Source: Alphaproteobacteria bacterium
GTDB lineage: Bacteria > Pseudomonadota > Alphaproteobacteria > SP197
DNA length: 64,000 nucleotides
NCBI GenBank assembly: GCA_965228895.1
Contig: OZ245842.1
Coordinates: 3,552,001-3,616,000 of the forward strand
Reading direction: 5' to 3'
Part shown: positions 1 to 64,000 of the stretch, one piece after another
How positions within the stretch are numbered: position 1 is the first letter of the stretch
Layout of the letters: each line of letters begins with the position of its first letter
Position numbers and translations under genes: made by a program
Notes under the pieces: generated by a model
Told to the model about the DNA's origin: nothing
The model's input: only the letters and a program-made list of their open reading frames with translations
The model's database searches: none

Positions 1-66
1 GACATGCCCGTGTCGCATCCGTTAGATTACGACCCTACAACCATTCATGTTGCAACGCGTCTTGCG

Positions 67-378
67 ATGAAACTTCCTGATGTCATCAACAAACGTCATC
101 TCAAGGGCGGTAAGATGCCCGAAGGCGCGCGCTATATCGGCCGCCCTTCGCGCTGGGGTAACCCCTATAAGCTCGGACGCGACGGCAACCGCGATGAAGT
201 GATGGATAAGTACGCCGAATGGTTGGCCGAACGTTTGCGTGATGAAACCTTCCGCAAGGAACTCGTGAAACTCTCCAAAGCGACGGCTTTGGTATGCTGG
301 TGCAAACCGGAGCGATGTCACGGCGACCAACTGGTCGAAGCGATGCGCGACTTGCTCGAAAACCAGGCGAAATCGTAA
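67..378 (+). CDS. DUF4326-domain protein
   Basis: YIGRPSRWGNPY and LVCWCKPERCHGD motifs are typical of DUF4326; ATG at 67 chosen. Confidence 0.8.
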   Translation: MKLPDVINKRHLKGGKMPEGARYIGRPSRWGNPYKLGRDGNRDEVMDKYAEWLAERLRDETFRKELVKLSKATALVCWCKPERCHGDQLVEAMRDLLENQAKS

Positions 379-419
379 ACATCGGGCGAATGCCGCCATA
401 GAACGTTGGAGACATCACC

Positions 420-1073
420 ATGCTGAAGGTCTGGGGACGCGCGACATCGTCCAATGTGCAGAAGGTCATGTGGGCGATCGGCGAGCTTGGCCTTGACCAC
501 GAGCGGATCGATCTGGGCGGACCCCATGGCGGTCTCGACACCGACGCCTACGGCAAACTCAATCCCAACCGCCGCGTGCCAACCCTGGAAGATCGCGGCC
601 GCGTGATATGGGAATCGAACGCCATCGTGCGCTACATCGCCGCTCAGTATGGCGCCGGCAGTCTGTGGCCTGAGGATCCGGGCGAACGTGCGCTGGCCGA
701 CATGTGGATGGACTGGGCGGCGACGACGATCCGCGACGACTACGTCACCGTTTTCTTTGGCCTGGTGCGTATCCCGCCGGAACATCGCGACATGGATGCC
801 ATCAACAAGGCCATCGTGCGCCTGAACGGAATCTACGCCAAGCTGGATGCACACCTGGCCGGCCGCGACTTCATCGCCGGCGACCGCCTGACCATGGGCG
901 ACATTCCCGCCGGCATGACGCTGTTCCGCTATTTCGACATGCCGCTCGACCGCCCGTCCCTGCCCAATCTGGAGGCGTGGTACGCCCGGCTTCAGGAACG
1001 GCCAGCCTATCGAGAGCATGTCATGGTGAGTTACGAAAGCCTGCGCAACGACACGATTCCGCAAAAGGACTAG
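420..1073 (+). CDS. Glutathione S-transferase (GstB/YliJ-like)
   Basis: WGRATSSNVQKVMW, LNPNRRVPTL, WESNAIVRY, GDRLTMGDI; GGAG RBS. Confidence 0.93.
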   Translation: MLKVWGRATSSNVQKVMWAIGELGLDHERIDLGGPHGGLDTDAYGKLNPNRRVPTLEDRGRVIWESNAIVRYIAAQYGAGSLWPEDPGERALADMWMDWAATTIRDDYVTVFFGLVRIPPEHRDMDAINKAIVRLNGIYAKLDAHLAGRDFIAGDRLTMGDIPAGMTLFRYFDMPLDRPSLPNLEAWYARLQERPAYREHVMVSYESLRNDTIPQKD

Positions 1074-1386
1074 GACAACTGTGGCGTGGCGTGGCGCGCC
1101 GCGATCCCGCCGGCGCTGCTCGAGACACGGGCACGCGTCATACGTGACGGCACCGATGCTTCGCTATGGAACGACCTTGCCTCAGAGATCACGGTCCTCG
1201 CCCGGTTGGCCTGAACCAAGATCGATCGTGGTCACGCTCAGGTCATAGGCTTCCGGCACAATCGTCTGTCGGTACTTGTTGGTCGGGCCTTCGTTGGGAA
1301 TAGCCGGCCGCATAGCCAACGCCTTCGTGTTGCGGGCACGACGGTGACCGGCCAGGATGGCGAGGAGACTTCAGGGGTTCCAGATC

Positions 1387-2424
1387 ATGCCGCTTTTGAC
1401 AACGACCATCGGCGCCTTTCCCAAACCCGACTACGTGCCGCGTCGCGCCTGGTTTCATGACGTTGCGGCGGTCGGTGAAGCAGATAGCGAAGGGCTCAGC
1501 GACGACGACATCCGCGCCATCCATGACCGCGCCACCGCTGACGTGGTGACCGCGCAGGCGGATGCCGGCATCGACATTCCGACCGATGGCGAGGTGCGCC
1601 GGGAAAACTACATCCACTACCATTGCCGGCACATGACGGGGTTCGAGCCTGAGACGCTGACCGAGCGCGCCATGCGCAATGGCGCCTGGGTTGACGCGGT
1701 GCCGACCTTCACAGGCCCCGTCAAAGCGACCGAGCCGTTCTTGCCGCGCGACTACCGCATCGCCCAGGCGGCGACCGACCGGCCGGTCAAGATCACCGTG
1801 CCCGGCCCCCTGACCATTTCCGATTCAACAGCCGACCTGCACTATGACGATGTCCGGGCCTGGTGCCACGATCTTGCCGATGCCCTGAACGCCGAGATCC
1901 TGGCGCTCGCCGACGCCGGTTGCCGCCATATCCAGGTCGACGAACCACTGTTCGCACGCCTGCCCGACCAGGCCCTGGATTATGGCGTCGAGAACCTGGA
2001 ACGCTGCTTCCACGGCGTGCCCAAGGGTGTGACACGCACCATGCACATGTGCTGCGGCTACCCCGACAAGCTGGACGAGACCGACTATGTAAAAGCCGAC
2101 CCTGAGATCTATCAGAGGTTGGCCGGCGCACTTGACGCCGCCGCCATCGACGCCGTGTCACTGGAGGACGCCCACCGGCATAACGACCTGTCGTTATTGG
2201 AAAAATTCGGTTCGACCAAGGTTATCTTCGGCGCCGTCGAGATCGCCTCGAGCCAGGTCGAACCCATCGAGCAGATCCGCGCCAGGCTGGAAAACGCGCT
2301 GCAGCATATTGATGCCGACCGGCTGCTTGCCGCGCCCGATTGCGGCTTGATCATGCTGGGTCACGACCTCGCCGTCGCGAAACTCAAGAACCTCACCGAA
2401 GCCGCCCACAACATCCCAACCTAG
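1387..2424 (+). CDS. Cobalamin-independent methionine synthase II family (MetE C-terminal half only)
   Basis: TTIGAFPKP, DIPTDGEVRR, IQVDEP, HMCCGY and PDCG Zn-ligand motifs. Confidence 0.88.
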   Translation: MPLLTTTIGAFPKPDYVPRRAWFHDVAAVGEADSEGLSDDDIRAIHDRATADVVTAQADAGIDIPTDGEVRRENYIHYHCRHMTGFEPETLTERAMRNGAWVDAVPTFTGPVKATEPFLPRDYRIAQAATDRPVKITVPGPLTISDSTADLHYDDVRAWCHDLADALNAEILALADAGCRHIQVDEPLFARLPDQALDYGVENLERCFHGVPKGVTRTMHMCCGYPDKLDETDYVKADPEIYQRLAGALDAAAIDAVSLEDAHRHNDLSLLEKFGSTKVIFGAVEIASSQVEPIEQIRARLENALQHIDADRLLAAPDCGLIMLGHDLAVAKLKNLTEAAHNIPT

Positions 2425-2577
2425 GCGATCCGGCCTGTGATGGCCGACACATTGCATTGACGCATGGCAGACCCACATATTCGGCAGTTCTCCAGCGGTG
2501 TCGGCCGCCCACATCATGGAGCCCTGGACGTTTGTTTGACGTCACGGTGACGGCTAGTCCAGCGAAAGGAGTTCGCC

Positions 2578-2730
2578 ATGAGCAAGTTCTTCAAGAAGCA
2601 TGATGCGAGCCACGCTCGCAACACGGATAAATATGACCAGCGCGACCACAACGGGTCGAACGGCGCGACCGTGACCGGCGCCCTGATCGAGACCGTGTGG
2701 AACCCGTTCTTCGTGCTTAGCCGCCGCTAA
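2578..2730 (+). CDS. Small protein, 50 aa, unknown function
   Basis: AAAGGAG RBS directly upstream of ATG 2578; MSKFFKKHDASH...VWNPFFVLSRR* with genome-like codon use; below the ORF-track cutoff. Confidence 0.55.
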   Translation: MSKFFKKHDASHARNTDKYDQRDHNGSNGATVTGALIETVWNPFFVLSRR

Positions 2731-2752
2731 GGCACATACCGACCGCCACATC

Positions 2753-2874
2753 CGCATCCCAGCCAAGTGCAGCGCGGACCGGGATCCATGAACACGGAAT
2801 CCGACGCGTTCGAGACGACCGTGCGAATGCGCTGCTGTCCGCGTTCATAGGCCCCGGATTAAGTTCGGGGTGCG
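2753..2874. repeat. ~122-bp REP/MITE-like intergenic repeat, copy 1
   Basis: Aligns end to end with the reverse complement of 24601-24722; terminal hairpins, e.g. CCCCGGATTAAGTTCGGGG. Confidence 0.8.
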
Positions 2875-2878
2875 AGGT

Positions 2879-3622
2879 CTAGGTGATCTCGGCCACCGGC
2901 AGGATGACCTCTGGCGCATCCGTAAAGACGGCATCGATGCCGCGCGCGAAGAGTGACCGGGCGGTCGCCGCATCGTTCACCGTGTAACAGACGACCTGAC
3001 GCCCGGCCGTCTTGACCGCGCGGATTTGCCGATCGGTCACATGTCGCGCCGAAAAGTGGACGGAGGTGCAGCCGAGCAGGCTGGCGCCCAGCGACCATTG
3101 CCAGCGCGACCGGCGCCACACGTTAAGCGCGGTCGGCAGATCCGGACGCGCCTGACGGAAGCCTAGAAGACATCGCAAAACAAAGCTTGAGACCAGCGGC
3201 CGCGGCCGACCGGGCGGCCAGGCCTCGTCCAGCGTCGCGCCGACGACACGGCCTGTGTGCCAGGCTTCGCCCGGGTTGGCCTTGACCTCGATATTGGGCC
3301 GCATGCCGAGGTCGTGAATGACGTCCAGCGCTTCGGCCAAGGTCAGGATCGTCTCGCCGGCAAAGCGCGCGTCGAACCATGACCCGGCGTCCAGCCGTTT
3401 CAGTTCGTTCACAGTCTGGGTGACGACCGGACCGGTGCCATCGCTGGTGCGCTCCAACGTATCGTCGTGCACCAGAACCGGCACACCGTCTTTCGACAGG
3501 CGCACATCGAACTCAACCCATTCCAGGCCGAAGGCGGCCGCCGCCTTGAAGCCGGCGAGCGTATTCTCCGGCGCATGCGCCGCCACCCCGCGATGGCCGA
3601 TAACGCGCGGCAGTTCGATCAA
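2879..3622 (-). CDS. ugpQ: Glycerophosphodiester phosphodiesterase
   Basis: IGHRGVAAHAPENTL, EFDVRLSKDG, HDDTLERT, NIEVK, YTVND. Confidence 0.88.
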   Translation of the reverse strand: MIELPRVIGHRGVAAHAPENTLAGFKAAAAFGLEWVEFDVRLSKDGVPVLVHDDTLERTSDGTGPVVTQTVNELKRLDAGSWFDARFAGETILTLAEALDVIHDLGMRPNIEVKANPGEAWHTGRVVGATLDEAWPPGRPRPLVSSFVLRCLLGFRQARPDLPTALNVWRRSRWQWSLGASLLGCTSVHFSARHVTDRQIRAVKTAGRQVVCYTVNDAATARSLFARGIDAVFTDAPEVILPVAEIT

Positions 3623-3630
3623 GCAGAGCC

Positions 3631-4794
3631 TCAGGCGATCAGGGCGTCCTGGCCGCGCTTGGCCAGGCTGTGGGCAATAATCATGCGTTGGATCTCCGAG
3701 GTGCCTTCCCAGATGCGGTCGACGCGCAGTTCCCTATAATAGCGTTCGGCGACATTTTCACGCATGTAACCGCGCCCGCCGAAAATCTGCACGGCGCGGT
3801 CGGCGACCCGGTTCGCCATCTCCGAGCAATAGAGCTTCGCCATCGAGCACATGGCGTGCTGCACTTTGACGTCTTCCTTGTCATCGATGGCTTGCGCCAG
3901 GCGATAGACCATCAGGCGCCCTGCCCACAGCTCCGTTACACAATCGGCGAGCGGGAACTGGACAGCTTGGTTTTCGAAGATCGGCTTGCCGAACTGGACG
4001 CGCTCTTGGGCAAACGCCGTGGCCTCGTCGATCAAGCGGCTCGCCGCGCCGCAGCAGCGCGCCGCGATGCCCAGACGCTCCTGGCGGAACCACTCGTACG
4101 TCCAGGTGATGCCGTTGCCCTCCGGGTCGATCAGGTTGTCGGCAGGCACCTTCACGTCCGAGAACTGCATGATCAGATGGTGCGAGGGATAGGTGTGGGT
4201 ATAGGCGGGTGTGCGCACCGTCTCGACGCCGGGCGTATCCTTGTCGAGATAGAAGAGCGCGTGCTGACCGTCCTCAAGCTTCGCCTGGAAGATAATGATG
4301 TCGGATCGGTTGGCGCCGGTGACGTGCCACTTCAAACCATTCAGCACATAGCCGTTGCCGTCCTTCCTGGCGGTTGCCTCGATCGCGTCGACATCGGACC
4401 CCGCGCCTTCCTCCGTGATCGCGTAGCACTCGTTCTTCGCGCCGGTGAGAAGGTCCTTCACGTAGTGCTCCATCTGATACTCGGTCGCGGTGTGCAGGAG
4501 AAACGGCGACATGTCGTGATAGCACCAGCCGAGCCCGTTGGTGGTGCGGCCGATCTCTTCTTGGATGACGGCGATCTCGATCATCGAGAGTTCGGCGCCG
4601 CCATGCTCTCTGGGGATCGACGGCATGAAGAGACCCATCGCTTTGGTCATTTCCTTATGCTTGGCGCGCACGTCCTCGGGGATCGCGCCGTCGTTCATCT
4701 CGGCATGGACTTCCCAGGGAATGAGCTCGCTGTCGACAAAGGGCCGCAGTTTCTTTTGCCACGCGCGGGCGGACTCGGGCAGCGGATAGGACAT
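3631..4794 (-). CDS. Acyl-CoA dehydrogenase
   Basis: AITEEGAGSD, RVQFGKPI, VQIFGGRGY, RIWEGTSEIQR. Confidence 0.95.
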   Translation of the reverse strand: MSYPLPESARAWQKKLRPFVDSELIPWEVHAEMNDGAIPEDVRAKHKEMTKAMGLFMPSIPREHGGAELSMIEIAVIQEEIGRTTNGLGWCYHDMSPFLLHTATEYQMEHYVKDLLTGAKNECYAITEEGAGSDVDAIEATARKDGNGYVLNGLKWHVTGANRSDIIIFQAKLEDGQHALFYLDKDTPGVETVRTPAYTHTYPSHHLIMQFSDVKVPADNLIDPEGNGITWTYEWFRQERLGIAARCCGAASRLIDEATAFAQERVQFGKPIFENQAVQFPLADCVTELWAGRLMVYRLAQAIDDKEDVKVQHAMCSMAKLYCSEMANRVADRAVQIFGGRGYMRENVAERYYRELRVDRIWEGTSEIQRMIIAHSLAKRGQDALIA

Positions 4795-4841
4795 GGTTCG
4801 CGCTCCTTGAGAGACGTTCGGTCAGTTCTCGTGTTTCGCGG

Positions 4842-6698
4842 CTACTCTGCGGCGTTCGCGAAGCCCTTCGCAAGCCGCGCGTTAACCTCGGCGACCGTTT
4901 CGTCGGCCGGCGGTGTCTCGAGCGACGCAACAGGCAGGCGCGCGCGAACCTGGTTGTGGAAGGCGGCCAGGCACACCTCCTTCTCGGAAAAGTAGCCGGT
5001 CGTGTAGGCGCCGGTGCCAAGGCCCTCCTGCACGCGCAGGACAAGCTGATCGTCCTCGTTCTGGACCTGACTGTTGATGCGGCTGTTGAGCCAGCGGCAC
5101 GCCTTGACCTCGCGCCGGTCATCGGCCAGCGCATAGTTGCGCGACCGCAGTACGCTTCTGCCCGGGCCTAGGGGCACGACCTGGAAGAAACTCACCTGGT
5201 CGGGGTAGATATCAAACGCCTGGTTGGGAAACAGGCTGTAATAGCTCCACGACCTCTGACGATCGGCTGGCAGGTGATCGAAGCGCGGCAGGTTACGCAT
5301 ATAGAGACCTTCCGCCCACTGGCGCGACGCCTCGTCGACCATGACCGAATGGGCCCGGGATGTCGCGTGTTCGTCGGTCGCAACCCAATAGTTCGAACCG
5401 AACATGCGGTAGAGACCGGGATGGCCGACATTGATGTGATAACCCTCCAGGTAGTTATCCATCATGTTCTTCCAGTCGACGTCGATCGGCGCGCCCTGCC
5501 AGCACGGATCGACCGGATGCATCTCAGCCAACCGATAGGGCGCCAGCTCGTCTTCGTAAGCGGCCAGCAGTTCGCCGACACGCGGGCCGCCGTCATCGCG
5601 CGCGCGCACAAAGACGAAGCCGTTCCACAAATCCATCTCGACCGGTTTCAAACCGAACTTCGTGATGTCGAGATCGGGAAACGTGTCTTTTGCCGGCATC
5701 GCCTTGAGGCTGCCGTCATAGGCATAGGACCAGCCGTGATAGGGGCAGACGATGTTGAAGCGGTTGTTGCCCTGGCGGCCCGGACACAGGCGCGCTGCGC
5801 GATGGCGGCATACGTTGTGGAAGGCGTTGAGGTCGCCCTGTTTGTCGCGGATCACGACGATGCGGCGGTTGGCGTAGTCGAGGGTCAGGTAGTCGCCGGC
5901 CTTTTCGAACTCTCTTCGATGGCCGACGATCTGCCAGGTCGTGTCCAGCAGATGGTCCATCTCCAGATCGAAGAAGCCTTCGTTCTTGTAGGTCCAGGCC
6001 GGCAGCGTCTTCGTCGCGCCTGCCGGTGACTTGGCAGGTGTGGCCGGGCGCACCGCCGCAAGCTCGGTGACCGAACCCGTCACGTCATCATTGAAGTCAT
6101 CGGGGAAGAATGCGGCGAGCACGTCGATGATCGCCCGGCGTACGTCGGTACGATCGTAGCTCTCGCCATAAAACAGAATGTCATACTGAAAGCCCTGCTG
6201 CATGGCGCTGACCGTGCGCGCGATGCGCGTGGCGTCCAGATGATCCAATCCGCGTGCGTCGATCAGCGCGGCAATCTGAGACGTCAGCTCGTCGTGGAAA
6301 CGTTTGTCCATGGCGCCGCACAGTTCACGATAGGTCTCGCGACCTTTGGCTTCGGCCAGGAAGGCGACCCAGGCCGCGGTGCGGTCGAGCGTCCAGTTGC
6401 GCGGATCGAGATCGGCGTCGACCAGCGCCAGAACGCGCGCGGCGGGGTCGTCGCCGGCGGCGGCCAGACGCGTCTGCCAGATCGCGACATAACCGTCAGC
6501 CAGGTAGCGCATGGTCTCCAGGAACAGCGCGTCCTTGCTGTCGAAGTAGAAGCCGACAATGCCGCGCGACAGGCCGGATTCGCGCGACACGTCGCTCAGC
6601 GTGGTGCGGGCGTAGCCCTGTTTGCTGATGGCGCGAATGGTGGCGTCGATAAGCTGCTGGCGCCGTTCGTCCTTGCGGTCGCGGGTGGTGTCGTCCAT
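4842..6698 (-). CDS. Fusion: N-terminal BetI/HpbR-like TetR regulator plus Rieske non-heme iron oxygenase alpha subunit (betaine/choline monooxygenase-like)
   Basis: HTH RRQQLIDATI...GLSRGIVGFYFDSKD; Pro/Ala linker; Rieske ligands CRH...CPYHGW; mononuclear Fe motif NYLEGYHINVGH and NED; one uninterrupted ORF. Confidence 0.88.
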   Translation of the reverse strand: MDDTTRDRKDERRQQLIDATIRAISKQGYARTTLSDVSRESGLSRGIVGFYFDSKDALFLETMRYLADGYVAIWQTRLAAAGDDPAARVLALVDADLDPRNWTLDRTAAWVAFLAEAKGRETYRELCGAMDKRFHDELTSQIAALIDARGLDHLDATRIARTVSAMQQGFQYDILFYGESYDRTDVRRAIIDVLAAFFPDDFNDDVTGSVTELAAVRPATPAKSPAGATKTLPAWTYKNEGFFDLEMDHLLDTTWQIVGHRREFEKAGDYLTLDYANRRIVVIRDKQGDLNAFHNVCRHRAARLCPGRQGNNRFNIVCPYHGWSYAYDGSLKAMPAKDTFPDLDITKFGLKPVEMDLWNGFVFVRARDDGGPRVGELLAAYEDELAPYRLAEMHPVDPCWQGAPIDVDWKNMMDNYLEGYHINVGHPGLYRMFGSNYWVATDEHATSRAHSVMVDEASRQWAEGLYMRNLPRFDHLPADRQRSWSYYSLFPNQAFDIYPDQVSFFQVVPLGPGRSVLRSRNYALADDRREVKACRWLNSRINSQVQNEDDQLVLRVQEGLGTGAYTTGYFSEKEVCLAAFHNQVRARLPVASLETPPADETVAEVNARLAKGFANAAE

Positions 6699-6753
6699 GG
6701 CCGATCTTCTCATGAATGGGAGTTTCTAAGGTGGTTGGAGGCTACCACAGGAG

Positions 6754-6773
6754 TTGGCTGAACGTCCAGCCAA
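6754..6773. promoter_or_regulatory. BetI-type operator palindrome
   Basis: TTGGCTGAAC-GTCCAGCCAA, a 20-bp dyad with 1 mismatch, in the divergent promoter region; the TGAACGTCCA core resembles BetI boxes. Confidence 0.7.
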
Positions 6774-6918
6774 AACTTGTCTGAAGGTTCAAAAGCGGCA
6801 CTTGTGAAGCGAGACGGTAAGTCTCTTTACATGTCACTCACGGGGTTCAGACTGCGGGTTACGGTTGTCGCCGCCGCCGGTGACGGCCGCCTAAAAAGCA
6901 AACATGGAGGCTGCCGTG

Positions 6919-8043
6919 ATGAGGATGGAACTCTCAGAATTTAAAGACCGACTCGCGTCGGGTTCGCTGACACGCCGCGAGATCAGCAAGATCCTGGCTT
7001 CGGTCGGTCTGGTGACGGTGTCGATGCCGGTGATCAAAAACGCCGCCCACGCGGCACCGACGATCCAGGTGTTCACCTGGTCGGGTTATGACGTGCCGGA
7101 GATGCACGGCGCCTATACCGAAGCCTACGGCGCCTCGCCGGAATTCCTGTTCTACGCCGACAACGACGAGGCGATCGAGAAGGTGCGCGCCGGTTACGCG
7201 CCCACCCTGGTGCAGCCGACCAGCTATATGATCGGCCGCTGGCGCGATGCTGGCTTGCTTGTGCCGATCGACACCTCAAGGCTCTCTTATTATCCCGACG
7301 TCTTCCCTCAGCTCACCGGCATCGGCGCGTTGAGTCATGACGGTCAGACCTATGGCGTACCGTTGGCCTGGGGCAACAGCTCGGTCCTGTTCCGCAAGGA
7401 TCTGGCGCCGGAATATGTCGACAATCCGACCTGGGAGATCCTTTGGGATCCGAAATATGCCGGCCGCCTCGCGCAGCGCGACTCGATGGATGCCGGCGTT
7501 CTTGAAGCCGCGCTGATCCTGGGCATCGAGGATCCCTACAACATGTCGGATGCGGACCTCGAACGTGTCCGCGAGAAGCTGGTCGAGCAGCGCCCGCTGC
7601 TTCGTTACTACTGGAACAGCCAGGCCGATGTTGAGCAGGCGCTCGCGTCGGGCGAGATCGTCGCCGCCTATGCCTGGAACGACGCCTACGCGTCCTTGAA
7701 GCGCGAAGGCCATGACGTCGGTTACATGATTCCGAAGGAAGGCATCCTGACCTGGGTCGACACGACGTGCATGATCAAAGACGGTCCAGGCGACGAGGCC
7801 GAGGCCTATGACTTCATGAACGCACTGATCTCGCCGGAGACCGGTGTCTTCCTGATCGAGGAGTACGGCTACGGTTCGGCCAACGCCAAGTCCTTCCCGC
7901 TCGCCAACCAGGAACTCCTGATCGAGCTCGGCATCGAAGATCCCGACAAGGTTCTGGAACTCGGCGAGTTCTTCGACGAGTGGAACCCGCAGGTACGCGA
8001 AAAGGCGAACATCATGTTCGAAGAGGTGAAGGCCGGCTTCTAA
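6919..8043 (+). CDS. PotD/PotF-family ABC substrate-binding protein, probable Tat export
   Basis: LTRRE twin-arginine signal; FTWSGY, PLAWG, AYAWN, PKEGILTWVD. Confidence 0.88.
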   Translation: MRMELSEFKDRLASGSLTRREISKILASVGLVTVSMPVIKNAAHAAPTIQVFTWSGYDVPEMHGAYTEAYGASPEFLFYADNDEAIEKVRAGYAPTLVQPTSYMIGRWRDAGLLVPIDTSRLSYYPDVFPQLTGIGALSHDGQTYGVPLAWGNSSVLFRKDLAPEYVDNPTWEILWDPKYAGRLAQRDSMDAGVLEAALILGIEDPYNMSDADLERVREKLVEQRPLLRYYWNSQADVEQALASGEIVAAYAWNDAYASLKREGHDVGYMIPKEGILTWVDTTCMIKDGPGDEAEAYDFMNALISPETGVFLIEEYGYGSANAKSFPLANQELLIELGIEDPDKVLELGEFFDEWNPQVREKANIMFEEVKAGF

Positions 8044-8076
8044 CTCGCCGGCCAACCCTTCGTTCAACGCCCGCAA

Positions 8077-8114
8077 GACCCCGCGGCCGAAATGGTCGCG
8101 GGGTCGTTCTTTTT
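8077..8114 (+). terminator. Intrinsic terminator
   Basis: GACCCCGCGGCC-GAAAT-GGTCGCGGGGTC followed by a T run. Confidence 0.8.
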
Positions 8115-8185
8115 CGGATGCGCCCGTGTGCGCGAACCTGCTATCAGGCGCGGCCATTTGCGGCTTAGCTTCAGGAACAACGCCC

Positions 8186-10099
8186 ATGACCGGACACCGT
8201 CTCGACCCTCTGTTGACGCCGCGCTCGATCGCGCTGGTCGGCGCCTCCGACCGGACCGGCACGGTCGGCCATGGCATGGTCGCCGGCCTCAAGGACGCCG
8301 GCTTCTCCGGCCCGCTCTATGCGGTCAACCCGAAGTATGACGCGGTCCAGGGCGTCCCCTGCTTTGCGTCCCTGACCGACCTGCCGGAGCCCGTCGACCT
8401 GGCGGTGCTCGGCGTCAACTCGATCCGCATTGAACAGCAGATGGCCGACGCCATCGCGCTCGGCGCACGCGCGTGCGCGATCTTCGATAGCTGTTATCTG
8501 GACGACGAGACCGATCGCGGCCTCCTGAGGCGCCTGCGCGCGATGGCGCGCGAGGCCGACATGCCGGTCTGCGGCGGCAACGGCATGGGTTACCTCAACA
8601 TGGAGGCCTGGCTGCCCGTGACGATCTATAACGCCGTGCCGAAGATGAAGCGCGGCGGCAACGTCACCTTCATCACCCATTCGGGCACGGTGTTTTCAGA
8701 GATCGGCCTCAACGACCCGCGTTACGCCTGCAACCTCATCGTCTCGTGTGGCCAAGAGATCAACGGCACCATGGCCGACTACATCGATTATGCACTCGGC
8801 CTTTCGTCGACGCGCGTCATCGCGCTTTTCATGGAGGCCGCGCGCGATCCCGGCGCCTTGACGGCCGCGCTCGACAAGGCGCGCAAGCAAGGCGTGCCCG
8901 TCGTTGCTATGAAGGTCGGGCGCACCGACCTTGCCGCCGACTATGCTCTCGTCCATTCAGGCGCCATCACCGGCGACGACGCGGTCTACCAGGCCGTGTT
9001 CGACCGCTACGGCGTGCTGCGCGTCGACACCATGGATGACATGGCGAACCTCCTGACTTTGCTGTCGAACCCACGCGATGTCGCCGACGGCGGTCTTGCC
9101 GCCGTGCTCGATTCCGGTGGCGAACGCGAGATGCTGGTCGATCTTGCGGATACAGTGGGCACGCCGTTGACCACGCTGTCGCCGGCCACCTGCGAAGCGC
9201 TGCGCCCGCGCCTGCATCACTCGCTCGAACCGGTCAACCCTTTGGACGCCTGGGGCACCGCCGACAACTACGAAGAAGACTTCGAAGAGTACCTGGCGGT
9301 GATGGCGGGCGACCCCGGCACCGCGATGGTCGTCTTCTGCGGCGACATGACATGGAGCCCGAACGTCAAGGAGGGTTACCCCAAGGCCCTGGTCGAGGCG
9401 ACAAAGCGCACCGACAAACCGGTCGGCGTGCTCATCAACATGCCGACATCCGGTTTCATGGAGGTCGGTCTGGAGATGGCCGAGGCGGGCCTCGTGGTGT
9501 TGTCCGGCACGAAATCGGGCCTGACCGCCTTGCGCCATGCCATGACCTGGCGCGACCGTGACAGCCACACGCATGACGCCGGCCTCGAGGCGGCCGATCC
9601 GGCTATCCTAGAACGGTGGCGCGAGAAGCTCGCCTCGGGCGCGCGACCCAGCAACGAAGACGCCCTCGCTCTTCTGGCCGATTTCGGTGTCGCGGCATTG
9701 GCTGGTGCGACGCCTGCCGGCGATCATCCGCCGCTCACCTTTTCGATGATCCGCGATGATCAGTTCGGCCCGGTTGTGACGCTCGCCTTTGACGGCGCGT
9801 TGGGTCGCGCGACAAACGACACGCGCCATGCCCTGCCGTCGCTTGGTCCTGACGCCGCGCGGCGCCTGATCGCGAGCCTTTGCCTGCACCGCCTGCTAAG
9901 TGCCGCCGATGGCCAGCCGGACGGACCGGTGGGCGCTTTGGCCCGGGCATTCTCCGCCTTCTCCGCGGTTGTCGCGGCTCTCGGCGAAAGCCTGAATGGT
10001 CTCGATGCCCATGGGATCATTGCCACACCCAATGGCTGCACGGTCGACAACGCCAACCTTGGCCTTCGTCAATCCGGCGAAGCGTCTGAATCCGCGTGA
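8186..10099 (+). CDS. NDP-forming acyl-CoA synthetase family protein with reduced ATP-grasp region
   Basis: PRSIALVGAS, YAVNP, GGNGMG, KVGRT...HSGAITG, NPLD, DDQFGPVV. Confidence 0.85.
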   Translation: MTGHRLDPLLTPRSIALVGASDRTGTVGHGMVAGLKDAGFSGPLYAVNPKYDAVQGVPCFASLTDLPEPVDLAVLGVNSIRIEQQMADAIALGARACAIFDSCYLDDETDRGLLRRLRAMAREADMPVCGGNGMGYLNMEAWLPVTIYNAVPKMKRGGNVTFITHSGTVFSEIGLNDPRYACNLIVSCGQEINGTMADYIDYALGLSSTRVIALFMEAARDPGALTAALDKARKQGVPVVAMKVGRTDLAADYALVHSGAITGDDAVYQAVFDRYGVLRVDTMDDMANLLTLLSNPRDVADGGLAAVLDSGGEREMLVDLADTVGTPLTTLSPATCEALRPRLHHSLEPVNPLDAWGTADNYEEDFEEYLAVMAGDPGTAMVVFCGDMTWSPNVKEGYPKALVEATKRTDKPVGVLINMPTSGFMEVGLEMAEAGLVVLSGTKSGLTALRHAMTWRDRDSHTHDAGLEAADPAILERWREKLASGARPSNEDALALLADFGVAALAGATPAGDHPPLTFSMIRDDQFGPVVTLAFDGALGRATNDTRHALPSLGPDAARRLIASLCLHRLLSAADGQPDGPVGALARAFSAFSAVVAALGESLNGLDAHGIIATPNGCTVDNANLGLRQSGEASESA

Positions 10100-10309
10100 T
10101 TTATGCGTTTCCCGGCCTGCTTGTGGTGGGGTCAAACATCACTAGAATAAATCCGGGGTCGGGGCGCGTTCCGATAACCTACACGCGAAGCCGCAGACAA
10201 CTCCGCGAAGGAGGTTGCGTGTCCCGGCCCTAAGCACGTGCATGACGCTCGTGTGAGGGCCGACACTGGCAAAGCACCCGCATCCATCGCATGTATAGGG
10301 CCAGACGTT

Positions 10310-10449
10310 CTAGAGCAGATCCTGTTTTGATGGAATCGCTTCGCGATGACATCAAGACGGGTGAATCTGCTCTACTCATAGATGGAGAGCGGATTCACAT
10401 GGATAGGTGGAACCGTCAAACGGTTCCACCTATCCATGATCCGCTCCAG
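10310..10449. repeat. Two-armed palindromic intergenic element (CIR/RIME/BRU-RS-like)
   Basis: Termini CTAGAGCAGATC / GATCCGCTCCAG are inverted; two long hairpin arms; perfect 19-bp IR at 10398-10416/10420-10438; GANTC sites flank the centre. Confidence 0.8.
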
Positions 10450-10471
10450 GATGGACTGCCGGGACCGACCG

Positions 10472-11380
10472 ATGACCCGAACAGCACGATACGTCACGCG
10501 CGCCCTGTGCGCTCTTTTGCTTTTCGTTTTCACAACGCCCCTGGCGCTGGCCGAACCAAACTTCGACCGCGGCCTTTTGTGGCGCGTCGAACGTGAGGGC
10601 CTGCCGCCCAGCTTCGTCTTCGGCACCGTTCACGTCACCGACGAACGGGTGCTGCAGGTGCCCAAGCCGGTCACCGGCGCACTGGCGCAAAGCAAGACGG
10701 CTGTCTTCGAGCTGATCGTGACACCGGAGCTGCAGGCCGAACTGGCCGGCGCCATGATGTTCACCGACGGGACGTCGCTCAAACAGCTCACCGGCGAGGA
10801 ACTGTTCGCCACGACCAGCGACGTCGCGGCGTCTTATGGTCTGGTTCCCTCGGTCTTGAACTTGATCAAACCATGGGCACTCATCGCCATGTTCAGTGCG
10901 CCGCCGGAGGAGACCCAGCGTCAGGCGCTCGGCCATCCCATGCTCGACGCGTGGCTGCAGGACGAAGCGCGGCGACAGAACAAGAAGCTCTTGGCGCTGG
11001 AAGAACCGGACGAACAGATCGCCGCGCTCGAAGGCCTTGAGCTTGAGCACCAGCTCGAACTGCTGCGCGCGACCGTCGAGAACAAACCAGACGTCGACCG
11101 CATGTTCGCCGACACGCTCGACCTCTATCTCGACCGAGACCTCGCCGGCCTGCAGCGCCTGACCGAGGACGAGACGGCGGCAGGCGTGGGTCGCGAGGTG
11201 CTCGACGACTTCAACCAGAACCTGATCGTCGACCGCAACGACACCATGGCCGAGCGCCTGTTGCCGCTGATGAAGGAAGGCGGCGTCTTCGTCGCCGTCG
11301 GCGCGCTGCACCTGCCCGGCGACAACGGCCTCTTGAACCAGCTGTCCGACGCCGGCTACGAGGTTACTGTCGTCTACTAG
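10472..11380 (+). CDS. TraB/GumN family exported protein
   Basis: Signal peptide; LLWRV...FGTVH, RNDTMAERL, FVAVGALHLPG. Confidence 0.92.
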   Translation: MTRTARYVTRALCALLLFVFTTPLALAEPNFDRGLLWRVEREGLPPSFVFGTVHVTDERVLQVPKPVTGALAQSKTAVFELIVTPELQAELAGAMMFTDGTSLKQLTGEELFATTSDVAASYGLVPSVLNLIKPWALIAMFSAPPEETQRQALGHPMLDAWLQDEARRQNKKLLALEEPDEQIAALEGLELEHQLELLRATVENKPDVDRMFADTLDLYLDRDLAGLQRLTEDETAAGVGREVLDDFNQNLIVDRNDTMAERLLPLMKEGGVFVAVGALHLPGDNGLLNQLSDAGYEVTVVY

Positions 11381-11458
11381 GCCCAGTCCTCATAAACTCG
11401 ACATCTCGGGCACATCCGTGCCGCGGGAACAACGTCGAACATGCGGGGGCAGCTTTCG

Positions 11459-12220
11459 ATGCCGAACAGAAAAGACCGGATACGCGCTCTGCTCAAAAGC
11501 ATCGAGACCGGTGACCCCGCGCCGATCGCCGTCGTCGATCAGGAACGATACATTCAGCACAACCCCCAGACACACGAGGGTAGCGAGGGGTTGGAGGTGT
11601 TGTTCGAGCACCTGTCGAAGACCTCGCCGCGCGTCAACATTGTGCGCGCATTCGAGGATGGGGACTTTGTCTTCGCCCACACCGAGTATGACTTCTCAAA
11701 GTCGAACATCGGTTTCGAAGTCTTTCGGTTTGACGGTGATCGCGCCGTCGAGCACTGGGATAACATCCAAAGACGGCAAGGTCCGAACCCATCGGGCCAT
11801 ACCATGGTCGATGGGCCGACCGAGGCAACGGACCCAACACTGACCGAAACGAACCGCCAGACCGTGCGCGCGTTTGTTGAGGACGTCTTGGTGGGCCGCC
11901 GGCTTGACGCGCTGGAAAGCTGCGTCGACGAAGCAAGCTTTACGCAACACAATCCGCGGATGGCCGATGGCCTGCCAGCTCTTCGCTCGGCTTTGGAAAG
12001 CCGATCAGGCAACGGCTTCGCGATCGCGTACGACCATATCCATCGCGTGCTCGCCGAGGGCAACTTCGTGCTTACGGTCTGCGAAGGATCCCTGAATGGC
12101 GTCCATTCCTCATTCTATGACCTCTTTCGTGTCGATGGCGGCAAGCTCGTCGAGCATTGGGACACGATCGAGACGATCCCGCCACGCAGCGCGTGGAAGA
12201 ACGACAACGGCAAGTTCTAA
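11459..12220 (+). CDS. Tandem NTF2/SnoaL-like domain protein
   Basis: Two repeats of QHNP...EHWD. Confidence 0.88.
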   Translation: MPNRKDRIRALLKSIETGDPAPIAVVDQERYIQHNPQTHEGSEGLEVLFEHLSKTSPRVNIVRAFEDGDFVFAHTEYDFSKSNIGFEVFRFDGDRAVEHWDNIQRRQGPNPSGHTMVDGPTEATDPTLTETNRQTVRAFVEDVLVGRRLDALESCVDEASFTQHNPRMADGLPALRSALESRSGNGFAIAYDHIHRVLAEGNFVLTVCEGSLNGVHSSFYDLFRVDGGKLVEHWDTIETIPPRSAWKNDNGKF

Positions 12221-12229
12221 GCGGCCGCC

Positions 12230-12442
12230 CTAATCGAATTCGTCCAGGTCCTCAGGCGTCGTTTCCATGGCCGGCCAACGCCAGAACGCCGCGACCCAGA
12301 ACAGCGCGATGTTGGCGATCGGCACATAGGCCAGAAGACCCCATAGCTGGGATCGGCCCATCTTCTTCAAGACCCAGAAGAACGGCAGGAAGACGACGAT
12401 CCACAGCATCAGTGTCCAATGGATCAACGAGAGCGAGCCCAT
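12230..12442 (-). CDS. Small membrane protein (70 aa), cassette A gene 2
   Basis: Hydrophobic; LPFFWVLKKMGR...FWRWP...EFD*; TGATG overlap with upstream gene; paralog of 13684-13911. Confidence 0.75.
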   Translation of the reverse strand: MGSLSLIHWTLMLWIVVFLPFFWVLKKMGRSQLWGLLAYVPIANIALFWVAAFWRWPAMETTPEDLDEFD

Positions 12443-12627
12443 CACGTTGCTCCCCGCCGCCACGGCCGTTTCGCCAGGAGCAAAAGCGCGATCGGCAGAC
12501 CGATGATCGGTATCAGCACGAACAGGCTGAACGCCCATGAGGCACCTGAACGCGAAAACATGATCGCGATCGGAATGCCGAACAGCACATAGGCACCGAC
12601 CATATGGACGATCAGAAATACAGACAT
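12442..12627 (-). CDS. Small membrane protein (61 aa), cassette A gene 1
   Basis: GAGGTG RBS; GIPIAIMFSRSG...LIPIIGLPIA; paralog of 13908-14093. Confidence 0.75.
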   Translation of the reverse strand: MSVFLIVHMVGAYVLFGIPIAIMFSRSGASWAFSLFVLIPIIGLPIALLLLAKRPWRRGAT

Positions 12628-12687
12628 CGCCTCACCTCTGTTGCGAATGAAAGTGTCGCGTCGATGCCGCGCGCCTGTCCAGCCGGG

Positions 12688-12725
12688 TTGACAAGTCGAA
12701 CCTCAGTATATAACTAGTTAGTTAT
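12688..12725 (+). promoter_or_regulatory. Putative sigma70 promoter with ArsR operator
   Basis: TTGACA at 12688, TATATAAC nearby; dyad ATAAC-N6-GTTAT at 12710-12725 overlapping the ArsR start. Confidence 0.55.
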
Positions 12726-13095
12726 GGAACTGACTCGTTATGAACAAACACCGGCGAACCTGGACGCCGTGTTCTCCGCGCTGGCCGACCCGACACGGCG
12801 CGCCATCTTGTCGCGCCTTGCCGACGGTCAAGCCTCGGTCAACGAGATCGCCTCGCCGTTCTCCATGAGCCAGCCCGCGGTGTCGCGCCACCTGAAGGTC
12901 TTAGAACGGGCCGGCTTGATCGAGCGCGACATCGACCAGCAGCGCCGCCCCGCCCGGCTCAAAGCCGAAACGATGGCGGACGCCGTCGCGTGGTTGGAGC
13001 GTTTCCGGGCGTTCTGGGGCGACAGCTTCAACCAGCTCGACGATCTTCTCACCGACATGAAACTCACCAATCAGAAAGAAACAGACAATGCCTGA
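12724..13095 (+). CDS. ArsR/SmtB family regulator
   Basis: FSALADPTRRAIL, SQPAVSRHLKVLERAGLI. Confidence 0.93.
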   Translation: MELTRYEQTPANLDAVFSALADPTRRAILSRLADGQASVNEIASPFSMSQPAVSRHLKVLERAGLIERDIDQQRRPARLKAETMADAVAWLERFRAFWGDSFNQLDDLLTDMKLTNQKETDNA

Positions 13096-13591
13096 CACAC
13101 CCGAACACACCCTCGACCGGATCTTCGACGCGCCCCGCGCCACGGTCTGGCGCGCCTGGACCGAGCCTGAGCTCTTGGCGCGCTGGTACGGTCCGGGCGT
13201 CGAGACGATCATTCACGGCTATGATCTGAAGCCCGGCGGCGCCTGGCTCAATGAGATGCGATGGGGCGACAAAGCCGATCGCAGCAAGATGGTGTTTCAG
13301 GAGGTCGTGCCGGAGGAAAGACTGGTCTGGCACCACTCCTCGACCGACGCCGACTGGAACATCATCACCAATCCGATGATGGCGGATTGGCCGCGCGTGC
13401 TGCTGACCACCGTGACGTTCGAGGATCAGGGCGGACAGACGAAGGTTCGGCTGACCATGGTGCCCCTTGACGCAACCGACGCCGAGATCGCCTGCTTTGT
13501 CGGCGCGGTGGCCGGCATGGATAAGGGCTGGGGCAGCGGCTACGTCATTCTCGACGAGATGCTTGCCGAGCTTAAGGCAGCAGCCTCCTAG
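13088..13591 (+). CDS. SRPBCC/AHSA1-domain protein
   Basis: RIFDAPRATVWRAWTEPELLARWYGP...GW; usual partner of this ArsR class. Confidence 0.92.
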   Translation: MPDTPEHTLDRIFDAPRATVWRAWTEPELLARWYGPGVETIIHGYDLKPGGAWLNEMRWGDKADRSKMVFQEVVPEERLVWHHSSTDADWNIITNPMMADWPRVLLTTVTFEDQGGQTKVRLTMVPLDATDAEIACFVGAVAGMDKGWGSGYVILDEMLAELKAAAS

Positions 13592-13611
13592 TCCCTACCG
13601 TCAAAACGAAA

Positions 13612-13644
13612 GCGACCGGCGCGCCAATTGAGCGCGCCGGTCGC
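13612..13644. terminator. Hairpin between convergent genes, probable terminator
   Basis: GCGACCGGCGCGC-N7-GCGCGCCGGTCGC, a 13-bp perfect stem. Confidence 0.65.
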
Positions 13645-13683
13645 GGTTTCCGCTCCGGGCCGGGCGCAGCGCCCGGACGGCAG

Positions 13684-13911
13684 CTAGTCGAACTCGGCCA
13701 TGCTGTACCGGTAACCGTCGACAGACGGCCAGCGCCAGAAGGCAAAGACCCAGTACATCACAACGTTGACGAGCGGCACGAACAGAAGGACGCCCCACCA
13801 CGGTGTCCGGCCCATCTTCTTCAAGACCCAGAAGAAGGGCAGGATCGGCAGCACAATAAGGATCAACGCCACAACGATGATCATGCCGCCGGCCATCTCG
13901 TCCGGACTCAT
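13684..13911 (-). CDS. Small membrane protein (75 aa), cassette B gene 2
   Basis: LPFFWVLKKMGR...FWRWP...EFD*; ATGA overlap with upstream gene. Confidence 0.75.
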   Translation of the reverse strand: MSPDEMAGGMIIVVALILIVLPILPFFWVLKKMGRTPWWGVLLFVPLVNVVMYWVFAFWRWPSVDGYRYSMAEFD

Positions 13912-14093
13912 GCTCGCCTCGCACGCGGTTGCCAGTCGGACGCCGCCAAGATCACGGCGGCAATCGGTAAACCGATGTAAGGAATCAGAACCAACAGGCT
14001 CCAAGCCCATGTCTTGCCAATGCGGTTAAACATCACGGCAACGGGTATGCCGATCAGCATGTAGCCGACAATGGACATGATGACAGTTTCCAT
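13908..14093 (-). CDS. Small membrane protein (61 aa), cassette B gene 1
   Basis: GIPVAVMFNRIG...LIPYIGLPIA. Confidence 0.75.
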   Translation of the reverse strand: METVIMSIVGYMLIGIPVAVMFNRIGKTWAWSLLVLIPYIGLPIAAVILAASDWQPRARRA

Positions 14094-14266
14094 AATTATC
14101 CCCAATCACCCTCGGAAGCCGAATTATCGCGGCTGAACGGCGAAACTGTCGTGTGACGCCCACTACACCCGTGCTTTTTGGGCGTTTTGGCGCCAAGTTG
14201 GGTCGACAGACCCGTATTAGGCCCTCACGATGCCTGTTTGCAGCTGTTTCTGGAGGAATCGACGCC

Positions 14267-14608
14267 ATGGCCAAGGACCAACGCTCCATCGTTAACCTTT
14301 ATGACGCCACCTATGGCCCCTACGACATGGAAGGCCCGGTGCAGAAAGACATGAGCGTGTTGCTCGGCAGCTACAACAACGAAAGCCAACGCGGGATCTA
14401 CGTCATCCGCATGGAGCCGGGTGCGGAAACCATCGCCCATACCCACGGCTGCACCGAAGAGTTCTTGATCCTGGAAGGCGAGCTGATCGAGAGCGACGGC
14501 ACCGTCCTGAAGCACGGCGACCTCGTCACCTATGCGCCCGGCAGCCACCACAACTCGCGCACCGAAACCGGTTGCCTTTTGATCGGCTTCGACTGGGATC
14601 GGCCCTAA
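14267..14608 (+). CDS. ChrR-like cupin domain protein
   Basis: GGAGG RBS; HTHGCTEEFLILEG, PGSHH, TGC. Confidence 0.85.
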   Translation: MAKDQRSIVNLYDATYGPYDMEGPVQKDMSVLLGSYNNESQRGIYVIRMEPGAETIAHTHGCTEEFLILEGELIESDGTVLKHGDLVTYAPGSHHNSRTETGCLLIGFDWDRP

Positions 14609-15357
14609 ATTACGATCGGTACCAGCAGGCAGAGATAACAGGAGAGCGCCAGAGCCGGCCCGAACGGGAAGACCCGGCCGCGGCCCGTGCCGCGCCATAT
14701 CAGCGCCAGGACGACGCCGGCCAGGCCGCCCAGGACCAGAAAAGCCGGAACCAGCGGCAGACCCAACCATAAGCCCGCTACCGCCATCAACTTGACGTCG
14801 CCCAGGCCCAGGCCCTCGCGGCCCCGGATGCGGCGGTAGAGCCAACGCAACGCCATGCCGGCGGAACCCAGAATGAGCGCCGCGGCAAGGCCCAGGGCGC
14901 CGGCGCCAATCGGATCGCCAAGCGCCATCCACCAGCCTGGCGCCAGCACTGCCGCCGCAATCTGCAGCGGGTCCGGCAGATAGCCGTGCTCCAGGTCGAT
15001 CACCGCCATCATGATCATGATCAGGCCGAGTGCGGCCAGCATGGGGAACGCCGGCACGAAACCATAAGTGAGCCATGCCGCCAGGAACGCGACGGCGGTC
15101 GTGACCTCGATCGCCACATAGCGCACGCCGATCGCGGCACCACAGTGGCGACAGCGCCCGTGGGATAAAATCCAGGACAAAACCGGAACAAGATCGCGGG
15201 CGGTGAGCGCCGTCGCGCAGGCTGGGCACCGTGAACGCTGTTCACGGAAGCTCTCGCCGCGCGGCATCCGGTGGGTCAACATGGTTGCGAAACTGCCAAA
15301 AACTAGCCCTAATAGGGTAACCACTACCCCTTCCGAGAGCGTCCCGAGCACTGTCAT
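14605..15357 (-). CDS. pilD: Prepilin peptidase/N-methyltransferase
   Basis: GSF, RSRCPAC, GRCRHC, IDLE, GLGDVKL, PFGP. Confidence 0.93.
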   Translation of the reverse strand: MTVLGTLSEGVVVTLLGLVFGSFATMLTHRMPRGESFREQRSRCPACATALTARDLVPVLSWILSHGRCRHCGAAIGVRYVAIEVTTAVAFLAAWLTYGFVPAFPMLAALGLIMIMMAVIDLEHGYLPDPLQIAAAVLAPGWWMALGDPIGAGALGLAAALILGSAGMALRWLYRRIRGREGLGLGDVKLMAVAGLWLGLPLVPAFLVLGGLAGVVLALIWRGTGRGRVFPFGPALALSCYLCLLVPIVI

Positions 15358-15490
15358 CGGCCGGCGGCCCAGCGGGACGGCGTGGCGAAAATGCATCGCC
15401 TGATTGCAGAAAGATTCAAGATTCCCAACGGGTTGGTTCCAAATCCTTAAGTTCTAATGTATATGGAATCGGTAATGTACTGTTCTGGGG

Positions 15491-17236
15491 TTGGGGTTGG
15501 TGTCGTTGAGATCGGATATCTACACCAAGTCGCCGCCGCGCGCACGATTGGCGCTGGCGGCGATCGCCGTTGCGTCACTGCTGCTCGCAGCGTGCAACAA
15601 ACCGCTGGGTGATTTTCACGATTCCGATGCCGGCCTGACCAAGGCCGACTACGAAGACATCATCGGCAGTGCGGCGACCCCGCCGGACAGCAGCGCCGTG
15701 CTGGAGCCAGAAGCGCCACCGATCCCGGACCTGATGCCGGCGCTCGTCGCGCCAGTGCCGCCGGCCGGGCCGGAAAACCGCCTGGTATCGATTTCCGTCG
15801 TCGACACCGTGCCGATCCGAGACGTCCTGATCGAATTGGCCAGGGCGGCCGAGGTTGACCTGGAACTCGATCCCGCAATCGAGGGTGGGATCATCTTCAG
15901 CGCCCAGAACCGGCCCTTCATCGAGGTCATCGACCGCATCTCGGGCATGGCCAACCTGCGCTACGAGTACAAGGGCGGCATCTTGAGGATCGAAATCGAC
16001 CGGCCCTATCACGCGACCTACAAGGTCGAGCATCTGGCCGCCGCGAGGAGCGCCACCAGCTCCGTCGACATCTTCACCGACGTCTTCTCGGCGGTCGGTG
16101 ACAACTCCATCAGCAACGGCTCGGCCGCACGTATCGAGCAGGTCACCGAGAACGACTTCTATGGCGAGCTGGCGACCAATGTGCGTCAGATCCTGACCAA
16201 TTCCTCGCCGTCCGAGGAAATCGAAGAAATCCAGCTCGCTTCGGTCCAACCGACACTGGACGGTGAGGGCGAGGAAATCACCGATGCGGTCGCAGAACCG
16301 GTCGAGGACTTCTCCATCAACCGCCAGAGCGGCCTGCTTTCGGTTTACGCGACCCAGCGTCAGCACCGCCTGGTGCAGGACTATTTGCGCGAACTGATCA
16401 TCCGGTCGTCGTCGCAGATCGTGGTCGAGGCCAAGGTGTTGGAAGTCCAGCTGAGCGACGAGTTCCGCAGCGGCGTCGACTGGAGCGTGGTGGTCGGTCT
16501 GTTGGGCGGCAATGCCGGTTTCCTGCTGAACACCGGCATTGCCAACATCCCCAACAACGCGCCGGATCTGGCCCAGCTCAGCTTCGTCGGCGGCGATGTC
16601 GACGCGGTCGTCAACCTGATCAGCGAGTTCGGGACCACGCGTACGCTCGCCAACCCACGCCTGTCGATCACCAACAACGAGCCGGCGGTCCTGAAGGTCG
16701 CCCAGAATCAGGTCTATTTCACGCTTGAGTTCGAGACCAACACGACCCAGGGCGTCGTGACCGAGACCGTCGAGAGCACGGTCAACACGGTGCCGATCGG
16801 TCTCGTCATGCTGGTGCAGCCGTCGATCGATCTGGACACCAACCGCGTGACGTTGAGCCTGCGCCCGACCCTTTCCAACATCGTCGACTTTGTCGACGAT
16901 CCAGCGGTGTCGATCGAGTCCAACAACACCGTCATTTCGCAAGTCCCGGTCGTCGAGGTGCGCGAGTTCGATTCCATCGTCACCGCGCGGTCCGGCGAGG
17001 TCATCATTTTGGGCGGCCTGATGCAGGAGACCGCCCAGAACAACGAGGCCGGCCTGCCCGGCTTCCAGGACATCCCCTGGGTGGGCAACGCCTTCAAGTC
17101 GAATGACGACGATCGCGAGGTCCGCGAACTCGTCATCTTCCTGCGCGCCACCATCGTGCCCCAGCCGGTGCCGGCGCCTGCGGATATCGATCTCTACAAC
17201 ACCTTCGCCATCGACCCGCGGCCGCTCACATTCTAA
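15491..17236 (+). CDS. Outer-membrane secretin, MshL-like lipoprotein
   Basis: LLAAC lipobox; QIVVEAKVLEV, GVDW, NNEPAVLKV, ILGGLM, ELVIFL; start uncertain. Confidence 0.9.
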   Translation: MGLVSLRSDIYTKSPPRARLALAAIAVASLLLAACNKPLGDFHDSDAGLTKADYEDIIGSAATPPDSSAVLEPEAPPIPDLMPALVAPVPPAGPENRLVSISVVDTVPIRDVLIELARAAEVDLELDPAIEGGIIFSAQNRPFIEVIDRISGMANLRYEYKGGILRIEIDRPYHATYKVEHLAAARSATSSVDIFTDVFSAVGDNSISNGSAARIEQVTENDFYGELATNVRQILTNSSPSEEIEEIQLASVQPTLDGEGEEITDAVAEPVEDFSINRQSGLLSVYATQRQHRLVQDYLRELIIRSSSQIVVEAKVLEVQLSDEFRSGVDWSVVVGLLGGNAGFLLNTGIANIPNNAPDLAQLSFVGGDVDAVVNLISEFGTTRTLANPRLSITNNEPAVLKVAQNQVYFTLEFETNTTQGVVTETVESTVNTVPIGLVMLVQPSIDLDTNRVTLSLRPTLSNIVDFVDDPAVSIESNNTVISQVPVVEVREFDSIVTARSGEVIILGGLMQETAQNNEAGLPGFQDIPWVGNAFKSNDDDREVRELVIFLRATIVPQPVPAPADIDLYNTFAIDPRPLTF

Positions 17237-17326
17237 AATCACCATACGTCGGCGGGCTTTGTCTGGGGGTAGGCAAACGGCGGGTTTAGGGCGCATCGGG
17301 TTAAAGGGGAAGTTGGGTCTTAAGCC

Positions 17327-18094
17327 GTGTTTACGACGTTCCGCTATATCGTGCTGACGGCCGTGCGCGATCGGTTGCTGATCGGCGTGGCCATCGCGCT
17401 TGTGTTGGCCGCACTGTTGGGCGCTTTTCTGGGCGATGCGACGGCGCTGGAACAGCGCCAGATGTCGCTGGCCTATGCCGGTTTCACGACCCGGCTGATC
17501 CTGGCCATGGGGCTCATCCTGTTCGTTTGTTTTCACGTGCAGCGCAGCTACGACAACCGTGAAATCGACCTCATGCTGTCGCGACCGATCTCGCGCGCCC
17601 AGTTTGTCATCATCTATTGGCTCGGCTTCTCTGGCGTCGCCGTCATGCTGGCAGTGCTCGCGGCCATCGTGTTGCCGATTGCCGGTTTGCCCGATGGCGC
17701 CGGTCTGGTGCTCTGGGCGATCAGTCTGATTCTGGAATCCCTGCTTGTCGTCGCGCTGAGCCTGTTCTTTGCGCTGACGTTGAAAAGCGCCGTCGCGTCG
17801 GTGATGGCGAGTTTCGGGTTCTATCTGCTGGCCCGGATGACCGGTTTTCTGGTCAACATCGCGGAGTCCGATTGGGCGATCCTGCAGGAATCGGCGGTTG
17901 GATCGCTGTCGGCCTATGGCGTCTTCGTTTTCGGTTTCATCATGCCGCGTCTTGATCTGTTCGGTCAGACCTGGTGGCTGAACTACGGTATGCCCGACGA
18001 TCTGCCGATCGGGCTCATTGTCGGCCAAGCGGTCCTCTATACGGCGCTGTTGATTGCCGCGGCGATCTTCGATTTCCGGCGGCGGCGGTTCTGA
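17327..18094 (+). CDS. ABC-2 type permease (PilI-like)
   Basis: About 6 TM segments; LSRPISRAQF; C-terminal FDFRRRRF. Confidence 0.8.
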   Translation: MFTTFRYIVLTAVRDRLLIGVAIALVLAALLGAFLGDATALEQRQMSLAYAGFTTRLILAMGLILFVCFHVQRSYDNREIDLMLSRPISRAQFVIIYWLGFSGVAVMLAVLAAIVLPIAGLPDGAGLVLWAISLILESLLVVALSLFFALTLKSAVASVMASFGFYLLARMTGFLVNIAESDWAILQESAVGSLSAYGVFVFGFIMPRLDLFGQTWWLNYGMPDDLPIGLIVGQAVLYTALLIAAAIFDFRRRRF

Positions 18095-18096
18095 CC

Positions 18097-18822
18097 ATGG
18101 CGCAGCGTCTGACCCTTGCCGTGATCGTCCTGCTGCTGGCGGGCCAGCTTGCGCTCGCCACCCAGACGATCGGCCGCCACGATTATCACGACCCGCTGAC
18201 CATGGCGCCGCCGCGCCAAGTCGCCAACGTGTTGGGTTTGGGGGACGACCAGTTCTTTTTCCGCCAGGGCGTTCTCCATATCACCCATGCCGGCGCCACC
18301 GGCGGCGAGACGATCTACCTGCGCGATTTCGACTATGATGCTCTGGTCTCGTGGCTGATCCTGCTCGACGAACTCGACCCACGCTCCGGCGCCGCCCCGT
18401 TTCTGGCGGCCTACTGGTACGGCCGCACGCCGGTCGTCGCCGACGCGGCCTTGATGGTCGATTACCTGGAAGCCCGCGCGCTCGCGGACCCCGAAACCGG
18501 CTGGCGTTGGCTGGTCGAGGCCGTCTATCTGGCGCGTTACCGGCTGAACGACGTTGATCGTGCCCTCGCGCTGGCCGAGTTGGCGGCCGACGGAAAGATC
18601 GAAAACGCGCCGTTTTACGTGCAGCACCTGCCCGCCTTCATTCAGCTCGATCTCGGCGAACGCGATGCGGCGCTCGTGTTGCTGCGGGCGTTGTTGGAGG
18701 AGAACCCGGACCTGCCGGAAGATGAGCTCAATCTGTTATTCTTCATGATCGACCGGATCGAACGCGACGGAAGCGACGCCGCCGCACCCGACACGACATC
18801 CGGCGAAACGGACGGAACATGA
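18097..18822 (+). CDS. Membrane-anchored helical/TPR-like pilus-associated protein
   Basis: N-terminal TM; LDELDP; Trp/Tyr-rich helical repeats; cotranscribed with the permease. Confidence 0.6.
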   Translation: MAQRLTLAVIVLLLAGQLALATQTIGRHDYHDPLTMAPPRQVANVLGLGDDQFFFRQGVLHITHAGATGGETIYLRDFDYDALVSWLILLDELDPRSGAAPFLAAYWYGRTPVVADAALMVDYLEARALADPETGWRWLVEAVYLARYRLNDVDRALALAELAADGKIENAPFYVQHLPAFIQLDLGERDAALVLLRALLEENPDLPEDELNLLFFMIDRIERDGSDAAAPDTTSGETDGT

Positions 18823-19919
18823 ACGACATTACACTCTCGCTCTCGCAGATCCTGCAGCTCGTCGGCGTGGTGCAATGCGTTTACGTCATTGCCCTGACGC
18901 TGGTGCGCACCGACGACTACCGTTTCGCCGCCCTGCCCGTGCTGCTGTTCGCCGCCATCGGGCTGAGTTTTGCCGTTCAGTTGGTGATGACGCTGACCGA
19001 TCTCGGCGAAAGCCCGTTCTTGAACGGTGTCTATCTGTTTGTCGAAACCTCGATACCGCCACTGATGTACCTGATGGTGATCGAGCTGGTGAAACGCCGA
19101 ATCCCAGCATCGCCCCATTGGTTGATCCTGGGCTTGCCGCTTCTGGCCGTGCCGGCGATCAACGTTGCGGTACAGGCTGAGTCCGTTTGCCTGGGAGGGG
19201 ACGGCAGTTTCTGTGTCGATCCCTACCCGCTGTTTGCCCTGTTCCGCGTTGTCGCAGGCGTCGCGATTCTGCTGCTCTTGCTGGTAGTTGTCTCACGGGA
19301 TCTCAAGACTGTCCTGACCCAGACCATGGGCAAGGAGAAGTATTGGATCATCATCGCGCTGATCGGCGCCATCATCGCCTTGATGGCCGACAATCTGCTG
19401 AGCGTCTTCGGCATCTTGAACGAAAGCGAGTCTGTCTTCGTAGCCACAGTGCTGGAACTGACGCTGGTCTACCTGCTGATCTCGTCGCTGTTCCGCGTCT
19501 ATGGCGGCGCCGTCACGATCCGCACAAATCGGGACAAGGCACGCGACGGCGAGCGCGAGCCGCTCAACGATGATGAGATTAAGCTGGTCGAACGCATCAA
19601 CGAGTTGATGACGCTCGACAAGGTCTATCAGGAGGCATCCTACAGCCGGAAGGATCTGGCCCAGGAACTGACCATCGCCGAACACCAGTTGTCGCGGATC
19701 ATCAATACCGGTTTCGCCATGAGCTTCAGCGACCTCATCAACACCCACCGGGTAGAGGAGGCAAAGTATCTGCTGCGCACCACCGAAGAACCGGTCAGTT
19801 CCATCGCCTTCGACGTCGGCTTCAACAGCCTGGCATCGTTCAACCGCGTGTTTCGCAAGGTGACCGATCAGACCCCGACAGCGTTTCGCCAGAATGGTGG
19901 CGAGGCACCGACCGCGTGA
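18819..19919 (+). CDS. Membrane-embedded AraC family regulator
   Basis: About 6-7 N-terminal TM segments; C-terminal LSRIIN...IAFDVGFNSLASFNRVFRKVTDQTPTAFR. Confidence 0.92.
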   Translation: MNDITLSLSQILQLVGVVQCVYVIALTLVRTDDYRFAALPVLLFAAIGLSFAVQLVMTLTDLGESPFLNGVYLFVETSIPPLMYLMVIELVKRRIPASPHWLILGLPLLAVPAINVAVQAESVCLGGDGSFCVDPYPLFALFRVVAGVAILLLLLVVVSRDLKTVLTQTMGKEKYWIIIALIGAIIALMADNLLSVFGILNESESVFVATVLELTLVYLLISSLFRVYGGAVTIRTNRDKARDGEREPLNDDEIKLVERINELMTLDKVYQEASYSRKDLAQELTIAEHQLSRIINTGFAMSFSDLINTHRVEEAKYLLRTTEEPVSSIAFDVGFNSLASFNRVFRKVTDQTPTAFRQNGGEAPTA

Positions 19920-20279
19920 TCCGGATTTGCCGACGGCATCTTGTTGCCAGCCTATCCTGTCGATCGTAGTAGATTCTCGGCTTTTTCGACTAACCTTCTG
20001 ATTCAACGCTGAATCTTGTGCACCGCAGCATGGGAACTCGGCCCGTTCCCATGCCAATTTAGAGCTGGAACTCCTCAATCTGTAAATCTGACGCCGCATG
20101 ACGCCAGATAGCGAAGACCCCCCAAAGGATTAGCCCTAAAGAGTAGGTCAGAGGAGAACGAGAGCGTTGCGTCTGTGCCACTTTGGGACAGCCGCGGATC
20201 GAGCAAAGCGCGATCGGCTTCGTATCACAATGAAACAGCCGGCGAGCCGGCAGACGGACCAACGCGAGGATCCAGAACA

Positions 20280-20942
20280 ATGCAGGGTAACGTGGGTACA
20301 AACAAACACAGCTCCGAACGCGGCTTCACGCTGGTCGAGCTTTCCATCGTTCTCGTCATCATTGGCCTGTTGATTGGTGCTGTCCTGAAGGGGCAGGAAC
20401 TGATCGAAAGCGCGCGGCTGAAATCGCTGATGACGCAGATAAACAGCTACAAGACGGCGACCCAGATCTTCAAGGATCGCTATGGCTCGCTGCCCGGCGA
20501 TTTCGACGAAGCGACCACCGTGCTGAACGCGTCGGCCAACGGTGATGGTGACGGCATCATCGACGGCAATGGCGGCAACGGCGAGGGCCCGCTCTTCTTC
20601 GAGCATCTGGTCCGTGCCGAGCTCATTTCCGGCGTTTCGGTCAACGATCCGATCCCCGACAGCAAGGCCGGCAACGGTCAGGTCCAGGCCGACAACGACG
20701 ACGTCAACCAGGGCTCGCAAGACACCAACTTCTTCCGCGCCGGCGGCCTGAACGGCGTCGCCAGCACACGCGACATCCTGACCGGCGCCCAGGCGGGCGA
20801 GCTGGACAACAATTTCGACGACGGCAGCGGTATCACGGGCGATATCCAGACCGAAGGCGGCAATGACTGCCGGACCAATGCCGGCGTCCACAACTTCACC
20901 GACGGCGATGTGGCCTGTGTCTTCTTTGTGAAGATCGAATAG
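20280..20942 (+). CDS. Type IV pilin (probable major pilin)
   Basis: G|FTLVELSIVLVIIGLL class III signal with E5; LPGD; C-terminal Cys pair; own RBS and terminator. Confidence 0.9.
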   Translation: MQGNVGTNKHSSERGFTLVELSIVLVIIGLLIGAVLKGQELIESARLKSLMTQINSYKTATQIFKDRYGSLPGDFDEATTVLNASANGDGDGIIDGNGGNGEGPLFFEHLVRAELISGVSVNDPIPDSKAGNGQVQADNDDVNQGSQDTNFFRAGGLNGVASTRDILTGAQAGELDNNFDDGSGITGDIQTEGGNDCRTNAGVHNFTDGDVACVFFVKIE

Positions 20943-20964
20943 GCCGCCCGACCATGACGGATAG

Positions 20965-20996
20965 AGGGCCAGCCGGCTTGCCGGCTGGCCCTTTTT
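20965..20996 (+). terminator. Intrinsic terminator after pilin
   Basis: AGGGCCAGCCGGC-TT-GCCGGCTGGCCCT followed by TTTT. Confidence 0.88.
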
Positions 20997-21166
20997 CGTG
21001 CGCACCGGCAACCAACCTAGCCGCTTGCGGCGAGTCGCAAAAGAGTGCAGAATTACAGGCTGTTATCGGGGAGTCTACGACTGAGACTCGAAGTATCGGC
21101 GGCAAACCACTGATGGCCGAACAACCGGGGTTGGGCGAGCGCTAAGGCGCGACGGAAGCTGATCAG

Positions 21167-22531
21167 GTGAGCATCCTTTACAAGGCATTATCGAAGGCCG
21201 CGCGCGAGAACGCCGAGCAGGCGCAGGACGCGCCGCTGGTGCTCGACGACGACATCGGCCACGACCCCGGCAGCGCCTTCGACGACGCGACCTATCGCGA
21301 GCCACGCCGGCGCCCCTGGGCGTTGCTGGGCTTGGCCGGCGTTGTCATCGCGGGCTGCGTCGGCGGCTACGTCTATCTCACCTCACCGGAAGACGATGAT
21401 GTCATGGTCAACACCGGCGGTGAGATCGTCGACTTCTCCAAACAGAACCAGACCGCCGACAACGACGAACCCGATCTGCCCACGGCCGCTGCAGCTGACG
21501 ATGCCGTGGACGAGATGATGGTCGAGGTTGTCGAAACGGACGAAGCCGCCGATCCGAACATGGCGATGGAACTTGCGCCAGAGGATCCGGCAGCCACGGT
21601 CTCGACCGATGACACGGCGACCACCGCGCTCGATATCGTGCCGGCGGCCTCGTTGGATGCTGTCAACGCCAGCGGAAACGCCGCCGAGGTCGCCGAAATC
21701 ACCGAAACGGTTAGCGAGACCTCAGCGGAAGGCCCCGCCGACGCGACCGCGGCCGTCAACGGCGAGACCATTGAGGAAACCCTGGCGCGGCTCAGCACCG
21801 AACGCGGCGGCGATGACCTCGCCGCGCCCATCGAGATCGACCGCACGCCCGAAGCAGCCATGGAAGCCGCGATCGTGGCCGAAGCCGACAGCACCGTATC
21901 AGCCAGTGACACGACCGCCGCCGAAACCACCGTCGAATTCACCATCGACGCCGAAGGCTCCAGCAACCGGCAGAAGTTCGAGGCAGCCTACGCCGCGCTT
22001 CAGGCGGGCAACGCGGAAGCTGCCATGGATCTCTACATGGACGTGCTGATCGAGGAACCGGACAACCAGTTCGCCCTGTTCGGCTTGGCCTCCACCCTGC
22101 AGCGCATGGGTTGGCTGGGCGAAGCCCGAGCCACCTATGAAGAGTTGCTGGCGATTGACCCGAACAACCGCGGCGCGCTCACCAACATGATGTCCCTGAT
22201 CGCCCAGGAAGCGCCCGATCAGGCGCTTGCCAACCTGCAGCGGCTCTATGAGATCAACCCGGGATTCAGTCCGATCCCCGCGCAGATCGGCCTGCTCTAT
22301 GCCGATCTCGGCGATTACGGCGAAGCCGTGCGTAACCTGACGCTCGCCATCGACATGGAGCCCGACAACATGAACTACGTCTACAACCTCGCGATCATCC
22401 ACGACCGGCTCGGCCGGCACGGCGAAGCCCAGGCGCTCTATGAACGGGTGCTGGAGTTTTCCGAGTATCGCGATGTCAGCGTGCCCGTCGCGGCGATCCG
22501 CGAACGCGTGTCCTACCTGAAACGATTGTAA
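21167..22531 (+). CDS. MshN-like TPR protein with TM anchor and long acidic linker
   Basis: N-terminal SILYKAL motif; TM; D/E/A/T-rich linker; about 5 TPRs (YNLAIIHDRLG). Confidence 0.75.
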   Translation: MSILYKALSKAARENAEQAQDAPLVLDDDIGHDPGSAFDDATYREPRRRPWALLGLAGVVIAGCVGGYVYLTSPEDDDVMVNTGGEIVDFSKQNQTADNDEPDLPTAAAADDAVDEMMVEVVETDEAADPNMAMELAPEDPAATVSTDDTATTALDIVPAASLDAVNASGNAAEVAEITETVSETSAEGPADATAAVNGETIEETLARLSTERGGDDLAAPIEIDRTPEAAMEAAIVAEADSTVSASDTTAAETTVEFTIDAEGSSNRQKFEAAYAALQAGNAEAAMDLYMDVLIEEPDNQFALFGLASTLQRMGWLGEARATYEELLAIDPNNRGALTNMMSLIAQEAPDQALANLQRLYEINPGFSPIPAQIGLLYADLGDYGEAVRNLTLAIDMEPDNMNYVYNLAIIHDRLGRHGEAQALYERVLEFSEYRDVSVPVAAIRERVSYLKRL

Positions 22532-22547
22532 GCGGAGAGATCAGGCG

Positions 22548-23414
22548 ATGCCTTTCTTGAACCATTTCGGCTTGAAGGAACATCCGTTCTCGCTGACGCC
22601 CAACCCGGCATTGTTCTTCGGCGGACGTTTGCATCGCCCGATCCTGGAAATGCTGAGCTTCGCCTTGAAGCGCGGCGACGGCGTCTTGACCGTGGTCGGC
22701 GACGTCGGCACCGGCAAGACCATGCTGTGCCGCCTCCTGCTGCAAGTCCTGGACGGTGAAGCCGCCCTTGCCTATCTGCACGCGCCGCTCTCCGACGATA
22801 CGGACATCGCCCGTGACGTCGCGCGCGAGTTCGGTCTTGAGGTCGGCCCGCACGACGACGCCTTCCACGTTCTCAACCGCTTTTTGCTCGAACAGCACAG
22901 CGCCGGCCGGCGTGCTGTCCTGGTCATCGACGAGGCCCAGGCGCTCGGTCGCCCAGGTCTGGAGACCATCCGGCTGCTGTCCAACCTGGAGACCGCCTAC
23001 AGCAAACTCCTGCAGACCGTCATGTTCGGCCAGCCGGAACTCGACGCCCTGATGCGCCAGCATGCGCTTCGCCAGCTCAACCAGCGCATCGCTTTTAGAT
23101 TCGAGACCCGCGCGCTCACCGCACGCGACGCCACGCGTTACGTGCAGCACCGGGTCAATCGTTGCTCGATCAACGGCGATCCGCGCGAGATGTTCAGCAA
23201 CAGCGCGCTCGCCATGCTGGCGCGCCACAGCCGGGGCGTGCCACGCGTCATCAACATTCTTGCCGATAAGGCGATGCTGGCGGCCTATGCCGAAAACGCC
23301 ACGACCGTGCGCCGCCGCCATATGGTGGCCGCCATCGACGATTCACCGTCGATCGCGCAGAAGCTCGCTTTCTTCCGCCGCTGGAACGTGGCGCGGCTTG
23401 CCGGCGTCGGCTGA
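22548..23414 (+). CDS. ExeA/MshM-like AAA ATPase
   Basis: FGLKEHPFSLTP, GDVGTGKT, IDEAQ, GQPEL, QRI, GVPRVIN. Confidence 0.92.
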   Translation: MPFLNHFGLKEHPFSLTPNPALFFGGRLHRPILEMLSFALKRGDGVLTVVGDVGTGKTMLCRLLLQVLDGEAALAYLHAPLSDDTDIARDVAREFGLEVGPHDDAFHVLNRFLLEQHSAGRRAVLVIDEAQALGRPGLETIRLLSNLETAYSKLLQTVMFGQPELDALMRQHALRQLNQRIAFRFETRALTARDATRYVQHRVNRCSINGDPREMFSNSALAMLARHSRGVPRVINILADKAMLAAYAENATTVRRRHMVAAIDDSPSIAQKLAFFRRWNVARLAGVG

Positions 23415-23416
23415 TC

Positions 23417-24580
23417 ATGACTGCAACCGCAAACCAGATCGATCAGCTGCTCGCCTTTATCGTCAAGAGCGGCGCATCGGACCTGCATCTGTCGTCGGGA
23501 CGGGTGCCCGCGATGCGCGTCGACGGCGATATCGCCGCCATGACCGATCAGGAGTTCACCGCCGACCAGGTGCGTGTGTTGGTGACCGAGATCATGTCGG
23601 ATGACCAGAAGGCGGCCTATGACGAAGACCTGGAGCTTGATTTCGCCTACCAGGCCGATGCCAGCCTGGGGCGCTTCCGCGTCAACGCGTTCAACACGGC
23701 GCAAGGCCCGGCGGCGGTCCTGCGCACGATCCCGACCGAGGTGCCGACACTGGCGCAGCTCGCGGCACCCAGCCTGTTCGCCAAGCTCGCGGCGCTTGAA
23801 CACGGCTTGATCCTGGTCACCGGTCCGACCGGCAGCGGCAAGTCAACGACGCTTGCCGCCATGATCGATCACATCAACGCCAACAGCAAAAAGCACATTC
23901 TGACCGTCGAAGACCCGATCGAGTTCGTGCACCCGCCCAAGCAGTCCTTGGTCAACCAACGCGAAGTCGGCCGCGACACGTTGTCGTTCCATCGCGCACT
24001 GAAGAGCGCGCTTCGAGAAGACCCCGATGTCATCCTGGTTGGCGAGATGCGCGATCTGGAGACCATTTCACTGGCCCTGACGGCGGCCGAGACCGGTCAT
24101 CTGGTGCTCGGCACACTCCATACGACGTCAGCGCCCAAGACCATGGACCGCATCATCGACGTGTTTCCCGCCGGCGATAAGGACATGGTCCGCGCCATGC
24201 TTTCGGAGTCGATCCAGGCTGTGGTCAGCCAGATCCTGCTGAAGCGCCTGGACGGCGGCCGCGTTGCCGTCCACGAGGTGATGACCGGCACGCCGGCGGT
24301 CAGAAACTTGATCCGCGAAAACAAGATCCCGCAGATCGTCTCGATGATTCAGACCGGCCAGCGCCACGGCATGGTGACCATGAAGGACGCGGTGCAGACC
24401 TTGGTCGACAACAACGTCGTCGACGCCGGCGAACTCGAACGTTTCGAGGCGATTTCCGGCGAGGCCGCCGAGACGAATGACGCGACGGTCAACGACAACG
24501 GCACAAGCCGAGAGGCAACGCCGCCGCCGGCCCCACCACCGGAGCCCAGCAAGAAGAGCCTGCTGCGCGGCCGTTTCTAG
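23417..24580 (+). CDS. pilT: Type IV pilus retraction ATPase
   Basis: ASDLHL, GPTGSGKSTT, EDPIE, LREDPD, GHLVLGTLHT, AVRNLIRE. Confidence 0.95.
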   Translation: MTATANQIDQLLAFIVKSGASDLHLSSGRVPAMRVDGDIAAMTDQEFTADQVRVLVTEIMSDDQKAAYDEDLELDFAYQADASLGRFRVNAFNTAQGPAAVLRTIPTEVPTLAQLAAPSLFAKLAALEHGLILVTGPTGSGKSTTLAAMIDHINANSKKHILTVEDPIEFVHPPKQSLVNQREVGRDTLSFHRALKSALREDPDVILVGEMRDLETISLALTAAETGHLVLGTLHTTSAPKTMDRIIDVFPAGDKDMVRAMLSESIQAVVSQILLKRLDGGRVAVHEVMTGTPAVRNLIRENKIPQIVSMIQTGQRHGMVTMKDAVQTLVDNNVVDAGELERFEAISGEAAETNDATVNDNGTSREATPPPAPPPEPSKKSLLRGRF

Positions 24581-24600
24581 GACCTTCACGAAGACACAAA

Positions 24601-24722
24601 CGCGCCCCGGACTTGATCCGGGGTCCACGAACACGGGCACTGCAATTGTTGCGCCGTCCTTCTCAAAACGTCAGATTCCGTGTTCCCGGATCCCGGCTCG
24701 CGCTGCGCTTGGCCGGGATGCG
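24601..24722. repeat. ~122-bp REP/MITE-like intergenic repeat, copy 2 (inverted relative to copy 1)
   Basis: CCCCGGACTTGATCCGGGG and ATCCCGGC...GCCGGGAT hairpins; homologous to 2753-2874. Confidence 0.8.
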
Positions 24723-24746
24723 ATAACGGAGTCGCTGGATCGAGCG

Positions 24747-25514
24747 CTAGCGCGCGGTGGATTCAGGTTCGGCGTCGGCGTGATCGATGGCGTCCAGGAA
24801 CGCCCGTTCCAGGGACGCGCCGCCATGGCGTTCGCGCAGACTTGCGGGATCGCCGTGATAGAGAATGCGCCGGTCGCTGAGCACCGCAACGGCATCGCAG
24901 ATCTCATCGATGTCCGAAAGGATGTGCGAACTGAAAAAGACGGATCCACCTGCCTCACGATAGGCGATCAAACGATCCTTCAACAGAATCCGTGCCCGGG
25001 GATCAAGGCCGGTCATCGGCTCGTCGAGAATCAACAGCGGCCTTTCGCTCATCAGCGTCGCCATCAAGCCGGCTTTCTGCATCATCCCCTTCGAATAGGT
25101 CGCGACACTGCGGTTAAGCGCGTCGGGATCAAGCGCCAGGCCCTCCGCATTCGACGCCAGCGTCGCGCGATCGACCTTGATGCCGAAATAGGCAAGGCTC
25201 AAGGAGATGAACTCGCGCCCCTTCAGCGTGCGCGAGACGTTGAGGTTTTCCGGCAGGTAAGCGATCGCACGTCGTGCGGCGGCTTCGCGGCAGTCGCGCC
25301 CGAACAGCCGGATCGTGCCGGCCGCCGGTTCGATCAGGTTCAGCATGGTCTTGATGAAGGTCGTCTTGCCGACGCCGTTCAGGCCGATCAAACCCAGGAT
25401 CTCGCCGCACCGGACCGTCAGGCTGACGTTCTCCAGCACGATGCGCTCACCATAAGCAACGCGCAGCGCTTCGGCTTCAAGCGCCGGTCCGTCGCTTTCG
25501 TTGCGCACGACCAT
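24747..25514 (-). CDS. ABC transporter ATP-binding protein (PilH-like)
   Basis: GLNGVGKTT, YSKGMMQK, LDEPMTGLDP, SSH. Confidence 0.92.
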   Translation of the reverse strand: MVVRNESDGPALEAEALRVAYGERIVLENVSLTVRCGEILGLIGLNGVGKTTFIKTMLNLIEPAAGTIRLFGRDCREAAARRAIAYLPENLNVSRTLKGREFISLSLAYFGIKVDRATLASNAEGLALDPDALNRSVATYSKGMMQKAGLMATLMSERPLLILDEPMTGLDPRARILLKDRLIAYREAGGSVFFSSHILSDIDEICDAVAVLSDRRILYHGDPASLRERHGGASLERAFLDAIDHADAEPESTAR

Positions 25515-25554
25515 GCCCGGTTGCTCTAGAGCCTACACGGCTTTATTGGCATCA

Positions 25555-25623
25555 CCGGCCCGCTCCCCCACCCGGCCACCCATGGCAGCATCCTCGGGGT
25601 GGCCGGGTGGGGGAGCGGGCCGG
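25555..25623. repeat. Perfect 27-bp inverted repeat (REP-like)
   Basis: CCGGCCCGCTCCCCCACCCGGCCACCC-N15-GGGTGGCCGGGTGGGGGAGCGGGCCGG. Confidence 0.85.
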
Positions 25624-25651
25624 CACCGATTCCGCGCAAGCAGGTCATACC

Positions 25652-26389
25652 CTAGTCCTGAGCCTGCAAGGCTCTCTCCAGGTCGCGCAACTGGTCCTGT
25701 TGCGCCGGGCTCAAGCTCAGATCCTCGGGCGTTGCGAGCGCCTCAACATCGATATCGCCGCCGGCATCCGCGATGTCCTTGCCCTGCTCGTCGGGCGGTC
25801 TGAGAACGGCCAGAGCGGACACATCGACCACCTCGCCGGTATCGGCCAGATAGATCTGGTGGGGCCGCAGCGTGAAGACGCGGCGGTCTTCCGGCCGTGA
25901 CGCATCGGGCATCCAGACCAGGTCGACATAGTCCGGCCCGATCGCGTTGACGCGCAGATCGCCCGGCATGCTGTCGGGCGTCACGTGATCACCGTTGAGC
26001 CACAAGGACCAGCGCGTCGGACTGAAGTAGAGCAAGGCATCCAAACGGAAGTCGCGCAGCACAACCGGCGCAACGGCCACCGGCTCGCCGGTCGCCGCGC
26101 TATCGGGCACACCGTCGGCGCCGGTCACGGCAAGGCGCACGGCAGCATCGATCAGAGCGGCTTCGCGCTCGGTCAGCATAAGGTTGTCGCGCGCGATGAT
26201 GCGCAGAACGTCCTCGTCGCTCAGCCCGCTGTCAATCTGTAGCTGCTGGACCACGGGCAGCTCGATGGTGGGCGCAGCCGCCTCATCGCCATCGTCGTCC
26301 TGGGCCGCCGCCCAGCCCGCGACAACCGCAACCGACAACACGAACGTGCCCAGCATAATTCCGGTATGGCGGGTCACACGGCCCATCAC
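25652..26389 (-). CDS. Exported pilus accessory protein (PilP/MshK/GspB-like position)
   Basis: Signal peptide; LDALLY...WSLWLNG beta domain; coupled to upstream gene. Confidence 0.55.
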   Translation of the reverse strand: MMGRVTRHTGIMLGTFVLSVAVVAGWAAAQDDDGDEAAAPTIELPVVQQLQIDSGLSDEDVLRIIARDNLMLTEREAALIDAAVRLAVTGADGVPDSAATGEPVAVAPVVLRDFRLDALLYFSPTRWSLWLNGDHVTPDSMPGDLRVNAIGPDYVDLVWMPDASRPEDRRVFTLRPHQIYLADTGEVVDVSALAVLRPPDEQGKDIADAGGDIDVEALATPEDLSLSPAQQDQLRDLERALQAQD

Positions 26390-27087
26390 GACTCATCCCA
26401 ATCGTCGTTGTCGTCGTCGTTGTCGTCGTCATCATCGTCCCCACTGCCGGCCACGACGACCGCATTGTTCCAGTTGATAGACAGCGTGCCTTCGAACACG
26501 GCAACGCGTTCGCCGGCAATGATTTGGTCCAGCAATCCATCGGAGATATCGCTGACCCGCCGAACGCTCAGCGCGTCGACCTGGACCTGACCGTCCAATC
26601 GGCCGATGAACTCAGCGACAAAACCCAGAATCTGCGTATCCGTCAGGCTGCGGATCTCCAGGCCGATTTCCGTTCTGGTCAGATGCAGATCGGTGCCGTC
26701 GTCACCCTTGATCTCCTCGACCAGTTCAGGCCGGAAGTCGTAACCCAGGAACACCAGTCCGTACTTCGGACCCAGTTCCTCCAGCAACTGTGCAGCGCGC
26801 AGACGGCTCTGCTCGGTCAGGAAGCCGGAAGCGACGATCGTCTCGTAACGCTCGCCCTGAGCCTGCACGACGGCGATCTCATCCTTCAGTTCGCCGATAC
26901 GCTCGTTGAACTCCTCGGTTTCCCATTCAAGGCTGCCGATCTCGATCAGCTTCTGCTGGTTCCGGGCCTCGATCTCGCTGGAATAGTGGACGACCGCGCC
27001 ACCGACGACGATCAGCACGATCATGGGGATGATCAGCCGCCGTGCGATGGCCTTCAGCACCTGCGGTGTCAGGTAATTGAGATTCAT
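26386..27087 (-). CDS. PilO/MshJ-like alignment protein
   Basis: TM, coiled coil, then a ferredoxin-like region; operon position; poly-Asp tail. Confidence 0.6.
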   Translation of the reverse strand: MNLNYLTPQVLKAIARRLIIPMIVLIVVGGAVVHYSSEIEARNQQKLIEIGSLEWETEEFNERIGELKDEIAVVQAQGERYETIVASGFLTEQSRLRAAQLLEELGPKYGLVFLGYDFRPELVEEIKGDDGTDLHLTRTEIGLEIRSLTDTQILGFVAEFIGRLDGQVQVDALSVRRVSDISDGLLDQIIAGERVAVFEGTLSINWNNAVVVAGSGDDDDDDNDDDNDDWDES

Positions 27088-28652
27088 GACGCCGCCTCGC
27101 TCTGCTCGACCGTCGGCAGGATGATACTGATGACGGCGGCGAACCCGGTCTCACCCTCACCATGCGGATCACCCAGGGCGACTTCGCCGATCAGGTTCTG
27201 GTTCGGCAGAATGTCGACCGGCGGGTCGGTCACGCGCACCTCGAAACCCGGCATGATCGCGGCCATGCGTTCGGCCAGCGCATTGGTCACGACAACGGCG
27301 TCTTCCATGTCGCCGATGGCGCTGTCCAGATGGACCGTCAAGGCCAGACGAATGTCGCGCAAGCCCGCCTCTTCTTCGACCGTCCAATCGACTTCATGCA
27401 CCACGACGTCCGGTCCCAGCGTCGGGCCGATCAACGCAAGAAACGGCATCGGCGACGGCGCGTTGGTCGAGAGCCGATCATAGGTCGCCACCGTGTCGGC
27501 GACCTCAGGCGCGGAAACCAGGAAACTCGCGGCAAGGTTGGCGGTCGCTTCCAGTTCGGCGTCGCGTTCCGTCGCCATCAGCGTGATGTCACGGTAGGTC
27601 CTGTCGATCTCCTGGGATTCGACATAGGCTTCCGATAGACCGAACGTAGCGTAGCCGACGACCAGCGCGATGAAGACATAGGCCGCGCGCGTGGTCAGCG
27701 CGCCCGCGCGTTTTTCGTAGAGCTCCTCGGGCAGCAGCGAGAGGACCGGGCGCCGCTTCTGGGCGAAGACGGCGCCGTGCAGGACCTCGCCATAGCTATC
27801 GGTGGCATCGGCGACACCCGCCAGCTTCAACCGCTCGGCCGCGTCATGGGTGGTCACCATGCGCAGATGCGACGGCGACATGCCGAGGTTGAGCAGTTCC
27901 TGACCGACCTCCAGCGTTCCCACGACGATGATGTCCAGGCCCTGGTCGTCGCTGTAGGACATACGCCGCAAGTAACCCATGCTCAGCTTGTATTCGCGCT
28001 CGATAGTCGCGGCGACTTCGCCGGGACTGGCGTCCTCCGGCAGGCTTTGCGTCAGACGCGTGAACACGAACTCGTCGCCACGAATGACGACCTGGCGGAA
28101 ACCGCCGGTGCGGTGGCGCGTCACCAGCATGACCCATTGCGGCCGGCTGCCGCGCCGATGAAACATGTTGGAGAGGTTGCGCGCCAGCGACACCGCTTCC
28201 AGCGGCAGCAGCGAGAAAGGCTTGACCGGGTTGGGCGCCTGGTTGATCCAGTCGATCCAGCCATCCAGCGCCGGTGATGCCGGCAACCCGGCCAAGAGGT
28301 ACCGGCGATCGCGCCGCTCGCCATCCTGACGGCCCAAATAGTGCGCGGCCTTGATCTTGGCTTCCGAAAACGCGGTGCTCAACCGGCGCTGCAGCATGCC
28401 GGCGGCGTCGAACATGGAGACCGGCGGGATCGACTCCTTGGCGAACGACTGTTCGAGCACGTCGATCAGCGGATAAAGCGGCGTCGAGGGCGAATCCGAC
28501 AGCATCTCGCGCATCTGCGCGCTGTCGCCGGGTTTGCTGGTCGGTGCAAAACACCGGTCGCGCACCCGCGAACCTGTGACGCGCAACAGCACCGCGCCTT
28601 CGTCGCCGATGATCAGGACGAACTTGTTGGACGTGCCGAACGAGAGGTTCAT
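27084..28652 (-). CDS. PilM-PilN-like (GspL/MshI-type) fusion
   Basis: About 350-aa cytoplasmic domain (GGFRQ...FTRL), single TM, periplasmic domain; follows pilC. Confidence 0.6.
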   Translation of the reverse strand: MNLSFGTSNKFVLIIGDEGAVLLRVTGSRVRDRCFAPTSKPGDSAQMREMLSDSPSTPLYPLIDVLEQSFAKESIPPVSMFDAAGMLQRRLSTAFSEAKIKAAHYLGRQDGERRDRRYLLAGLPASPALDGWIDWINQAPNPVKPFSLLPLEAVSLARNLSNMFHRRGSRPQWVMLVTRHRTGGFRQVVIRGDEFVFTRLTQSLPEDASPGEVAATIEREYKLSMGYLRRMSYSDDQGLDIIVVGTLEVGQELLNLGMSPSHLRMVTTHDAAERLKLAGVADATDSYGEVLHGAVFAQKRRPVLSLLPEELYEKRAGALTTRAAYVFIALVVGYATFGLSEAYVESQEIDRTYRDITLMATERDAELEATANLAASFLVSAPEVADTVATYDRLSTNAPSPMPFLALIGPTLGPDVVVHEVDWTVEEEAGLRDIRLALTVHLDSAIGDMEDAVVVTNALAERMAAIMPGFEVRVTDPPVDILPNQNLIGEVALGDPHGEGETGFAAVISIILPTVEQSEAAS

Positions 28653-28710
28653 GGCTGACCTGCCGACGTGAAGCGGGTTATTGGCGGCTGATGTTGCATC
28701 GGGCCCCGTC

Positions 28711-29922
28711 CTAGAAGCCCATGTTGCCGAAGTTGTCATAGATCGGGCCGAGGACACCCAGCACGACCCACAACACGACAGCGCCGATCGCGATGGTCAG
28801 CGCCGGTTCGATCGAGCTGATCATCGACGTCACGGCATTGTCGACCTCGCGGTCGTAGAAATAGCCGATGTTCTCCAAGGCATCGTTCAGTTTGCCCGAC
28901 TCCTCGCCGATCTTGAACATGCGCACGACCAGATGCGGAAACTGCCCGGTCGACTCGAGCGAGGCCGAGAGCGAGCTACCGCTCTGCACGTTCTGGCGCG
29001 CCATTTTGAGGGACTCCGCCAGCATCTTGTTGGCGACCACCCGACGGCCCGTATCGATGCAGTTCAAGACATCGATACCGCTTTGAAACGTCAACGCGAA
29101 GAAATGCGCGAAGCGCGCCAATGCCAGCTTCTTCAGCACCGGGCCAACGCCCGGAATGCGGAACTTCATGGCGTCGAACCAATAGGAGAAGCCGTCGAAG
29201 AACCGCAGCATGAACGTCACGATCAAAAACCCGATAACGGGCAAAGCAAGCACCACCCACCAATAGGCGGCGAAGAAGTTCGATGTCGCGATCAGCGCGC
29301 GTGTCATGAAAGGCAGCTCGCCGGATGTCGAAATCAGGAACTCCGACACCTGCGGCACGACAAACACCATCATCATAAAGATAACGCCCATGACCATGAT
29401 CATCATGAACAGGGGGTAACGCGTCGCCTTCTTGATCTTCGACGCCATCTCGCCCTGCCACTTCAGATGGTCGGCCAGATGGCCGAAGGCGTTCGACAGA
29501 TTGCCGCTCTGTTCGCCGGCGGCGACGACGCCGGTAAAGACGGCATTGAAGACGCGCGGATGCATCTCCAGCGCGCGGCTGAGGTACATGCCGTCGCTGA
29601 CGTTCTTGACGACTTCGGAAAGAATGTCCTGTAGGCGGCCAGAATCAGTCGCCTCCCGCACATCGTTCAGCGCATCCAGCAACGGCACGCCCGCACGGTC
29701 CAGCTGCTGTAGATGAATGCACAACTGCACCATGTCGTCGTTGGTGATCTTCTTCTGCAGAAAGGTCGTGACCTTGCTTTGACGTACTTCGCCATGACGG
29801 ATCAGGTCCAGGCCCATGACTCTCAGGTTCGATTCAAGGTCCATGACGTTGACCGCGTTCAACGTGCCGGAGACATTGCGGCCGCTTTGGTTCATGGCGC
29901 GGTACTTGTAGAGCGGCATCAA
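28711..29922 (-). CDS. pilC: T2SSF-family platform protein (PilC/MshG)
   Basis: AGVPLLDAL, AGEQSGNL, ATRYP, IGEESGKL, IEP. Confidence 0.93.
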   Translation of the reverse strand: MMPLYKYRAMNQSGRNVSGTLNAVNVMDLESNLRVMGLDLIRHGEVRQSKVTTFLQKKITNDDMVQLCIHLQQLDRAGVPLLDALNDVREATDSGRLQDILSEVVKNVSDGMYLSRALEMHPRVFNAVFTGVVAAGEQSGNLSNAFGHLADHLKWQGEMASKIKKATRYPLFMMIMVMGVIFMMMVFVVPQVSEFLISTSGELPFMTRALIATSNFFAAYWWVVLALPVIGFLIVTFMLRFFDGFSYWFDAMKFRIPGVGPVLKKLALARFAHFFALTFQSGIDVLNCIDTGRRVVANKMLAESLKMARQNVQSGSSLSASLESTGQFPHLVVRMFKIGEESGKLNDALENIGYFYDREVDNAVTSMISSIEPALTIAIGAVVLWVVLGVLGPIYDNFGNMGF

Positions 29923-32000
29923 AACAGCCTGTCGGTCATGTTGATGTGGCGCACCAGCTCGGCGATGCTGGTCTCGCCGGCAAGCACCTTCGCGACACCG
30001 TCATCGCCCATGGTCTTGAAGCCGTGCTTGCGCGCGCAAGACAGAAGCTCGACACGCGACGCCTGTTTGGCGACGAGCTCGTCCATCTCGTCGTTGAAAC
30101 CCAGAATTTCGACCGCCGCCACACGGCCCCGGTAACCCCGGTTGTCGCAGGCTTCGCAGCCGATGGGATGCCAGACTTCCGGTGCGTCGGCGGGGTCGAC
30201 ACCCAGCGCCTGGCATTCGTCTTCGCTTGCCGGGCGCGCTTCCTTGCAGGCATCGCACAGGCGGCGGACCAGACGTTGGGCCAGGATACCGATGACGTGG
30301 CCAGCCAGCATGGACGGGTTGAGTTTCAGATCGACCAAACGCGGAATGGCACCCAACGCGTCGTTGGTATGCAAGGTCGTATAGACCTGATGGCCGGTCA
30401 TCGCCGCGCGCAACGCCATGGTCGCGGTGTCTTCGTCGCGCACCTCGCCGATGAACACGATGTCCGGGTCCTGGCGCAGGATCGAGCGCACGCCTTCGCC
30501 GAACGACATGCCGGCGGCCTCGCGGATGTGGGACTGGCGGATCAGCGGCAGTTCGTACTCGACCGGGTCTTCGAGGGTCATGATGTTGACCTCGACCGAG
30601 TTGATCTTCTCCAGCATCGCGTAAAGCGTCGTCGTCTTACCGGAACCGGTCGGGCCGGTGATGACGATGATGCCTTCCGGGCGCTTCAAGAGCGTACCCA
30701 TGACCCGCGTGTTGTGCTGGCTGAAGCCAAGCTCCTCCAACGGCTTCAGCGACTTGTGCTTATCCAGTACGCGGATGACGATGTTCTCGCCATGCACGGT
30801 CGGGTGCGATGCGACACGGAAGTCGACCTCGCGCCCGCCGACCTGAATGCTCATGCGGCCATCCTGCGGGTTGCGCGTGTCGGCGATGTTCATGCCGGAA
30901 ATGATCTTGATGCGCACCGAGATCGCCGGCCAATAGTCCTTATGGAACGTGCGCACCTGGGTCAGGATGCCGTCGACGCGGTAGCGCAGGCGAACGAACA
31001 CGCCTTCCGGCTCGAAATGCATGTCGGACGCGCCGACCTTCACCGAGTCCATGATGATTGCGCTGACCAAGCGCACGGTCGGGTTGACGTAACCGTCCTC
31101 GGTCGTCAGGGCCTGAATGTCGACGACGCCGGTTTCGATCTCGCGCAGGATGCCGTCGATCGACATCTCGTAGCCATAGAGCCGGTCGATCGCTTCGACG
31201 AGATCCTGCTCGGAGGTGAGCAGCGGCAGGATTTCGATGTCGCGCGGGAAACAGCGGCGCAACTGATCAAGCGCCAGAACGTCATAGGGATCCGACATCG
31301 CCGCTTGCAGGACGTCATCGACCAGCGCGACCGGCAGCACGGCATGTTTCGACGCGATCTCCTTGGGCACCTGCTTGATCAGATCGGCATCGAACATCGC
31401 GGTCGCGGGATCGAACTGATCGAGGCCGGTGGATTCCGCCAGCACCGCCGACAGTGCCGACTGCGTGATGAAACCGAGTTCGACGAAGACTTCACCCAGC
31501 AGCTTGTCGCCGCGCATACGTTCGCGCATGGCGACATCAAGCTGGTCCTGGGAGATCAGGCCGAGTTCGCGCAGACGCTCGCCCAACCGCACTTGTTTGA
31601 CCTGGCGGGTCGCGGGCGCACCGGGGGGACGCGTGGGCTGGGCGGGCTCCTCCAACATCTGGGCCATGTCAGGCATAGGCGGGATCGCCGGCATTTCGGG
31701 CACAGGCGGCGTATCGTCGGAATCTGGCGGGGCTTCCGAGGCCTGGTCAGTCTTGGCCACATCGTTGGCGGCAGCGACGGTTTCGTTGCCATCGACGCGA
31801 ATGTCGAAACTTGGTTTTGGTGCGGCATCAGACGCGACGCCTGTATCCGACGGCGATCCCGATCGAACCGGCGGCGGCGGTGGTGGTGGCGCGCTCTGGC
31901 GTTTGGCCGCACCGGCGCCCTTGCCCATGTCAGCGGCGCCCAGATCCGCGGCCACGGCCAGCGGTTTACCTGGATTGCCCGGCTTGCCGAACACTGCCAT
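29919..32000 (-). CDS. pilB: Pilus assembly ATPase with MshEN domain (PilB/MshE)
   Basis: RLGERLRELGLI...LLGEVFVELGFI; ASDMHFEP; GPTGSGKTTT; LRQDPD; tetracysteine LCDAC/GCEAC. Confidence 0.93.
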   Translation of the reverse strand: MAVFGKPGNPGKPLAVAADLGAADMGKGAGAAKRQSAPPPPPPPVRSGSPSDTGVASDAAPKPSFDIRVDGNETVAAANDVAKTDQASEAPPDSDDTPPVPEMPAIPPMPDMAQMLEEPAQPTRPPGAPATRQVKQVRLGERLRELGLISQDQLDVAMRERMRGDKLLGEVFVELGFITQSALSAVLAESTGLDQFDPATAMFDADLIKQVPKEIASKHAVLPVALVDDVLQAAMSDPYDVLALDQLRRCFPRDIEILPLLTSEQDLVEAIDRLYGYEMSIDGILREIETGVVDIQALTTEDGYVNPTVRLVSAIIMDSVKVGASDMHFEPEGVFVRLRYRVDGILTQVRTFHKDYWPAISVRIKIISGMNIADTRNPQDGRMSIQVGGREVDFRVASHPTVHGENIVIRVLDKHKSLKPLEELGFSQHNTRVMGTLLKRPEGIIVITGPTGSGKTTTLYAMLEKINSVEVNIMTLEDPVEYELPLIRQSHIREAAGMSFGEGVRSILRQDPDIVFIGEVRDEDTATMALRAAMTGHQVYTTLHTNDALGAIPRLVDLKLNPSMLAGHVIGILAQRLVRRLCDACKEARPASEDECQALGVDPADAPEVWHPIGCEACDNRGYRGRVAAVEILGFNDEMDELVAKQASRVELLSCARKHGFKTMGDDGVAKVLAGETSIAELVRHINMTDRLF

Positions 32001-32300
32001 GCTTTACCTCACCGCGCCTGAAACACCCGGATGCCGTCGGTGGCCGACACCTCGGCACGCGACGACACGACGTCACCAGTTTCCCGTGGCGTTTTCAGGC
32101 GTCCCCAACTGCTTTCTTCCGGCGTATTTTAGTACACAAGCGGTCGGATTCATATTCCGATAACGCTTAACCCCACCTATAAAGCGTAATTATGTGAACT
32201 GTGTTTATGATGCACAATCAAACGGGTCTGTAGCGACCGTCACAACTACATTAGAGGTTCTCTTGATTTGATGGTAACAGTGATCGAGCAGCACAAACGC

Positions 32301-33059
32301 ATGATGACGTCTGTTTCAACACGAAAACCGTCCCAATCGACCGAAAAGGGCTTCACCCTGATCGAAATGGCGATTGTTATTGCCATTATCGGCGTTTTGG
32401 TCGCCATGCTGGCGCCGCTTCTGGGCAACATTGCCGAAAACAATCGCACCGAGCTGACCGTCCAGCGCATGGACCAAATCGAGAACGCGATGGTCGTTTT
32501 CCTGCGGCAGAACGGGCGTTTGCCATGTCCGGCCGCCCCCAACGGCTCTCCCTTGGGCGACGAGCGGGCCACCTGCGACACCGGCAACAACAATGACGGC
32601 ATCGTGCCGTTCCGTAGTCTCGGTCTGGCCGAAGCCGATGCGCGCGACGGCTACGGCAACTACTTCACCTATCACGTCGCCGAGGACTACGCTGACAGCA
32701 GTCTGCCGACGGTGCTGACCGACCCCGGTGGCTTCTGTTTTGTCGCCTCCGGCGAACCGGACGGCGATCTGGATGTCGAAGACATCTCCGGCACCGACGT
32801 GACCGGCCAGGACATCGCTATGGTTCTGATCAGCCACGGCAAGAACGGTTATGGCCGCTACAACCCGCCCGGCAACGGCAAGGTCGACGCCAATGGCGGC
32901 GGCACGTTCGAGGACGAAAACAACGATTCCGACGCCGACTTCGTCGACGGCATCCGCCTCACCGACGACGCGACCGACGGCCCGCTCGATGACACGGTGA
33001 TCTGGAAAACCCGCGACGGCCTGGCCGGCCAGGCGATCGAGTTCGGTTGTTCGCCGTAA
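32301..33059 (+). CDS. Second type IV pilin (minor pilin-like)
   Basis: G|FTLIEMAIVIAII; GRLPCPA, DGYGNYFTY, ISHGKNGYG. Confidence 0.88.
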   Translation: MMTSVSTRKPSQSTEKGFTLIEMAIVIAIIGVLVAMLAPLLGNIAENNRTELTVQRMDQIENAMVVFLRQNGRLPCPAAPNGSPLGDERATCDTGNNNDGIVPFRSLGLAEADARDGYGNYFTYHVAEDYADSSLPTVLTDPGGFCFVASGEPDGDLDVEDISGTDVTGQDIAMVLISHGKNGYGRYNPPGNGKVDANGGGTFEDENNDSDADFVDGIRLTDDATDGPLDDTVIWKTRDGLAGQAIEFGCSP

Positions 33060-33071
33060 CAGACGCCAGCG

Positions 33072-34484
33072 CTAGACCACGTTGCTTTCGTCGCTCCAGC
33101 TTTGCAGTTTGCGGTAGACGGTCGACGGGCTGATTTCCAGCAACGCCGCCGCGCGCGGCACATTGCCGTCGCTCAGACGCAAGGCGTCTTCGATGGTCTG
33201 CCGCTCGACTTCGTGCAGCGGCCGGATCGCGGCTCCGGTCAGGTCACCGGGTTCGCCATCCGCATTGCGCTGGCGCAGCGGGTCGTTGGCCGGCTGCGGC
33301 AGACCGGCCGAGCCATCCAGCGGCGGCGGCAGCATTTCGCGCGTCACCACTTCGCCGGTGTTCAAGACGACGACATTGCGGATGATGTTCTGCAGCTCCC
33401 TGACATTGCCCGGCCACGAATAGGCGCGGAACAGGTCGCGCACGCTGGCATCCAGCCGCACAAAGGGCTTGCTCTCCTGACGCGCAAACTCGCGCAGAAA
33501 ATTCTCGGCGATGTCGATCACGTCGTCGTCACGCCGGTTCAGCAGCGGCAGATGGATCGGAATGACATGCAGGCGGTAATAGAGGTCGGCGCGAAAGCGG
33601 CCACTCTCGACTTCCTTCAGCGGGTTGCGGTTGGTAGCGCAAACAAAACGCACATCGACGTGCTCGGACCGGCTGGAGCCGACCCGCTGGAAGCTGCCGG
33701 TCTGCACGAAACGCAACAGCTTGGCCTGAAGCGCCGGCGCCATGTCGCAGATTTCGTCCAGGAACAGCGTACCGCCGTCGCTCAAGGTCGCGGCGCCGTC
33801 ACGGCTGCTGACCGCGCCGGTGAACGCGCCTTTGACATGACCGAACAACTCGCTTTCCAAGAGATCGCGCGGGATCGCCGCGCAGTTGATCGCCATGAAC
33901 GGCCCCGACGCCCGCTCGCTCAAGTTGTGGATGGCCTCGGCACACAATTCCTTGCCCGTCCCGCTCTCGCCGGTGATGAAGATCGATGCCTGGCTGGGCG
34001 CGGCGCTTTGGATGGTCGCATAAACACTCTGCATTTCCATCGACGAACCGATGAAACCTGCGAACGCGCTGTGCCGCGTTTCTGTCGCCATCCCGTCGAC
34101 CAGACGCTGCAGTTCGCGCCGCTCCAGCGCATTGCGCAAGGTGACGATCAGGCGTTCCTGACTGAATGGCTTGACCAGGAAATCGTAAGCGCCGTCGCGC
34201 ATCGCTTCGACGGCGGCGCTGACCGACCCGTGGGCCGTGATGATCACGACAGGGCACGGCAACTGGCGCTGTTTGATCCAACGCAGGATCTCCAGCCCAT
34301 CGATATCGGGCAACCTGAGATCGAGAAGAACCGCGTCCGGGGCCTGTGCATCGATGGACGAAAAGGCCGCCTCGCCGGTTTCGACATGTTCGACAGTGAC
34401 AGGCTCAAAGCGCAAGTATTCCTTGTAGACACGCGCCAATGGCGGCGTGTCCTCGACCAAAAGCACTGTCGGCTGACGGTTCAT
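33072..34484 (-). CDS. Sigma-54-dependent response regulator, LuxO-like
   Basis: REC domain VEDT...LLDLRLPD; GESGTGKE; GAFTGA; WPGNVRELQN; Fis-type HTH SPSTVYRK. Confidence 0.92.
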   Translation of the reverse strand: MNRQPTVLLVEDTPPLARVYKEYLRFEPVTVEHVETGEAAFSSIDAQAPDAVLLDLRLPDIDGLEILRWIKQRQLPCPVVIITAHGSVSAAVEAMRDGAYDFLVKPFSQERLIVTLRNALERRELQRLVDGMATETRHSAFAGFIGSSMEMQSVYATIQSAAPSQASIFITGESGTGKELCAEAIHNLSERASGPFMAINCAAIPRDLLESELFGHVKGAFTGAVSSRDGAATLSDGGTLFLDEICDMAPALQAKLLRFVQTGSFQRVGSSRSEHVDVRFVCATNRNPLKEVESGRFRADLYYRLHVIPIHLPLLNRRDDDVIDIAENFLREFARQESKPFVRLDASVRDLFRAYSWPGNVRELQNIIRNVVVLNTGEVVTREMLPPPLDGSAGLPQPANDPLRQRNADGEPGDLTGAAIRPLHEVERQTIEDALRLSDGNVPRAAALLEISPSTVYRKLQSWSDESNVV

Positions 34485-34600
34485 CTCCCTCCTCGCGAAC
34501 CGTGGTCTCGCCACGTCTTAAACTAGAGCAGATTGGACGGGTGTTCAATCTTTCGGAACCCGCGTAGGGAGCCAGTAAACTCTACGTATCACCTACAATC

Positions 34601-35236
34601 ATGGATCTGGCGACGGGCATACATAGCGTGGCAACACCACCTGAGGACGTCGTCCAGCAGCAGTTTTCCTTGTCGTCTCAACGCTTTATCATGCTAGGCT
34701 TGGACGACGATGAACTCATGAAGCTGGCCGGCGAAGGTGACCGCGAAGCCTATGCCGGACTGGTCGAGCGCCACCTGGACCGCTGCGTAACAATTGCGCG
34801 GCGCAGCCTTGGTGGTGCCCAAAGCGAGGCCGAGGACGTCGCCCAGGATGCCATGATGCGTTTGTGGCGCCATGCGCCCCGTTGGGAATCAGGCCGCGCC
34901 CGGGTATCGACCTGGCTCTACCGTGTGGTCGTCAATCTTTGCATCGACCATGCGCGCAAGAACAAACGTTATGGTGGTGAAGTACCCGAAGAAACCGTCG
35001 ATGACGCGCCAAGCGCTTTCGACGGCCTGGCGGCCCAGGGTGTGTCCGATGCGGTGAAGGACGCCATTCAAGAGCTGCCCGAACGACAGAAAACAGCGCT
35101 CGTCCTATGCTTCTACGAAGGCATGAGCAACGCAGAAGCGGCGGGTGTGATGGATTTGACTGTAGGAGCGGTTGAGCAATTATTGGTCCGGGCCAGGCGT
35201 AGCCTGCGCGTCAGTTTGGCCGGCCTTCGCGAGTAA
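34601..35236 (+). CDS. ECF sigma factor
   Basis: AEDVAQD, TWLYRVVVNLCID, LPERQK, EGMSNAEAA; true start may be 34691. Confidence 0.92.
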   Translation: MDLATGIHSVATPPEDVVQQQFSLSSQRFIMLGLDDDELMKLAGEGDREAYAGLVERHLDRCVTIARRSLGGAQSEAEDVAQDAMMRLWRHAPRWESGRARVSTWLYRVVVNLCIDHARKNKRYGGEVPEETVDDAPSAFDGLAAQGVSDAVKDAIQELPERQKTALVLCFYEGMSNAEAAGVMDLTVGAVEQLLVRARRSLRVSLAGLRE

Positions 35237-35247
35237 CGGAAACAACA

Positions 35248-35547
35248 ATGAACGAGACAAACAACATCCATGGTCTGCTGAGCGAGCGAGAGCTTGACCG
35301 GGCGCTGAATGCCTGGAGGGTGGAAGGCGCCAGCGATGGCCTCGCGGCACGCATCGCCGCCGACATCGACACGATGGAGCAAACCGAAAGCCCGCGTATC
35401 GTTAGCCCGCTGCTCAAGACCGCCGCAGCCCTGCTGATCGCCGCCGGCCTGGGTATCTATGTCGGATTGATGGAAGACAACACCTCAACCGTCGACCTGA
35501 CCGACTTTGTGTTCGGCCTGCATGTCGAAGAAGGCCTGACGTTATGA
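35248..35547 (+). CDS. Putative single-TM anti-sigma factor
   Basis: Small TM protein between the ECF sigma factor and the periplasmic sensor. Confidence 0.65.
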   Translation: MNETNNIHGLLSERELDRALNAWRVEGASDGLAARIAADIDTMEQTESPRIVSPLLKTAAALLIAAGLGIYVGLMEDNTSTVDLTDFVFGLHVEEGLTL

Positions 35548-35984
35548 ACGGTCTGGGGCGATGGACAAAGGTCCTGGGCGTCATGCTTGTCGTGTCGCTA
35601 GCAATCAACTTCTTCCTGGTCGGCTGGATGGGCGCGCGCTGGGTCTATGACCAGCACATGGGCCCGAAGTTCTCGGTCACGCGACTGGTGCGCGACCTGC
35701 CCGATGAGCAGCGCGAGGCCGTTCTGGCGGTTTTCGAGAACAACCGCGACAGCATTCATGCAGCCATGGAAAACTTGCGCGATGCCCGTCACGAGTTGTC
35801 GGATGTCATGCTGGCGGAACCGTTCGACCCTGTCGCCGCAGAGCGCGCACTTGCGGCGCTCAGGCAGGAAAGCACCGTCATGCAGGAGACCATGCACGCC
35901 GCACTCCTGGCGGTCGCGGTCAACCTGCCGCCGGAATCCCGCGTCGATCTCGGCCGTTTCGCCTCCATGTCACGCATGCGCTGA
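35544..35984 (+). CDS. Periplasmic heavy-metal sensor (CnrX/ZraP/CpxP-like)
   Basis: SLAINFFLVG TM; helical hairpin AEPFD...LPPE; ATGA overlap. Confidence 0.8.
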   Translation: MNGLGRWTKVLGVMLVVSLAINFFLVGWMGARWVYDQHMGPKFSVTRLVRDLPDEQREAVLAVFENNRDSIHAAMENLRDARHELSDVMLAEPFDPVAAERALAALRQESTVMQETMHAALLAVAVNLPPESRVDLGRFASMSRMR

Positions 35985-36069
35985 GCGCATCCGGTTAGTA
36001 CGCGCGCCCGCGACTGGCCCTCGCGCCAGCGTTGAAACTCGCTAAAGGCGGACCGCAATAGCAGCTCCG

Positions 36070-36723
36070 TCAGTGATGAACGGCTTCGATGATGCCGAAC
36101 CGGCCCAATCCGGCGACGACCATTTCGACGGCGAGCGCAATAAGCAGAATGCCGAACACGACCTCGGAGATGACCAGGGTCGTCGGTCTGAGTCGCTTTG
36201 AGAGTTTGTCGATGTTGCGGAACACCAGGTAGTCGAAACCCGCGATCAGCACGATGACGGCAAGGACGACCAGTGCGGCCCAGATCGAGCCGACTTCGCC
36301 CGACGCGATGATCAAGACGGCGATGCCCACCGGATTAAGCAGGTAGGGAATGGCCAGCGGGTAAACCGCCATCTTATGGAGATCGACCGGCGCGTCTTCG
36401 GCTTCCACTTCCTTCTTTTTGCCGGGTCCCGCGAACATGCCGAGCGCCAGGATCAACAGAATGATCCCGCCGGCGATGCTGATGGCGCCGCCGGAAATGT
36501 GCAGAAGCCGCATGAGTAAAGCGCCGGATGCGAACAGCACGATCGCTGTAATGAAGGCCGTCTTGACCATCTTGACGCCGACTTCGCGCTGCTGCTGGGC
36601 GTCGAGATGCGCGGTTTTCTCCAGAAACGGAACCAGCGCGATTTTTGGTCCCATGCCGATAAGCATAAGAACCAACAGGTTCACGACCATAGAAACACTG
36701 ACGACAGAAAGATCCACGGGCAC
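36070..36723 (-). CDS. MarC family membrane protein
   Basis: IAGGIIL, AVYPLAIP, GILLIALAVEM. Confidence 0.9.
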   Translation of the reverse strand: MPVDLSVVSVSMVVNLLVLMLIGMGPKIALVPFLEKTAHLDAQQQREVGVKMVKTAFITAIVLFASGALLMRLLHISGGAISIAGGIILLILALGMFAGPGKKKEVEAEDAPVDLHKMAVYPLAIPYLLNPVGIAVLIIASGEVGSIWAALVVLAVIVLIAGFDYLVFRNIDKLSKRLRPTTLVISEVVFGILLIALAVEMVVAGLGRFGIIEAVHH

Positions 36724-36880
36724 CCCCTCCCCTTTGTCAGCACCCTAGCTGAGGTCGTTCGCGGATTCCACGCGGCACAACAGATCGCTTGCGCAACCAG
36801 CGGTTCAAGTCTGTGTTGATAACCCATGCACCAAGAAGGGGGTTGGGCTCGGCTGGCCGCCTGAACGGCGCAGCGCGTGT

Positions 36881-37774
36881 CTATTCGTCGCGCAGCAAGC
36901 GCAGATAGCTGTCATAGCGTGCCGCTGGAATTGCACCCGCCTGGGCGGCCTCGCGCACGGCGCAACCGGGTTCGTGATCGTGGCTGCAGTCGCGGAACCG
37001 GCATGCGCCGATCAGGTCGACGAACTCAGGGAAGTAGCCGGCCAGCTCCTGCGGGCTGATGCCGGTCATGGCGAGCGAGCGCACGCCCGGTGTATCGACA
37101 ACACCCGTGTCATCGTCCAGCCAGTGCAAGGTCGCGACCGAGGTCGTATGGCGGCCCTGACCGCGCTTGCCGCCGACCTCCGCCGTCTCGGCCGCTGCGT
37201 CGCCGACCAGGGCGTTGACCAGCGACGACTTGCCGACGCCGCTATGACCGGCAAACACCACGAGCTTGCCGTCGATCAGACGTCTGAGACCGTCCAATCC
37301 CTGATGCGTCTTGGCCGACACCTCGACGATCGGAAGACCGAGATCGCGATAAATCGAGAGATCCGGCAGATCATCGGCAAGGTCCGCCTTGTTGACAGCG
37401 ATCGCCGCGTCGATGCCGCCGTACTGGCAGAGCACGAGGTAGCGGTCGATCAGGCGCGGATGGAATGGCGGACGTTTGGCCGCGACGACAATGACAGCGA
37501 GATCGATGTTGGCGGCCAGCACGTGTTCCTCCGCGCCCGCATCGGAGCGGCGCGTGCGGTCATGGCGCAACCGCGCCAGCCGGTTGCGGCGCGGCGCGGC
37601 ATCGACGACGACCGGCCTGCCGCGTGGCCCATCCTCGTCGACGACGATGCGGTCGCCGATCACCGGGAAATACGGCGCGTCGGGTGATACGGCGCAGCGC
37701 CGGATATCGCCGGAGAGATCCTCCACGCTGACGAGTTCGCCATGCACCTCGACGACCATGGGCCAGTCGTTCAT
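36881..37774 (-). CDS. rsgA: Ribosome small subunit-dependent GTPase A
   Basis: AANID, NKAD, GHSGVGKSS, GRHTT, DTPG, CRFRDCSHDHEPGC. Confidence 0.92.
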   Translation of the reverse strand: MNDWPMVVEVHGELVSVEDLSGDIRRCAVSPDAPYFPVIGDRIVVDEDGPRGRPVVVDAAPRRNRLARLRHDRTRRSDAGAEEHVLAANIDLAVIVVAAKRPPFHPRLIDRYLVLCQYGGIDAAIAVNKADLADDLPDLSIYRDLGLPIVEVSAKTHQGLDGLRRLIDGKLVVFAGHSGVGKSSLVNALVGDAAAETAEVGGKRGQGRHTTSVATLHWLDDDTGVVDTPGVRSLAMTGISPQELAGYFPEFVDLIGACRFRDCSHDHEPGCAVREAAQAGAIPAARYDSYLRLLRDE

Positions 37775-37796
37775 TGGCGATGGACTCACGGCGCAG

Positions 37797-39020
37797 TCAT
37801 GTCCCCGGTGCGCGGCGCGCCAGGATGACCAGTGCGGCCGCCAGCATGCCCAGCCCGACGGCGCAGACGACGGCGGCCAACGGCACCGGGCTGCCGGTGC
37901 CCAGCGCGCCAACCGCCAGGCTGGCGCCCGCCCAACCGCCGAACTGCAGGAACCCGAGCAGCGCCGATGCCAGACCGGCATCGTCGGCGTAACGGTTGAT
38001 CGCTTCCGCCATGGCGTTGGGCATCGAAAGACCCATGCCGACAAAGTAAAAGGCCATAGGCGTCAGAATAGACAAGACTGACCAAAACCCCAGCGCCATC
38101 GTGACGATCAACACGACCCCGCTCAGCGCCGACAGCGCCGAACCGATCGCGATCATGGCTGTAACTGAATAGACGCGGCCGGTCAGACGCGTCGCGATGG
38201 CGCTGCCGACGGCGAAGCTGCCGACGTTCAGCATCGAGAACATGCCGAACACCTGCGGCGACACATCGAGCAGACGGATAAAGACAAACGGCGCGCCGGC
38301 AAGATAACCGCCCAGGCCCGCCATGCCGAAGCCAACGACGAGACCCGGTGCCAGGAACCGGCGGTCGCGCAACAGGGAAAAGTACCGCGCCACAATCGAG
38401 GTTACCTGTGCGCGCCGCCGTCGTTCTCTGGGCAACGTCTCGTCAAGCGACAGGTAAACCAGCACAAAACTCAACAGGCCGAGTGCGGTCAACACACCGA
38501 ACACCGTGCGCCAACCGAACCAAGTGGCAATGAAGCCCCCGGCTGTCGGACCGAAGGCCGGCGCCAGCGCCATGACCATGCCGATCGCCGCCAGCACGCG
38601 CGCCGACTCCGCGCCCTCATAGCGATCGCGCACAATGGCGCGGCTCAAAGTCGGGGCGACACAGGCGCCGAAGGCTTGGGCAATGCGCGCGGCGATCAGG
38701 ATCTCGACGGTCGGCGCGATCATACAGACCAGACTCGCAACGCTGAAAACGATCAGGCCCGCTTGCAGCACCGGCAACCGACCGTAACGGTCCGACAGCG
38801 GTCCGACGATCAACTGCACGACCGCGAACACCAGGATGAACAACGTAAAGGTAAGCTGGACCTGGGCATCGGGCGCCACATAGTGGTCGGCGATCGCCGG
38901 CAGCGAAGGCAGGTAGAGGCTGACAGCCAACTGACCGATACCGGTCAGATAGGCCATCAACAGGATCAGACCGGTGCCGCCACCAGCGGCGCCCGACCGA
39001 CCGTTACGCGCTTCGCTCAT
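37797..39020 (-). CDS. Bcr/CflA family MFS efflux transporter
   Basis: LYLPSLP, GPLSDRYGRLP, about 12 TM. Confidence 0.92.
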   Translation of the reverse strand: MSEARNGRSGAAGGGTGLILLMAYLTGIGQLAVSLYLPSLPAIADHYVAPDAQVQLTFTLFILVFAVVQLIVGPLSDRYGRLPVLQAGLIVFSVASLVCMIAPTVEILIAARIAQAFGACVAPTLSRAIVRDRYEGAESARVLAAIGMVMALAPAFGPTAGGFIATWFGWRTVFGVLTALGLLSFVLVYLSLDETLPRERRRRAQVTSIVARYFSLLRDRRFLAPGLVVGFGMAGLGGYLAGAPFVFIRLLDVSPQVFGMFSMLNVGSFAVGSAIATRLTGRVYSVTAMIAIGSALSALSGVVLIVTMALGFWSVLSILTPMAFYFVGMGLSMPNAMAEAINRYADDAGLASALLGFLQFGGWAGASLAVGALGTGSPVPLAAVVCAVGLGMLAAALVILARRAPGT

Positions 39021-39039
39021 GCGAACATCGCGCGTGGCC

Positions 39040-40725
<1,686 letters not shown>

Positions 40726-41039
40726 CTATTTGATTCTACTCGTTTATTTCTGTCGTCTTCTAACGCCGCAACATGTTTGGCGATCTTCATAGGACCTGTT
40801 CGGTCGGGTTCGCAGCCGGCTGAGTCGTTCTCCGGTGATAGTGCCGGTCATGAAACAGGCCCGGACGGTCTGGACCTAGCAAACATTCCAAGGAGATGAC
40901 AACGGAACTGTTGGCAGAATGCGAACGCTTGGACCGCACGAAATGCAGCCGGCGATGATTTTCCAGGGTCAATTAACGTCGGCCCGAGCGTGTGCGGCCA
41001 TGCCAACCGAGGGGTTCACGATCCCGCCTCAGACGACCG

Positions 41040-41681
41040 TCACGCGTCAAACCAGCGCGACCAAGCGTCCCACGCATCGACCAAATCGGCCATGATCGCG
41101 TAGCCGGATCCGTCGCAGTGCATCCGATCACCGCGCGTCAGACTATCCATATAGCGGCTGTCGGCCAGCAGCGGCGTTTGAATGTCGAGATAGGGTACAT
41201 CGAGCTTCGCGGCCAACGCCATGAAGCGCCGATTGAGCGCAACGGCGGTCTCCTGAGAAAAACTGATCTCCATCCCCACGCCGGGACGCATCGGCGAGCA
41301 CGCCACGTTGGCCGGCGGAAGGCCGACCCACAGGACCGGCCACATGCCGGCGGCCTCGCCAACCATCGCTTCCGCGTTCGCGACGGAGACGTCTTCGGCA
41401 ACACGGCGGCCCGATCCCGTGACTTCCGCCACGTCGTTGATGCCGAACTGCACGACGACCCGGTTGTCGGCGCCGTCGGGAAAACGCGCCAGACACTCGC
41501 CTTTCCAGCGGTCTCGAATCTCGCCGGTGGTTTGTCCACGAATGCCGAGATCATAGGAGGTCAGACGATACGACCGCGAAAACCGCAGCGCGCACAAACG
41601 CCCGATCCAGCCCAGACACCCCTCGTCGCCGGAGCCGTTGATGTAGCTGTCGCCGACAAAGCAGATACGCAGATCCCGCAT
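41040..41681 (-). CDS. GDSL/SGNH hydrolase
   Basis: FVGDS, LGIRG, FGIND, DRMH. Confidence 0.9.
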   Translation of the reverse strand: MRDLRICFVGDSYINGSGDEGCLGWIGRLCALRFSRSYRLTSYDLGIRGQTTGEIRDRWKGECLARFPDGADNRVVVQFGINDVAEVTGSGRRVAEDVSVANAEAMVGEAAGMWPVLWVGLPPANVACSPMRPGVGMEISFSQETAVALNRRFMALAAKLDVPYLDIQTPLLADSRYMDSLTRGDRMHCDGSGYAIMADLVDAWDAWSRWFDA

Positions 41682-41851
41682 GACGTTCCTTCCCCGATCA
41701 ACCCGACAAAGCATAGGCCGGCGCCGCATGGCGAACCAACACGATCAGCTCAGCCGGTCGAAGGCGCCGCGCGACATAACGTAGAATGCCAAGCCGAATG
41801 TGGCGCGCTCGTGTAGGTTGGCACAGACGGGATGAACGCGCGGGGAGCTCG

Positions 41852-43096
41852 ATGACGATCAAAACCGATATTGCGGTCATCGGCGCCGGCGCGGCAGGCT
41901 TAGCCGCCGCCAAAGATTTGCGCGCCGCCGGCGTGGATCATGTGTTGCTCGAAGCCAAACCCGTCATCGGCGGGCGCACATACAGCGACGAGACGACGTT
42001 CGGCTTCCCTTATGACATCGGCGGCTTCTGGATCTCCAACGACGGCGACAATCTGTTCATGGAAGCTGCCGCGGACCTTGGGTTCGATACGAGCGACATG
42101 ACGTTTCCCTCGCCTGACATGCCCATGATTCTGGGCGATACCTGGGAAACATCGTCGCAGCAAAGCGACAGGCTTGCCTACAACGAAGCCGCCATGGCCG
42201 CCATCGACGCCTTCTCACCGACAGACCCCGACCGTTCGATCGCAGAGGTTGCCGGCACCGAGTCGCCATGGTTCCCCGTGCTTGCCTCCTGGATGGGCAT
42301 GCTGAACGGCCTGCCGATGGATATCGTTTCCGCGGCCGATCAGGCCAACCTCCTTCATGGCGACACCGTGCATCAGGTCCGCGAAGGCATGGGCAATCTG
42401 GTCCGCCGTTGGGCCGATCCCTCGGGGATCCTCGTCAACTCGCCGGTAAGGGCCATCGACTGGAGCGCGCAAGGCGTCGAGCTCGACACGGGCGCAGAGA
42501 CCTTCACCGCAAAAGCCGCGATCGTCACCGCATCGGTCGGCGTCCTCGCCTCGGACACCATCAGTTATGCGCGCGCCTTGCCCGCGCGATTCCGCGAAGC
42601 TCTCGACGTCTTACCCATGGGAACCGTGAACCGCATCGCCGTTCAGTTCGACGGCGATGTGTTTGGCGATGCCTGCCCGCCAGTGTTCGGCCGATACATC
42701 TCACCCGAAAGCTACATCTACATCATGACACGGCTGGTCGGGCAGAACGTGGCTCTGGGTTATGTCGGCAACGATCTGGCCATAGCGTTGGAACAACAGC
42801 CCGATGCTGTCGCCGTTGATCTCCTATGCGATGCACTTGCCCTTGCAATCGGCGACGACTTTCGAGACCGCATCATGGCGGTACATTGTACCCGTTGGGG
42901 TTCGGATCCCTGGTCGTTGGGCGCCTATGCCGCGGCCACGCCCGGCAGCGCTTGGGCAAGGCAGGCGCTTCAGGAACCCTGGGACGACCGCGTGTTCGTC
43001 GCAGGCGAGGCGACATCACTGACTCAGTTCTCCCTGGTCCACGGCGCGGCGAAGGAAGGCATACGCGCGGCCCGGGCGGCGACCGCCACGCTCTGA
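41852..43096 (+). CDS. Flavin-dependent amine oxidase family protein
   Basis: IGAGAAGL, LEA..GGR, WGSDPWSLGAY, AGEA, VHGA. Confidence 0.9.
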   Translation: MTIKTDIAVIGAGAAGLAAAKDLRAAGVDHVLLEAKPVIGGRTYSDETTFGFPYDIGGFWISNDGDNLFMEAAADLGFDTSDMTFPSPDMPMILGDTWETSSQQSDRLAYNEAAMAAIDAFSPTDPDRSIAEVAGTESPWFPVLASWMGMLNGLPMDIVSAADQANLLHGDTVHQVREGMGNLVRRWADPSGILVNSPVRAIDWSAQGVELDTGAETFTAKAAIVTASVGVLASDTISYARALPARFREALDVLPMGTVNRIAVQFDGDVFGDACPPVFGRYISPESYIYIMTRLVGQNVALGYVGNDLAIALEQQPDAVAVDLLCDALALAIGDDFRDRIMAVHCTRWGSDPWSLGAYAAATPGSAWARQALQEPWDDRVFVAGEATSLTQFSLVHGAAKEGIRAARAATATL

Positions 43097-43098
43097 CG

Positions 43099-43815
43099 TC
43101 AATCGACGAGTTGACGCGCGACGTCCTTCATATCGTCAGCGACGATATCCCACGAGCCTGACGGCGCGAGATCGGTTGTCTGATCAAGCCCATGTTCGGT
43201 AGGACGGCCCACGAACGCGGTCCGAAGCCCCACGTTCTGCGCGGCGACGAGATCGTCATTATGGGCCGCGACCATCATCACCTCTTCGGGCGCCAATCCC
43301 AACGCCTTGGCCGATGCCAGATAAACCTCCGGTTTCGGTTTGTAGGACCGTGCGATTTCCGCGCCCAGCAAGGCATCCCACGGCAGGCCGCCGTATCGTG
43401 CCAGGCGGAGCATCATGGCAATGGAGCCGTTCGAGCAGGTCGCGATCGGATAACAGGCCTTCAGAGCCTTCAGGCCCGGCACGCTGTCGGGCCACGGCGG
43501 CAATCTCTCCCATGCCCGATTGAGTTCTACCCGCCCTTGCTCTTCCACCGCGCCGGCAAGGCCGAACTCCGCCAACGTCGCGTCCAGGTTCTCCCTGTGC
43601 AGGATATCGAGGGCGATGTAACCGCGCCCGCCATCGCGAATCTTTTCCATGGCGGGCTGGTACCTGGACCGCCAGGCATCGGCGAAGGCGACTGCGTCCA
43701 CGTCGACCTCACGCGGTTCGACATACGCTGCCACGTGACGCGCGACACCGGTGCGCCAATCCACGACCGTGCCGAACACGTCGAAGATCAAAGCCTTGAT
43801 ACCGAGGTTTGTCAT
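43099..43815 (-). CDS. Haloacid dehalogenase type II
   Basis: FDVFGTVVDWR, SNG, YKP, VAAHNDDL. Confidence 0.92.
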   Translation of the reverse strand: MTNLGIKALIFDVFGTVVDWRTGVARHVAAYVEPREVDVDAVAFADAWRSRYQPAMEKIRDGGRGYIALDILHRENLDATLAEFGLAGAVEEQGRVELNRAWERLPPWPDSVPGLKALKACYPIATCSNGSIAMMLRLARYGGLPWDALLGAEIARSYKPKPEVYLASAKALGLAPEEVMMVAAHNDDLVAAQNVGLRTAFVGRPTEHGLDQTTDLAPSGSWDIVADDMKDVARQLVD

Positions 43816-43920
43816 GGATCGCGTCCCGCCGCCGAACTTGCTATCTCCATCATCTCATAGATGATGGGTCCATACAGCAGGTGTGCACAGACGCGGCATC
43901 GCAAGGGCGGGTGAACCAAG

Positions 43921-44577
43921 GTGGCAACCGTTTTCATTATCGGCGCGACCGGCGGGGTCGGCCGCAGGCTGGGACCGCTCCTGGTGCAGTCCGGGCACAA
44001 GGTCATCGGCCTGCACCGCAAACCGGAGCAGGCAGCGGGCCTCGCCGAAGGCGGCGTAACACCGGTGCAAGGCGACATCATCGAGATGGACCCGAATGAG
44101 CTTGCCGAGGCGGCACGGGGTGCGGACGTGATCGTCTTTACCGCAGGCGCTGCCGGTAGCGGGCTCGACAGAACGACCGCCATCGACGGCGACGGGCCGA
44201 GCAAGACGATCGAAGCGGCAAAACGTCTTGGCATCACCCGCCTCTACCTCGTCTCTGCCTTTCCCGAAGCAGGTCGCCAGAGGGACCGTTCTGAGGCGTT
44301 CGAGCACTATATGGCCGAAAAGAAGCGTGCCGATGTCGCCGTGGCGGTGTCGGACCTCGACTGGGTTATCCTTCGCCCGGGCACCCTGTTGGACGCGGAA
44401 GGCCAGGGCACCGCGACGATGGGGGCCGCCATCATGTACGGCACCGTTGCCCGCGGCACCGTGGCGCACGCCCTCTGCGCGCTGATCGAACAACCGTCTG
44501 TCCGCCGCGAGATCGTCGAATTGACGGATGGCTCCACGCCCATCGACAAAGCCGTTGCCGCCCTAAGGCAAAGCTGA
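43921..44577 (+). CDS. Atypical SDR / NAD(P)H-binding protein
   Basis: IGATGGVG, FTAGA, DWVILRPG. Confidence 0.88.
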   Translation: MATVFIIGATGGVGRRLGPLLVQSGHKVIGLHRKPEQAAGLAEGGVTPVQGDIIEMDPNELAEAARGADVIVFTAGAAGSGLDRTTAIDGDGPSKTIEAAKRLGITRLYLVSAFPEAGRQRDRSEAFEHYMAEKKRADVAVAVSDLDWVILRPGTLLDAEGQGTATMGAAIMYGTVARGTVAHALCALIEQPSVRREIVELTDGSTPIDKAVAALRQS

Positions 44578-44690
44578 CCGGCCTTCGCCAACGAAGACGA
44601 GACAACGCTCGACGTTCGAACCTCTCCCCCGGAACTTGCTATCTCCACTACCACATGGATGATGGGCGCACACACCAGGAGAGGACTACA

Positions 44691-45926
44691 GTGACCGAGA
44701 GCCTCGACGACATTCAACTCGCCGAGCCGAGTTTCTGGAGGCGGCCCGACAAGTACGAGCTCCTCGCACGTTTCCGCCGGGAACGGCCGGTCGCGCGTCA
44801 GAAGACGCACGGAGAGGACGGATTCTTCTGGTCGCTGACGCGCCATAAGGAAACGCGCGAGATCACCAAGGACCACAACCTGTTCGTCTCGCGTCACGGC
44901 ACCGGCATGGCGAGTTCCATGGAATCACCGGAGCTGGCCTACGAGATCGCCGGTATGGTGAACCGCGATCCTCCCATCCACCCGCGCTTGAGAAAGGTTG
45001 TGGCCAAGGTCTTCACACCGCGGCTGCTGAAAGATATCGAGGGCAGCATCGCGCAATCCGCCCGGACCGTGATCGGGTCGATCAGCGAACGCGGCACATG
45101 CGACTTCGCCGCCGATGTTGCCGGCAAGATGCCGACCAAGGTGATCTGCGACATGCTCGGCGTCGCCGATGGGGAAATCCGCGACTGGCTGGCACGGATG
45201 AGTATCGAGGCGCAGGGCTACGGCGACGAAGGTGTCGGCGACGAGACCGAAGCGCTCAATGCCTTCATTGCGTTAAACGACTATGGCGAGGAGCTCAGCC
45301 GCGAACGCCGCAGGGCGCCGGCAGACGATCTGCTGACGATGATGGTGGAGGCCGACGCTGACGGCGAGAAGCTGACTGACCGCGACGTCGGCATCTATTT
45401 CCAGCTTCTGATCACCGCCGGTGTAGAGACAACCGGCAGCTCGATTGCCCAGGGCATGCGCTTTCTGGCCGAGCATCCCGATCAGTGGCGCGCCTGGCGC
45501 GACGATTATGAAGGGCTGGTCGGCACGGCGCTGGAGGAGATCGTCCGTTACGGAACCCCGGTTGTGCATTTCGGACGTACGGTGGCGGAGGATACGGAGA
45601 TCCTCGGCCAGCCGATTGCGGCCGGCGAACAGGTCGTCTTCTGGTACACCTCGGCCAACCGCGACGAGACCGTGTTCGACGATCCCGAGCGCTTCGACAT
45701 TCGGCGCACACCGAACGACCATGTGGGATATGGCGGCGGCGGCGTGCACCACTGCCTGGGCATGCATCTGGCCCGGCGCGAGATGTATCACTTCTTCAAG
45801 ACGTTGTTCGAGACCCTGCCCGACCTCGAGGTCGATCTCGACGGCATGACGGAAATCAACGCGCTCTTCATCAACGGCATGCGCCACCTGCCCTGCCGTT
45901 ACACGCCGGTCAGGATGGACGCATGA
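44691..45926 (+). CDS. Cytochrome P450 (CYP124/125-like)
   Basis: AGVETT, EEIVR, GYGGGGVHHCLG heme motif. Confidence 0.94.
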   Translation: MTESLDDIQLAEPSFWRRPDKYELLARFRRERPVARQKTHGEDGFFWSLTRHKETREITKDHNLFVSRHGTGMASSMESPELAYEIAGMVNRDPPIHPRLRKVVAKVFTPRLLKDIEGSIAQSARTVIGSISERGTCDFAADVAGKMPTKVICDMLGVADGEIRDWLARMSIEAQGYGDEGVGDETEALNAFIALNDYGEELSRERRRAPADDLLTMMVEADADGEKLTDRDVGIYFQLLITAGVETTGSSIAQGMRFLAEHPDQWRAWRDDYEGLVGTALEEIVRYGTPVVHFGRTVAEDTEILGQPIAAGEQVVFWYTSANRDETVFDDPERFDIRRTPNDHVGYGGGGVHHCLGMHLARREMYHFFKTLFETLPDLEVDLDGMTEINALFINGMRHLPCRYTPVRMDA

Positions 45927-46744
45927 GCTTCGACGGCAAGGCCATCGTCGTGACCGGCGCGAACTCCGGTATCGCTGCCGCCACGGCGCGGCTTTTGACC
46001 GAACGTGGCGCGCGGGTCATCGGCCTCGACCGGAACGGCGACGGCGCCGGCCTCGCAGATTTCCACACCTTCGACCTCACCGACTCCGCCTCCATCGACG
46101 CGGCGCTCGGCTTGATCGACGAACCTTTGCACGGTCTCGCCAACGTGGCGGGCGTGCCCGGCAGTTTCGACGGCGAGACGGTCATGCAGGTGAACTTTCT
46201 GGGATTGCGCCACGTCACCGAAACGCTCCTGCCACGCCTGGAACCGGGCAGCGCCATTGTGCAGGTCGCCTCGGATGCCGGTTCGGGATGGCGCGACGAG
46301 CTCGATCTGATCCGCGAACTCATGCGCCAGCGCACCTATGAGGCAGGCCTTGCCTGGGTTCGCGAGCACCCCTTGAGCGGGCCGGACGCCTACAGCTTCT
46401 CCAAGGCGTGCGCGATCGTCTACGCGCTGGCCGGTTCGATGCTGGCACAACCCTATGGCGTGCGGTCGCTCTCCGTCAGCCCGGGTGCCGTCGAAACGCC
46501 AATCCTGAAAGACTTCTACGCCACCATGAGCAACAAGATCCTCGATCGCCAGATGGCGCAGTCCGGCGGACGCAACGCGGAGCCTGAGGAGATCGCCAAG
46601 GTGATCGCCTTTGCGCTGTCGGAAGACGCCGCCTGGCTCAACGGCACCGACATCGTCGCCGACGGCGGCGGCGGCATACCGTTCTACTTCGACATGCTCG
46701 ATATCGACGCCAAAGACGCCGCCAAAACCTTCTTCGGTTCTTGA
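45923..46744 (+). CDS. SDR oxidoreductase (coniferyl-alcohol/3alpha-HSD-like)
   Basis: TGANSGI, NVAG, YSFSK, PGAVETPIL; ATGA overlap with P450. Confidence 0.88.
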   Translation: MSFDGKAIVVTGANSGIAAATARLLTERGARVIGLDRNGDGAGLADFHTFDLTDSASIDAALGLIDEPLHGLANVAGVPGSFDGETVMQVNFLGLRHVTETLLPRLEPGSAIVQVASDAGSGWRDELDLIRELMRQRTYEAGLAWVREHPLSGPDAYSFSKACAIVYALAGSMLAQPYGVRSLSVSPGAVETPILKDFYATMSNKILDRQMAQSGGRNAEPEEIAKVIAFALSEDAAWLNGTDIVADGGGGIPFYFDMLDIDAKDAAKTFFGS

Positions 46745-46830
46745 GAACGTACGCAGGCGTCCTGGTAGGCACGGCTGTGATGGTTCAATAATATCAGCGG
46801 CGATCTGTGCGTTATCGGGGGGATAGGACG

Positions 46831-47385
46831 ATGCACCTGGCACGACGCTGCATGTTGTTGGCGCTGATCACGATGTTTCTGGGTACACCGGCGCAGGCGG
46901 CAGAAATCGTTCGTGATCCCACACTGATTGCATCCATGCCAATCCGGGGCGTGACACTGGACATGACGCCACGAGAGGCCTTCGAACATCTTATCGCCAT
47001 GGGTTACAACGCCGGCGATATCACGACCTATGACGATTGGGATACCGGTGGATTGAACTTGGTTCTCGGCGACTTCGGGGCGCCGGAAGGCCGGTCGGAG
47101 ATATCGTTGTCGCGCACCGCAGCGGGCGACCGCCTGGTCAACATCTCCGAAACGCTCAACGCGCCGCCGGGGACAATCGACTCGCATGCGGAAATCAACG
47201 CCATTCAGGCCCACTTCGGTATCGCGCTTGATGACCCCAACTGCCACGTCAACGAGCACGACACCGGTGCATGCCGCGTCGGTGACGCCGCGGAAAACGC
47301 CAACCATGCCTATGGCATCAACGCATTTCCGACGATGATTCTGCGCTACGCCACGCGCAACCACGAAATGAAAGACTCTTACTGA
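46831..47385 (+). CDS. Exported hypothetical protein
   Basis: Signal peptide ending AQA; genome-like codon use; Cys pair. Confidence 0.65.
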   Translation: MHLARRCMLLALITMFLGTPAQAAEIVRDPTLIASMPIRGVTLDMTPREAFEHLIAMGYNAGDITTYDDWDTGGLNLVLGDFGAPEGRSEISLSRTAAGDRLVNISETLNAPPGTIDSHAEINAIQAHFGIALDDPNCHVNEHDTGACRVGDAAENANHAYGINAFPTMILRYATRNHEMKDSY

Positions 47386-47435
47386 CAGTTGGCCCAGTGA
47401 ACAACGTCGACGCGCCGGACACGGTCACCCATCGT

Positions 47436-47861
47436 TCAATGGTCGTCAGGACCCGACTTTCTGCGTTGCCGCTTCAGCTCTCCACGCCGTCGTTTGCCCT
47501 CGGCAACCCGACGCTTGGATGAGGCTGAGGGTTTCGTCGGACGACGGCGTGCGGGCGGCGTGGCGGCGTCACGAATCAGCGCGACCAAACGCTCCAAGGC
47601 ATCTTGGCGGTTCCTGTTCTGTGACCGGAACTGATTGGCGGTCAGGACGATCACGCCGTCGCGCGTCATGCGGCTTCCGGCCAGTGACCTCAAACGCCGG
47701 AAGACAGCGCCGGACAAAGCCGGGCTGTTGGCGGCATCGAAGCGCAATTGAACGGCACTCGCGACCTTGTTGACGTTTTGGCCACCGGGCCCCGGTGCTC
47801 GGATGAAGTGTTCCTCGACCTCGTCTTCGGAAAGGCTGATGGTGTTGGTGATGCGTATCAA
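47436..47861 (-). CDS. arfB: Alternative ribosome rescue factor B
   Basis: GPGGQNVNKV, RSQ..NR, basic tail RRPTKPS. Confidence 0.95.
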   Translation of the reverse strand: MIRITNTISLSEDEVEEHFIRAPGPGGQNVNKVASAVQLRFDAANSPALSGAVFRRLRSLAGSRMTRDGVIVLTANQFRSQNRNRQDALERLVALIRDAATPPARRRPTKPSASSKRRVAEGKRRRGELKRQRRKSGPDDH

Positions 47862-47890
47862 GGTGGAGCCCGGTCGACCGTCAGCGTCCC

Positions 47891-48499
47891 TCAGACCAGG
47901 CCGCTACGCTTGGCGAAGGGATCCCAACTCGGATCATCGTGCCACTCGTATTCCGTCCCCTCCGCGATCTCCTTGGCGGTGTCCTTGTCGAACAGATGGG
48001 CGATGGCGGCGAGCGTCATATCCATGCCGGCCGACACGCCCGATGACGTAAAGAACTTGCCGTCCTCAACCCATCGGGCTTGCCGCACCCAATCGACTTC
48101 GGGACCAAGTGGCACGGTCTTCGTGAAGTCCAGCTTGTTGGTCGTGGCCCGACGGCCATCGAGCAACCCCGTCGTCGCGAGCAGAATGCTGCCCGTGCAC
48201 ACGGTCATGACGAGATCGGCACGGTTCGCCGTCGCGACGATCCAGTCGGCGATGGCACTGCTTTTTGCCGCCTCGAGCGCACTGTCACCACCGGGTATCA
48301 GAAGCAGGTCATAACCGCTGCCGTCAGCCACCGTCTTGTCGACCGAAAGTCCTTGCCCGTGAACGCTGGGAACCGGCGCCGGTGTCTCCGCCACAATGGT
48401 GATCGCGATCTCATCGCCGAGATCGCCCAGCATTTCGAGCGGGCCGAAGAGATCGAGGGTTTGGAAGCCCGGGAAAACGAGCGCGGCAAGTGTCTTCAT
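47891..48499 (-). CDS. DJ-1/PfpI family protein
   Basis: LDLFGP, IPGG, VCTG, SSGVSAGMD. Confidence 0.92.
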   Translation of the reverse strand: MKTLAALVFPGFQTLDLFGPLEMLGDLGDEIAITIVAETPAPVPSVHGQGLSVDKTVADGSGYDLLLIPGGDSALEAAKSSAIADWIVATANRADLVMTVCTGSILLATTGLLDGRRATTNKLDFTKTVPLGPEVDWVRQARWVEDGKFFTSSGVSAGMDMTLAAIAHLFDKDTAKEIAEGTEYEWHDDPSWDPFAKRSGLV

Positions 48500-48523
48500 T
48501 GATTGTCCTTCGGTGGATGCTGT

Positions 48524-50038
48524 TTAGCGCAGTGTCGCCTTGTGCTCGGTGTCCTGCCAGGGTTCGCGGAAGCTGCGCTGGTAGTATCGCCAGGGGTCGT
48601 TATCAACCGCGTAATCCCAGACCGGCGGGTTGGCCTTCTCATAGGTCTCATAGATCAGCATGCGTCGCTGCCAACTCTCCTCGACATCCGCTTCCCATCG
48701 TTTGAGGTCCCACTTGGCGTCGACCGCGGCCTGCATGGACGTCACGACATCGGCACAATCCGGATCTGCCGCCAGGTTGTTCAGCTCTTGGGGATCGCTC
48801 GCCAGGTCGAACAGCATCGGGGGGTCGGCTTCGCAGTGAATAAACTTGTGGCTGCCGCGTTTCACCATGACGCCGGGCTTGACGCAACCCTCCGCGGCGA
48901 TCTCGGCATAGACCGTATCGTCATACCCGGCTGTTTCGCCGCTTTCGACAAGCGGTACCAGGCTGCGGCCTTCGATCGGCGTCGCCAATGCGGGTGGCTT
49001 TCCCTGGCTCGCGAGATCCAGCAAGGTCGGGAACAGGTCGACCAGAGAGACGTTCGTCGGCACCCGCCTCGGCGCGAACCGGCCCGGCGCGTGCAGGATG
49101 AACGGCACACGCATGGTCGATTCGAAGAAATTGACGATGCACCACATGCCGCGCTCGCCAATCATGGCCCCGTGGTCGGCGGTGATGATGACGATGGTGT
49201 CGTCGGCCAGCTTCGTGTCGTCTAACGCGTTGAGCAAGCGGCCGACCTGTTGATCGATGAAACTCACCATGGCGTAAAAGCCATGGCGCGCGCGCACGAT
49301 CTGCTCGTCCGTCAGCGCGTTCTCATCAATCCCCATCAGCTCATAAAGCCGCCTGCTGTGGGCGTCCCAGTCGGCTTCATCGAGCAGCGGCACCGCGGGA
49401 AGACCGATCTCGTCGTCGCTATAGCGATCCCAGCACTCCTGCGTCGTGCGGTAGGGTTCATGCGGCTCGATGTATGACACCGTCAACAGGAACGGATTGA
49501 GGTCGGGATCGCGGGCGATGTCATACAAACGGCGGATCGCCCGATGGGAGACCTCCTCATCGAAATCGATGCCCAGCGTCCGCGCGGCAACACCGGACTC
49601 GCGGATCGGGTCGACATTCGGCCACTCGCCGTCCAACTCCCGCGTTGGCATCCACCCGAAATCCGCCGGCACGGTGTCGGTCGTCAGCCGCTCGTCGAAC
49701 CCGTGAAGCTGATCGGGACCGACAAAGTGCATCTTGCCGGACAGTTCGCATCGATAGCCAAGCCTGCGGAGATAGTGGGCAAAGGTGGGAATGCTGGCCG
49801 GGAACTCCGCGCCATTGTCGTGAACGCCGATCCGCGATGGCAGCAGGCTCGCCATCATCGATGCCCGCGAGGGCGCACAAAGCGGATAGTTGCAATAGGC
49901 GTTCTCGAACACCACGCCTTCGTCGGCGAGCCGCGCCATGTTCGGTGTCTTCGCGATGGTGTTGCCGTAGGGCGGCAGAACCAGAGCGCCCATGAAGTCG
50001 GCCATGATGATGAGGAAGTTCGGCTTCTTGGCGGTCAT
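48524..50038 (-). CDS. betC: Choline sulfatase family protein
   Basis: CAPSR formylglycine motif; GKMHFVGPDQLHGF; DHG; overall BetC-like layout. Confidence 0.8.
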   Translation of the reverse strand: MTAKKPNFLIIMADFMGALVLPPYGNTIAKTPNMARLADEGVVFENAYCNYPLCAPSRASMMASLLPSRIGVHDNGAEFPASIPTFAHYLRRLGYRCELSGKMHFVGPDQLHGFDERLTTDTVPADFGWMPTRELDGEWPNVDPIRESGVAARTLGIDFDEEVSHRAIRRLYDIARDPDLNPFLLTVSYIEPHEPYRTTQECWDRYSDDEIGLPAVPLLDEADWDAHSRRLYELMGIDENALTDEQIVRARHGFYAMVSFIDQQVGRLLNALDDTKLADDTIVIITADHGAMIGERGMWCIVNFFESTMRVPFILHAPGRFAPRRVPTNVSLVDLFPTLLDLASQGKPPALATPIEGRSLVPLVESGETAGYDDTVYAEIAAEGCVKPGVMVKRGSHKFIHCEADPPMLFDLASDPQELNNLAADPDCADVVTSMQAAVDAKWDLKRWEADVEESWQRRMLIYETYEKANPPVWDYAVDNDPWRYYQRSFREPWQDTEHKATLR

Positions 50039-50137
50039 GTCGCTATCCCGATCTGCTGTTCACTGGTCAGGTCACGTCAACCATCGAAACGCGCCGAGAC
50101 GTCTAAGGACCGCCTCGACGCGTTGGCCTGTACTGGA

Positions 50138-50884
50138 TCACAGGTTCTGCGCGCCGTCGACGGCGATGACTTGGCCGGTCACCCAGCTTGCCGCGTCCGA
50201 CAGCAGAAAGGCGGCGACGCGGGCGACCTCGTCCGGTCCGCCAAAGCGGCCGAACGGGATCGACGCCAGAGTCGCCTCGTAGTCCGCCGGGCTCTCGGCC
50301 TTCACCTTTTGCCAGAGCCCGCCGGGGAAGTCGATCGAGCCCGGCGCGATGGCGTTGACGCGGATCTTGTCGGCGGCAAACGAACGCGCGTGCGACTGGC
50401 TCAACTGGTTCACCGCCGCCTTGGCCGCGCCATAGGGGAACCCGCCGGAAGCGCCGATACCGGAAATCGACGACGTGTTGACAATCGATCCACCACCGGC
50501 CGATTTCAGATGCGGCAAGGCGGCCCAGGTGGTGCGCACCGTGCCCATCAGATCGACCTCCATACTCTGGCGCCAACCGGTCTCGTCATCGCTGCTGCCG
50601 AAACCCGACGGGTTGTTGGCAAGGCCATGCAGACCGCCCAGCGCCTCGACCGCGCGGTCGACAAAATGGGTGACCTGATCGGGATCGCCGACATCGCAGG
50701 TCGCCGCAAAGACCGCACCGCCATGGGCTTCGAGCTGCTCGCGCGCGGCGTCCAGATGGTCGGGCCGGCGCCCGCAAATGGCGACCGACGCGCCTTCCAC
50801 GGCACAGGCTTCCGCGATGGCAAGGCCGATGCCCCGCGTCGAACCGGTCACGATAACTGCCTTTCCCGATAGCCCGAGGTCCAT
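50138..50884 (-). CDS. Classical SDR oxidoreductase
   Basis: TGSTRGIG, YGAAK, VNAIAPG. Confidence 0.92.
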   Translation of the reverse strand: MDLGLSGKAVIVTGSTRGIGLAIAEACAVEGASVAICGRRPDHLDAAREQLEAHGGAVFAATCDVGDPDQVTHFVDRAVEALGGLHGLANNPSGFGSSDDETGWRQSMEVDLMGTVRTTWAALPHLKSAGGGSIVNTSSISGIGASGGFPYGAAKAAVNQLSQSHARSFAADKIRVNAIAPGSIDFPGGLWQKVKAESPADYEATLASIPFGRFGGPDEVARVAAFLLSDAASWVTGQVIAVDGAQNL

Positions 50885-50964
50885 GGTCTACTCCTTTTTG
50901 AGGTGCTGACGGCCGCCGGCTGACTCCATAGACTGCGCGCGCCACAGCGACAAGGGGTGCGGCG

Positions 50965-52350
50965 ATGGACGCGACCGATCTCTGCTATCTCTCCGCCGTC
51001 GAGCAGAAGAGTTTGCTCGACAGGAAGGAGATGAGCACCGTCGAGCTGATCGATGCCCATGCCGACCGCATCGAGCGGATCAATCCGACGATCAACGCGT
51101 TCGTCACCCTACGCCTGGACGGCGCCCGCGACGATGCCAAGGCGGCGGACGCGGCGCGCGCGAAAGGTGGTGATCTCGGGGTGCTGCACGGCCTGCCGGT
51201 CGGCGTGAAGGACTGTTTCGCGACCAAGGGCCTGCGCACGACCTATGCGTCGCTGGCGTTCAAGGACTACGTCCCCGATTTCGACCATCTGGTGGTCGAG
51301 CGCGAGAAAGCCGCCGGCGCCATCGTGCTCGGCAAGCTCAACACGCCGGAATACACGATGGCGCGCAACACCTGCGACAACCCGGTGTTCGGTCCGACGC
51401 GCAACCCCTATGACCTCACCAAATGTCCGGGCTCCAGCAGCGGCGGCAGCGGTGCCGCGCTTGCCGCCGGACTGACGCCGCTGGCTGACGGGTCGGATAT
51501 CGGCGGCTCGGTGCGCAATCCGGCCGCCTGGTGCAACATCGTCGGCCACCGCCCGACCGCCTTCATGATCCCAGACGTGCCCAATCCCTTGCCCTGGCAC
51601 AACATGAACACGCCGGGGCCCATGACGCGCACGGTTGCCGATGCCGCGCTCTTCCTGTCGGCGCTCGCGGGGCCGGACCGGCGAGCGCCCACGCACGTGC
51701 AAGCGCCCTTCCCGCCCGGGCTTCCGGATCTCACACGCGACCTCAAGGGTCTTAGGATCGGCTGGGCCTCAGATCACGGATCGATCGATATCGATGCCGC
51801 TATCGCCCGCCAGTTCCACGAGCAACGCACCGTCTTCAAGGACCTCGGCTGTGATGTCGGCGACCACGACGTCGACCTTCGTGGCCTCTACGACGGCGCC
51901 TATGACGTACTCGCTCATCAGCGCGTCGCCGCCGAGGTCGAACCCGCCCGTGGACGCGGACTTGATCCGGGTCTAGAGGAACGGGCAGCGTGGTCGCGCG
52001 GCCTCAGCGGCGATCAGATCCTGGAGGCCGAGGCGCGCCGTCTCAGGTTGTGGCGCGACATGACCGCGGCGTTCGAGGCCTTCGATGTCCTGATCTGGCC
52101 GAACGATCCCCTGGACCCCTTTGGCTTCGATGATGACGCCGCCGGCGACAACATCGACTGGAGCCTGCTGACCGTCGCACCGCTGCTCGGCCTGCCCGCC
52201 ATCACCGTACCGTCCGGCTTCTCTGAAACCGGCCTGCCGCGCGGCCTGCAGGTCCATGGCCGTCCGGGCGACGATCTATTGATTTTGCAGGTGGCGTACG
52301 CCTATGAACAGGCCACCGGCCACGGTAAACGGCGCCCGGTGTTGGATTGA
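50965..52350 (+). CDS. Amidase signature family protein
   Basis: GVKD, GSSSGGS, GSDIGGSVRNPA. Confidence 0.93.
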   Translation: MDATDLCYLSAVEQKSLLDRKEMSTVELIDAHADRIERINPTINAFVTLRLDGARDDAKAADAARAKGGDLGVLHGLPVGVKDCFATKGLRTTYASLAFKDYVPDFDHLVVEREKAAGAIVLGKLNTPEYTMARNTCDNPVFGPTRNPYDLTKCPGSSSGGSGAALAAGLTPLADGSDIGGSVRNPAAWCNIVGHRPTAFMIPDVPNPLPWHNMNTPGPMTRTVADAALFLSALAGPDRRAPTHVQAPFPPGLPDLTRDLKGLRIGWASDHGSIDIDAAIARQFHEQRTVFKDLGCDVGDHDVDLRGLYDGAYDVLAHQRVAAEVEPARGRGLDPGLEERAAWSRGLSGDQILEAEARRLRLWRDMTAAFEAFDVLIWPNDPLDPFGFDDDAAGDNIDWSLLTVAPLLGLPAITVPSGFSETGLPRGLQVHGRPGDDLLILQVAYAYEQATGHGKRRPVLD

Positions 52351-52412
52351 CCCACGGACGACTGTGATCGCGGTCGTGGCGCCTTCCTATCATTAGGCGC
52401 TAAAAGACCACT

Positions 52413-54107
52413 ATGCAGATCGACGTCATCGACGACATCGCGACATTGAGGCGCCATGAGGCGGCGTGGCGCGTGGTCTATGAGTCCGACCCCGACGCCC
52501 AGTACTTCATGTCGTGGCCGTGGATGGCGAACTGGCTCGATCTGATCGATGACCAGTGGCTGGTGCTGGCCGCCAAAGAGGATGCCGCGTCGCCCTATAC
52601 CGGTTTCTTTCCGATCCAGCTGTGGTCGGAGTTCAACAAAGACATCGGTTTCCACAACACCATCCGGATGGGCGGCTGCTACTACGCCGGCTACACCGGC
52701 ATCTTGTGCGCAGCCGAGGACGAAGACCGTATCGTTCCGGCTTTCATGCACCGCCTTAAACAGCTCAACTGGCTTGCCATCAGTGTTGACCGTGTCGTCG
52801 CATCACCGCGGCGGATGGACCTCTTTCTTGGTGCGTTCGCACCGTCCGAGTTCGATGTCCAGGCCGCCGAACCCAAGCCAGACGAAAACGGTGTCGACTT
52901 CACGATCTACCCGTGCGTCGCACTGCCCGATGACTGGGAGACGTTCCTCAAAACGCATATGGGTCACACGACACGCAAGCATGCACGGCGGGCCATGCGG
53001 CTTGTCGATGGCGGCGAACTCAGCGTGACCCACGCGACGCCTGAGACCATCGACCGCGATCTCGACATCCTGCTCGGCCTTTGGAAGACAGCTTTCGAGA
53101 CCGTGAAGACAGAGGCCGCACTTGAGACCGAAATCAACCATCACCGCACCATGCTGCGGGCCTGTTTCGATGAAGGCGATGTCATGCTGCCGGTGCTGTG
53201 GCAAGGCGACAAGCCGATCGGCGCGCGGGCCCGCCTGCTGGATCGAAAGAACCGATCGATGATCTGCCTTGTCGGCGCCCGTGACCTGTCGGTCCGGCGC
53301 CCGCCGCCGGGCTTCATCGTTCATCTCTATTCGATCCGCTGGGGCATCGAGAACGGCTTCAAGACCTACGACCTGCAGCTCGGTGACTACAGCTACAAGT
53401 ACGATTTCGGGCCCGAGGAACGACGCATCATCAACCATGCTGTCGTGACAAAGAGCAAAAAGAACCTGCGCGGCAAGGTCGAGCCACGTTCGCTGCCGTA
53501 TGTCTTCGCCATGGTGCAGCGTTTCGCGGCAGGCGGCGACGTAGCCAACGCCGCGACGGGTTGCCGCCAGATCCAGCAGGTCGACCCCGACCACGCCGGC
53601 GCGGGCGAGTTGGTCGAAAAGATCGACGCGGCGGCCCAACCCACCGACGATCCGGTCGCCGACGCACGGCGCCTGGCCCAACAGGGCGCGTTCGACGACG
53701 CCGAAAAGATGCTGACCGAAATGCTGAACGACGACCCCAAGAACTTCGACGCTCGTTACGCCTTGGGCCTGACTTATCTTAAGCAAGGCGACAGCAAGAA
53801 CGCCGAACAGCACCTGAGACGCGCCATTGCGCTGAACGGCAAGGTCGCGTCAGCCTACTACAGCTACGGTAACACGTTGGCAGCACTCGGACGCCACGCC
53901 AAGGCGCTCAAGAGCTACAAAAAGGCGATCTCGCTCAGACCCGACTATCCGCAGGCCCACAACGCATGCGGCGAGACCCTTATGTTGCTTGGACGACGCG
54001 CCGAAGCGCTGAAGAGCTTCGATCAGGCGCTGGCAATTCAGCCCGGTTTCGCGCCGGCGCGCGATAACATCGACAGATTGACGAGTATCGACAGCCGGCG
54101 AAGGTAG
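52413..54107 (+). CDS. CelD/BcsL-like GNAT plus C-terminal TPR protein, paralog 1
   Basis: FMSWPW, LPDDWETFL, YDLQLGDYSYK, then about 5 TPRs. Confidence 0.82.
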   Translation: MQIDVIDDIATLRRHEAAWRVVYESDPDAQYFMSWPWMANWLDLIDDQWLVLAAKEDAASPYTGFFPIQLWSEFNKDIGFHNTIRMGGCYYAGYTGILCAAEDEDRIVPAFMHRLKQLNWLAISVDRVVASPRRMDLFLGAFAPSEFDVQAAEPKPDENGVDFTIYPCVALPDDWETFLKTHMGHTTRKHARRAMRLVDGGELSVTHATPETIDRDLDILLGLWKTAFETVKTEAALETEINHHRTMLRACFDEGDVMLPVLWQGDKPIGARARLLDRKNRSMICLVGARDLSVRRPPPGFIVHLYSIRWGIENGFKTYDLQLGDYSYKYDFGPEERRIINHAVVTKSKKNLRGKVEPRSLPYVFAMVQRFAAGGDVANAATGCRQIQQVDPDHAGAGELVEKIDAAAQPTDDPVADARRLAQQGAFDDAEKMLTEMLNDDPKNFDARYALGLTYLKQGDSKNAEQHLRRAIALNGKVASAYYSYGNTLAALGRHAKALKSYKKAISLRPDYPQAHNACGETLMLLGRRAEALKSFDQALAIQPGFAPARDNIDRLTSIDSRRR

Positions 54108-54231
54108 GGTGATGGCACCCTCCTGATCCCAAGCTGCGGATCTTGCTGCACGGACCTGCGGGACTAGGCTTTGATATAGCGGAACCAATGCGCCAGGATG
54201 ATGTCGCCTGGTGACGAATTGGATGCAGCAC

Positions 54232-55944
54232 ATGTCGGATGCGGTTCAAGTCGATGTCATCGATGACATCAAGGCGCTTCGCTGTCAAAGGGACGCATGG
54301 GATGCAGTCTATCAGGCCGACCCCCAGGCTCACATCTTCCTGTCGTGGATTTGGCTGACGAATTGGCTCGATCTGGTCAGTGAGCCATGGATGGTACTCG
54401 CAGCCCGGCAGAAAAAGGAGGACGCGCCCTACTGCGCCTTCTTTCCTGTCCAGTTGTGGTCGGAACGCGATCAGGGTCCCGGCTTCATCAACACTGTGCG
54501 CATGGGCGGCATGCTCCTTGCCGGTTACTCCGGTGTCCTTTGCGACCCCCGCTTCGAAGCGGATGTCGTGCCGGCACTCACACGACGCCTTCTCGACTTC
54601 AATTGGGCAGGCCTTTATCTCACCAGCACGCGCATGTCGGAAGAACGGTATGCACTGCTGGTGACTGGTTTCGAACCGTCCTCGTTCCGTGTCATCCAGC
54701 AGCCGCCGCTTATCGACGAAAACGGAATCGACAAGTCGGTGAACTGTTACGTCGAGCTTCCGGCTGACTGGGAGACATTTCTGTCGCAGAATCTAGGGTC
54801 GAAAATGCGCGCACACGCGCGCCGCTACATGAGGCATCTGGAGTCTGGAGAGCTTCGCGTGACGCACACAACGGCCGAGACGTTGGGTGGCGATCTCGAT
54901 ACACTCTACCGATTCTGGGAAGATAGATGGGGTTCAATCAAGTCCGACCAAAATCTCGCCTATAGTGTCCGCTATGGACGCACCATGATCGAACGCTGTT
55001 TCCGCGAAGACGCCGTTCTCATCATGACTCTTTGGCATGGCGAAGAACCCGTGGGCGTCCAGATGAAGTATCTGGATTTCGTCAACAAGACGATCATCTG
55101 CAACATTGACGGCCGCGACCTAGACTTTCGTCGGCCTTCACCGGGCCTGGTCCTTCACTTCTACGCAATTCGTTGGGCAATCGAAAACGGATACCAGACC
55201 TACGACTTGCAGCTTGGCTCCGATGCCTACAAGTACGACCTTGGTGCGATTGATCGCAGGTTGGCCAACACAATCATCGCGACAAGAAACAACAAGAACC
55301 GGCGTGATCGCCTTGACCCGCGATCTCTCGACAGCGTTCTGCTCCTTTCACAACACGCTGCGACGACCGGTGACTTCGACAATGCCAAGGTTGGATGCGC
55401 GCAGATACTTCAGGTCGACCCGAAGCACGCCGGCGCCCGCGACCTGCTCAGCAAGGTCGACGACGCGCTGGCCGCAACAGTCAAGAAACGGATCATCGAA
55501 GCACAGCAGTTGGTACGGCAAGGGGCCATTGACCAGGCTATCGGAGTATTTGAAGACGTTCTCGCAGCCGAACCGAAGAACTACGACGCGCGACTCATGG
55601 TCGGGCTTGTTTACCTGCATCAAGGCAACGCGACCGCCGCTGAAAAGCACATCCGCCAAGCTCTCGTCATCAACGCGAAGGCGGCTCCCGCCCACTTCAA
55701 CTACGGCATGGCGCTGCGCGGCCTTGGACGTGGCGCAAAGGCGCTTAAGAGTTTCAAGAAAGCAATTTCGCTGAAACCCGATTACGTCGAAGCGCACAAT
55801 GCCAGTGGTGAAGTTCTGGCGTCCACGGGCCGACACGCGGAGGCGCTGAAGTGCTTCGACAAGGCGATCTCGCTTCAGCCTGGCTACGCACTCGCGCGCC
55901 AGAACCGCGACCGTGTCGCACCACTCGTCAAACGGCAGCGCTAG
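54232..55944 (+). CDS. CelD/BcsL-like GNAT plus C-terminal TPR protein, paralog 2
   Basis: FLSWIW, LPADWETFL, YDLQLGSDAYK, TPRs; colinear with paralog 1. Confidence 0.82.
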   Translation: MSDAVQVDVIDDIKALRCQRDAWDAVYQADPQAHIFLSWIWLTNWLDLVSEPWMVLAARQKKEDAPYCAFFPVQLWSERDQGPGFINTVRMGGMLLAGYSGVLCDPRFEADVVPALTRRLLDFNWAGLYLTSTRMSEERYALLVTGFEPSSFRVIQQPPLIDENGIDKSVNCYVELPADWETFLSQNLGSKMRAHARRYMRHLESGELRVTHTTAETLGGDLDTLYRFWEDRWGSIKSDQNLAYSVRYGRTMIERCFREDAVLIMTLWHGEEPVGVQMKYLDFVNKTIICNIDGRDLDFRRPSPGLVLHFYAIRWAIENGYQTYDLQLGSDAYKYDLGAIDRRLANTIIATRNNKNRRDRLDPRSLDSVLLLSQHAATTGDFDNAKVGCAQILQVDPKHAGARDLLSKVDDALAATVKKRIIEAQQLVRQGAIDQAIGVFEDVLAAEPKNYDARLMVGLVYLHQGNATAAEKHIRQALVINAKAAPAHFNYGMALRGLGRGAKALKSFKKAISLKPDYVEAHNASGEVLASTGRHAEALKCFDKAISLQPGYALARQNRDRVAPLVKRQR

Positions 55945-55962
55945 ATAGTTGAGCGATTACAC

Positions 55963-56997
55963 CTAACTTACGGCCAGCAGTTCTCGCGCCCGTTTCGCGA
56001 TGCCGTCAGCGTCCAGCTCATAGTGCGCATAAAGCGCTGCCGGCGGACCGATCAGGGCGTAAGTGTCGTCGATGCCGTGGCGGGTGAAGGGAACGCGGTC
56101 CATCTCGACCAGCACCTCGGCGACCGCGCTACCCAGGCCGCCGATCACGTTGTGCTCCTCAACGGTCATGACGGCGCCGGTCTCGGCGGCTGCTGCGGCG
56201 ATGGCGTCGCGGTCGAGAGGTTTGATCGTGTGCATGTCGAGCACGCGCACGGATAGGCCATCGGCTTCCAACATAGCTGCCGCTTCCAACGACGGATGTA
56301 CCTCTGAGCCCGTGGCGATAAGCGTCAGGTCCCTGCCATCCCGCAACGTAATCGCCTTGCCGAACACGAGGTCGTCCGGCACGGTCTCGTAGACATCGGG
56401 ATCGCGGCCACGGCCAAGGCGGATATACATGGCGCCCGGATGATCGACGGACTTGCGCAGCACCGCGCGCAGGTGGTTGGCGTCGGTCGCGCACACCACA
56501 GTCAGCCCGGCGATCGTGCGCATCATGCCCAGATCCTCGGTCGCGTGATGGCTGGTGCCGTAAAAGCCCATGGAGATGCCGGAGTGATGGCCGACCGCGC
56601 GCACGGGCATTTCGGGATAGGCACAGTCGGTGCGGATCTGTTCGGCGCACAGGATGGCGCAAAAGGCCGCGAACGTCGCGGCATAGGGAATCTGGCCGGA
56701 TGCCGCCATGCCGGCCGCCGCCGTTATCATGTTCTTTTCCGCGATTCCGAAATCGAAGTAGCGCTCGGGGTGGCGCGCCTGGAACTCGGTCGTGCGGTTG
56801 GCGGTCGCAAGATCGGCGGTCAACACCACAATGCGCGGATCCTTGTCGGCCAGCGCCGCCAGTTCGTCGCCCAAAACGAACGCCGGCAGGCGCGAGGCCG
56901 GTGTGCCTTTGGTCGATTCACTTTCGCTGAGCTCGGCGATGCCGGTAAAGATATCGCTCTGGTTTTGGCCGCTGTCGTAGTCCGGGCGCCCGCTCAT
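55963..56997 (-). CDS. Split transketolase, C-terminal subunit
   Basis: GIAEKNM, GTSHHATED, YIRLGRG, EEH...GGLG. Confidence 0.92.
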   Translation of the reverse strand: MSGRPDYDSGQNQSDIFTGIAELSESESTKGTPASRLPAFVLGDELAALADKDPRIVVLTADLATANRTTEFQARHPERYFDFGIAEKNMITAAAGMAASGQIPYAATFAAFCAILCAEQIRTDCAYPEMPVRAVGHHSGISMGFYGTSHHATEDLGMMRTIAGLTVVCATDANHLRAVLRKSVDHPGAMYIRLGRGRDPDVYETVPDDLVFGKAITLRDGRDLTLIATGSEVHPSLEAAAMLEADGLSVRVLDMHTIKPLDRDAIAAAAAETGAVMTVEEHNVIGGLGSAVAEVLVEMDRVPFTRHGIDDTYALIGPPAALYAHYELDADGIAKRARELLAVS

Positions 56998-57878
56998 ACC
57001 CCGCCTCCGTGACCGATGACGGTGTCGGGCCCCAACTGGATCTCCTTGACCACGGCGTCATAGTCGCGCCCGACCAGATTGCCGACGTGCCAATTCAAGC
57101 TCATCTCCATCATCTTGACGCCGCGTCCCTTGATCGTGTCGGCGATGATCATCTGGGGTTTGCCCTCGCCCGGCGGTTTGAGTTTGCCGAAGGCTTCCAG
57201 GATCGCCGGGAGGTCATGGCCGTCGATGCGCTGGACATCCCAGCCGAACGACGCGAAGCGCTGCTCCAACGGCTCGACGCTCATGATCTCTTCGGTGTGG
57301 CCGTCGATGCACAGACCGTTGCGGTCGACGATACCGATCAGCGACTCCAGGCCGAAGTGCCCGGCCGCCATCGCGGCCTCCCATACCTGGCCCTCGTTCA
57401 GTTCGCCGTCACCCAGCATGCAGAAGACCCGGTGCGAGCGGTCTTGAACACGCGCGGCCAGCGCCATGCCGACGGCGACCGATAGCCCGTGACCCAGCGA
57501 GCCCGAGCTGAAATCCGTGCCGGGGATCTTCTTCATGTCGGGATGATCACCGAACGGCGAACCCAACCGCGTGTATTCGTCCAGCAACGCCTTATCGAAG
57601 AATCCCAGATCGGCCAGGATCGGATAGAGTCCGATCGCCGCATGGCCTTTGCTCAGGATGAACCGGTCGCGGTCCGGCCAATCGGGCTCGTGCGGCCGGA
57701 TCTTGAGTTCGGCGTAATAGAGCGCGGCGAACAGTTCGGCTGCCGAAAAGGTGCTGGAGTAGTGTCCGGCGCCGGCGATCTTGGTCAAACGCACGGTTTC
57801 CAGGCGCACGAACTTAGCGCGATCGGCCAGAAAGGCCTCAGTCACGTTGCGTCCGTTCTCTCGCGAAACCGCCGTCAT
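56994..57878 (-). CDS. Split transketolase, N-terminal (ThDP-binding) subunit
   Basis: DRFILSKGH, GSLGHG, GDGELNEG...DRN. Confidence 0.93.
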   Translation of the reverse strand: MTAVSRENGRNVTEAFLADRAKFVRLETVRLTKIAGAGHYSSTFSAAELFAALYYAELKIRPHEPDWPDRDRFILSKGHAAIGLYPILADLGFFDKALLDEYTRLGSPFGDHPDMKKIPGTDFSSGSLGHGLSVAVGMALAARVQDRSHRVFCMLGDGELNEGQVWEAAMAAGHFGLESLIGIVDRNGLCIDGHTEEIMSVEPLEQRFASFGWDVQRIDGHDLPAILEAFGKLKPPGEGKPQMIIADTIKGRGVKMMEMSLNWHVGNLVGRDYDAVVKEIQLGPDTVIGHGGGV

Positions 57879-58084
57879 CGTGTATCCTCGCATTTGTACG
57901 CGTTCTGGAAGGTGAGCTTAATGCTGCCGGCCGGCGCAATCCAGAGAGGAAAGTCGAGTTTCCTCGGTTTTCTTGTGATCACGGCCGCAAAGTGTTTCAA
58001 GGATGTAACGGTGGCTTGTCGGGCACCGCACCGGCGCATAGTTATGTGGCCAACGCAGATCGTTCCCGAAAAAGGAGACCGCGT

Positions 58085-58894
58085 GTGATCGACGTGAAAA
58101 GGGTTCAGACCGCGACTGGCTTGGAGTTTGAGGTTGCATGTTGCGGTGACTTGGAAAAGCCCATCGTCATGCTGCATGGCTACGGCGACAGTTGGTATTC
58201 CTTCAACGGTATGCTTGAGGCCCTGCCCGACGACAAATCGGCGGTCGCGATCACCCAGCGGGGCCATGGCAACAGCGCCAAACCCGAGGACGGTTACTCG
58301 ATTCAACAGTACGCTCGCGACGCCATGGGCGTTCTCGATGCTCTTGGCGTTGCCGAGGCGCCGATCGTCGGTCATTCCATGGGAACGTTCATCGCTCAAG
58401 AGATTGCCCTCACGGCACCGTCCAGGGTCTCTCACCTCATCTTGATCGCTTCTGCGGTGACCGCGGACAACGACGTCGTGGTCGGCCTCGCCGAAGAAAC
58501 GGCAAAACTGGGCGATCCAGTGCCCCGGGCCTTTGTCCACGAGTTCCAAGCCGGCACCTGTGCCAACCCCCTGGGCCCCGGTATGGCGCTCGACCAAATT
58601 GTCGATGAAAGCATGTTGTTGCCGGCGCGAGTCTGGCGCGATGCCTTGCAAGGCCTGCTCGCCTATCGGCCCAGAGACGTCGATCCGGAGCTATCGTCGA
58701 TCGACTGTCCGACGCTTATCCTGTGGGGCGACGAAGACGCATTGTTCCTTGTTGATGAGCAATCACGGCTCAACCAGAAAATCGACGGTTCTGAACTGAT
58801 GATCTACGAAGGCGTCGGGCACGGCCTCCAGTGGGAAGCCCCGGTCGAGGCGACAACCGATACGTTGTCGTTCATGGCGCGTCGCGGCGGTTAA
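58085..58894 (+). CDS. Alpha/beta hydrolase
   Basis: AGGAG RBS; LHGY, RGHG, GHSMG, WG..D, GH. Confidence 0.9.
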   Translation: MIDVKRVQTATGLEFEVACCGDLEKPIVMLHGYGDSWYSFNGMLEALPDDKSAVAITQRGHGNSAKPEDGYSIQQYARDAMGVLDALGVAEAPIVGHSMGTFIAQEIALTAPSRVSHLILIASAVTADNDVVVGLAEETAKLGDPVPRAFVHEFQAGTCANPLGPGMALDQIVDESMLLPARVWRDALQGLLAYRPRDVDPELSSIDCPTLILWGDEDALFLVDEQSRLNQKIDGSELMIYEGVGHGLQWEAPVEATTDTLSFMARRGG

Positions 58895-59759
58895 ACGAAG
58901 ACAACTGTTTACGCGACAGCCAGAATCCGGGACCGGCGTACCAGACTTGACGCTTGGCACTCTCCGGCGGTCCGCCACGATGCAGTGAGGAAATCGGGAT
59001 TGGTTTGCCCCTTAGGCGCTTCAGCGCCTTGCCCAGCCGTTCGCCCGCCTCCTCATCGCGGCCGACAAACGGCACGAAACCGGCCGGGCCGAGCGCCTGG
59101 GCCTCAAACCCAGCCTCCGTGCGCGTGGCCAGCAGCATGAATCCCCACCAGTTCGTCGCGGTCAGCCCGACCAGAAGCCTGCCGCCGACCGCGAGCCGGT
59201 CGAGCCAAAGGGGCACGGGATGGGTAACACCGGCAAACGCGACCACAAGGTCGACCTCGCCCGGATCAAATGTCGCGCCGTCACCCTGCACCAGATCGAT
59301 CTGCGACCACGGCGACGTGTTCTCGGCCGCCTGCGCGGCAAGGTTGGCATCGTACTCGACCGCCGTCACGCGGCCCTGTCTGCCAACCAGTTCGGCCAGG
59401 ATTGCGGTGTAGTAACCGGTGCCGGCGCCGACCTGAAACACACGCTCGCCGGGGCGAAGGTTGAGCTGGTCGAACATATAGGCCCACAGACTAGGCTGGC
59501 CGTTGTTGATATCCTGCGCTTCGTCCAGCGGCACGAGGACATCGTGATAGACCCGGCGCGGGTCGGCATCCGGCGTCACGTACTTCATGTCGGAACGCGG
59601 TCCCGGCAGGATGGTCCACGGTCCCGGCCCCAGGAACCGTTCGCGCGGCACGGTGGCAAATGCCTCGACCACCGACTCATTACGCAGGACCGGCGACGTC
59701 GCACGCAATTCCTCGGCATAGGCGCGGCGCGCCGCAACAATCTGGTCCTGGTTCGCCAT
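58872..59759 (-). CDS. Protein-L-isoaspartate O-methyltransferase-like SAM methyltransferase
   Basis: VPRERFL, INNGQPS, VGAGTGY, GDG. Confidence 0.85.
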   Translation of the reverse strand: MANQDQIVAARRAYAEELRATSPVLRNESVVEAFATVPRERFLGPGPWTILPGPRSDMKYVTPDADPRRVYHDVLVPLDEAQDINNGQPSLWAYMFDQLNLRPGERVFQVGAGTGYYTAILAELVGRQGRVTAVEYDANLAAQAAENTSPWSQIDLVQGDGATFDPGEVDLVVAFAGVTHPVPLWLDRLAVGGRLLVGLTATNWWGFMLLATRTEAGFEAQALGPAGFVPFVGRDEEAGERLGKALKRLRGKPIPISSLHRGGPPESAKRQVWYAGPGFWLSRKQLSSFNRRDAP

Positions 59760-60024
59760 GACGGTTCCCGAACAGCGTGTGGCCGACAACCATAGGAATT
59801 GCCACCGTGCCGCGCCAGCGAAGCTTGCTACCGTCCGTCCGGGTTGTTGGGGCGGCGGACGATAAACTGGATTTCCTCTCGCGCCACCCACAGTACGGCC
59901 GATCTTGATCGCCTGTCAGTGGCCGCTCATGACCCGGACATGGCCTTCCCCATCGAATGGACTTGCCGCCTGCGCGGCTATAAAATCGCTTTCCCACGAT
60001 CATGTCCGGCGGGAAACCGGCAGT

Positions 60025-61800
60025 ATGGTGGAAGAACGGGTAGAACGACGACTTGCGGTCATCCTTGCCGCGGACGTGGCCGGGTACAGCCGACTCATGG
60101 ATGTGGACGAGGAAGCGACGCTGCGAACGCTCATGGCCCATCGCCGGATCATCGATGGGCTGGTCAGTGGCTACGGCGGGCGTGTGTTCGGTTCCGCCCG
60201 GCGACAGCGTGATTGCCGAGTTCTCCAGCCCAGTCGAGGCGGTGCGCTGCGCCGTCGACATTCAGCAGAATCTCGAACAGAGCAATACCGACCTGCCGGA
60301 CGATCGGCTGATGCGCTTTCGAATCGGCATCAACCTGGGGCGACGTCATGGTCGAGGGCGATGACCTGCTCGGCGACGGCGTCAACGTGGCGTCGCGATT
60401 GGAGGGCCTGGCCGATGCCGGCGGCATTTGCATCAGCGGAACGGTCTACGATCAGGTCGCGGGCAAGATTGCGCAAGCGTTCGACTTCATGGGCGAGCAA
60501 ACGCTTAAGAACATCGAGGGTCAGGTTCGCGCCTACCGCGTTTCAGTCGACCCGGCAACGACGGTGGCCTCTGACGCGTCACACGCTTCATCGGCGCTGG
60601 AGTTCGCGCCGCCCGACCGGCCCTCCATCGCGATCATCCCGTTCAAGAGTTTGGCGAGTGACGCTGACAAAGACTACATCGCCGACGGGATCAGGCTCGG
60701 GATTTCGGCGACGTTGACGCAGCTTTCCGGCTTGTTCCTCGTCCACGCACCCGCGCTCAACGTCTACCGTGGCAAGGATGTCTCCGCCTCGTTGGTGGGC
60801 AGCGAGGTGGGCGCGCGCTACATCTTGGAAGGCGCGGTCCAGCAAGCCGGCAATCGCGTCCGGGTGACGGTGCAGCTCACCGATACTCACACCGAACGAA
60901 CCATCCTGGCCGAACGCTATGATCGCGTTCTCGTCGATATCTTCGTGCTTCAAGACGAGATTACCAGAGAGGTCATCTCGTCGCTCAACATCAAACTCGC
61001 GACCAACGAACGAAACAGGGTTTGGTTCGCGAAGCTGACGAGCCCCGAAGCGGTGGAGTACTACTATCGCGGCGCCAGCCAACTTCTACGAGCTCAACAA
61101 AGACGACAACGCGACCGCGCGAGAATTGTTCGAGCAGCTTTACCGGGTCCAGCCCGACTCGGTGGTGGGGCCGAGCTATGTCTCCGTGACACACTGGATG
61201 GATGCATTCTTCGACTGGACGGAACCGACGGCCGGATCCATGGAACAGGCGGCCGCCTGGGCGAAGAAGGCCATGGCGTACGAGGACAACAACGGCATCG
61301 GCCATGCCGTCTTCGGCCACCTGCAGCTTCTCGACGGCAACTATGATGAAGCGCTCGCCACCTGTTCCAGCGGCGCCAAGCTCCGTTCCAGTTGCCCGCT
61401 GGCGCACGGACTTCTGGGCCTTGTGCTCAACTACTGCGGCGATTCAAGGTCGGCGGTCAAAAGTGTCAAGGAGGCCCTGCAACTGGAGAAGGTCTATCCG
61501 GTCTGGCTGATCGACATCCTTGCGGTCGCCTACCGGGATTGCGGCGACGTCGAACTTTCGATACCCGCGGCTAAGGAGTCCCTGCGGCTCAACCCGCAGA
61601 ACAACGACGCTAGGCTGATCCTGTGCAGCGATTACAAACTCGCGGCCAACCATGAGCAGGCCCGTCGATTGGCCGACGACATCATCGCCAGCGACCCCGG
61701 GTTCCGCCTGTCCAACTATGCCAAGAGTCAGCCCTACAGGGACCCCGAGCCCCTCGATCGTCTAATAGACGTGCTTCGCGAAGCCGGCCTTCCGGACTGA
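60025..61800 (+). pseudogene. Class III adenylate/guanylate cyclase-TolB_N-TPR protein broken by three +1 frameshifts (pseudogene or assembly error)
   Basis: ERRLAVILAADVAGYSRL | GDSVIAEF...RIGINLG | GDGVNVASRLE...PSIAIIPF...LEGAV | TPRs spread over four ORF segments. Confidence 0.85.
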
Positions 61801-61906
61801 CCACCGCCGATTGCAGCGGGATCCGCCTTGGGACCGACGCCGGCGATGCGGCGCCAGAGAAGCTTGTTATAGTCCGCCCGGTTTGTGCGGGCGGAGGAAC
61901 ATATCC

Positions 61907-63562
61907 ATGGTCGAGACGGTTGATTATCTGATTGTCGGTGCGGGTTCGGCGGGCTGCGTGCTGGCCAACCGGCTGAGCGAGGATGCCGGCGCCACCGTCA
62001 AGGTGCTGGAGGCGGGGCCGATGGACAACAGCCTCTACCTGCTGCGCATGCCGGCCGCCGCCTGGATCATCATCAACGGGCGCAAGTACAACTGGTACTA
62101 TCACAGCGAGCCCGAGCCCTTCATGGACGGCCGTCGCATCTTCTATCCGCGCGGCAAGGTGGTCGGCGGGTCATCGTCGATCAACGGCATGGTCTATTTC
62201 CGCGGCCTGCCGCTGGACTATGACGGCTGGTCAACCAACCAGCTCAACAACTGGTCCTTCGCCCACTGCCTGCCCTATTTCAAACGCATGGAAACCAGCG
62301 ACCGCGGCGCGAGCGAATGGCGCGGTGGCGATGGGCCCCTGGCGGTCACCACCGGCGGTGACATCAATCCGCTTTACCGGGCTTACATCGAAGCCGGCGT
62401 GCAGGCGGGCTATCCCCATACGCAAGACGTCAACGGCTATCAGCAGGAAGGCGTCTTCGCCATGGAGCGCACGGTGGTCGGCGGCGTGCGCAACAGTGCC
62501 GCGCGCGCCTATCTGCACCCGGCCCTGAAGCGCGCCAACCTGACATTGGAGGCCGACGCGCACACGAACCGCGTGCTGTTCGAAGGCACACGCGCCGTCG
62601 GTGTCGAGTACATCCAGAATGGCCAGACCAAGCAGATCCGCGCCGAGCGCGAAGTCATCCTGTCCGGCGGTGTCTTTAACTCACCACAGATCCTGCTGCG
62701 CTCGGGCGTCGGCAATGCCGAACACCTGCGAGAACTCGGCATCGACGTCGTGCACGACCTGCCCGGCGTCGGCGAGAACCTGCAAGACCATCTGGACTGG
62801 CCGATCCAGTATGAATGCACGCAGCCGGTCTCGCTCTACAGCTCGACCACCAAGCTCGGTCAGCTCAAGACGGGCCTGCAGTGGTTTCTGTCAAAATCCG
62901 GCGTCGCTGCGTCAAACCTGTTCGAGGCGGGCGGCTACTTCCGCAGCCGGCCTGGGATCGAGTACCCGAACATCCAGCATCACTTCGTCGCCATCGCCAT
63001 GAATTATGACGGCAGCATGCCGCACAAGGGTCACGGCTTTCAGGCCCATATCAGTCAGATGCGCCCGACCAGCCGGGGTTTCGTTAGGCTGCGCTCGACC
63101 GATCCGTTCGAGCCACCGGTCATCCAGTTCAACCACATGCAGACCGAAAACGACCGCCAGGAATTCCGCGACGCGCTCAAGCTGACCCGCGAGATCATCG
63201 CGCAGGATGCGCTCAAACCCTATCGCGGGCGCGAGTGGGCGCCGGGCATCGACGTGCAGTCCGACAGCGATGTCGACGCCTTCGCCCGCGCGACCGGCGA
63301 AACGGAGCACCATCCGTCCTCGACCTGCGCCATGGGTTATGACGAGATGGCGGTGGTCGACGGCGAGACCCGTGTCCATGGCTGCGAGAACCTGCGCGTC
63401 GTCGATGCGTCGATCATGCCGCGCGTGGTCAGCGCCAACCTGAACGGCCCGACCATCATGATCGCGGAGAAAGCGTCGGATATGATCGCCGGCAAGACGC
63501 CGCTGGAGCCCGATTACACGCCGTTCTATCGGGCGCCGGATTGGGAAACCAACCAGCGTTAG
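61907..63562 (+). CDS. betA: Choline dehydrogenase-like GMC oxidoreductase
   Basis: GAGSAG, RGKVVGGSSSING, VGENLQDHL, HPSSTCAMG, NLNGPTIMIAEK. Confidence 0.85.
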   Translation: MVETVDYLIVGAGSAGCVLANRLSEDAGATVKVLEAGPMDNSLYLLRMPAAAWIIINGRKYNWYYHSEPEPFMDGRRIFYPRGKVVGGSSSINGMVYFRGLPLDYDGWSTNQLNNWSFAHCLPYFKRMETSDRGASEWRGGDGPLAVTTGGDINPLYRAYIEAGVQAGYPHTQDVNGYQQEGVFAMERTVVGGVRNSAARAYLHPALKRANLTLEADAHTNRVLFEGTRAVGVEYIQNGQTKQIRAEREVILSGGVFNSPQILLRSGVGNAEHLRELGIDVVHDLPGVGENLQDHLDWPIQYECTQPVSLYSSTTKLGQLKTGLQWFLSKSGVAASNLFEAGGYFRSRPGIEYPNIQHHFVAIAMNYDGSMPHKGHGFQAHISQMRPTSRGFVRLRSTDPFEPPVIQFNHMQTENDRQEFRDALKLTREIIAQDALKPYRGREWAPGIDVQSDSDVDAFARATGETEHHPSSTCAMGYDEMAVVDGETRVHGCENLRVVDASIMPRVVSANLNGPTIMIAEKASDMIAGKTPLEPDYTPFYRAPDWETNQR

Positions 63563-63572
63563 GCGCTCGGGT

Positions 63573-64000
63573 TCAGGAGTGGTCGCGTTCGTAGCCGGGC
63601 CGCGCGAAACGCACTTCAAAATCGTCGGTCGCGCCGTAGCTCTGCCAGAGTTCGAAACCGAGCAGGGCACGCATGTCGTCTGATAGTGCCGCCTGTGCAT
63701 CCGGGCGCAATCCGCAGGTAAAGTTCTGCAGTTGACGGAACTGCGGCCCGCAATAGGTCGCGGTGATACCGATGCGCGGCGCGTTGCCGTCGTTACGGCC
63801 CGATGCATGCCAGGTCCTGGCGTCCCAGATAACCGCACCGCCCGCCGGCACTTCCGCATCGACGGTGTCATAGGTTTCGTTGGGGTCGGGATGAAGGCCG
63901 GAGAGATGGCTGCCCGGCACGAGCCGTGTCGCGCCGCTCGTGGCCGTGAAGTCGGTCACCGCCCACATGACATTGATCACCACCGCCGGGTTGATCGGCC
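63573..64000 (-). CDS. Phytanoyl-CoA dioxygenase family protein (3' part; runs off window)
   Basis: DFT..GAT.LVPGSH, WHASG.N, R..ENF-like QQNF region. Confidence 0.85.
   Translation of the reverse strand, partial: PINPAVVINVMWAVTDFTATSGATRLVPGSHLSGLHPDPNETYDTVDAEVPAGGAVIWDARTWHASGRNDGNAPRIGITATYCGPQFRQLQNFTCGLRPDAQAALSDDMRALLGFELWQSYGATDDFEVRFARPGYERDHS

Follow-up and report, generated by a model that had tools for sequence, protein, structure and literature searches.

A gene joining a BetI-type TetR repressor to a complete Rieske oxygenase of the quaternary-amine kind

TetR repressors, which are dimers, and Rieske oxygenases have both been studied heavily. A repressor and an enzyme may also be found in a single polypeptide: PutA, BirA and NadR are repressor-enzymes that repress their own gene region, and in PutA it is the catalytic state, proline oxidation, that drives the DNA-binding switch. 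Among Rieske enzymes, the closest described systems for the gene reported here are CntA, the oxygenase subunit of carnitine monooxygenase (group Va; PDB 6y8j, 6y9d, 6zgp), stachydrine demethylase Stc2 (PDB 3vca, 4qup) and the glycine betaine monooxygenase GbcA/BmoA (group Vb). According to PMC7948474, CntA is an alpha3 trimer in which Y203 has a cation-pi role and E205 an electron-transfer role; the same paper describes the role of the bridging Glu in group V and places a non-aromatic residue at the Y203 position in Stc2 and GbcA. A pair of Cys residues on either side of the first iron-ligand His is reported for 'some' group V members (PMC10952381), and so is not a defining trait of the group.

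In the locus described here, a single gene encodes both a BetI-type repressor and, attached to it, an entire iron-sulfur oxygenase of the quaternary-amine kind. It lies in a window of 64,000 nt (C1:3552001-3616000), the whole stretch of DNA that was analysed, with the following features.

2879..3622, minus strand: glycerophosphodiester phosphodiesterase (GDPD), at the end of the putative operon (NF006989, 250.8 bits against a cut-off of 264)
3631..4794, minus strand: acyl-CoA dehydrogenase (ACAD), 47 nt downstream of the fused gene and preceded by AAGGAG
4842..6698, minus strand: fused gene, 618 aa plus stop; also open from the ATG at 6713 (623 aa)
4935..5486, minus strand: Ring_hydroxyl_A, catalytic non-haem iron domain, residues 410-593 (PF00848, 121.3 bits)
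5679..5939, minus strand: Rieske [2Fe-2S] domain, residues 259-345 (PF00355, 73 bits)
6015..6077, minus strand: Ala/Pro/Thr-rich flexible linker, about residues 213-233 (pLDDT about 42)
6105..6446, minus strand: TetR_C_6, BetI-type ligand/dimerisation domain, residues 90-203 (PF13977, 48.5 bits against a cut-off of 27)
6516..6653, minus strand: TetR_N helix-turn-helix, residues 21-66 (PF00440, 46.7 bits against a cut-off of 24)
6754..6773, minus strand: operator-like dyad TTGGCTGGACGTTCAGCCAA with a BetI-box-like core, in the 205-bp divergent intergenic region
6904..8043, plus strand: divergent PotD/PotF-like solute-binding protein (SBP_bac_8, profile match)
8126..10099, plus strand: ADP-forming acyl-CoA synthetase (CoA_binding_2, Succ_CoA_lig and ATP-grasp_5)

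The fused gene is a single ORF (4842..6713, minus strand) of 623 aa when counted from the first ATG, as in the ORF list. Read from the second ATG, at 6698, the product is 618 aa long and agrees with a database copy (P0002, 618 aa) and with the N-termini of orthologues; residue numbers below refer to the 623-aa form, and those of the 618-aa form are lower by 5. All four domains score above their Pfam gathering cut-offs. The presence of PF00440 and PF13977 assigns the N-terminal half to the BetI-type TetR subfamily. The C-terminal half has the two sites that define a Rieske alpha subunit, a CxH...CxxH motif supplying the [2Fe-2S] ligands (C302, H304, C323 and H326) and, in Ring_hydroxyl_A, a His-His-Asp set of mononuclear iron ligands (H426, H431 and D554), with E423 as the bridging residue. 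Between the halves is an Ala/Pro-rich linker of about 20 aa, SVTELAAVRPATPAKSPAGATK. The ORF list, the Pfam matches and the ligand residues thus confirm the initial annotation of one 618-aa ORF containing a full TetR, a linker and a complete Rieske protein.

The four domains occur together in 110 of the top 120 relatives in the database (36-100% identity), disposing of the concern that all relatives might have split genes. Fused relatives form more than 100 sequence clusters and come from Alpha- and Gammaproteobacteria and from metagenome bins labelled Myxococcales. The fused gene is also present in seven other genomes of the same family and in one of another family (nine genomes in all). A class-wide search found it in at least 3 of 401 genomes (G000, G004 and G227), a lower bound given that the best three candidates per genome were scored. 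Searching for loci with the fused protein gave 10, two of which are a copy split between contigs (G001), while the rest are unfused, with 27-42% identity. Fusions of this design are common among environmental bacteria, although they seem never to have been studied.

Conservation extends to the functional residues of both halves. Among 109 fused homologues, all four Rieske ligands and the helix-turn-helix residues G33, T38, F57 and K60 are invariant (109/109); the iron-site residues H431 (109/109), H426 (102/109), D554 (106/109) and E423 (105/109) and the TetR_C_6 motif residues W115 (107/109), F118 and E121 (108/109 each) and Y128 (109/109) are retained almost throughout. Between F207 and T236 these homologues have an A/P-rich stretch of 14-54 aa (median 26). 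Pairwise identities of the TetR and oxygenase halves correlate (Pearson 0.77, 5,886 pairs), which argues that the halves evolve as one unit. A contig from a related strain spans 4842-6903 and differs by 48 substitutions without any indel; 32 of the 40 substitutions listed are synonymous, including all seven in the TetR half. The sequence ATGATGA at about 6085-6091, near the junction, had been flagged as a possible stop/restart. It is real, but lies out of frame inside ...DDFNDDVT... and introduces neither a stop nor a restart into the ORF, and the related strain's contig has no indel there.

In a tree, unfused enzymes (47-53% identity) are mixed among the fused ones, so that the oxygenase half resembles an ordinary enzyme lineage. 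A stand-alone BetI-type TetR gene was found beside none of the unfused relatives at five loci (G049, G229, G028, G007 and G003-C79), and this small sample showed no ancestor with split, adjacent genes.

The best structural matches of the oxygenase half in Foldseek are CntA (TMt 0.81-0.84) and Stc2 (TMt 0.74-0.76). By sequence, the best PDB match is Stc2 (3vca, 2.4e-29) and the best NCBIfam oxygenase match is the GbcA model (1.2e-45), although the score against the GbcA equivalog (NF058607) is 155.7 bits against a cut-off of 670. The structural alignment pairs Y421 with CntA Y203 and E423 with CntA E205. E423 therefore supplies the bridging Glu of group V, and Y421 the aromatic residue characteristic of group Va (CntA, choline monooxygenase and OxyBAC). 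At the latter position the 109 homologues have Y in 72, F in 9 and D in 28. The CntA/Stc2-type Cys-X-X-Cys pair is absent, its positions being occupied by G424 and I427. The first iron-ligand His is replaced by Glu in 7 of the 109 homologues and D554 by Asn in 3. The Asp at the cation-pi position and the Glu in place of an iron ligand suggest that part of the family may act otherwise.

The best regulator profile matches of the TetR half are BetI models (6.6e-31), with scores below the cut-offs of the BetI equivalogs (107.5 against 201.3 bits for TIGR03384 and 101.5 against 118 bits for NF001978). The W/F/E/Y motif of its ligand domain is also found in four stand-alone TetR paralogues in the same genome.

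The BetI-like dyad described by the initial annotation 55 bp upstream of the gene is borne out. The 20-bp dyad TTGGCTGGACGTTCAGCCAA has perfect 7-bp arms and is complementary at 9 of 10 positions overall, and its proximal end is 55 bp from the ATG at 6698. No matches to the dyad are expected from 100 shuffled windows, and a search of the 5.5-Mb genome with TTGNNTGGACRTTCANNCAA, allowing one mismatch at most, found only the site at 6754-6773. G002 has an identical dyad, and in seven further genomes a related one precedes the fused gene, so that all eight of the other loci have one. The distance to the start codon at these loci is 53-69 nt, apart from G003 and G010 (111.5 nt), whose dyads have a 5-nt rather than a 6-nt centre; the dyad of G227 is poor. 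The E. coli betI-betT intergenic region contains a dyad, ATTGATTGGACGTTCAAT, which we take to be the BetI site, and its core, TGGACGTTCA, is common to the dyad in the window. This is the arrangement of an autoregulated TetR gene, with a palindromic operator in its own promoter region that is conserved among orthologues, binding being predicted. A BetI-box-like site that occurs once in the genome and is conserved before the fused gene makes autoregulation of the divergent promoter region by the fused protein a sound inference from the sequence.

A -10-like element, CTAT/TAGNCT, follows each of these related dyads when judged by eye, unscored, and the -10/-35 assignment is likewise visual. A sigma-70 consensus scan of 2700-7000 returned no promoter-like sites, where shuffled sequence would give 0.9. 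The same interval has two terminator-like sites, neither of which separates the fused gene from the acyl-CoA dehydrogenase or GDPD gene, and the acyl-CoA dehydrogenase and fused genes are probably in one operon.

Comparison of the nine fused loci shows an acyl-CoA dehydrogenase gene in 7, an SBP_bac_8 gene in 6, an ADP-forming CoA synthetase gene in 5 and a GDPD gene in 3. In the window, no permease or ATPase gene adjoins the solute-binding protein gene at 6904..8043. One fused locus additionally has a PurU-like formyltransferase gene and a full ABC transporter, and the locus of one unfused relative has GcvT-like and MTHFR-like genes; such PurU-like, GcvT-like and MTHFR-like neighbours are contexts of methylated-amine breakdown. 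The conserved acyl-CoA dehydrogenase, ADP-forming synthetase and PotD-like protein point to catabolism of a quaternary-ammonium carboxylate as the putative pathway. Gamma-butyrobetaine, carnitine and choline from glycerophosphocholine were considered as substrates, as was an N-methyl lactam (via hydantoinase-like genes); the neighbours single out none of these.

The initial annotation reported that no reductase or ferredoxin gene is present in the window. This holds for the NAD_binding_1 (PF00175) and Fer2 (PF00111) profiles, neither of which has a match in C1:3552001-3616000, glutathione-reductase-type ferredoxin reductases and Rieske-type ferredoxins being outside the search. The whole genome has 46 Ring_hydroxyl_A matches, corresponding to about 44 Rieske alpha genes, against three NAD_binding_1 matches, which are candidates for FNR-type reductases, and 12 Fer2 matches. 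Candidate reductases of the FNR/Fer2 type lie near C1:358.5 kb, 508.6-509.3 kb, 714.2-714.9 kb and 4057 kb. This imbalance suggests that reductases are presumably shared among the oxygenases and act in trans, and the missing local reductase therefore carries little weight.

AlphaFold2 predicts two confident modules (mean pLDDT 93.5), and residues 213-228 are the only internal stretch with a pLDDT below 50. The pTM of 0.67, despite this pLDDT, indicates no confident interdomain packing. Prediction of a complex between the TetR half (1-212) and the oxygenase half (234-623) gave a score of 0.00 and a mark of 0.32, without controls, and so speaks neither for nor against contact between them. Given a disordered linker of variable length and a TetR half that keeps its BetI-type motif, the simpler model is one of two autonomous modules.

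From these data we infer a self-repressing 'sense-and-degrade' protein with two loosely tethered, independently working modules. This account, which takes in its DNA binding, its ligand, its activity as an enzyme, the class of substrate, the operon structure and the advantage of being fused, is probably correct. The N-terminal module would dimerise and bind the single BetI-box-like dyad, which would overlap the promoter region common to the fusion-ACAD-GDPD operon and the binding-protein/acyl-CoA-synthetase unit. A quaternary-ammonium ligand, held in the TetR module's own BetI-type pocket, would then release it from the dyad. The C-terminal module is predicted to be a catalytically competent, alpha-only Rieske monooxygenase of the quaternary-ammonium group of these enzymes, like CntA or choline monooxygenase, and could oxidise the repressor's ligand, or a compound close to it, with the help of a reductase from another locus. 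Its substrate would likely be a trimethylammonio-carboxylate of the gamma-butyrobetaine/carnitine type, with later steps proceeding as the CoA thioester. Since only a flexible tether joins the modules, the fusion may mainly fix a 1:1 ratio of repressor to enzyme and set the inducer-destroying enzyme beside the inducer sensor.

The initial annotation proposed a trigger enzyme, in which the Rieske module signals its catalytic or redox state (substrate bound, cluster reduced or oxidised, iron loaded) to the TetR half and so determines whether the operator is occupied, with PutA-like logic. Both functions are indeed found in one polypeptide, conserved in more than 100 clusters and with co-evolving halves, and a trimeric enzyme bearing a dimeric repressor could tie DNA binding to assembly state. 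Against this, a predicted disordered linker whose length is so variable is unfavourable, if weakly so, for a fixed allosteric interface, the AlphaFold2 model has no confident packing between the domains, and the TetR half, sharing its W/F/E/Y motif with the four stand-alone BetI-type paralogues, can plausibly sense ligand itself. The proposal therefore stands as regards a complete, conserved fusion that would regulate its own promoter region, while its coupling of turnover or redox state to repression is neither supported nor refuted, and the trigger-enzyme reading is unlikely.

The mismatch between dimer and trimer could itself be the purpose of the fusion, operator occupancy depending on assembly of the oxygenase and hence on Fe-S and iron. 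Repressor dimers would then form only between trimers, giving either a hexamer that contains three TetR dimers or chains that stay open. We know of no description of such control for TetR proteins or Rieske oxygenases, and consider it distinctly improbable here. If it did operate, one repressor would integrate inducer, iron/Fe-S status and enzyme abundance, and, at loci with a second, unfused alpha gene, mixed trimers could adjust how many DNA-binding heads each particle carries.

It is very doubtful that the fused Rieske half is an enzyme-derived sensor, that is, an additional ligand-, iron- or oxygen-sensing or oligomerisation domain, with catalysis left to an unfused paralogue. An unfused paralogue of about 50% identity lies directly downstream in 5 of the 9 fused loci (G004, G006, G008, G011 and G227), which leaves room for a fused copy acting mainly as a sensor, and the genome holds about 44 other Rieske alpha genes; the occasional Glu and Asn replacements of iron ligands would fit the same role. 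However, there is no unfused paralogue in the locus in the window or in those of the nearest relatives (G002, G003 and G010), and the ligands, bridging Glu and cation-pi Tyr are all intact in the protein encoded here. The nesting of unfused enzymes among fused ones in the tree, and the mostly synonymous substitutions in the oxygenase half relative to the sister strain, likewise argue for an enzyme.

That a frameshift or misassembly joins neighbouring genes, or that the region yields two proteins, is almost certainly wrong. Two sequences might suggest it: a metagenomic relative (P0208, 89% identical, 237 aa) stops seven residues past a frame change at the junction, and P0013 (372 aa) is called as an oxygenase alone. 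P0013, however, comes from a contig of 1,708 bp, and its call opens at the Met within LEMD, so that the contig end has probably truncated it. M252, the first in-frame Met past the linker, comes after the conserved TLPAWTY with which the oxygenase fold starts. Judged by the fused relatives, the nine genomes and the indel-free contig of the second strain, the fusion is not an assembly artefact.

Text searches of the literature (for the fusion, for TetR-enzyme fusions and for a butyrobetaine/ACAD/Rieske pathway), with subscription journals and supplements outside their scope, returned no description, in keeping with the earlier statement that no example was known. A natural covalent union of TetR and Rieske proteins thus seems to have escaped description so far. 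It offers a compact, testable case of tethered modules versus allosteric trigger enzymes, and poses a structural puzzle, since a TetR dimer fits awkwardly, in geometric terms, onto the trimer of a Rieske oxygenase. The bacteria concerned carry dozens of such oxygenases, and the fusion may also mark a route, so far uncharacterised, by which they process quaternary or methylated amines as CoA thioesters; these amines matter for nitrogen and carbon cycling in marine and soil environments. A sensor-plus-degrader in one protein, with a defined 20-bp operator, is in addition a possible synthetic-biology part.

Like BetI, the choline-responsive TetR of the bet genes, the fused protein combines TetR_N with a BetI-type TetR_C_6, and its operator core, TGGACGTTCA, is identical to that of the E. 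coli dyad; unlike betI, the gene does not adjoin betA/betB, and its repressor is fused to an enzyme. With CntA it shares the Rieske CxH...CxxH and His-His-Asp sites, a ...DNY(M/L)E.YH....HPG motif holding the bridging Glu and cation-pi Tyr, and the lack of a beta-subunit gene among annotated neighbours. It differs in having only 22-23% identity in structural alignment, in having G424 and I427 at the positions of C206/C209, in lacking an adjoining CntB-like reductase gene and in having a TetR repressor in place of the first ~39 residues of CntA. Stc2 and GbcA/BmoA have the same alpha-only Rieske fold, but the fused protein differs from them in its Tyr at the Y203 position. As in PutA, BirA and NadR, a repressor and an enzyme of the pathway that it would control share one polypeptide, predicted to repress its own gene region. 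The folds are nevertheless unrelated to those of PutA, which joins a ribbon-helix-helix domain to a flavoenzyme, and the TetR half of the fused protein has a ligand domain of its own and a floppy tether.

The initial annotation had described a single 618-aa ORF joining a full TetR repressor to a Rieske alpha subunit with all of its cofactor ligands, and both points are borne out. The frame is open from a first ATG at 6713; a start at the next one, 6698, yields the 618-aa form, in agreement with the database copy P0002 and with the N-termini of orthologues. Residue positions follow the 623-aa form, and the four Pfam domains all score above the gathering threshold.

6713 to 4842, minus strand: open frame, 623 aa from the first ATG (ORF listing)
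Residues 21-66, minus strand: TetR_N domain
Residues 90-203, minus strand: TetR_C_6 domain, BetI-type
Residues 259-345, minus strand: Rieske domain
Residues 410-593, minus strand: Ring_hydroxyl_A domain

The stretch between the domains is SVTELAAVRPATPAKSPAGATK. No cofactor ligand is missing, whether for the Rieske cluster (C302/H304/C323/H326) or for the iron (H426/H431/D554), and E423 occupies the bridging position. A stop and restart had been feared at an ATGATGA near the junction; this lies out of frame within ...DDFNDDVT... and yields no stop.

Upstream of the fused gene lies the dyad TTGGCTGGACGTTCAGCCAA (6754-6773), with perfect 7-bp arms and 9/10 positions complementary overall; no match arose in 100 shuffles of the window. 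Nowhere else in the 5.53-Mb genome is TTGNNTGGACRTTCANNCAA matched, even with one mismatch allowed, and the regulon therefore appears, on sequence grounds, to be confined to this single divergent promoter region. The identical 20-mer occurs at identical spacing in G002, a genome of the same family (centre 65 nt from the start codon). Related dyads precede the fused gene in G004, G006 and G011 (ATTGAATGGACATTCAAT, 55-68 nt upstream), G008 (ATTGATTGGACACTCATTCAAT, 53 nt) and G003 and G010 (TTGCTTGACGTACAA(A/C)(C/A)AA, 111.5 nt), with a weaker one in G227, from another family of the class (CTGAATGACCATTGAAT, 68.5 nt). A consensus sigma-70 scan of 2700-7000 returned no promoter; by eye, a CTAT/TAGNCT-type -10-like element lies about 8-15 nt past each dyad. 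The betI-betT intergenic region of Escherichia coli K-12 holds ATTGATTGGACGTTCAAT, which we take to be the BetI binding site, and its core, TGGACGTTCA, is the same as that of the window dyad. A BetI-box-like dyad is retained before fused genes that share just 44-60% identity, which is good evidence for the predicted role of the TetR half as a working, autoregulating DNA-binding module.

AlphaFold2 predicts two confidently folded modules (mean pLDDT 93.5) with no fixed mutual orientation (pTM 0.67), and the sole disordered internal stretch is 213-228. Amongst fused homologues, the F207-T236 interval is Ala- and Pro-rich and 14 to 54 residues long. The TetR ligand domain retains W115, F118, E121 and Y128, and the VW.AFW.(E/Q)A...Y signature is also found in four stand-alone BetI-type paralogues of the same genome. 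The disordered, variable linker, the low pTM and the retained ligand signature make it moderately probable that the protein consists of two autonomous modules on a tether. A TetR dimer would repress the divergent promoters, a quaternary-amine inducer would free it from DNA, and the attached oxygenase would break down the inducer or a pathway relative of it. Fusion would then impose strict 1:1 dosage and fast shut-off once the inducer is gone.

A 'trigger enzyme', in which the oxygenase is coupled allosterically or by redox state to DNA binding, seems unlikely; the linker and low pTM point to autonomy. An unlikely but more novel reading starts from the geometry of a dimer placed on a trimer, which would make DNA binding dependent on oxygenase assembly. 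That the Rieske half is mainly sensory and non-catalytic is quite improbable. Across 109 aligned fused homologues there is no variation at the four Rieske ligands or at H431, and H426 is conserved in 102, D554 in 106 and E423 in 105. H426, the first iron-ligand His, is replaced by Glu in seven and D554 by Asn in three; together with Asp at the cation-pi Tyr position (28/109), these changes suggest that some subclades have a different chemistry or act as sensors.

The fusion is real, on five lines of evidence, and an artefact is extremely improbable. The same four domains occur in 110 of the 120 best matches in a 5.8-billion-protein collection (36-100% identity, 487-655 aa); the remaining 10 are oxygenase-only proteins. 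Whole-genome searches place the fused gene in seven further genomes of the same family (G002, G003, G004, G006, G008, G010 and G011) and in G227; the G001 copy is merely divided between two contigs. Mapping across the junction had been called for, and contigs of X3, an independent run from another study and with another organism label, span 4842-6903 unbroken, with 48 substitutions and no insertions or deletions. Of 40 listed substitutions, 32 are synonymous, including all seven in the TetR half. Amongst the 109 homologues the cofactor ligands are kept as described above, and the HTH residues G33, T38, F57 and K60 are invariant. Identity in one half correlates with identity in the other (Pearson 0.77, Spearman 0.52; 5,886 pairs), which indicates that the halves evolve as a unit.

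Two records are counter-evidence. P0208, a lone metagenome ORF of 237 aa on a 9,022-bp contig, is TetR-only and 89% identical to the TetR half; its frame shifts right behind 'GATK' at the domain junction and stops seven residues later. A sequencing error, a pseudogene and a natural split are all candidate explanations. P0013, called as oxygenase-only from a 1.7-kb contig, has the internal Met of LEMD as its start, for which truncation by the contig end is the simplest explanation.

With the oxygenase part alone scored, unfused proteins of about 400 aa are 47-53% identical, as close as the remoter fused ones. In a FastTree phylogeny of 213 rows (114 fused, 91 unfused, rooted on eight paralogues from the window's genome, and omitting the query-identical P0002 and P0102, a partial sequence of 487 aa), the two states require only 4-5 changes, one of them the truncated P0013. 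They interleave at depth, where forks are weakly supported (25-56). Seven unfused rows form one clade and seem to be genes directly downstream of fused ones (P0113, P0189, P0176, P0099, P0122). Such a paralogue follows the fusion at five of nine fused loci (G004, G006, G008, G011 and G227), with one internal TGA in G008, and is absent after the fusion in the window, G002, G003 and G010. None of five loci of unfused relatives has an adjacent BetI-type TetR gene. At the G011 locus (L033 7446-8107) a toxin-antitoxin-like DUF433/DUF5615 pair lies between the unfused gene and an acyl-CoA dehydrogenase gene. The unfused gene of G227 (L034 6985-9501) is broken by an rve-type insertion sequence:

L034 8632-9501: Rieske part
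L034 7759-8586: insertion sequence
L034 6985-7473: catalytic part

The fused gene of the window has the following neighbours.

3631-4794, minus strand: acyl-CoA dehydrogenase, 47-nt gap downstream of the fusion, AAGGAG before its ATG
Downstream of the acyl-CoA dehydrogenase, minus strand: GDPD phosphodiesterase, same strand as the fusion
6904-8043, plus strand: PotD/PotF-like solute-binding protein, divergent from the fusion
Next after the solute-binding protein, plus strand: ADP-forming acyl-CoA synthetase, divergent
Beyond the synthetase, divergent side: TraB/GumN and SnoaL-like genes

Across the nine fused loci, acyl-CoA dehydrogenase genes recur at seven, SBP_bac_8 at six, ADP-forming CoA synthetase at five, and GDPD and TraB/GumN at three each. 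Hydantoinase/oxoprolinase-like genes are recurrent (G004, G006, G028). The G227 locus adds a full ABC transporter and a PurU-like formyltransferase, and this genome also has a separate BetI-type TetR that shares 36% identity with the fused one. In G049, an unfused relative lies beside GcvT-like, MTHFR-like and acyl-CoA dehydrogenase genes and two SBP_bac_8 genes. This pattern fits a pathway in which a carboxylic acid with a methylated or quaternary ammonium group is taken up and degraded, with activation to a CoA thioester and desaturation; a gamma-butyrobetaine/carnitine-like substrate is the obvious guess.

In the window and G002 the solute-binding protein is an orphan with no permease or ATPase genes beside it. 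Between these genomes, identity is 96% for the acyl-CoA dehydrogenase (L027 7618-8940 in G002) and about 81-83% for the fused protein; the regulator-enzyme evolves much faster than this neighbour. In G003 and G010 the ORF after the fusion (L028 158-2536, L032 11182-13497; 772-793 aa) holds two complete acyl-CoA dehydrogenase repeats, either a tandem fusion or two genes read through in ORF calling. Near the GDPD end, a GST and a short (345-355 aa) MetE-like Meth_synt_2 protein (420-1073 and 1357-2424, plus strand), syntenic in G002 (L027 4298-6163), may carry out a pathway-linked methyl transfer. The cluster at 15491-25529 (secretin, TPR protein, AAA_22 ATPase, T2SSE-type ATPase, AraC-type regulator) is type II/IV-secretion- or pilus-like and unrelated to the fusion.

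As initially annotated, the window contains no reductase or plant-type ferredoxin gene; the three NAD_binding_1 and 12 Fer2 matches of the genome all lie elsewhere. Betaine-type alpha subunits are very strongly expanded (46 Ring_hydroxyl_A matches, about 44 genes, only one TetR-fused), with just three NAD_binding_1 reductase candidates. Given this imbalance, the natural reading is that reductases would be shared and encoded in trans.

The nearest solved sequences to the oxygenase half are Stc2 (3vca, 2.4e-29) and then CntA (6y8j, 3.6e-26); the AlphaFold2 model gives target-normalized TM scores of 0.81-0.84 against CntA and 0.74-0.76 against Stc2. Motif DNYLEGYHINVGHPG aligns (phmmer) with DNYMECYHCGPAHPG of CntA, which equates Y421 with Y203 and E423 with E205. 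According to PMC7948474, Y203 is the cation-pi partner of the trimethylammonium group, E205 is the bridging glutamate for inter-subunit electron transfer, and an aromatic at the Y203 position is common to other group Va enzymes, choline monooxygenase and OxyBAC. The same paper describes Stc2 and GbcA/BmoA as without this aromatic, in contrast to the fused protein. The Cys-X-X-Cys pair ascribed to 'some' group V members in PMC10952381 is missing (G424, I427). No NCBIfam model scores the fused protein at or above cut-off; it falls far below that for GbcA (155.7 bits against 670) and fails the BetI equivalog cut-offs. The oxygenase half is thus best described as a putative group-Va-like quaternary-ammonium oxygenase. 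At the cation-pi position, 72 of the 109 homologues have Y, nine have F and 28 have D, so specificities probably differ between subclades.

Relatives carry public names such as 'SRPBCC family protein', 'transcriptional regulator BetI' and 'Rieske 2Fe-2S domain-containing protein'. The claim that no example had been described held in the literature searched, which was mostly that outside subscription journals: no paper on a TetR-Rieske fusion was found, nor by way of TetR-enzyme fusions generally, although supplementary tables of domain architectures in TetR or Rieske surveys may list it. The architecture, with its conserved operator-like dyad, is real, conserved and apparently unstudied. Its halves are assignable to well-known families, the BetI-type TetR repressors and the group-V/Va-like Rieske oxygenases, and it resembles the repressor-enzymes PutA, BirA and NadR only in a broad sense.

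Follow-up and report, generated by a model that had tools for sequence, protein, structure and literature searches.

The MSHA pilus loci of Vibrio cholerae and Aeromonas comprise mshHIJKLMNEGF and a pilin set of seven genes, mshBACDOPQ. Minor pilins, which act as priming subunits, are normally required by type IVa pili (T4aP), MSH pili, and type II secretion systems (T2SS). T4aP are polyphyletic, and MSH pili arise inside T4aP (Denise 2019). Myxococcus xanthus mutants in PilG, PilH, or PilI are reported to have no pili, and these proteins were described as essential for pilin translocation (Wu et al. 1998, cited in PMC3724824). An ancestral type IV pilus (T4P) has been inferred for Rickettsiales in two reports (Schön et al. 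2022, PMC9352585; Castelli et al. 2024, PMC10847448).

We analyzed a window of 64,000 nucleotides from contig OZ245842.1, to which all positions refer. By profile searches with Pfam and NCBIfam, 17 of 17 genes of a pilus locus were present in a stretch of about 20 kb (14605–34514). This included every gene listed in the initial annotation (pilD, the secretin gene, two pilin genes, the TPR, AAA, and alignment genes, pilT, pilC, pilB, the ABC genes, and the regulators). The host was confirmed as an alphaproteobacterium, the named relatives being MAGs of Alphaproteobacteria, Rhodospirillaceae, and Rickettsiales. The system had been described as self-contained, and all core parts indeed lie within this single stretch. 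Throughout the 5.53-Mb genome, PilB, PilT, the two-domain platform protein, and canonical prepilins were confined to the locus. The only further T2SSE ATPase, secretin, and platform genes found by genome-wide profile search belong to a Tad-like locus, giving three T2SSE genes in total. Gene junctions within the four units of the locus are tight (−4 to +16 bases). As these gene sets recur in many genomes, the cluster is no chance grouping. The locus was found in no RNA run, which says nothing about its expression. We consider it likely that a complete type IV pilus machine, dependent on a secretin, is specified here, and that its lineage is alphaproteobacterial and akin to MSHA (MSH-class) pili.

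The secretin (15491–17236, plus strand; 581 aa; PF00263, 112 bits) is an MshL-type lipoprotein whose signal peptide, as read from the translation, terminates in the lipobox L-A-A-C. Among NCBIfam models, TIGR02519 (MshL) scored best with 212.7 bits, under its cut-off of 250.2, followed by GspD with 96 and PilQ with 76 bits. Divergent from the secretin gene is pilD (14605–15396, minus strand), which encodes a PilD-type bifunctional prepilin peptidase of 263 aa (PF06750, 98.6 bits; PF01478, 53 bits); a homologue adjoins the secretin gene in three of five secretin loci of relatives. A further plus-strand gene encodes a membrane-embedded AraC-type regulator (18819–19919) that has six hydrophobic segments and a C-terminal HTH (PF12833, 73.6 bits, residues 280–358); in three of five loci of relatives it comes after the gene for a 241-aa protein described below. 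These genes recur together in relatives as a second module, along with the permease gene and the gene for the 241-aa protein.

The permease gene (17327–18094, plus strand) encodes an ABC-2-like protein of 255 aa with at least five hydrophobic segments. Its single Pfam match was PF12730 (E 6e-4), at 20.3 bits under the 27-bit cut-off. It follows the secretin gene in four of five relatives, and in a sample of 401 alphaproteobacterial genomes it was present in 17 of the 26 genomes positive for PilMN, a PilM-PilN-type fusion described below, compared to none of the 375 negative ones. It would form the membrane half of the pilus-linked ABC transporter. Two bases downstream and overlapping the AraC gene by four bases lies the gene for the 241-aa protein (18097–18822, plus strand; length counted from an internal Met, the ORF itself beginning at 17974). 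This helical protein has a single N-terminal hydrophobic segment, is exported or membrane-anchored, and matched no Pfam or NCBIfam family. Its gene is kept downstream of the permease gene in relatives, and the protein is a possible accessory subunit of the transporter. The ATP-binding protein (24747–25514, minus strand; 255 aa; PF00005, 93.5 bits) is encoded by the final gene of the pilB operon, opposite a spurious ORF of 350 aa. An ABC module, as initially annotated, is present, but it is not one unit, since ATPase and permease are encoded in two operons. Both were kept or lost jointly in 20 of 20 fetched loci. The ATPase gene directly followed the alignment genes in 16 of these, and the four loci without it came from genomes that also have no permease. 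The ATPase, the permease, and the exported helical protein would together form a three-part transporter, a dedicated accessory module of the pilus machine.

PilB (29919–32000, minus strand; PF00437, 392.8 bits) is a PilB/MshE-like extension ATPase with a c-di-GMP-type MshEN N-domain (PF05157, 66.8 bits), in which the NF053729 c-di-GMP motif scored 51.3 bits, above the cut-off of 38. Residues 1–135 are rich in Pro and Ala, and the true start may come after them. The PilC/GspF platform protein (28711–29922, minus strand; 403 aa) has two PF00482 domains (168 bits) and scored 313 bits with TIGR02120, under the cut-off of 424. PilT (23417–24580, plus strand; 387 aa), for which the genome has no second gene, was recognized as a retraction ATPase with 462.3 bits, above the TIGR01420 cut-off of 319.1. 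Preceding pilT are genes for an MshM/GspA-like AAA_22 ATPase with no TM segment (22548–23414, plus strand; 288 aa; PF13401, 85.7 bits), 42% identical to the product of the MshM-position gene of the Aeromonas caviae MSHA locus, and for an MshN-like TPR protein (21167–22531, plus strand). The latter is a bitopic inner-membrane protein with a short cytoplasmic N-terminus, a TM segment (53–71), an acidic linker, and a periplasmic domain matching TPR families (residues 270–432), and shows weak similarity (29%, E 1e-4) to the product at the MshN position in the Aeromonas locus. At the end of the stretch, a LuxO/NtrC-like sigma-54-dependent response regulator is encoded (33072–34514, minus strand; PF00158, PF00072, PF02954; LuxO model NF041946, 631 bits, under the cut-off of 800). 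It is adjacent in a MAG of the same genus (L007) but generally not in relatives, and its membership of the pilus system is uncertain.

Three proteins of the locus, encoded between pilC and the ABC ATPase gene by ORFs that span 25652–28757 on the minus strand, had no family match. The PilM-PilN-type fusion, PilMN (27084–28652, minus strand; 522 aa), has a GspL/MshI-like architecture, in which a PilM-like domain is joined to a membrane helix (326–344) and an alpha/beta domain. No sequence match was found in Pfam, NCBIfam, or the PDB. The AF2 model (pLDDT 80.7) matched PilM (5eou, E 1.4e-10), PilM-PilN (2ych), FtsA, and GspL/EpsL in Foldseek. The ORF spans 557 aa, but translation most likely begins at its 36th codon because relatives align only from there. 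The second protein (26386–27087, minus strand; 233 aa), whose gene overlaps both neighbors by four bases, has a TM segment (18–36), a coiled coil, and a C-terminal domain; the 23 members of its family gave no Pfam or PDB sequence match. By gene position and bitopic architecture it resembles PilO/GspM, and the PilO-like assignment is one of architecture. The third (25652–26389, minus strand; 245 aa) is a periplasmic HR-domain protein of the PilP/GspC/GspB type. Its AF2 core (residues 113–189, pLDDT >90) aligned with GspB (Z 7.0, rmsd 2.8 over 71 residues), the GspC HR domain (Z 6.2), and PilP (Z 4.8) in VIA-align, a modest match, as Z values below 8 can reflect a common arrangement. In a wide VIA-align search, HR-domain proteins of T2SS and T4P made up eight of the best 15 rows; no Foldseek match at E ≤ 0.001 and no Pfam match was obtained.

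Both prepilins carry the N_methyl motif (PF07963, TIGR02532). Prepilin 1 (20280–20942, plus strand; ORF from 20175, likely start 20280) has a leader of about 14 aa, the cleavage motif G|FTLVE, a mature length of about 205 aa, and a C-terminal Cys pair. It is the candidate major pilin, and a terminator-like hairpin (20972–20989) lies immediately past its stop codon. Prepilin 2 (32301–33059, plus strand; ORF from 32268, likely start 32301) has a leader of about 17 aa, the motif G|FTLIE, and about 235 mature residues; its match to solved pilins was confined to the N-terminal helix. No sigma-54 promoter was found near either gene with up to two mismatches allowed. Strict and lax motif scans of the genome yielded only these two prepilin-like genes and neither minor pilins nor a tip adhesin. 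Either initiation differs in this system or its minor pilins are too divergent for the motif scan.

The PilMN family occurred in 26 of the 401 sampled genomes (25 of 308 genera) and comprises 1911 clusters at 50% identity (E ≤ 0.001). All 20 fetched loci contained pilB and pilC. A synteny survey in alphaproteobacterial MAGs, proposed in the initial annotation, found Rhodospirillaceae, Rickettsiales, and further Alphaproteobacteria to share one arrangement, in which pilB-pilC-PilMN-233-245-ABC ATPase faces pilT-(AAA22)-TPR-pilin. Phylogenies were calculated for the secretin and the ATPase as quick searches with SH-aLRT as the only support, the references coming from five genomes and seven named records. 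Within this sample, the alphaproteobacterial secretins grouped as one clade (99). Its sister was MshL from other Pseudomonadota classes (98), and both lay in an MshL superclade that also included the Aeromonas and Legionella proteins (99) and was separate from PilQ and GspD. The alphaproteobacterial ATPases likewise grouped as a clade (98), with the ATPases from the same MshL-linked loci of other classes as its sister (100). The backbone of this tree was not resolved; alone it does not unite the clade with canonical MshE, and a grouping of the clade and its sister ATPases with canonical MshE was not rejected (p-AU 0.42). Since the two trees are congruent and the gene combination is kept across many families, the pilus system is a single coherent old lineage and no recent mosaic. 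The annotation of the locus as an MSHA-like but distinct subtype was borne out, whereas its description as a "hybrid" mixing features of several systems was not supported. The label "type IVa" was not supported either, because PilB (483 bits, cut-off 676) and the secretin (PilQ model, cut-off 284) miss the T4aP models.

Given its T2SS-like traits, the locus could alternatively encode a T2SS or a pseudopilus-based exporter, the two pilins acting as a piston in the periplasm and driving substrates out by way of the secretin. It would be the only T2SS of the genome, a GspA-like AAA_22 ATPase is present, the nearest solved secretins are GspD, and the top structural match of the HR protein is GspB. 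Moreover, the best NCBIfam models were of the Gsp type for the pilins (GspG, 29–36 bits), PilC (GspF, 313), and PilB (GspE, 497, compared to 483 for the PilB model). However, all Gsp scores are far under their cut-offs, the GspD and GspE clades exclude the secretin and the ATPase, and no GspH, GspI, GspJ, GspK, GspC, or GspN homologues were detected with Pfam or NCBIfam. The mature pilins, with their C-terminal Cys pair, are also longer than pseudopilins of about 130–150 aa. In addition, PilT exceeds its cut-off and is translationally linked within its operon, and T2SS are not known to have a retraction ATPase. We thus regard an exporter as very improbable. A divergent canonical T4aP with no special relation to MSH pili, its MshL-like score being due to convergence or an ancestral state, is unlikely. 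PilT, PilD, the PilM-fold protein, and the PilP-like HR protein are typical of T4aP, a T4aP label is what TFF-SF or TXSScan would probably assign, and with these tools "T4P" were reported in basal Rickettsiales (Schön et al. 2022). The derivation of MSH pili from within polyphyletic T4aP and the lack of resolution in the ATPase backbone also fit this reading. Against it stand the position of the secretin in the MshL superclade, apart from five PilQ, the low scores with the PilQ and PilB models, the MshEN domain, and the MshM-like and MshN-like genes. Furthermore, in other classes the genes for PilMN homologues and those for MshL secretins with scores above the cut-off are about 5 kb apart.

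An organelle mainly for DNA uptake (competence) or for contact with hosts or prey, instead of a general adhesin, would fit the presence of the system in Alphaproteobacteria that have small genomes and are possibly associated with hosts: many of the carriers sampled across the class have genomes of 1.2–2.9 Mb, and Rickettsiales MAGs are among the named relatives. DNA-uptake pili need retraction by PilT. Yet the locus contains no DNA-uptake-specific gene, profile searches gave no ComEA- or ComEC-like match, and the present carrier has a 5.5-Mb genome with broad metabolism. We therefore consider such a specialization quite improbable, even though T4P-mediated host attachment was proposed for early Rickettsiales in two reports (PMC9352585, PMC10847448).

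Taken as an MSH-related machine, the locus probably encodes a retractile type IV pilus, for which attachment to surfaces or cells, controlled by c-di-GMP and coupled to retraction, is the most likely role. As predicted from the genes, the linked PilD would cleave and methylate both prepilins, which the PilB/MshE-like ATPase would polymerize on PilC; the MshEN-type N-domain probably makes extension responsive to c-di-GMP. PilMN, the PilO-like protein, and the HR-domain protein would connect the motor to the lipoprotein secretin. By analogy with GspA/GspB and MshM/MshN, a part in assembling or anchoring the secretin is probable for the AAA ATPase and the bitopic TPR protein. PilT would retract the fiber, and the ABC module would be accessory to the machine, with an architecture comparable to Myxococcus PilGHI. 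Expression is probably controlled by the membrane-embedded AraC regulator and may also involve the sigma-54 regulator.

PilGHI likewise combines an ABC ATPase and a membrane permease with a third, accessory protein, all encoded within a cluster of type IV pilus genes. The likeness is one of architecture. Here ATPase and permease occupy separate operons, and the nearest NCBIfam models of the ATPase are DrrA, NodI, and GldA, all far from reaching their cut-offs. The "T4P" of basal Rickettsiales is probably the same system, as both Rickettsiales MAGs and a UBA MAG of the Alphaproteobacteria are among the relatives of the locus. In those reports, the passages on T4P deal with presence or absence and make no mention of an MshL-type secretin, a PilM-PilN fusion, or an ABC module. 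Because these pili are already in print (PMC9352585, PMC10847448), the novelty of the system is lower than first implied.

With the T4aP of Pseudomonas aeruginosa, M. xanthus, and Thermus, the locus shares antagonistic PilB/PilT ATPases, PilC, PilD, the fold of P. aeruginosa PilM, and the PilP-like HR-domain protein. The pilins of M. xanthus are large, as are those encoded here. In contrast to T4aP, PilM and PilN form one protein here, Pfam gave no match to PilM, PilN, PilO, or PilP, the secretin is not PilQ-like, MshM- and MshN-like genes are present, and motif scans of the genome revealed no minor pilins or PilY1. The MshL-linked pilus loci of other Pseudomonadota classes (L050, L051, L052, L072–L074, L080, and L081) form the sister clade in both trees, share the order secretin, TPR, pilB, pilC, PilMN-like, two small genes, and pilins, and encode proteins homologous to the PilMN N-domain (E 1e-10 to 1e-36). 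However, three 20-kb stretches of these loci contained no homologue of pilT, pilD, or the ABC-2 permease, and two of three secretins reached the MshL cut-off (258.6, 265.4, and 249.9 bits).

Likeness to MSHA extends to the MshL-type lipoprotein secretin of the same superclade, the MshM-like ATPase, the MshN-like TPR protein, the MshEN domain on the extension ATPase, and the organization in a single locus. Unlike MSHA, the locus ATPase falls in a separate clade, and the alignment proteins could not be matched in sequence to Aeromonas MshI, MshJ, or MshK (hhalign probabilities 0.1–16%). As initially annotated, pilT and pilD are linked here, whereas neither was matched within 25.6 kb at the Aeromonas MSHA locus (L053). 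What distinguishes the system from canonical MSHA is the linkage of pilT and pilD, the ABC module, and a set of just two pilins in place of seven. It is a little-described lineage, scattered through the Alphaproteobacteria and related to the MSHA pili of Vibrio.

Pfam and NCBIfam scans of the open reading frames between 14.6 and 34.5 kb recovered every gene that the initial annotation had listed for a pilus system at 14605..34484. The genome is closed and consists of a single contig of 5.53 Mb. At this locus PilD is bifunctional, and the scans also identified a TPR protein, an AAA_22 ATPase, PilC, an AraC-type regulator and a sigma-54 response regulator. On translation, the signal peptide of the secretin terminates in a lipobox, and both prepilins carry the cleavage site G↓FTL(V/I)E. 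PilT scored 462.3 bits with the PilT/PilU family ATPase model TIGR01420 (cut-off 319.1) and is the sole PilT of the genome. A 557-aa open reading frame has its probable start at the 36th codon, yielding a protein of 522 aa, here called PilMN (27084-28652, minus strand). Four units were set by junctions of -4 to +16 bases. Unit 1 holds the genes for the secretin, an ABC permease, a 241-aa exported or membrane-anchored helical protein (18097-18822, plus strand) and the AraC-type regulator; unit 2 consists solely of the pilin 1 gene, with a terminator-like hairpin behind it; unit 3 comprises the TPR gene, the AAA_22 gene and pilT; and unit 4 runs from pilB through pilC, PilMN, a 233-aa gene (26386-27087, minus strand) and a 245-aa gene (25652-26389, minus strand) to the ABC ATPase gene. 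The genes for PilD and pilin 2 are single and divergent. The ABC module that had been noted for this locus is indeed present but not contiguous: the ATPase gene (24747-25514, minus strand) lies opposite a spurious 350-aa open reading frame, and the permease gene (17327-18094) is split from it on the plus strand. This permease is the only candidate; its match to ABC-2 is sub-threshold, and it contains five or more hydrophobic segments.

Scanning the window for the sigma-54 consensus with up to two mismatches gave 64 matches, compared to 71 expected by chance, and none was located upstream of either pilin gene; a sigma-70 scan returned 2 sites against 3.2 expected. The G+C content, which bears on a possible horizontal acquisition of the locus as an island, is flat across it (0.60-0.64), and no integrase was seen among the scanned genes adjoining it. 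Several other features of the window were recorded. A 623-aa open reading frame at 4842-6713 (minus strand) contains TetR_N and TetR_C_6 and, after these, domains of the Rieske and ring-hydroxylating oxygenase alpha types; here either a regulator is fused to an oxygenase or two genes lie in frame without an intervening stop. Two small paralogous membrane open reading frames of 102 and 108 aa (12230-12538 and 13684-14010, both minus strand) match no Pfam family, have near-identical C-terminal halves and flank an ArsR/AHSA1 gene pair. Tandem paralogues at 52413-54107 and 54211-55944 (plus strand) each combine a GNAT domain (Acetyltransf_6) with C-terminal TPR repeats. Outside the window, a Tad-like locus at genome positions 5285183-5291496 comprises the only other T2SSE ATPase, a second secretin and two single-domain T2SSF genes.

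PilMN and the 233-aa and 245-aa proteins had no sequence match in Pfam, NCBIfam or the PDB, and their family profiles yielded noise only against PDB sequences. An AlphaFold2 model of PilMN from 19 homologues (mean pLDDT 80.7) displays an actin-like domain at residues 1-300, a long helix in which the sole hydrophobic segment lies (326-344), and an alpha/beta domain at the C-terminus. By Foldseek, the model came closest to PilM of Pseudomonas aeruginosa (E 1.4e-10), the PilM-PilN complex of Thermus, FtsA and GspL/EpsL in its cytoplasmic domain. Based on this predicted layout and these matches, we identify the 522-aa protein as a PilM-PilN-type fusion of GspL/MshI-like architecture. The 245-aa protein combines a signal sequence and a variable linker with a confidently modelled beta core at residues 113-189 (pLDDT above 90). 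Foldseek returned no match to its model at E <= 0.001. In a wide VIA-align search the model matched GspB best (Z 7.0, rmsd 2.8 over 71 residues), followed by the HR domain of GspC (6.2), Myxococcus xanthus PilP (4.8), the HR domain of PulC (4.6), Neisseria PilP (4.4) and LspC (4.2); these Z values are modest and their theme is consistent, suggesting an HR domain of the secretin-contacting kind. The 233-aa protein has one transmembrane segment, besides a coiled coil and a domain at its C-terminus; its gene overlaps those of PilMN and the 245-aa protein by 4 bases on either side. From this architecture we infer a PilO/GspM-like protein. Pfam scans of 23 members of its family gave no meaningful family, and the ESM Atlas clusters returned bear only the name 'hypothetical protein'. 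In one ESM Atlas cluster similar to the 233-aa protein, 18% of the members contain PF17460 (RP854, a Rickettsia family), which hints at remnants of the pilus system in classical Rickettsia. When the three family profiles were aligned by hhalign with single Aeromonas MshI, PilN-like, MshJ and MshK sequences, none of the similarities was significant, with probabilities of 0.1, 1.1, 1.8 and 16%. The predicted architecture and fold of the three proteins are analogous to those of MshI, MshJ and MshK.

To which class of filament the system belongs was addressed by model scores and by phylogeny. As given in the description of TFF-SF by Denise et al. 2019, mshA, mshE, mshG and mshL as well as mshM are mandatory in the model of the MSH (MSHA-type pilus) class. 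The secretin was matched best by the MshL equivalog TIGR02519, at 212.7 bits, which is below the cut-off of 250.2; scores were lower with GspD (96.4, cut-off 351) and PilQ TIGR02515 (76.3, cut-off 284.35). PilB remained below the cut-offs of both TIGR02538 (483 versus 675.65 bits) and GspE (497 versus 630), as did PilC with GspF (313 versus 424) and the pilins with GspG (29-36 versus 88.85), and the PilB and PilC scores fall between the GspE/GspF and PilB/PilC models, under every cut-off. Thus, none of the GspD, GspE, GspF and GspG equivalogs by which a type II secretion system is recognized was assigned, and neither were the type IVa equivalogs PilB and PilQ. PilB carries an MshEN domain (PF05157, 66.8 bits) with a c-di-GMP motif (NF053729, 51.3 bits, cut-off 38), and the AAA_22 ATPase (PF13401, 85.7 bits) is 42% identical over 269 aa to the gene product at the MshM position in Aeromonas caviae. 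By sequence, no separate PilM, PilN, PilO or PilP was found with Pfam or NCBIfam; the PilM fold is fused to a PilN-like part.

For phylogeny, named references were taken from plasmid-collection records: the canonical MSHA locus of A. caviae with the order mshH-I-J-K-L-M-N-E-G-F, a Legionella mshL locus, Acinetobacter baumannii pilBCD, P. aeruginosa xcp, Pantoea gsp and the T2SS of Indioceanicola. To these were added five genomes from other classes, complete or nearly so, which were labelled via NCBIfam cut-offs. In these genomes a PilMN homologue occurs about 5 kb from an MshL above cut-off. Such loci, which we label type A, have the order (AAA_22), MshL, TPR, pilB, pilC, PilMN-like, two small genes and pilins, with no homologue of pilT, pilD or the permease nearby. 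The same genomes contain a second kind of MshL locus, type B, that groups with Aeromonas and Legionella. At one locus in another pseudomonadotan class (L051, G673:C1:1478000-1497999) types A and B lie side by side, and their ATPases fall into different clades.

Both trees were quick searches with SH-aLRT support only, on a small reference set of our choice. In the ATPase tree (42 rows) the window's protein belongs to an alphaproteobacterial clade of 8 (SH-aLRT 98) that is sister to type A (100). Separate clades were formed by canonical MshE with type B (92), GspE (99), type IVa PilB (100) and TfpB (100), and the backbone was unresolved. Holding the alphaproteobacterial clade, type A and canonical MshE together, a group that was named after the trees had been seen, cost 2.63 lnL (p-AU 0.42), so that a common MSH origin of the ATPase is neither demonstrated nor rejected. 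In the secretin tree (28 rows) the alphaproteobacterial clade (99) is likewise sister to type A (98), and both unite with the Aeromonas and Legionella MshL in a clade of 16 rows (SH-aLRT 99), outside of which are five PilQ (100) and four GspD (92). The system had been described as a hybrid mixing features of several pilus types. Since both markers agree, it is instead one coherent lineage and not a mosaic. Taken together, we concluded that this pilus system is real, complete and conserved, and that it is a lineage related to MSH, with pilT and pilD linked to the other genes and an ABC module of its own.

The distribution of the system was determined with the PilMN profile. A search of the named genome collection yielded seven loci, all in metagenome-assembled genomes with the titles Alphaproteobacteria, Rhodospirillaceae, Rickettsiales or 'uncultured bacterium'. 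Among close relatives 7 of 41 genomes were positive, with 3/3 in the window's genus (its own genome included), 2/3 in a second genus and 0/15 in a third. In the same-genus locus L002 (G002:C3:67211-68833) the PilMN gene is interrupted by one in-frame TAG, which may be a sequencing error or mark a pseudogene. In an even sample of the class, PilMN occurred in 26 of 401 genomes, spread over 25 of 308 genera, at E <= 1e-10; many of the positive genomes are 1.2-2.9 Mb in size. In an even sample of the phylum, all matches stronger than 1e-70 came from the same class; 40 genomes of other classes matched the PilMN N-domain only (E 5e-10 to 1e-36). A library of 1.84 billion proteins contained 1911 PilMN cluster representatives at E <= 0.001 and 537 at E <= 1e-30, and all clusters bearing a name are called 'hypothetical protein'.

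Gene order in the named metagenome-assembled genomes is recurrent: pilB, pilC, PilMN, the 233-aa gene, the 245-aa gene and the ABC ATPase gene face pilT, AAA_22, TPR and pilin genes, with pilT present in some cases as two paralogues. The secretin was found in 5/5 of them, away from the pilB locus, preceded by pilD at three of the five secretin loci and followed by the permease and 241-aa genes at four and by a gene for a membrane AraC protein at three. The class sample contained 25 further positive genomes, from which we fetched 20 loci with up to 10 kb on each side of PilMN, omitting five genomes with weak matches or short contigs. Of these loci, 20/20 contained pilB and pilC, 19/20 PilMN by tblastn, and 16/20 the ABC ATPase gene directly after the alignment genes. 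Within reach of PilMN were pilT in 6/20, the secretin in 7/20, the permease in 6/20 and pilD in 2/20, indicating that the parts are often scattered over two or three places per genome. The window has the most compact layout of the loci examined. In more distant relatives (L009, L010, L011, L114 and L118) PilT occurs as two tandem paralogues, with identities of about 60% and about 40% to the protein of the window, which suggests a PilT/PilU-like pair.

A permease search of the same 401 genomes gave 17 positives, all within the 26 PilMN-positive genomes, and none among the 375 others. Four of the fetched loci have no ABC ATPase gene; they come from exactly those four fetched genomes that lack the permease, and the genomes of the 16 loci with the ATPase all carry it; the two were thus kept or absent together in 20/20 cases, a raw count from related genomes that are not independent. 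Within the class sample, ATPase and permease behave as one module tied to this pilus alone.

The genes present, their predicted folds, conservation and co-distribution, and the place of the system in the trees of this sample are observations; the activity set out below is a model that we infer for the system. PilD would process the two prepilins, with leaders of about 14 and 17 aa, to mature forms of about 205 and 235 aa, which PilB would polymerise on PilC. MshE is activated by c-di-GMP, and by analogy the MshEN-type domain of PilB suggests c-di-GMP activation here. PilMN, the PilO-like protein and the HR protein would join the motor to the secretin. As GspA and GspB do in an analogous manner, the MshM-like ATPase, a cytoplasmic protein, and the TPR protein, which is bitopic, probably aid secretin assembly. 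PilT would retract the fibre. Pilin 1 is the candidate major subunit because its gene stands alone ahead of a terminator-like hairpin. The first 135 residues of the PilB open reading frame are Pro/Ala-rich and do not align in more distant relatives; this stretch may be an extension or may be situated upstream of the actual start. Strict and lax motif scans of the genome in six frames identified only two prepilin-like genes and no minor pilin set, and divergent ones could escape such scans. Some relatives have up to seven pilin-like matches in a row (L113), so that the apparent absence of such a set would be a trait of this genome, to which the limits of motif scanning may contribute. This apparent absence is relevant to the priming of filament assembly.

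The usual description of Alphaproteobacteria is that of organisms with Tad pili. The lineage described here represents a second pilus lineage, predicted to be retractile and probably c-di-GMP-gated, that is spread thinly across about 8% of the sampled genera and reaches small-genome relatives of the Rickettsiales. Three core proteins and two ABC parts lack a naming Pfam or NCBIfam model, and routine annotation therefore misses the machine. A full-text search of the published literature found no description of a pilus from Alphaproteobacteria that combines a PilM-PilN fusion with a secretin of the MshL type and an ABC module. In the passages on the Rickettsiales in Schön et al. 2022 (PMC9352585) and Castelli et al. 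2024 (PMC10847448), 'T4P' are reported from basal members and inferred to be ancestral in the order, type IV pili are proposed for first host attachment in relatives of the Rickettsiales, and the composition of the T4P is not given; the methods of Schön et al. name TXSScan and TFF-SF for the T4P calls. In a wider reading, which we put forward tentatively and consider rather unlikely to hold in full, the system would be an ancient class of type IV filament in its own right, dependent on a secretin, that forms the sister group of MSH and is ancestral to a large part of the Alphaproteobacteria, the Rickettsiales stem included. One or two large pilins would make up its retractable pilus, which would be built without a minor-pilin priming complex of the usual kind and would depend on a dedicated PilGHI-like ABC transporter for a step absent from current assembly models.

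Among known systems, MSH is described in the sections of Denise et al. 2019 concerned with this class as known from Gammaproteobacteria and newly found in Chrysiogenetes and Epsilonproteobacteria, encoded at a single locus and always without a prepilin peptidase. The closest parallel to the ABC module is PilGHI of Myxococcus. According to the account of PilGHI in PMC3724824, mutants are without pili, and the proteins are described as essential for translocating pilin across the inner membrane. The strict co-inheritance of ABC module and pilus, in a lineage to which the closed genome of the window belongs, offers a tractable second case for the function of the long-unexplained PilGHI-type module. 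Compared by gene composition, the module resembles Myxococcus PilGHI in its make-up: an ABC ATPase, a permease and a putative accessory protein are encoded inside the type IV pilus cluster and co-inherited with it, as in a PilGHI-type module.
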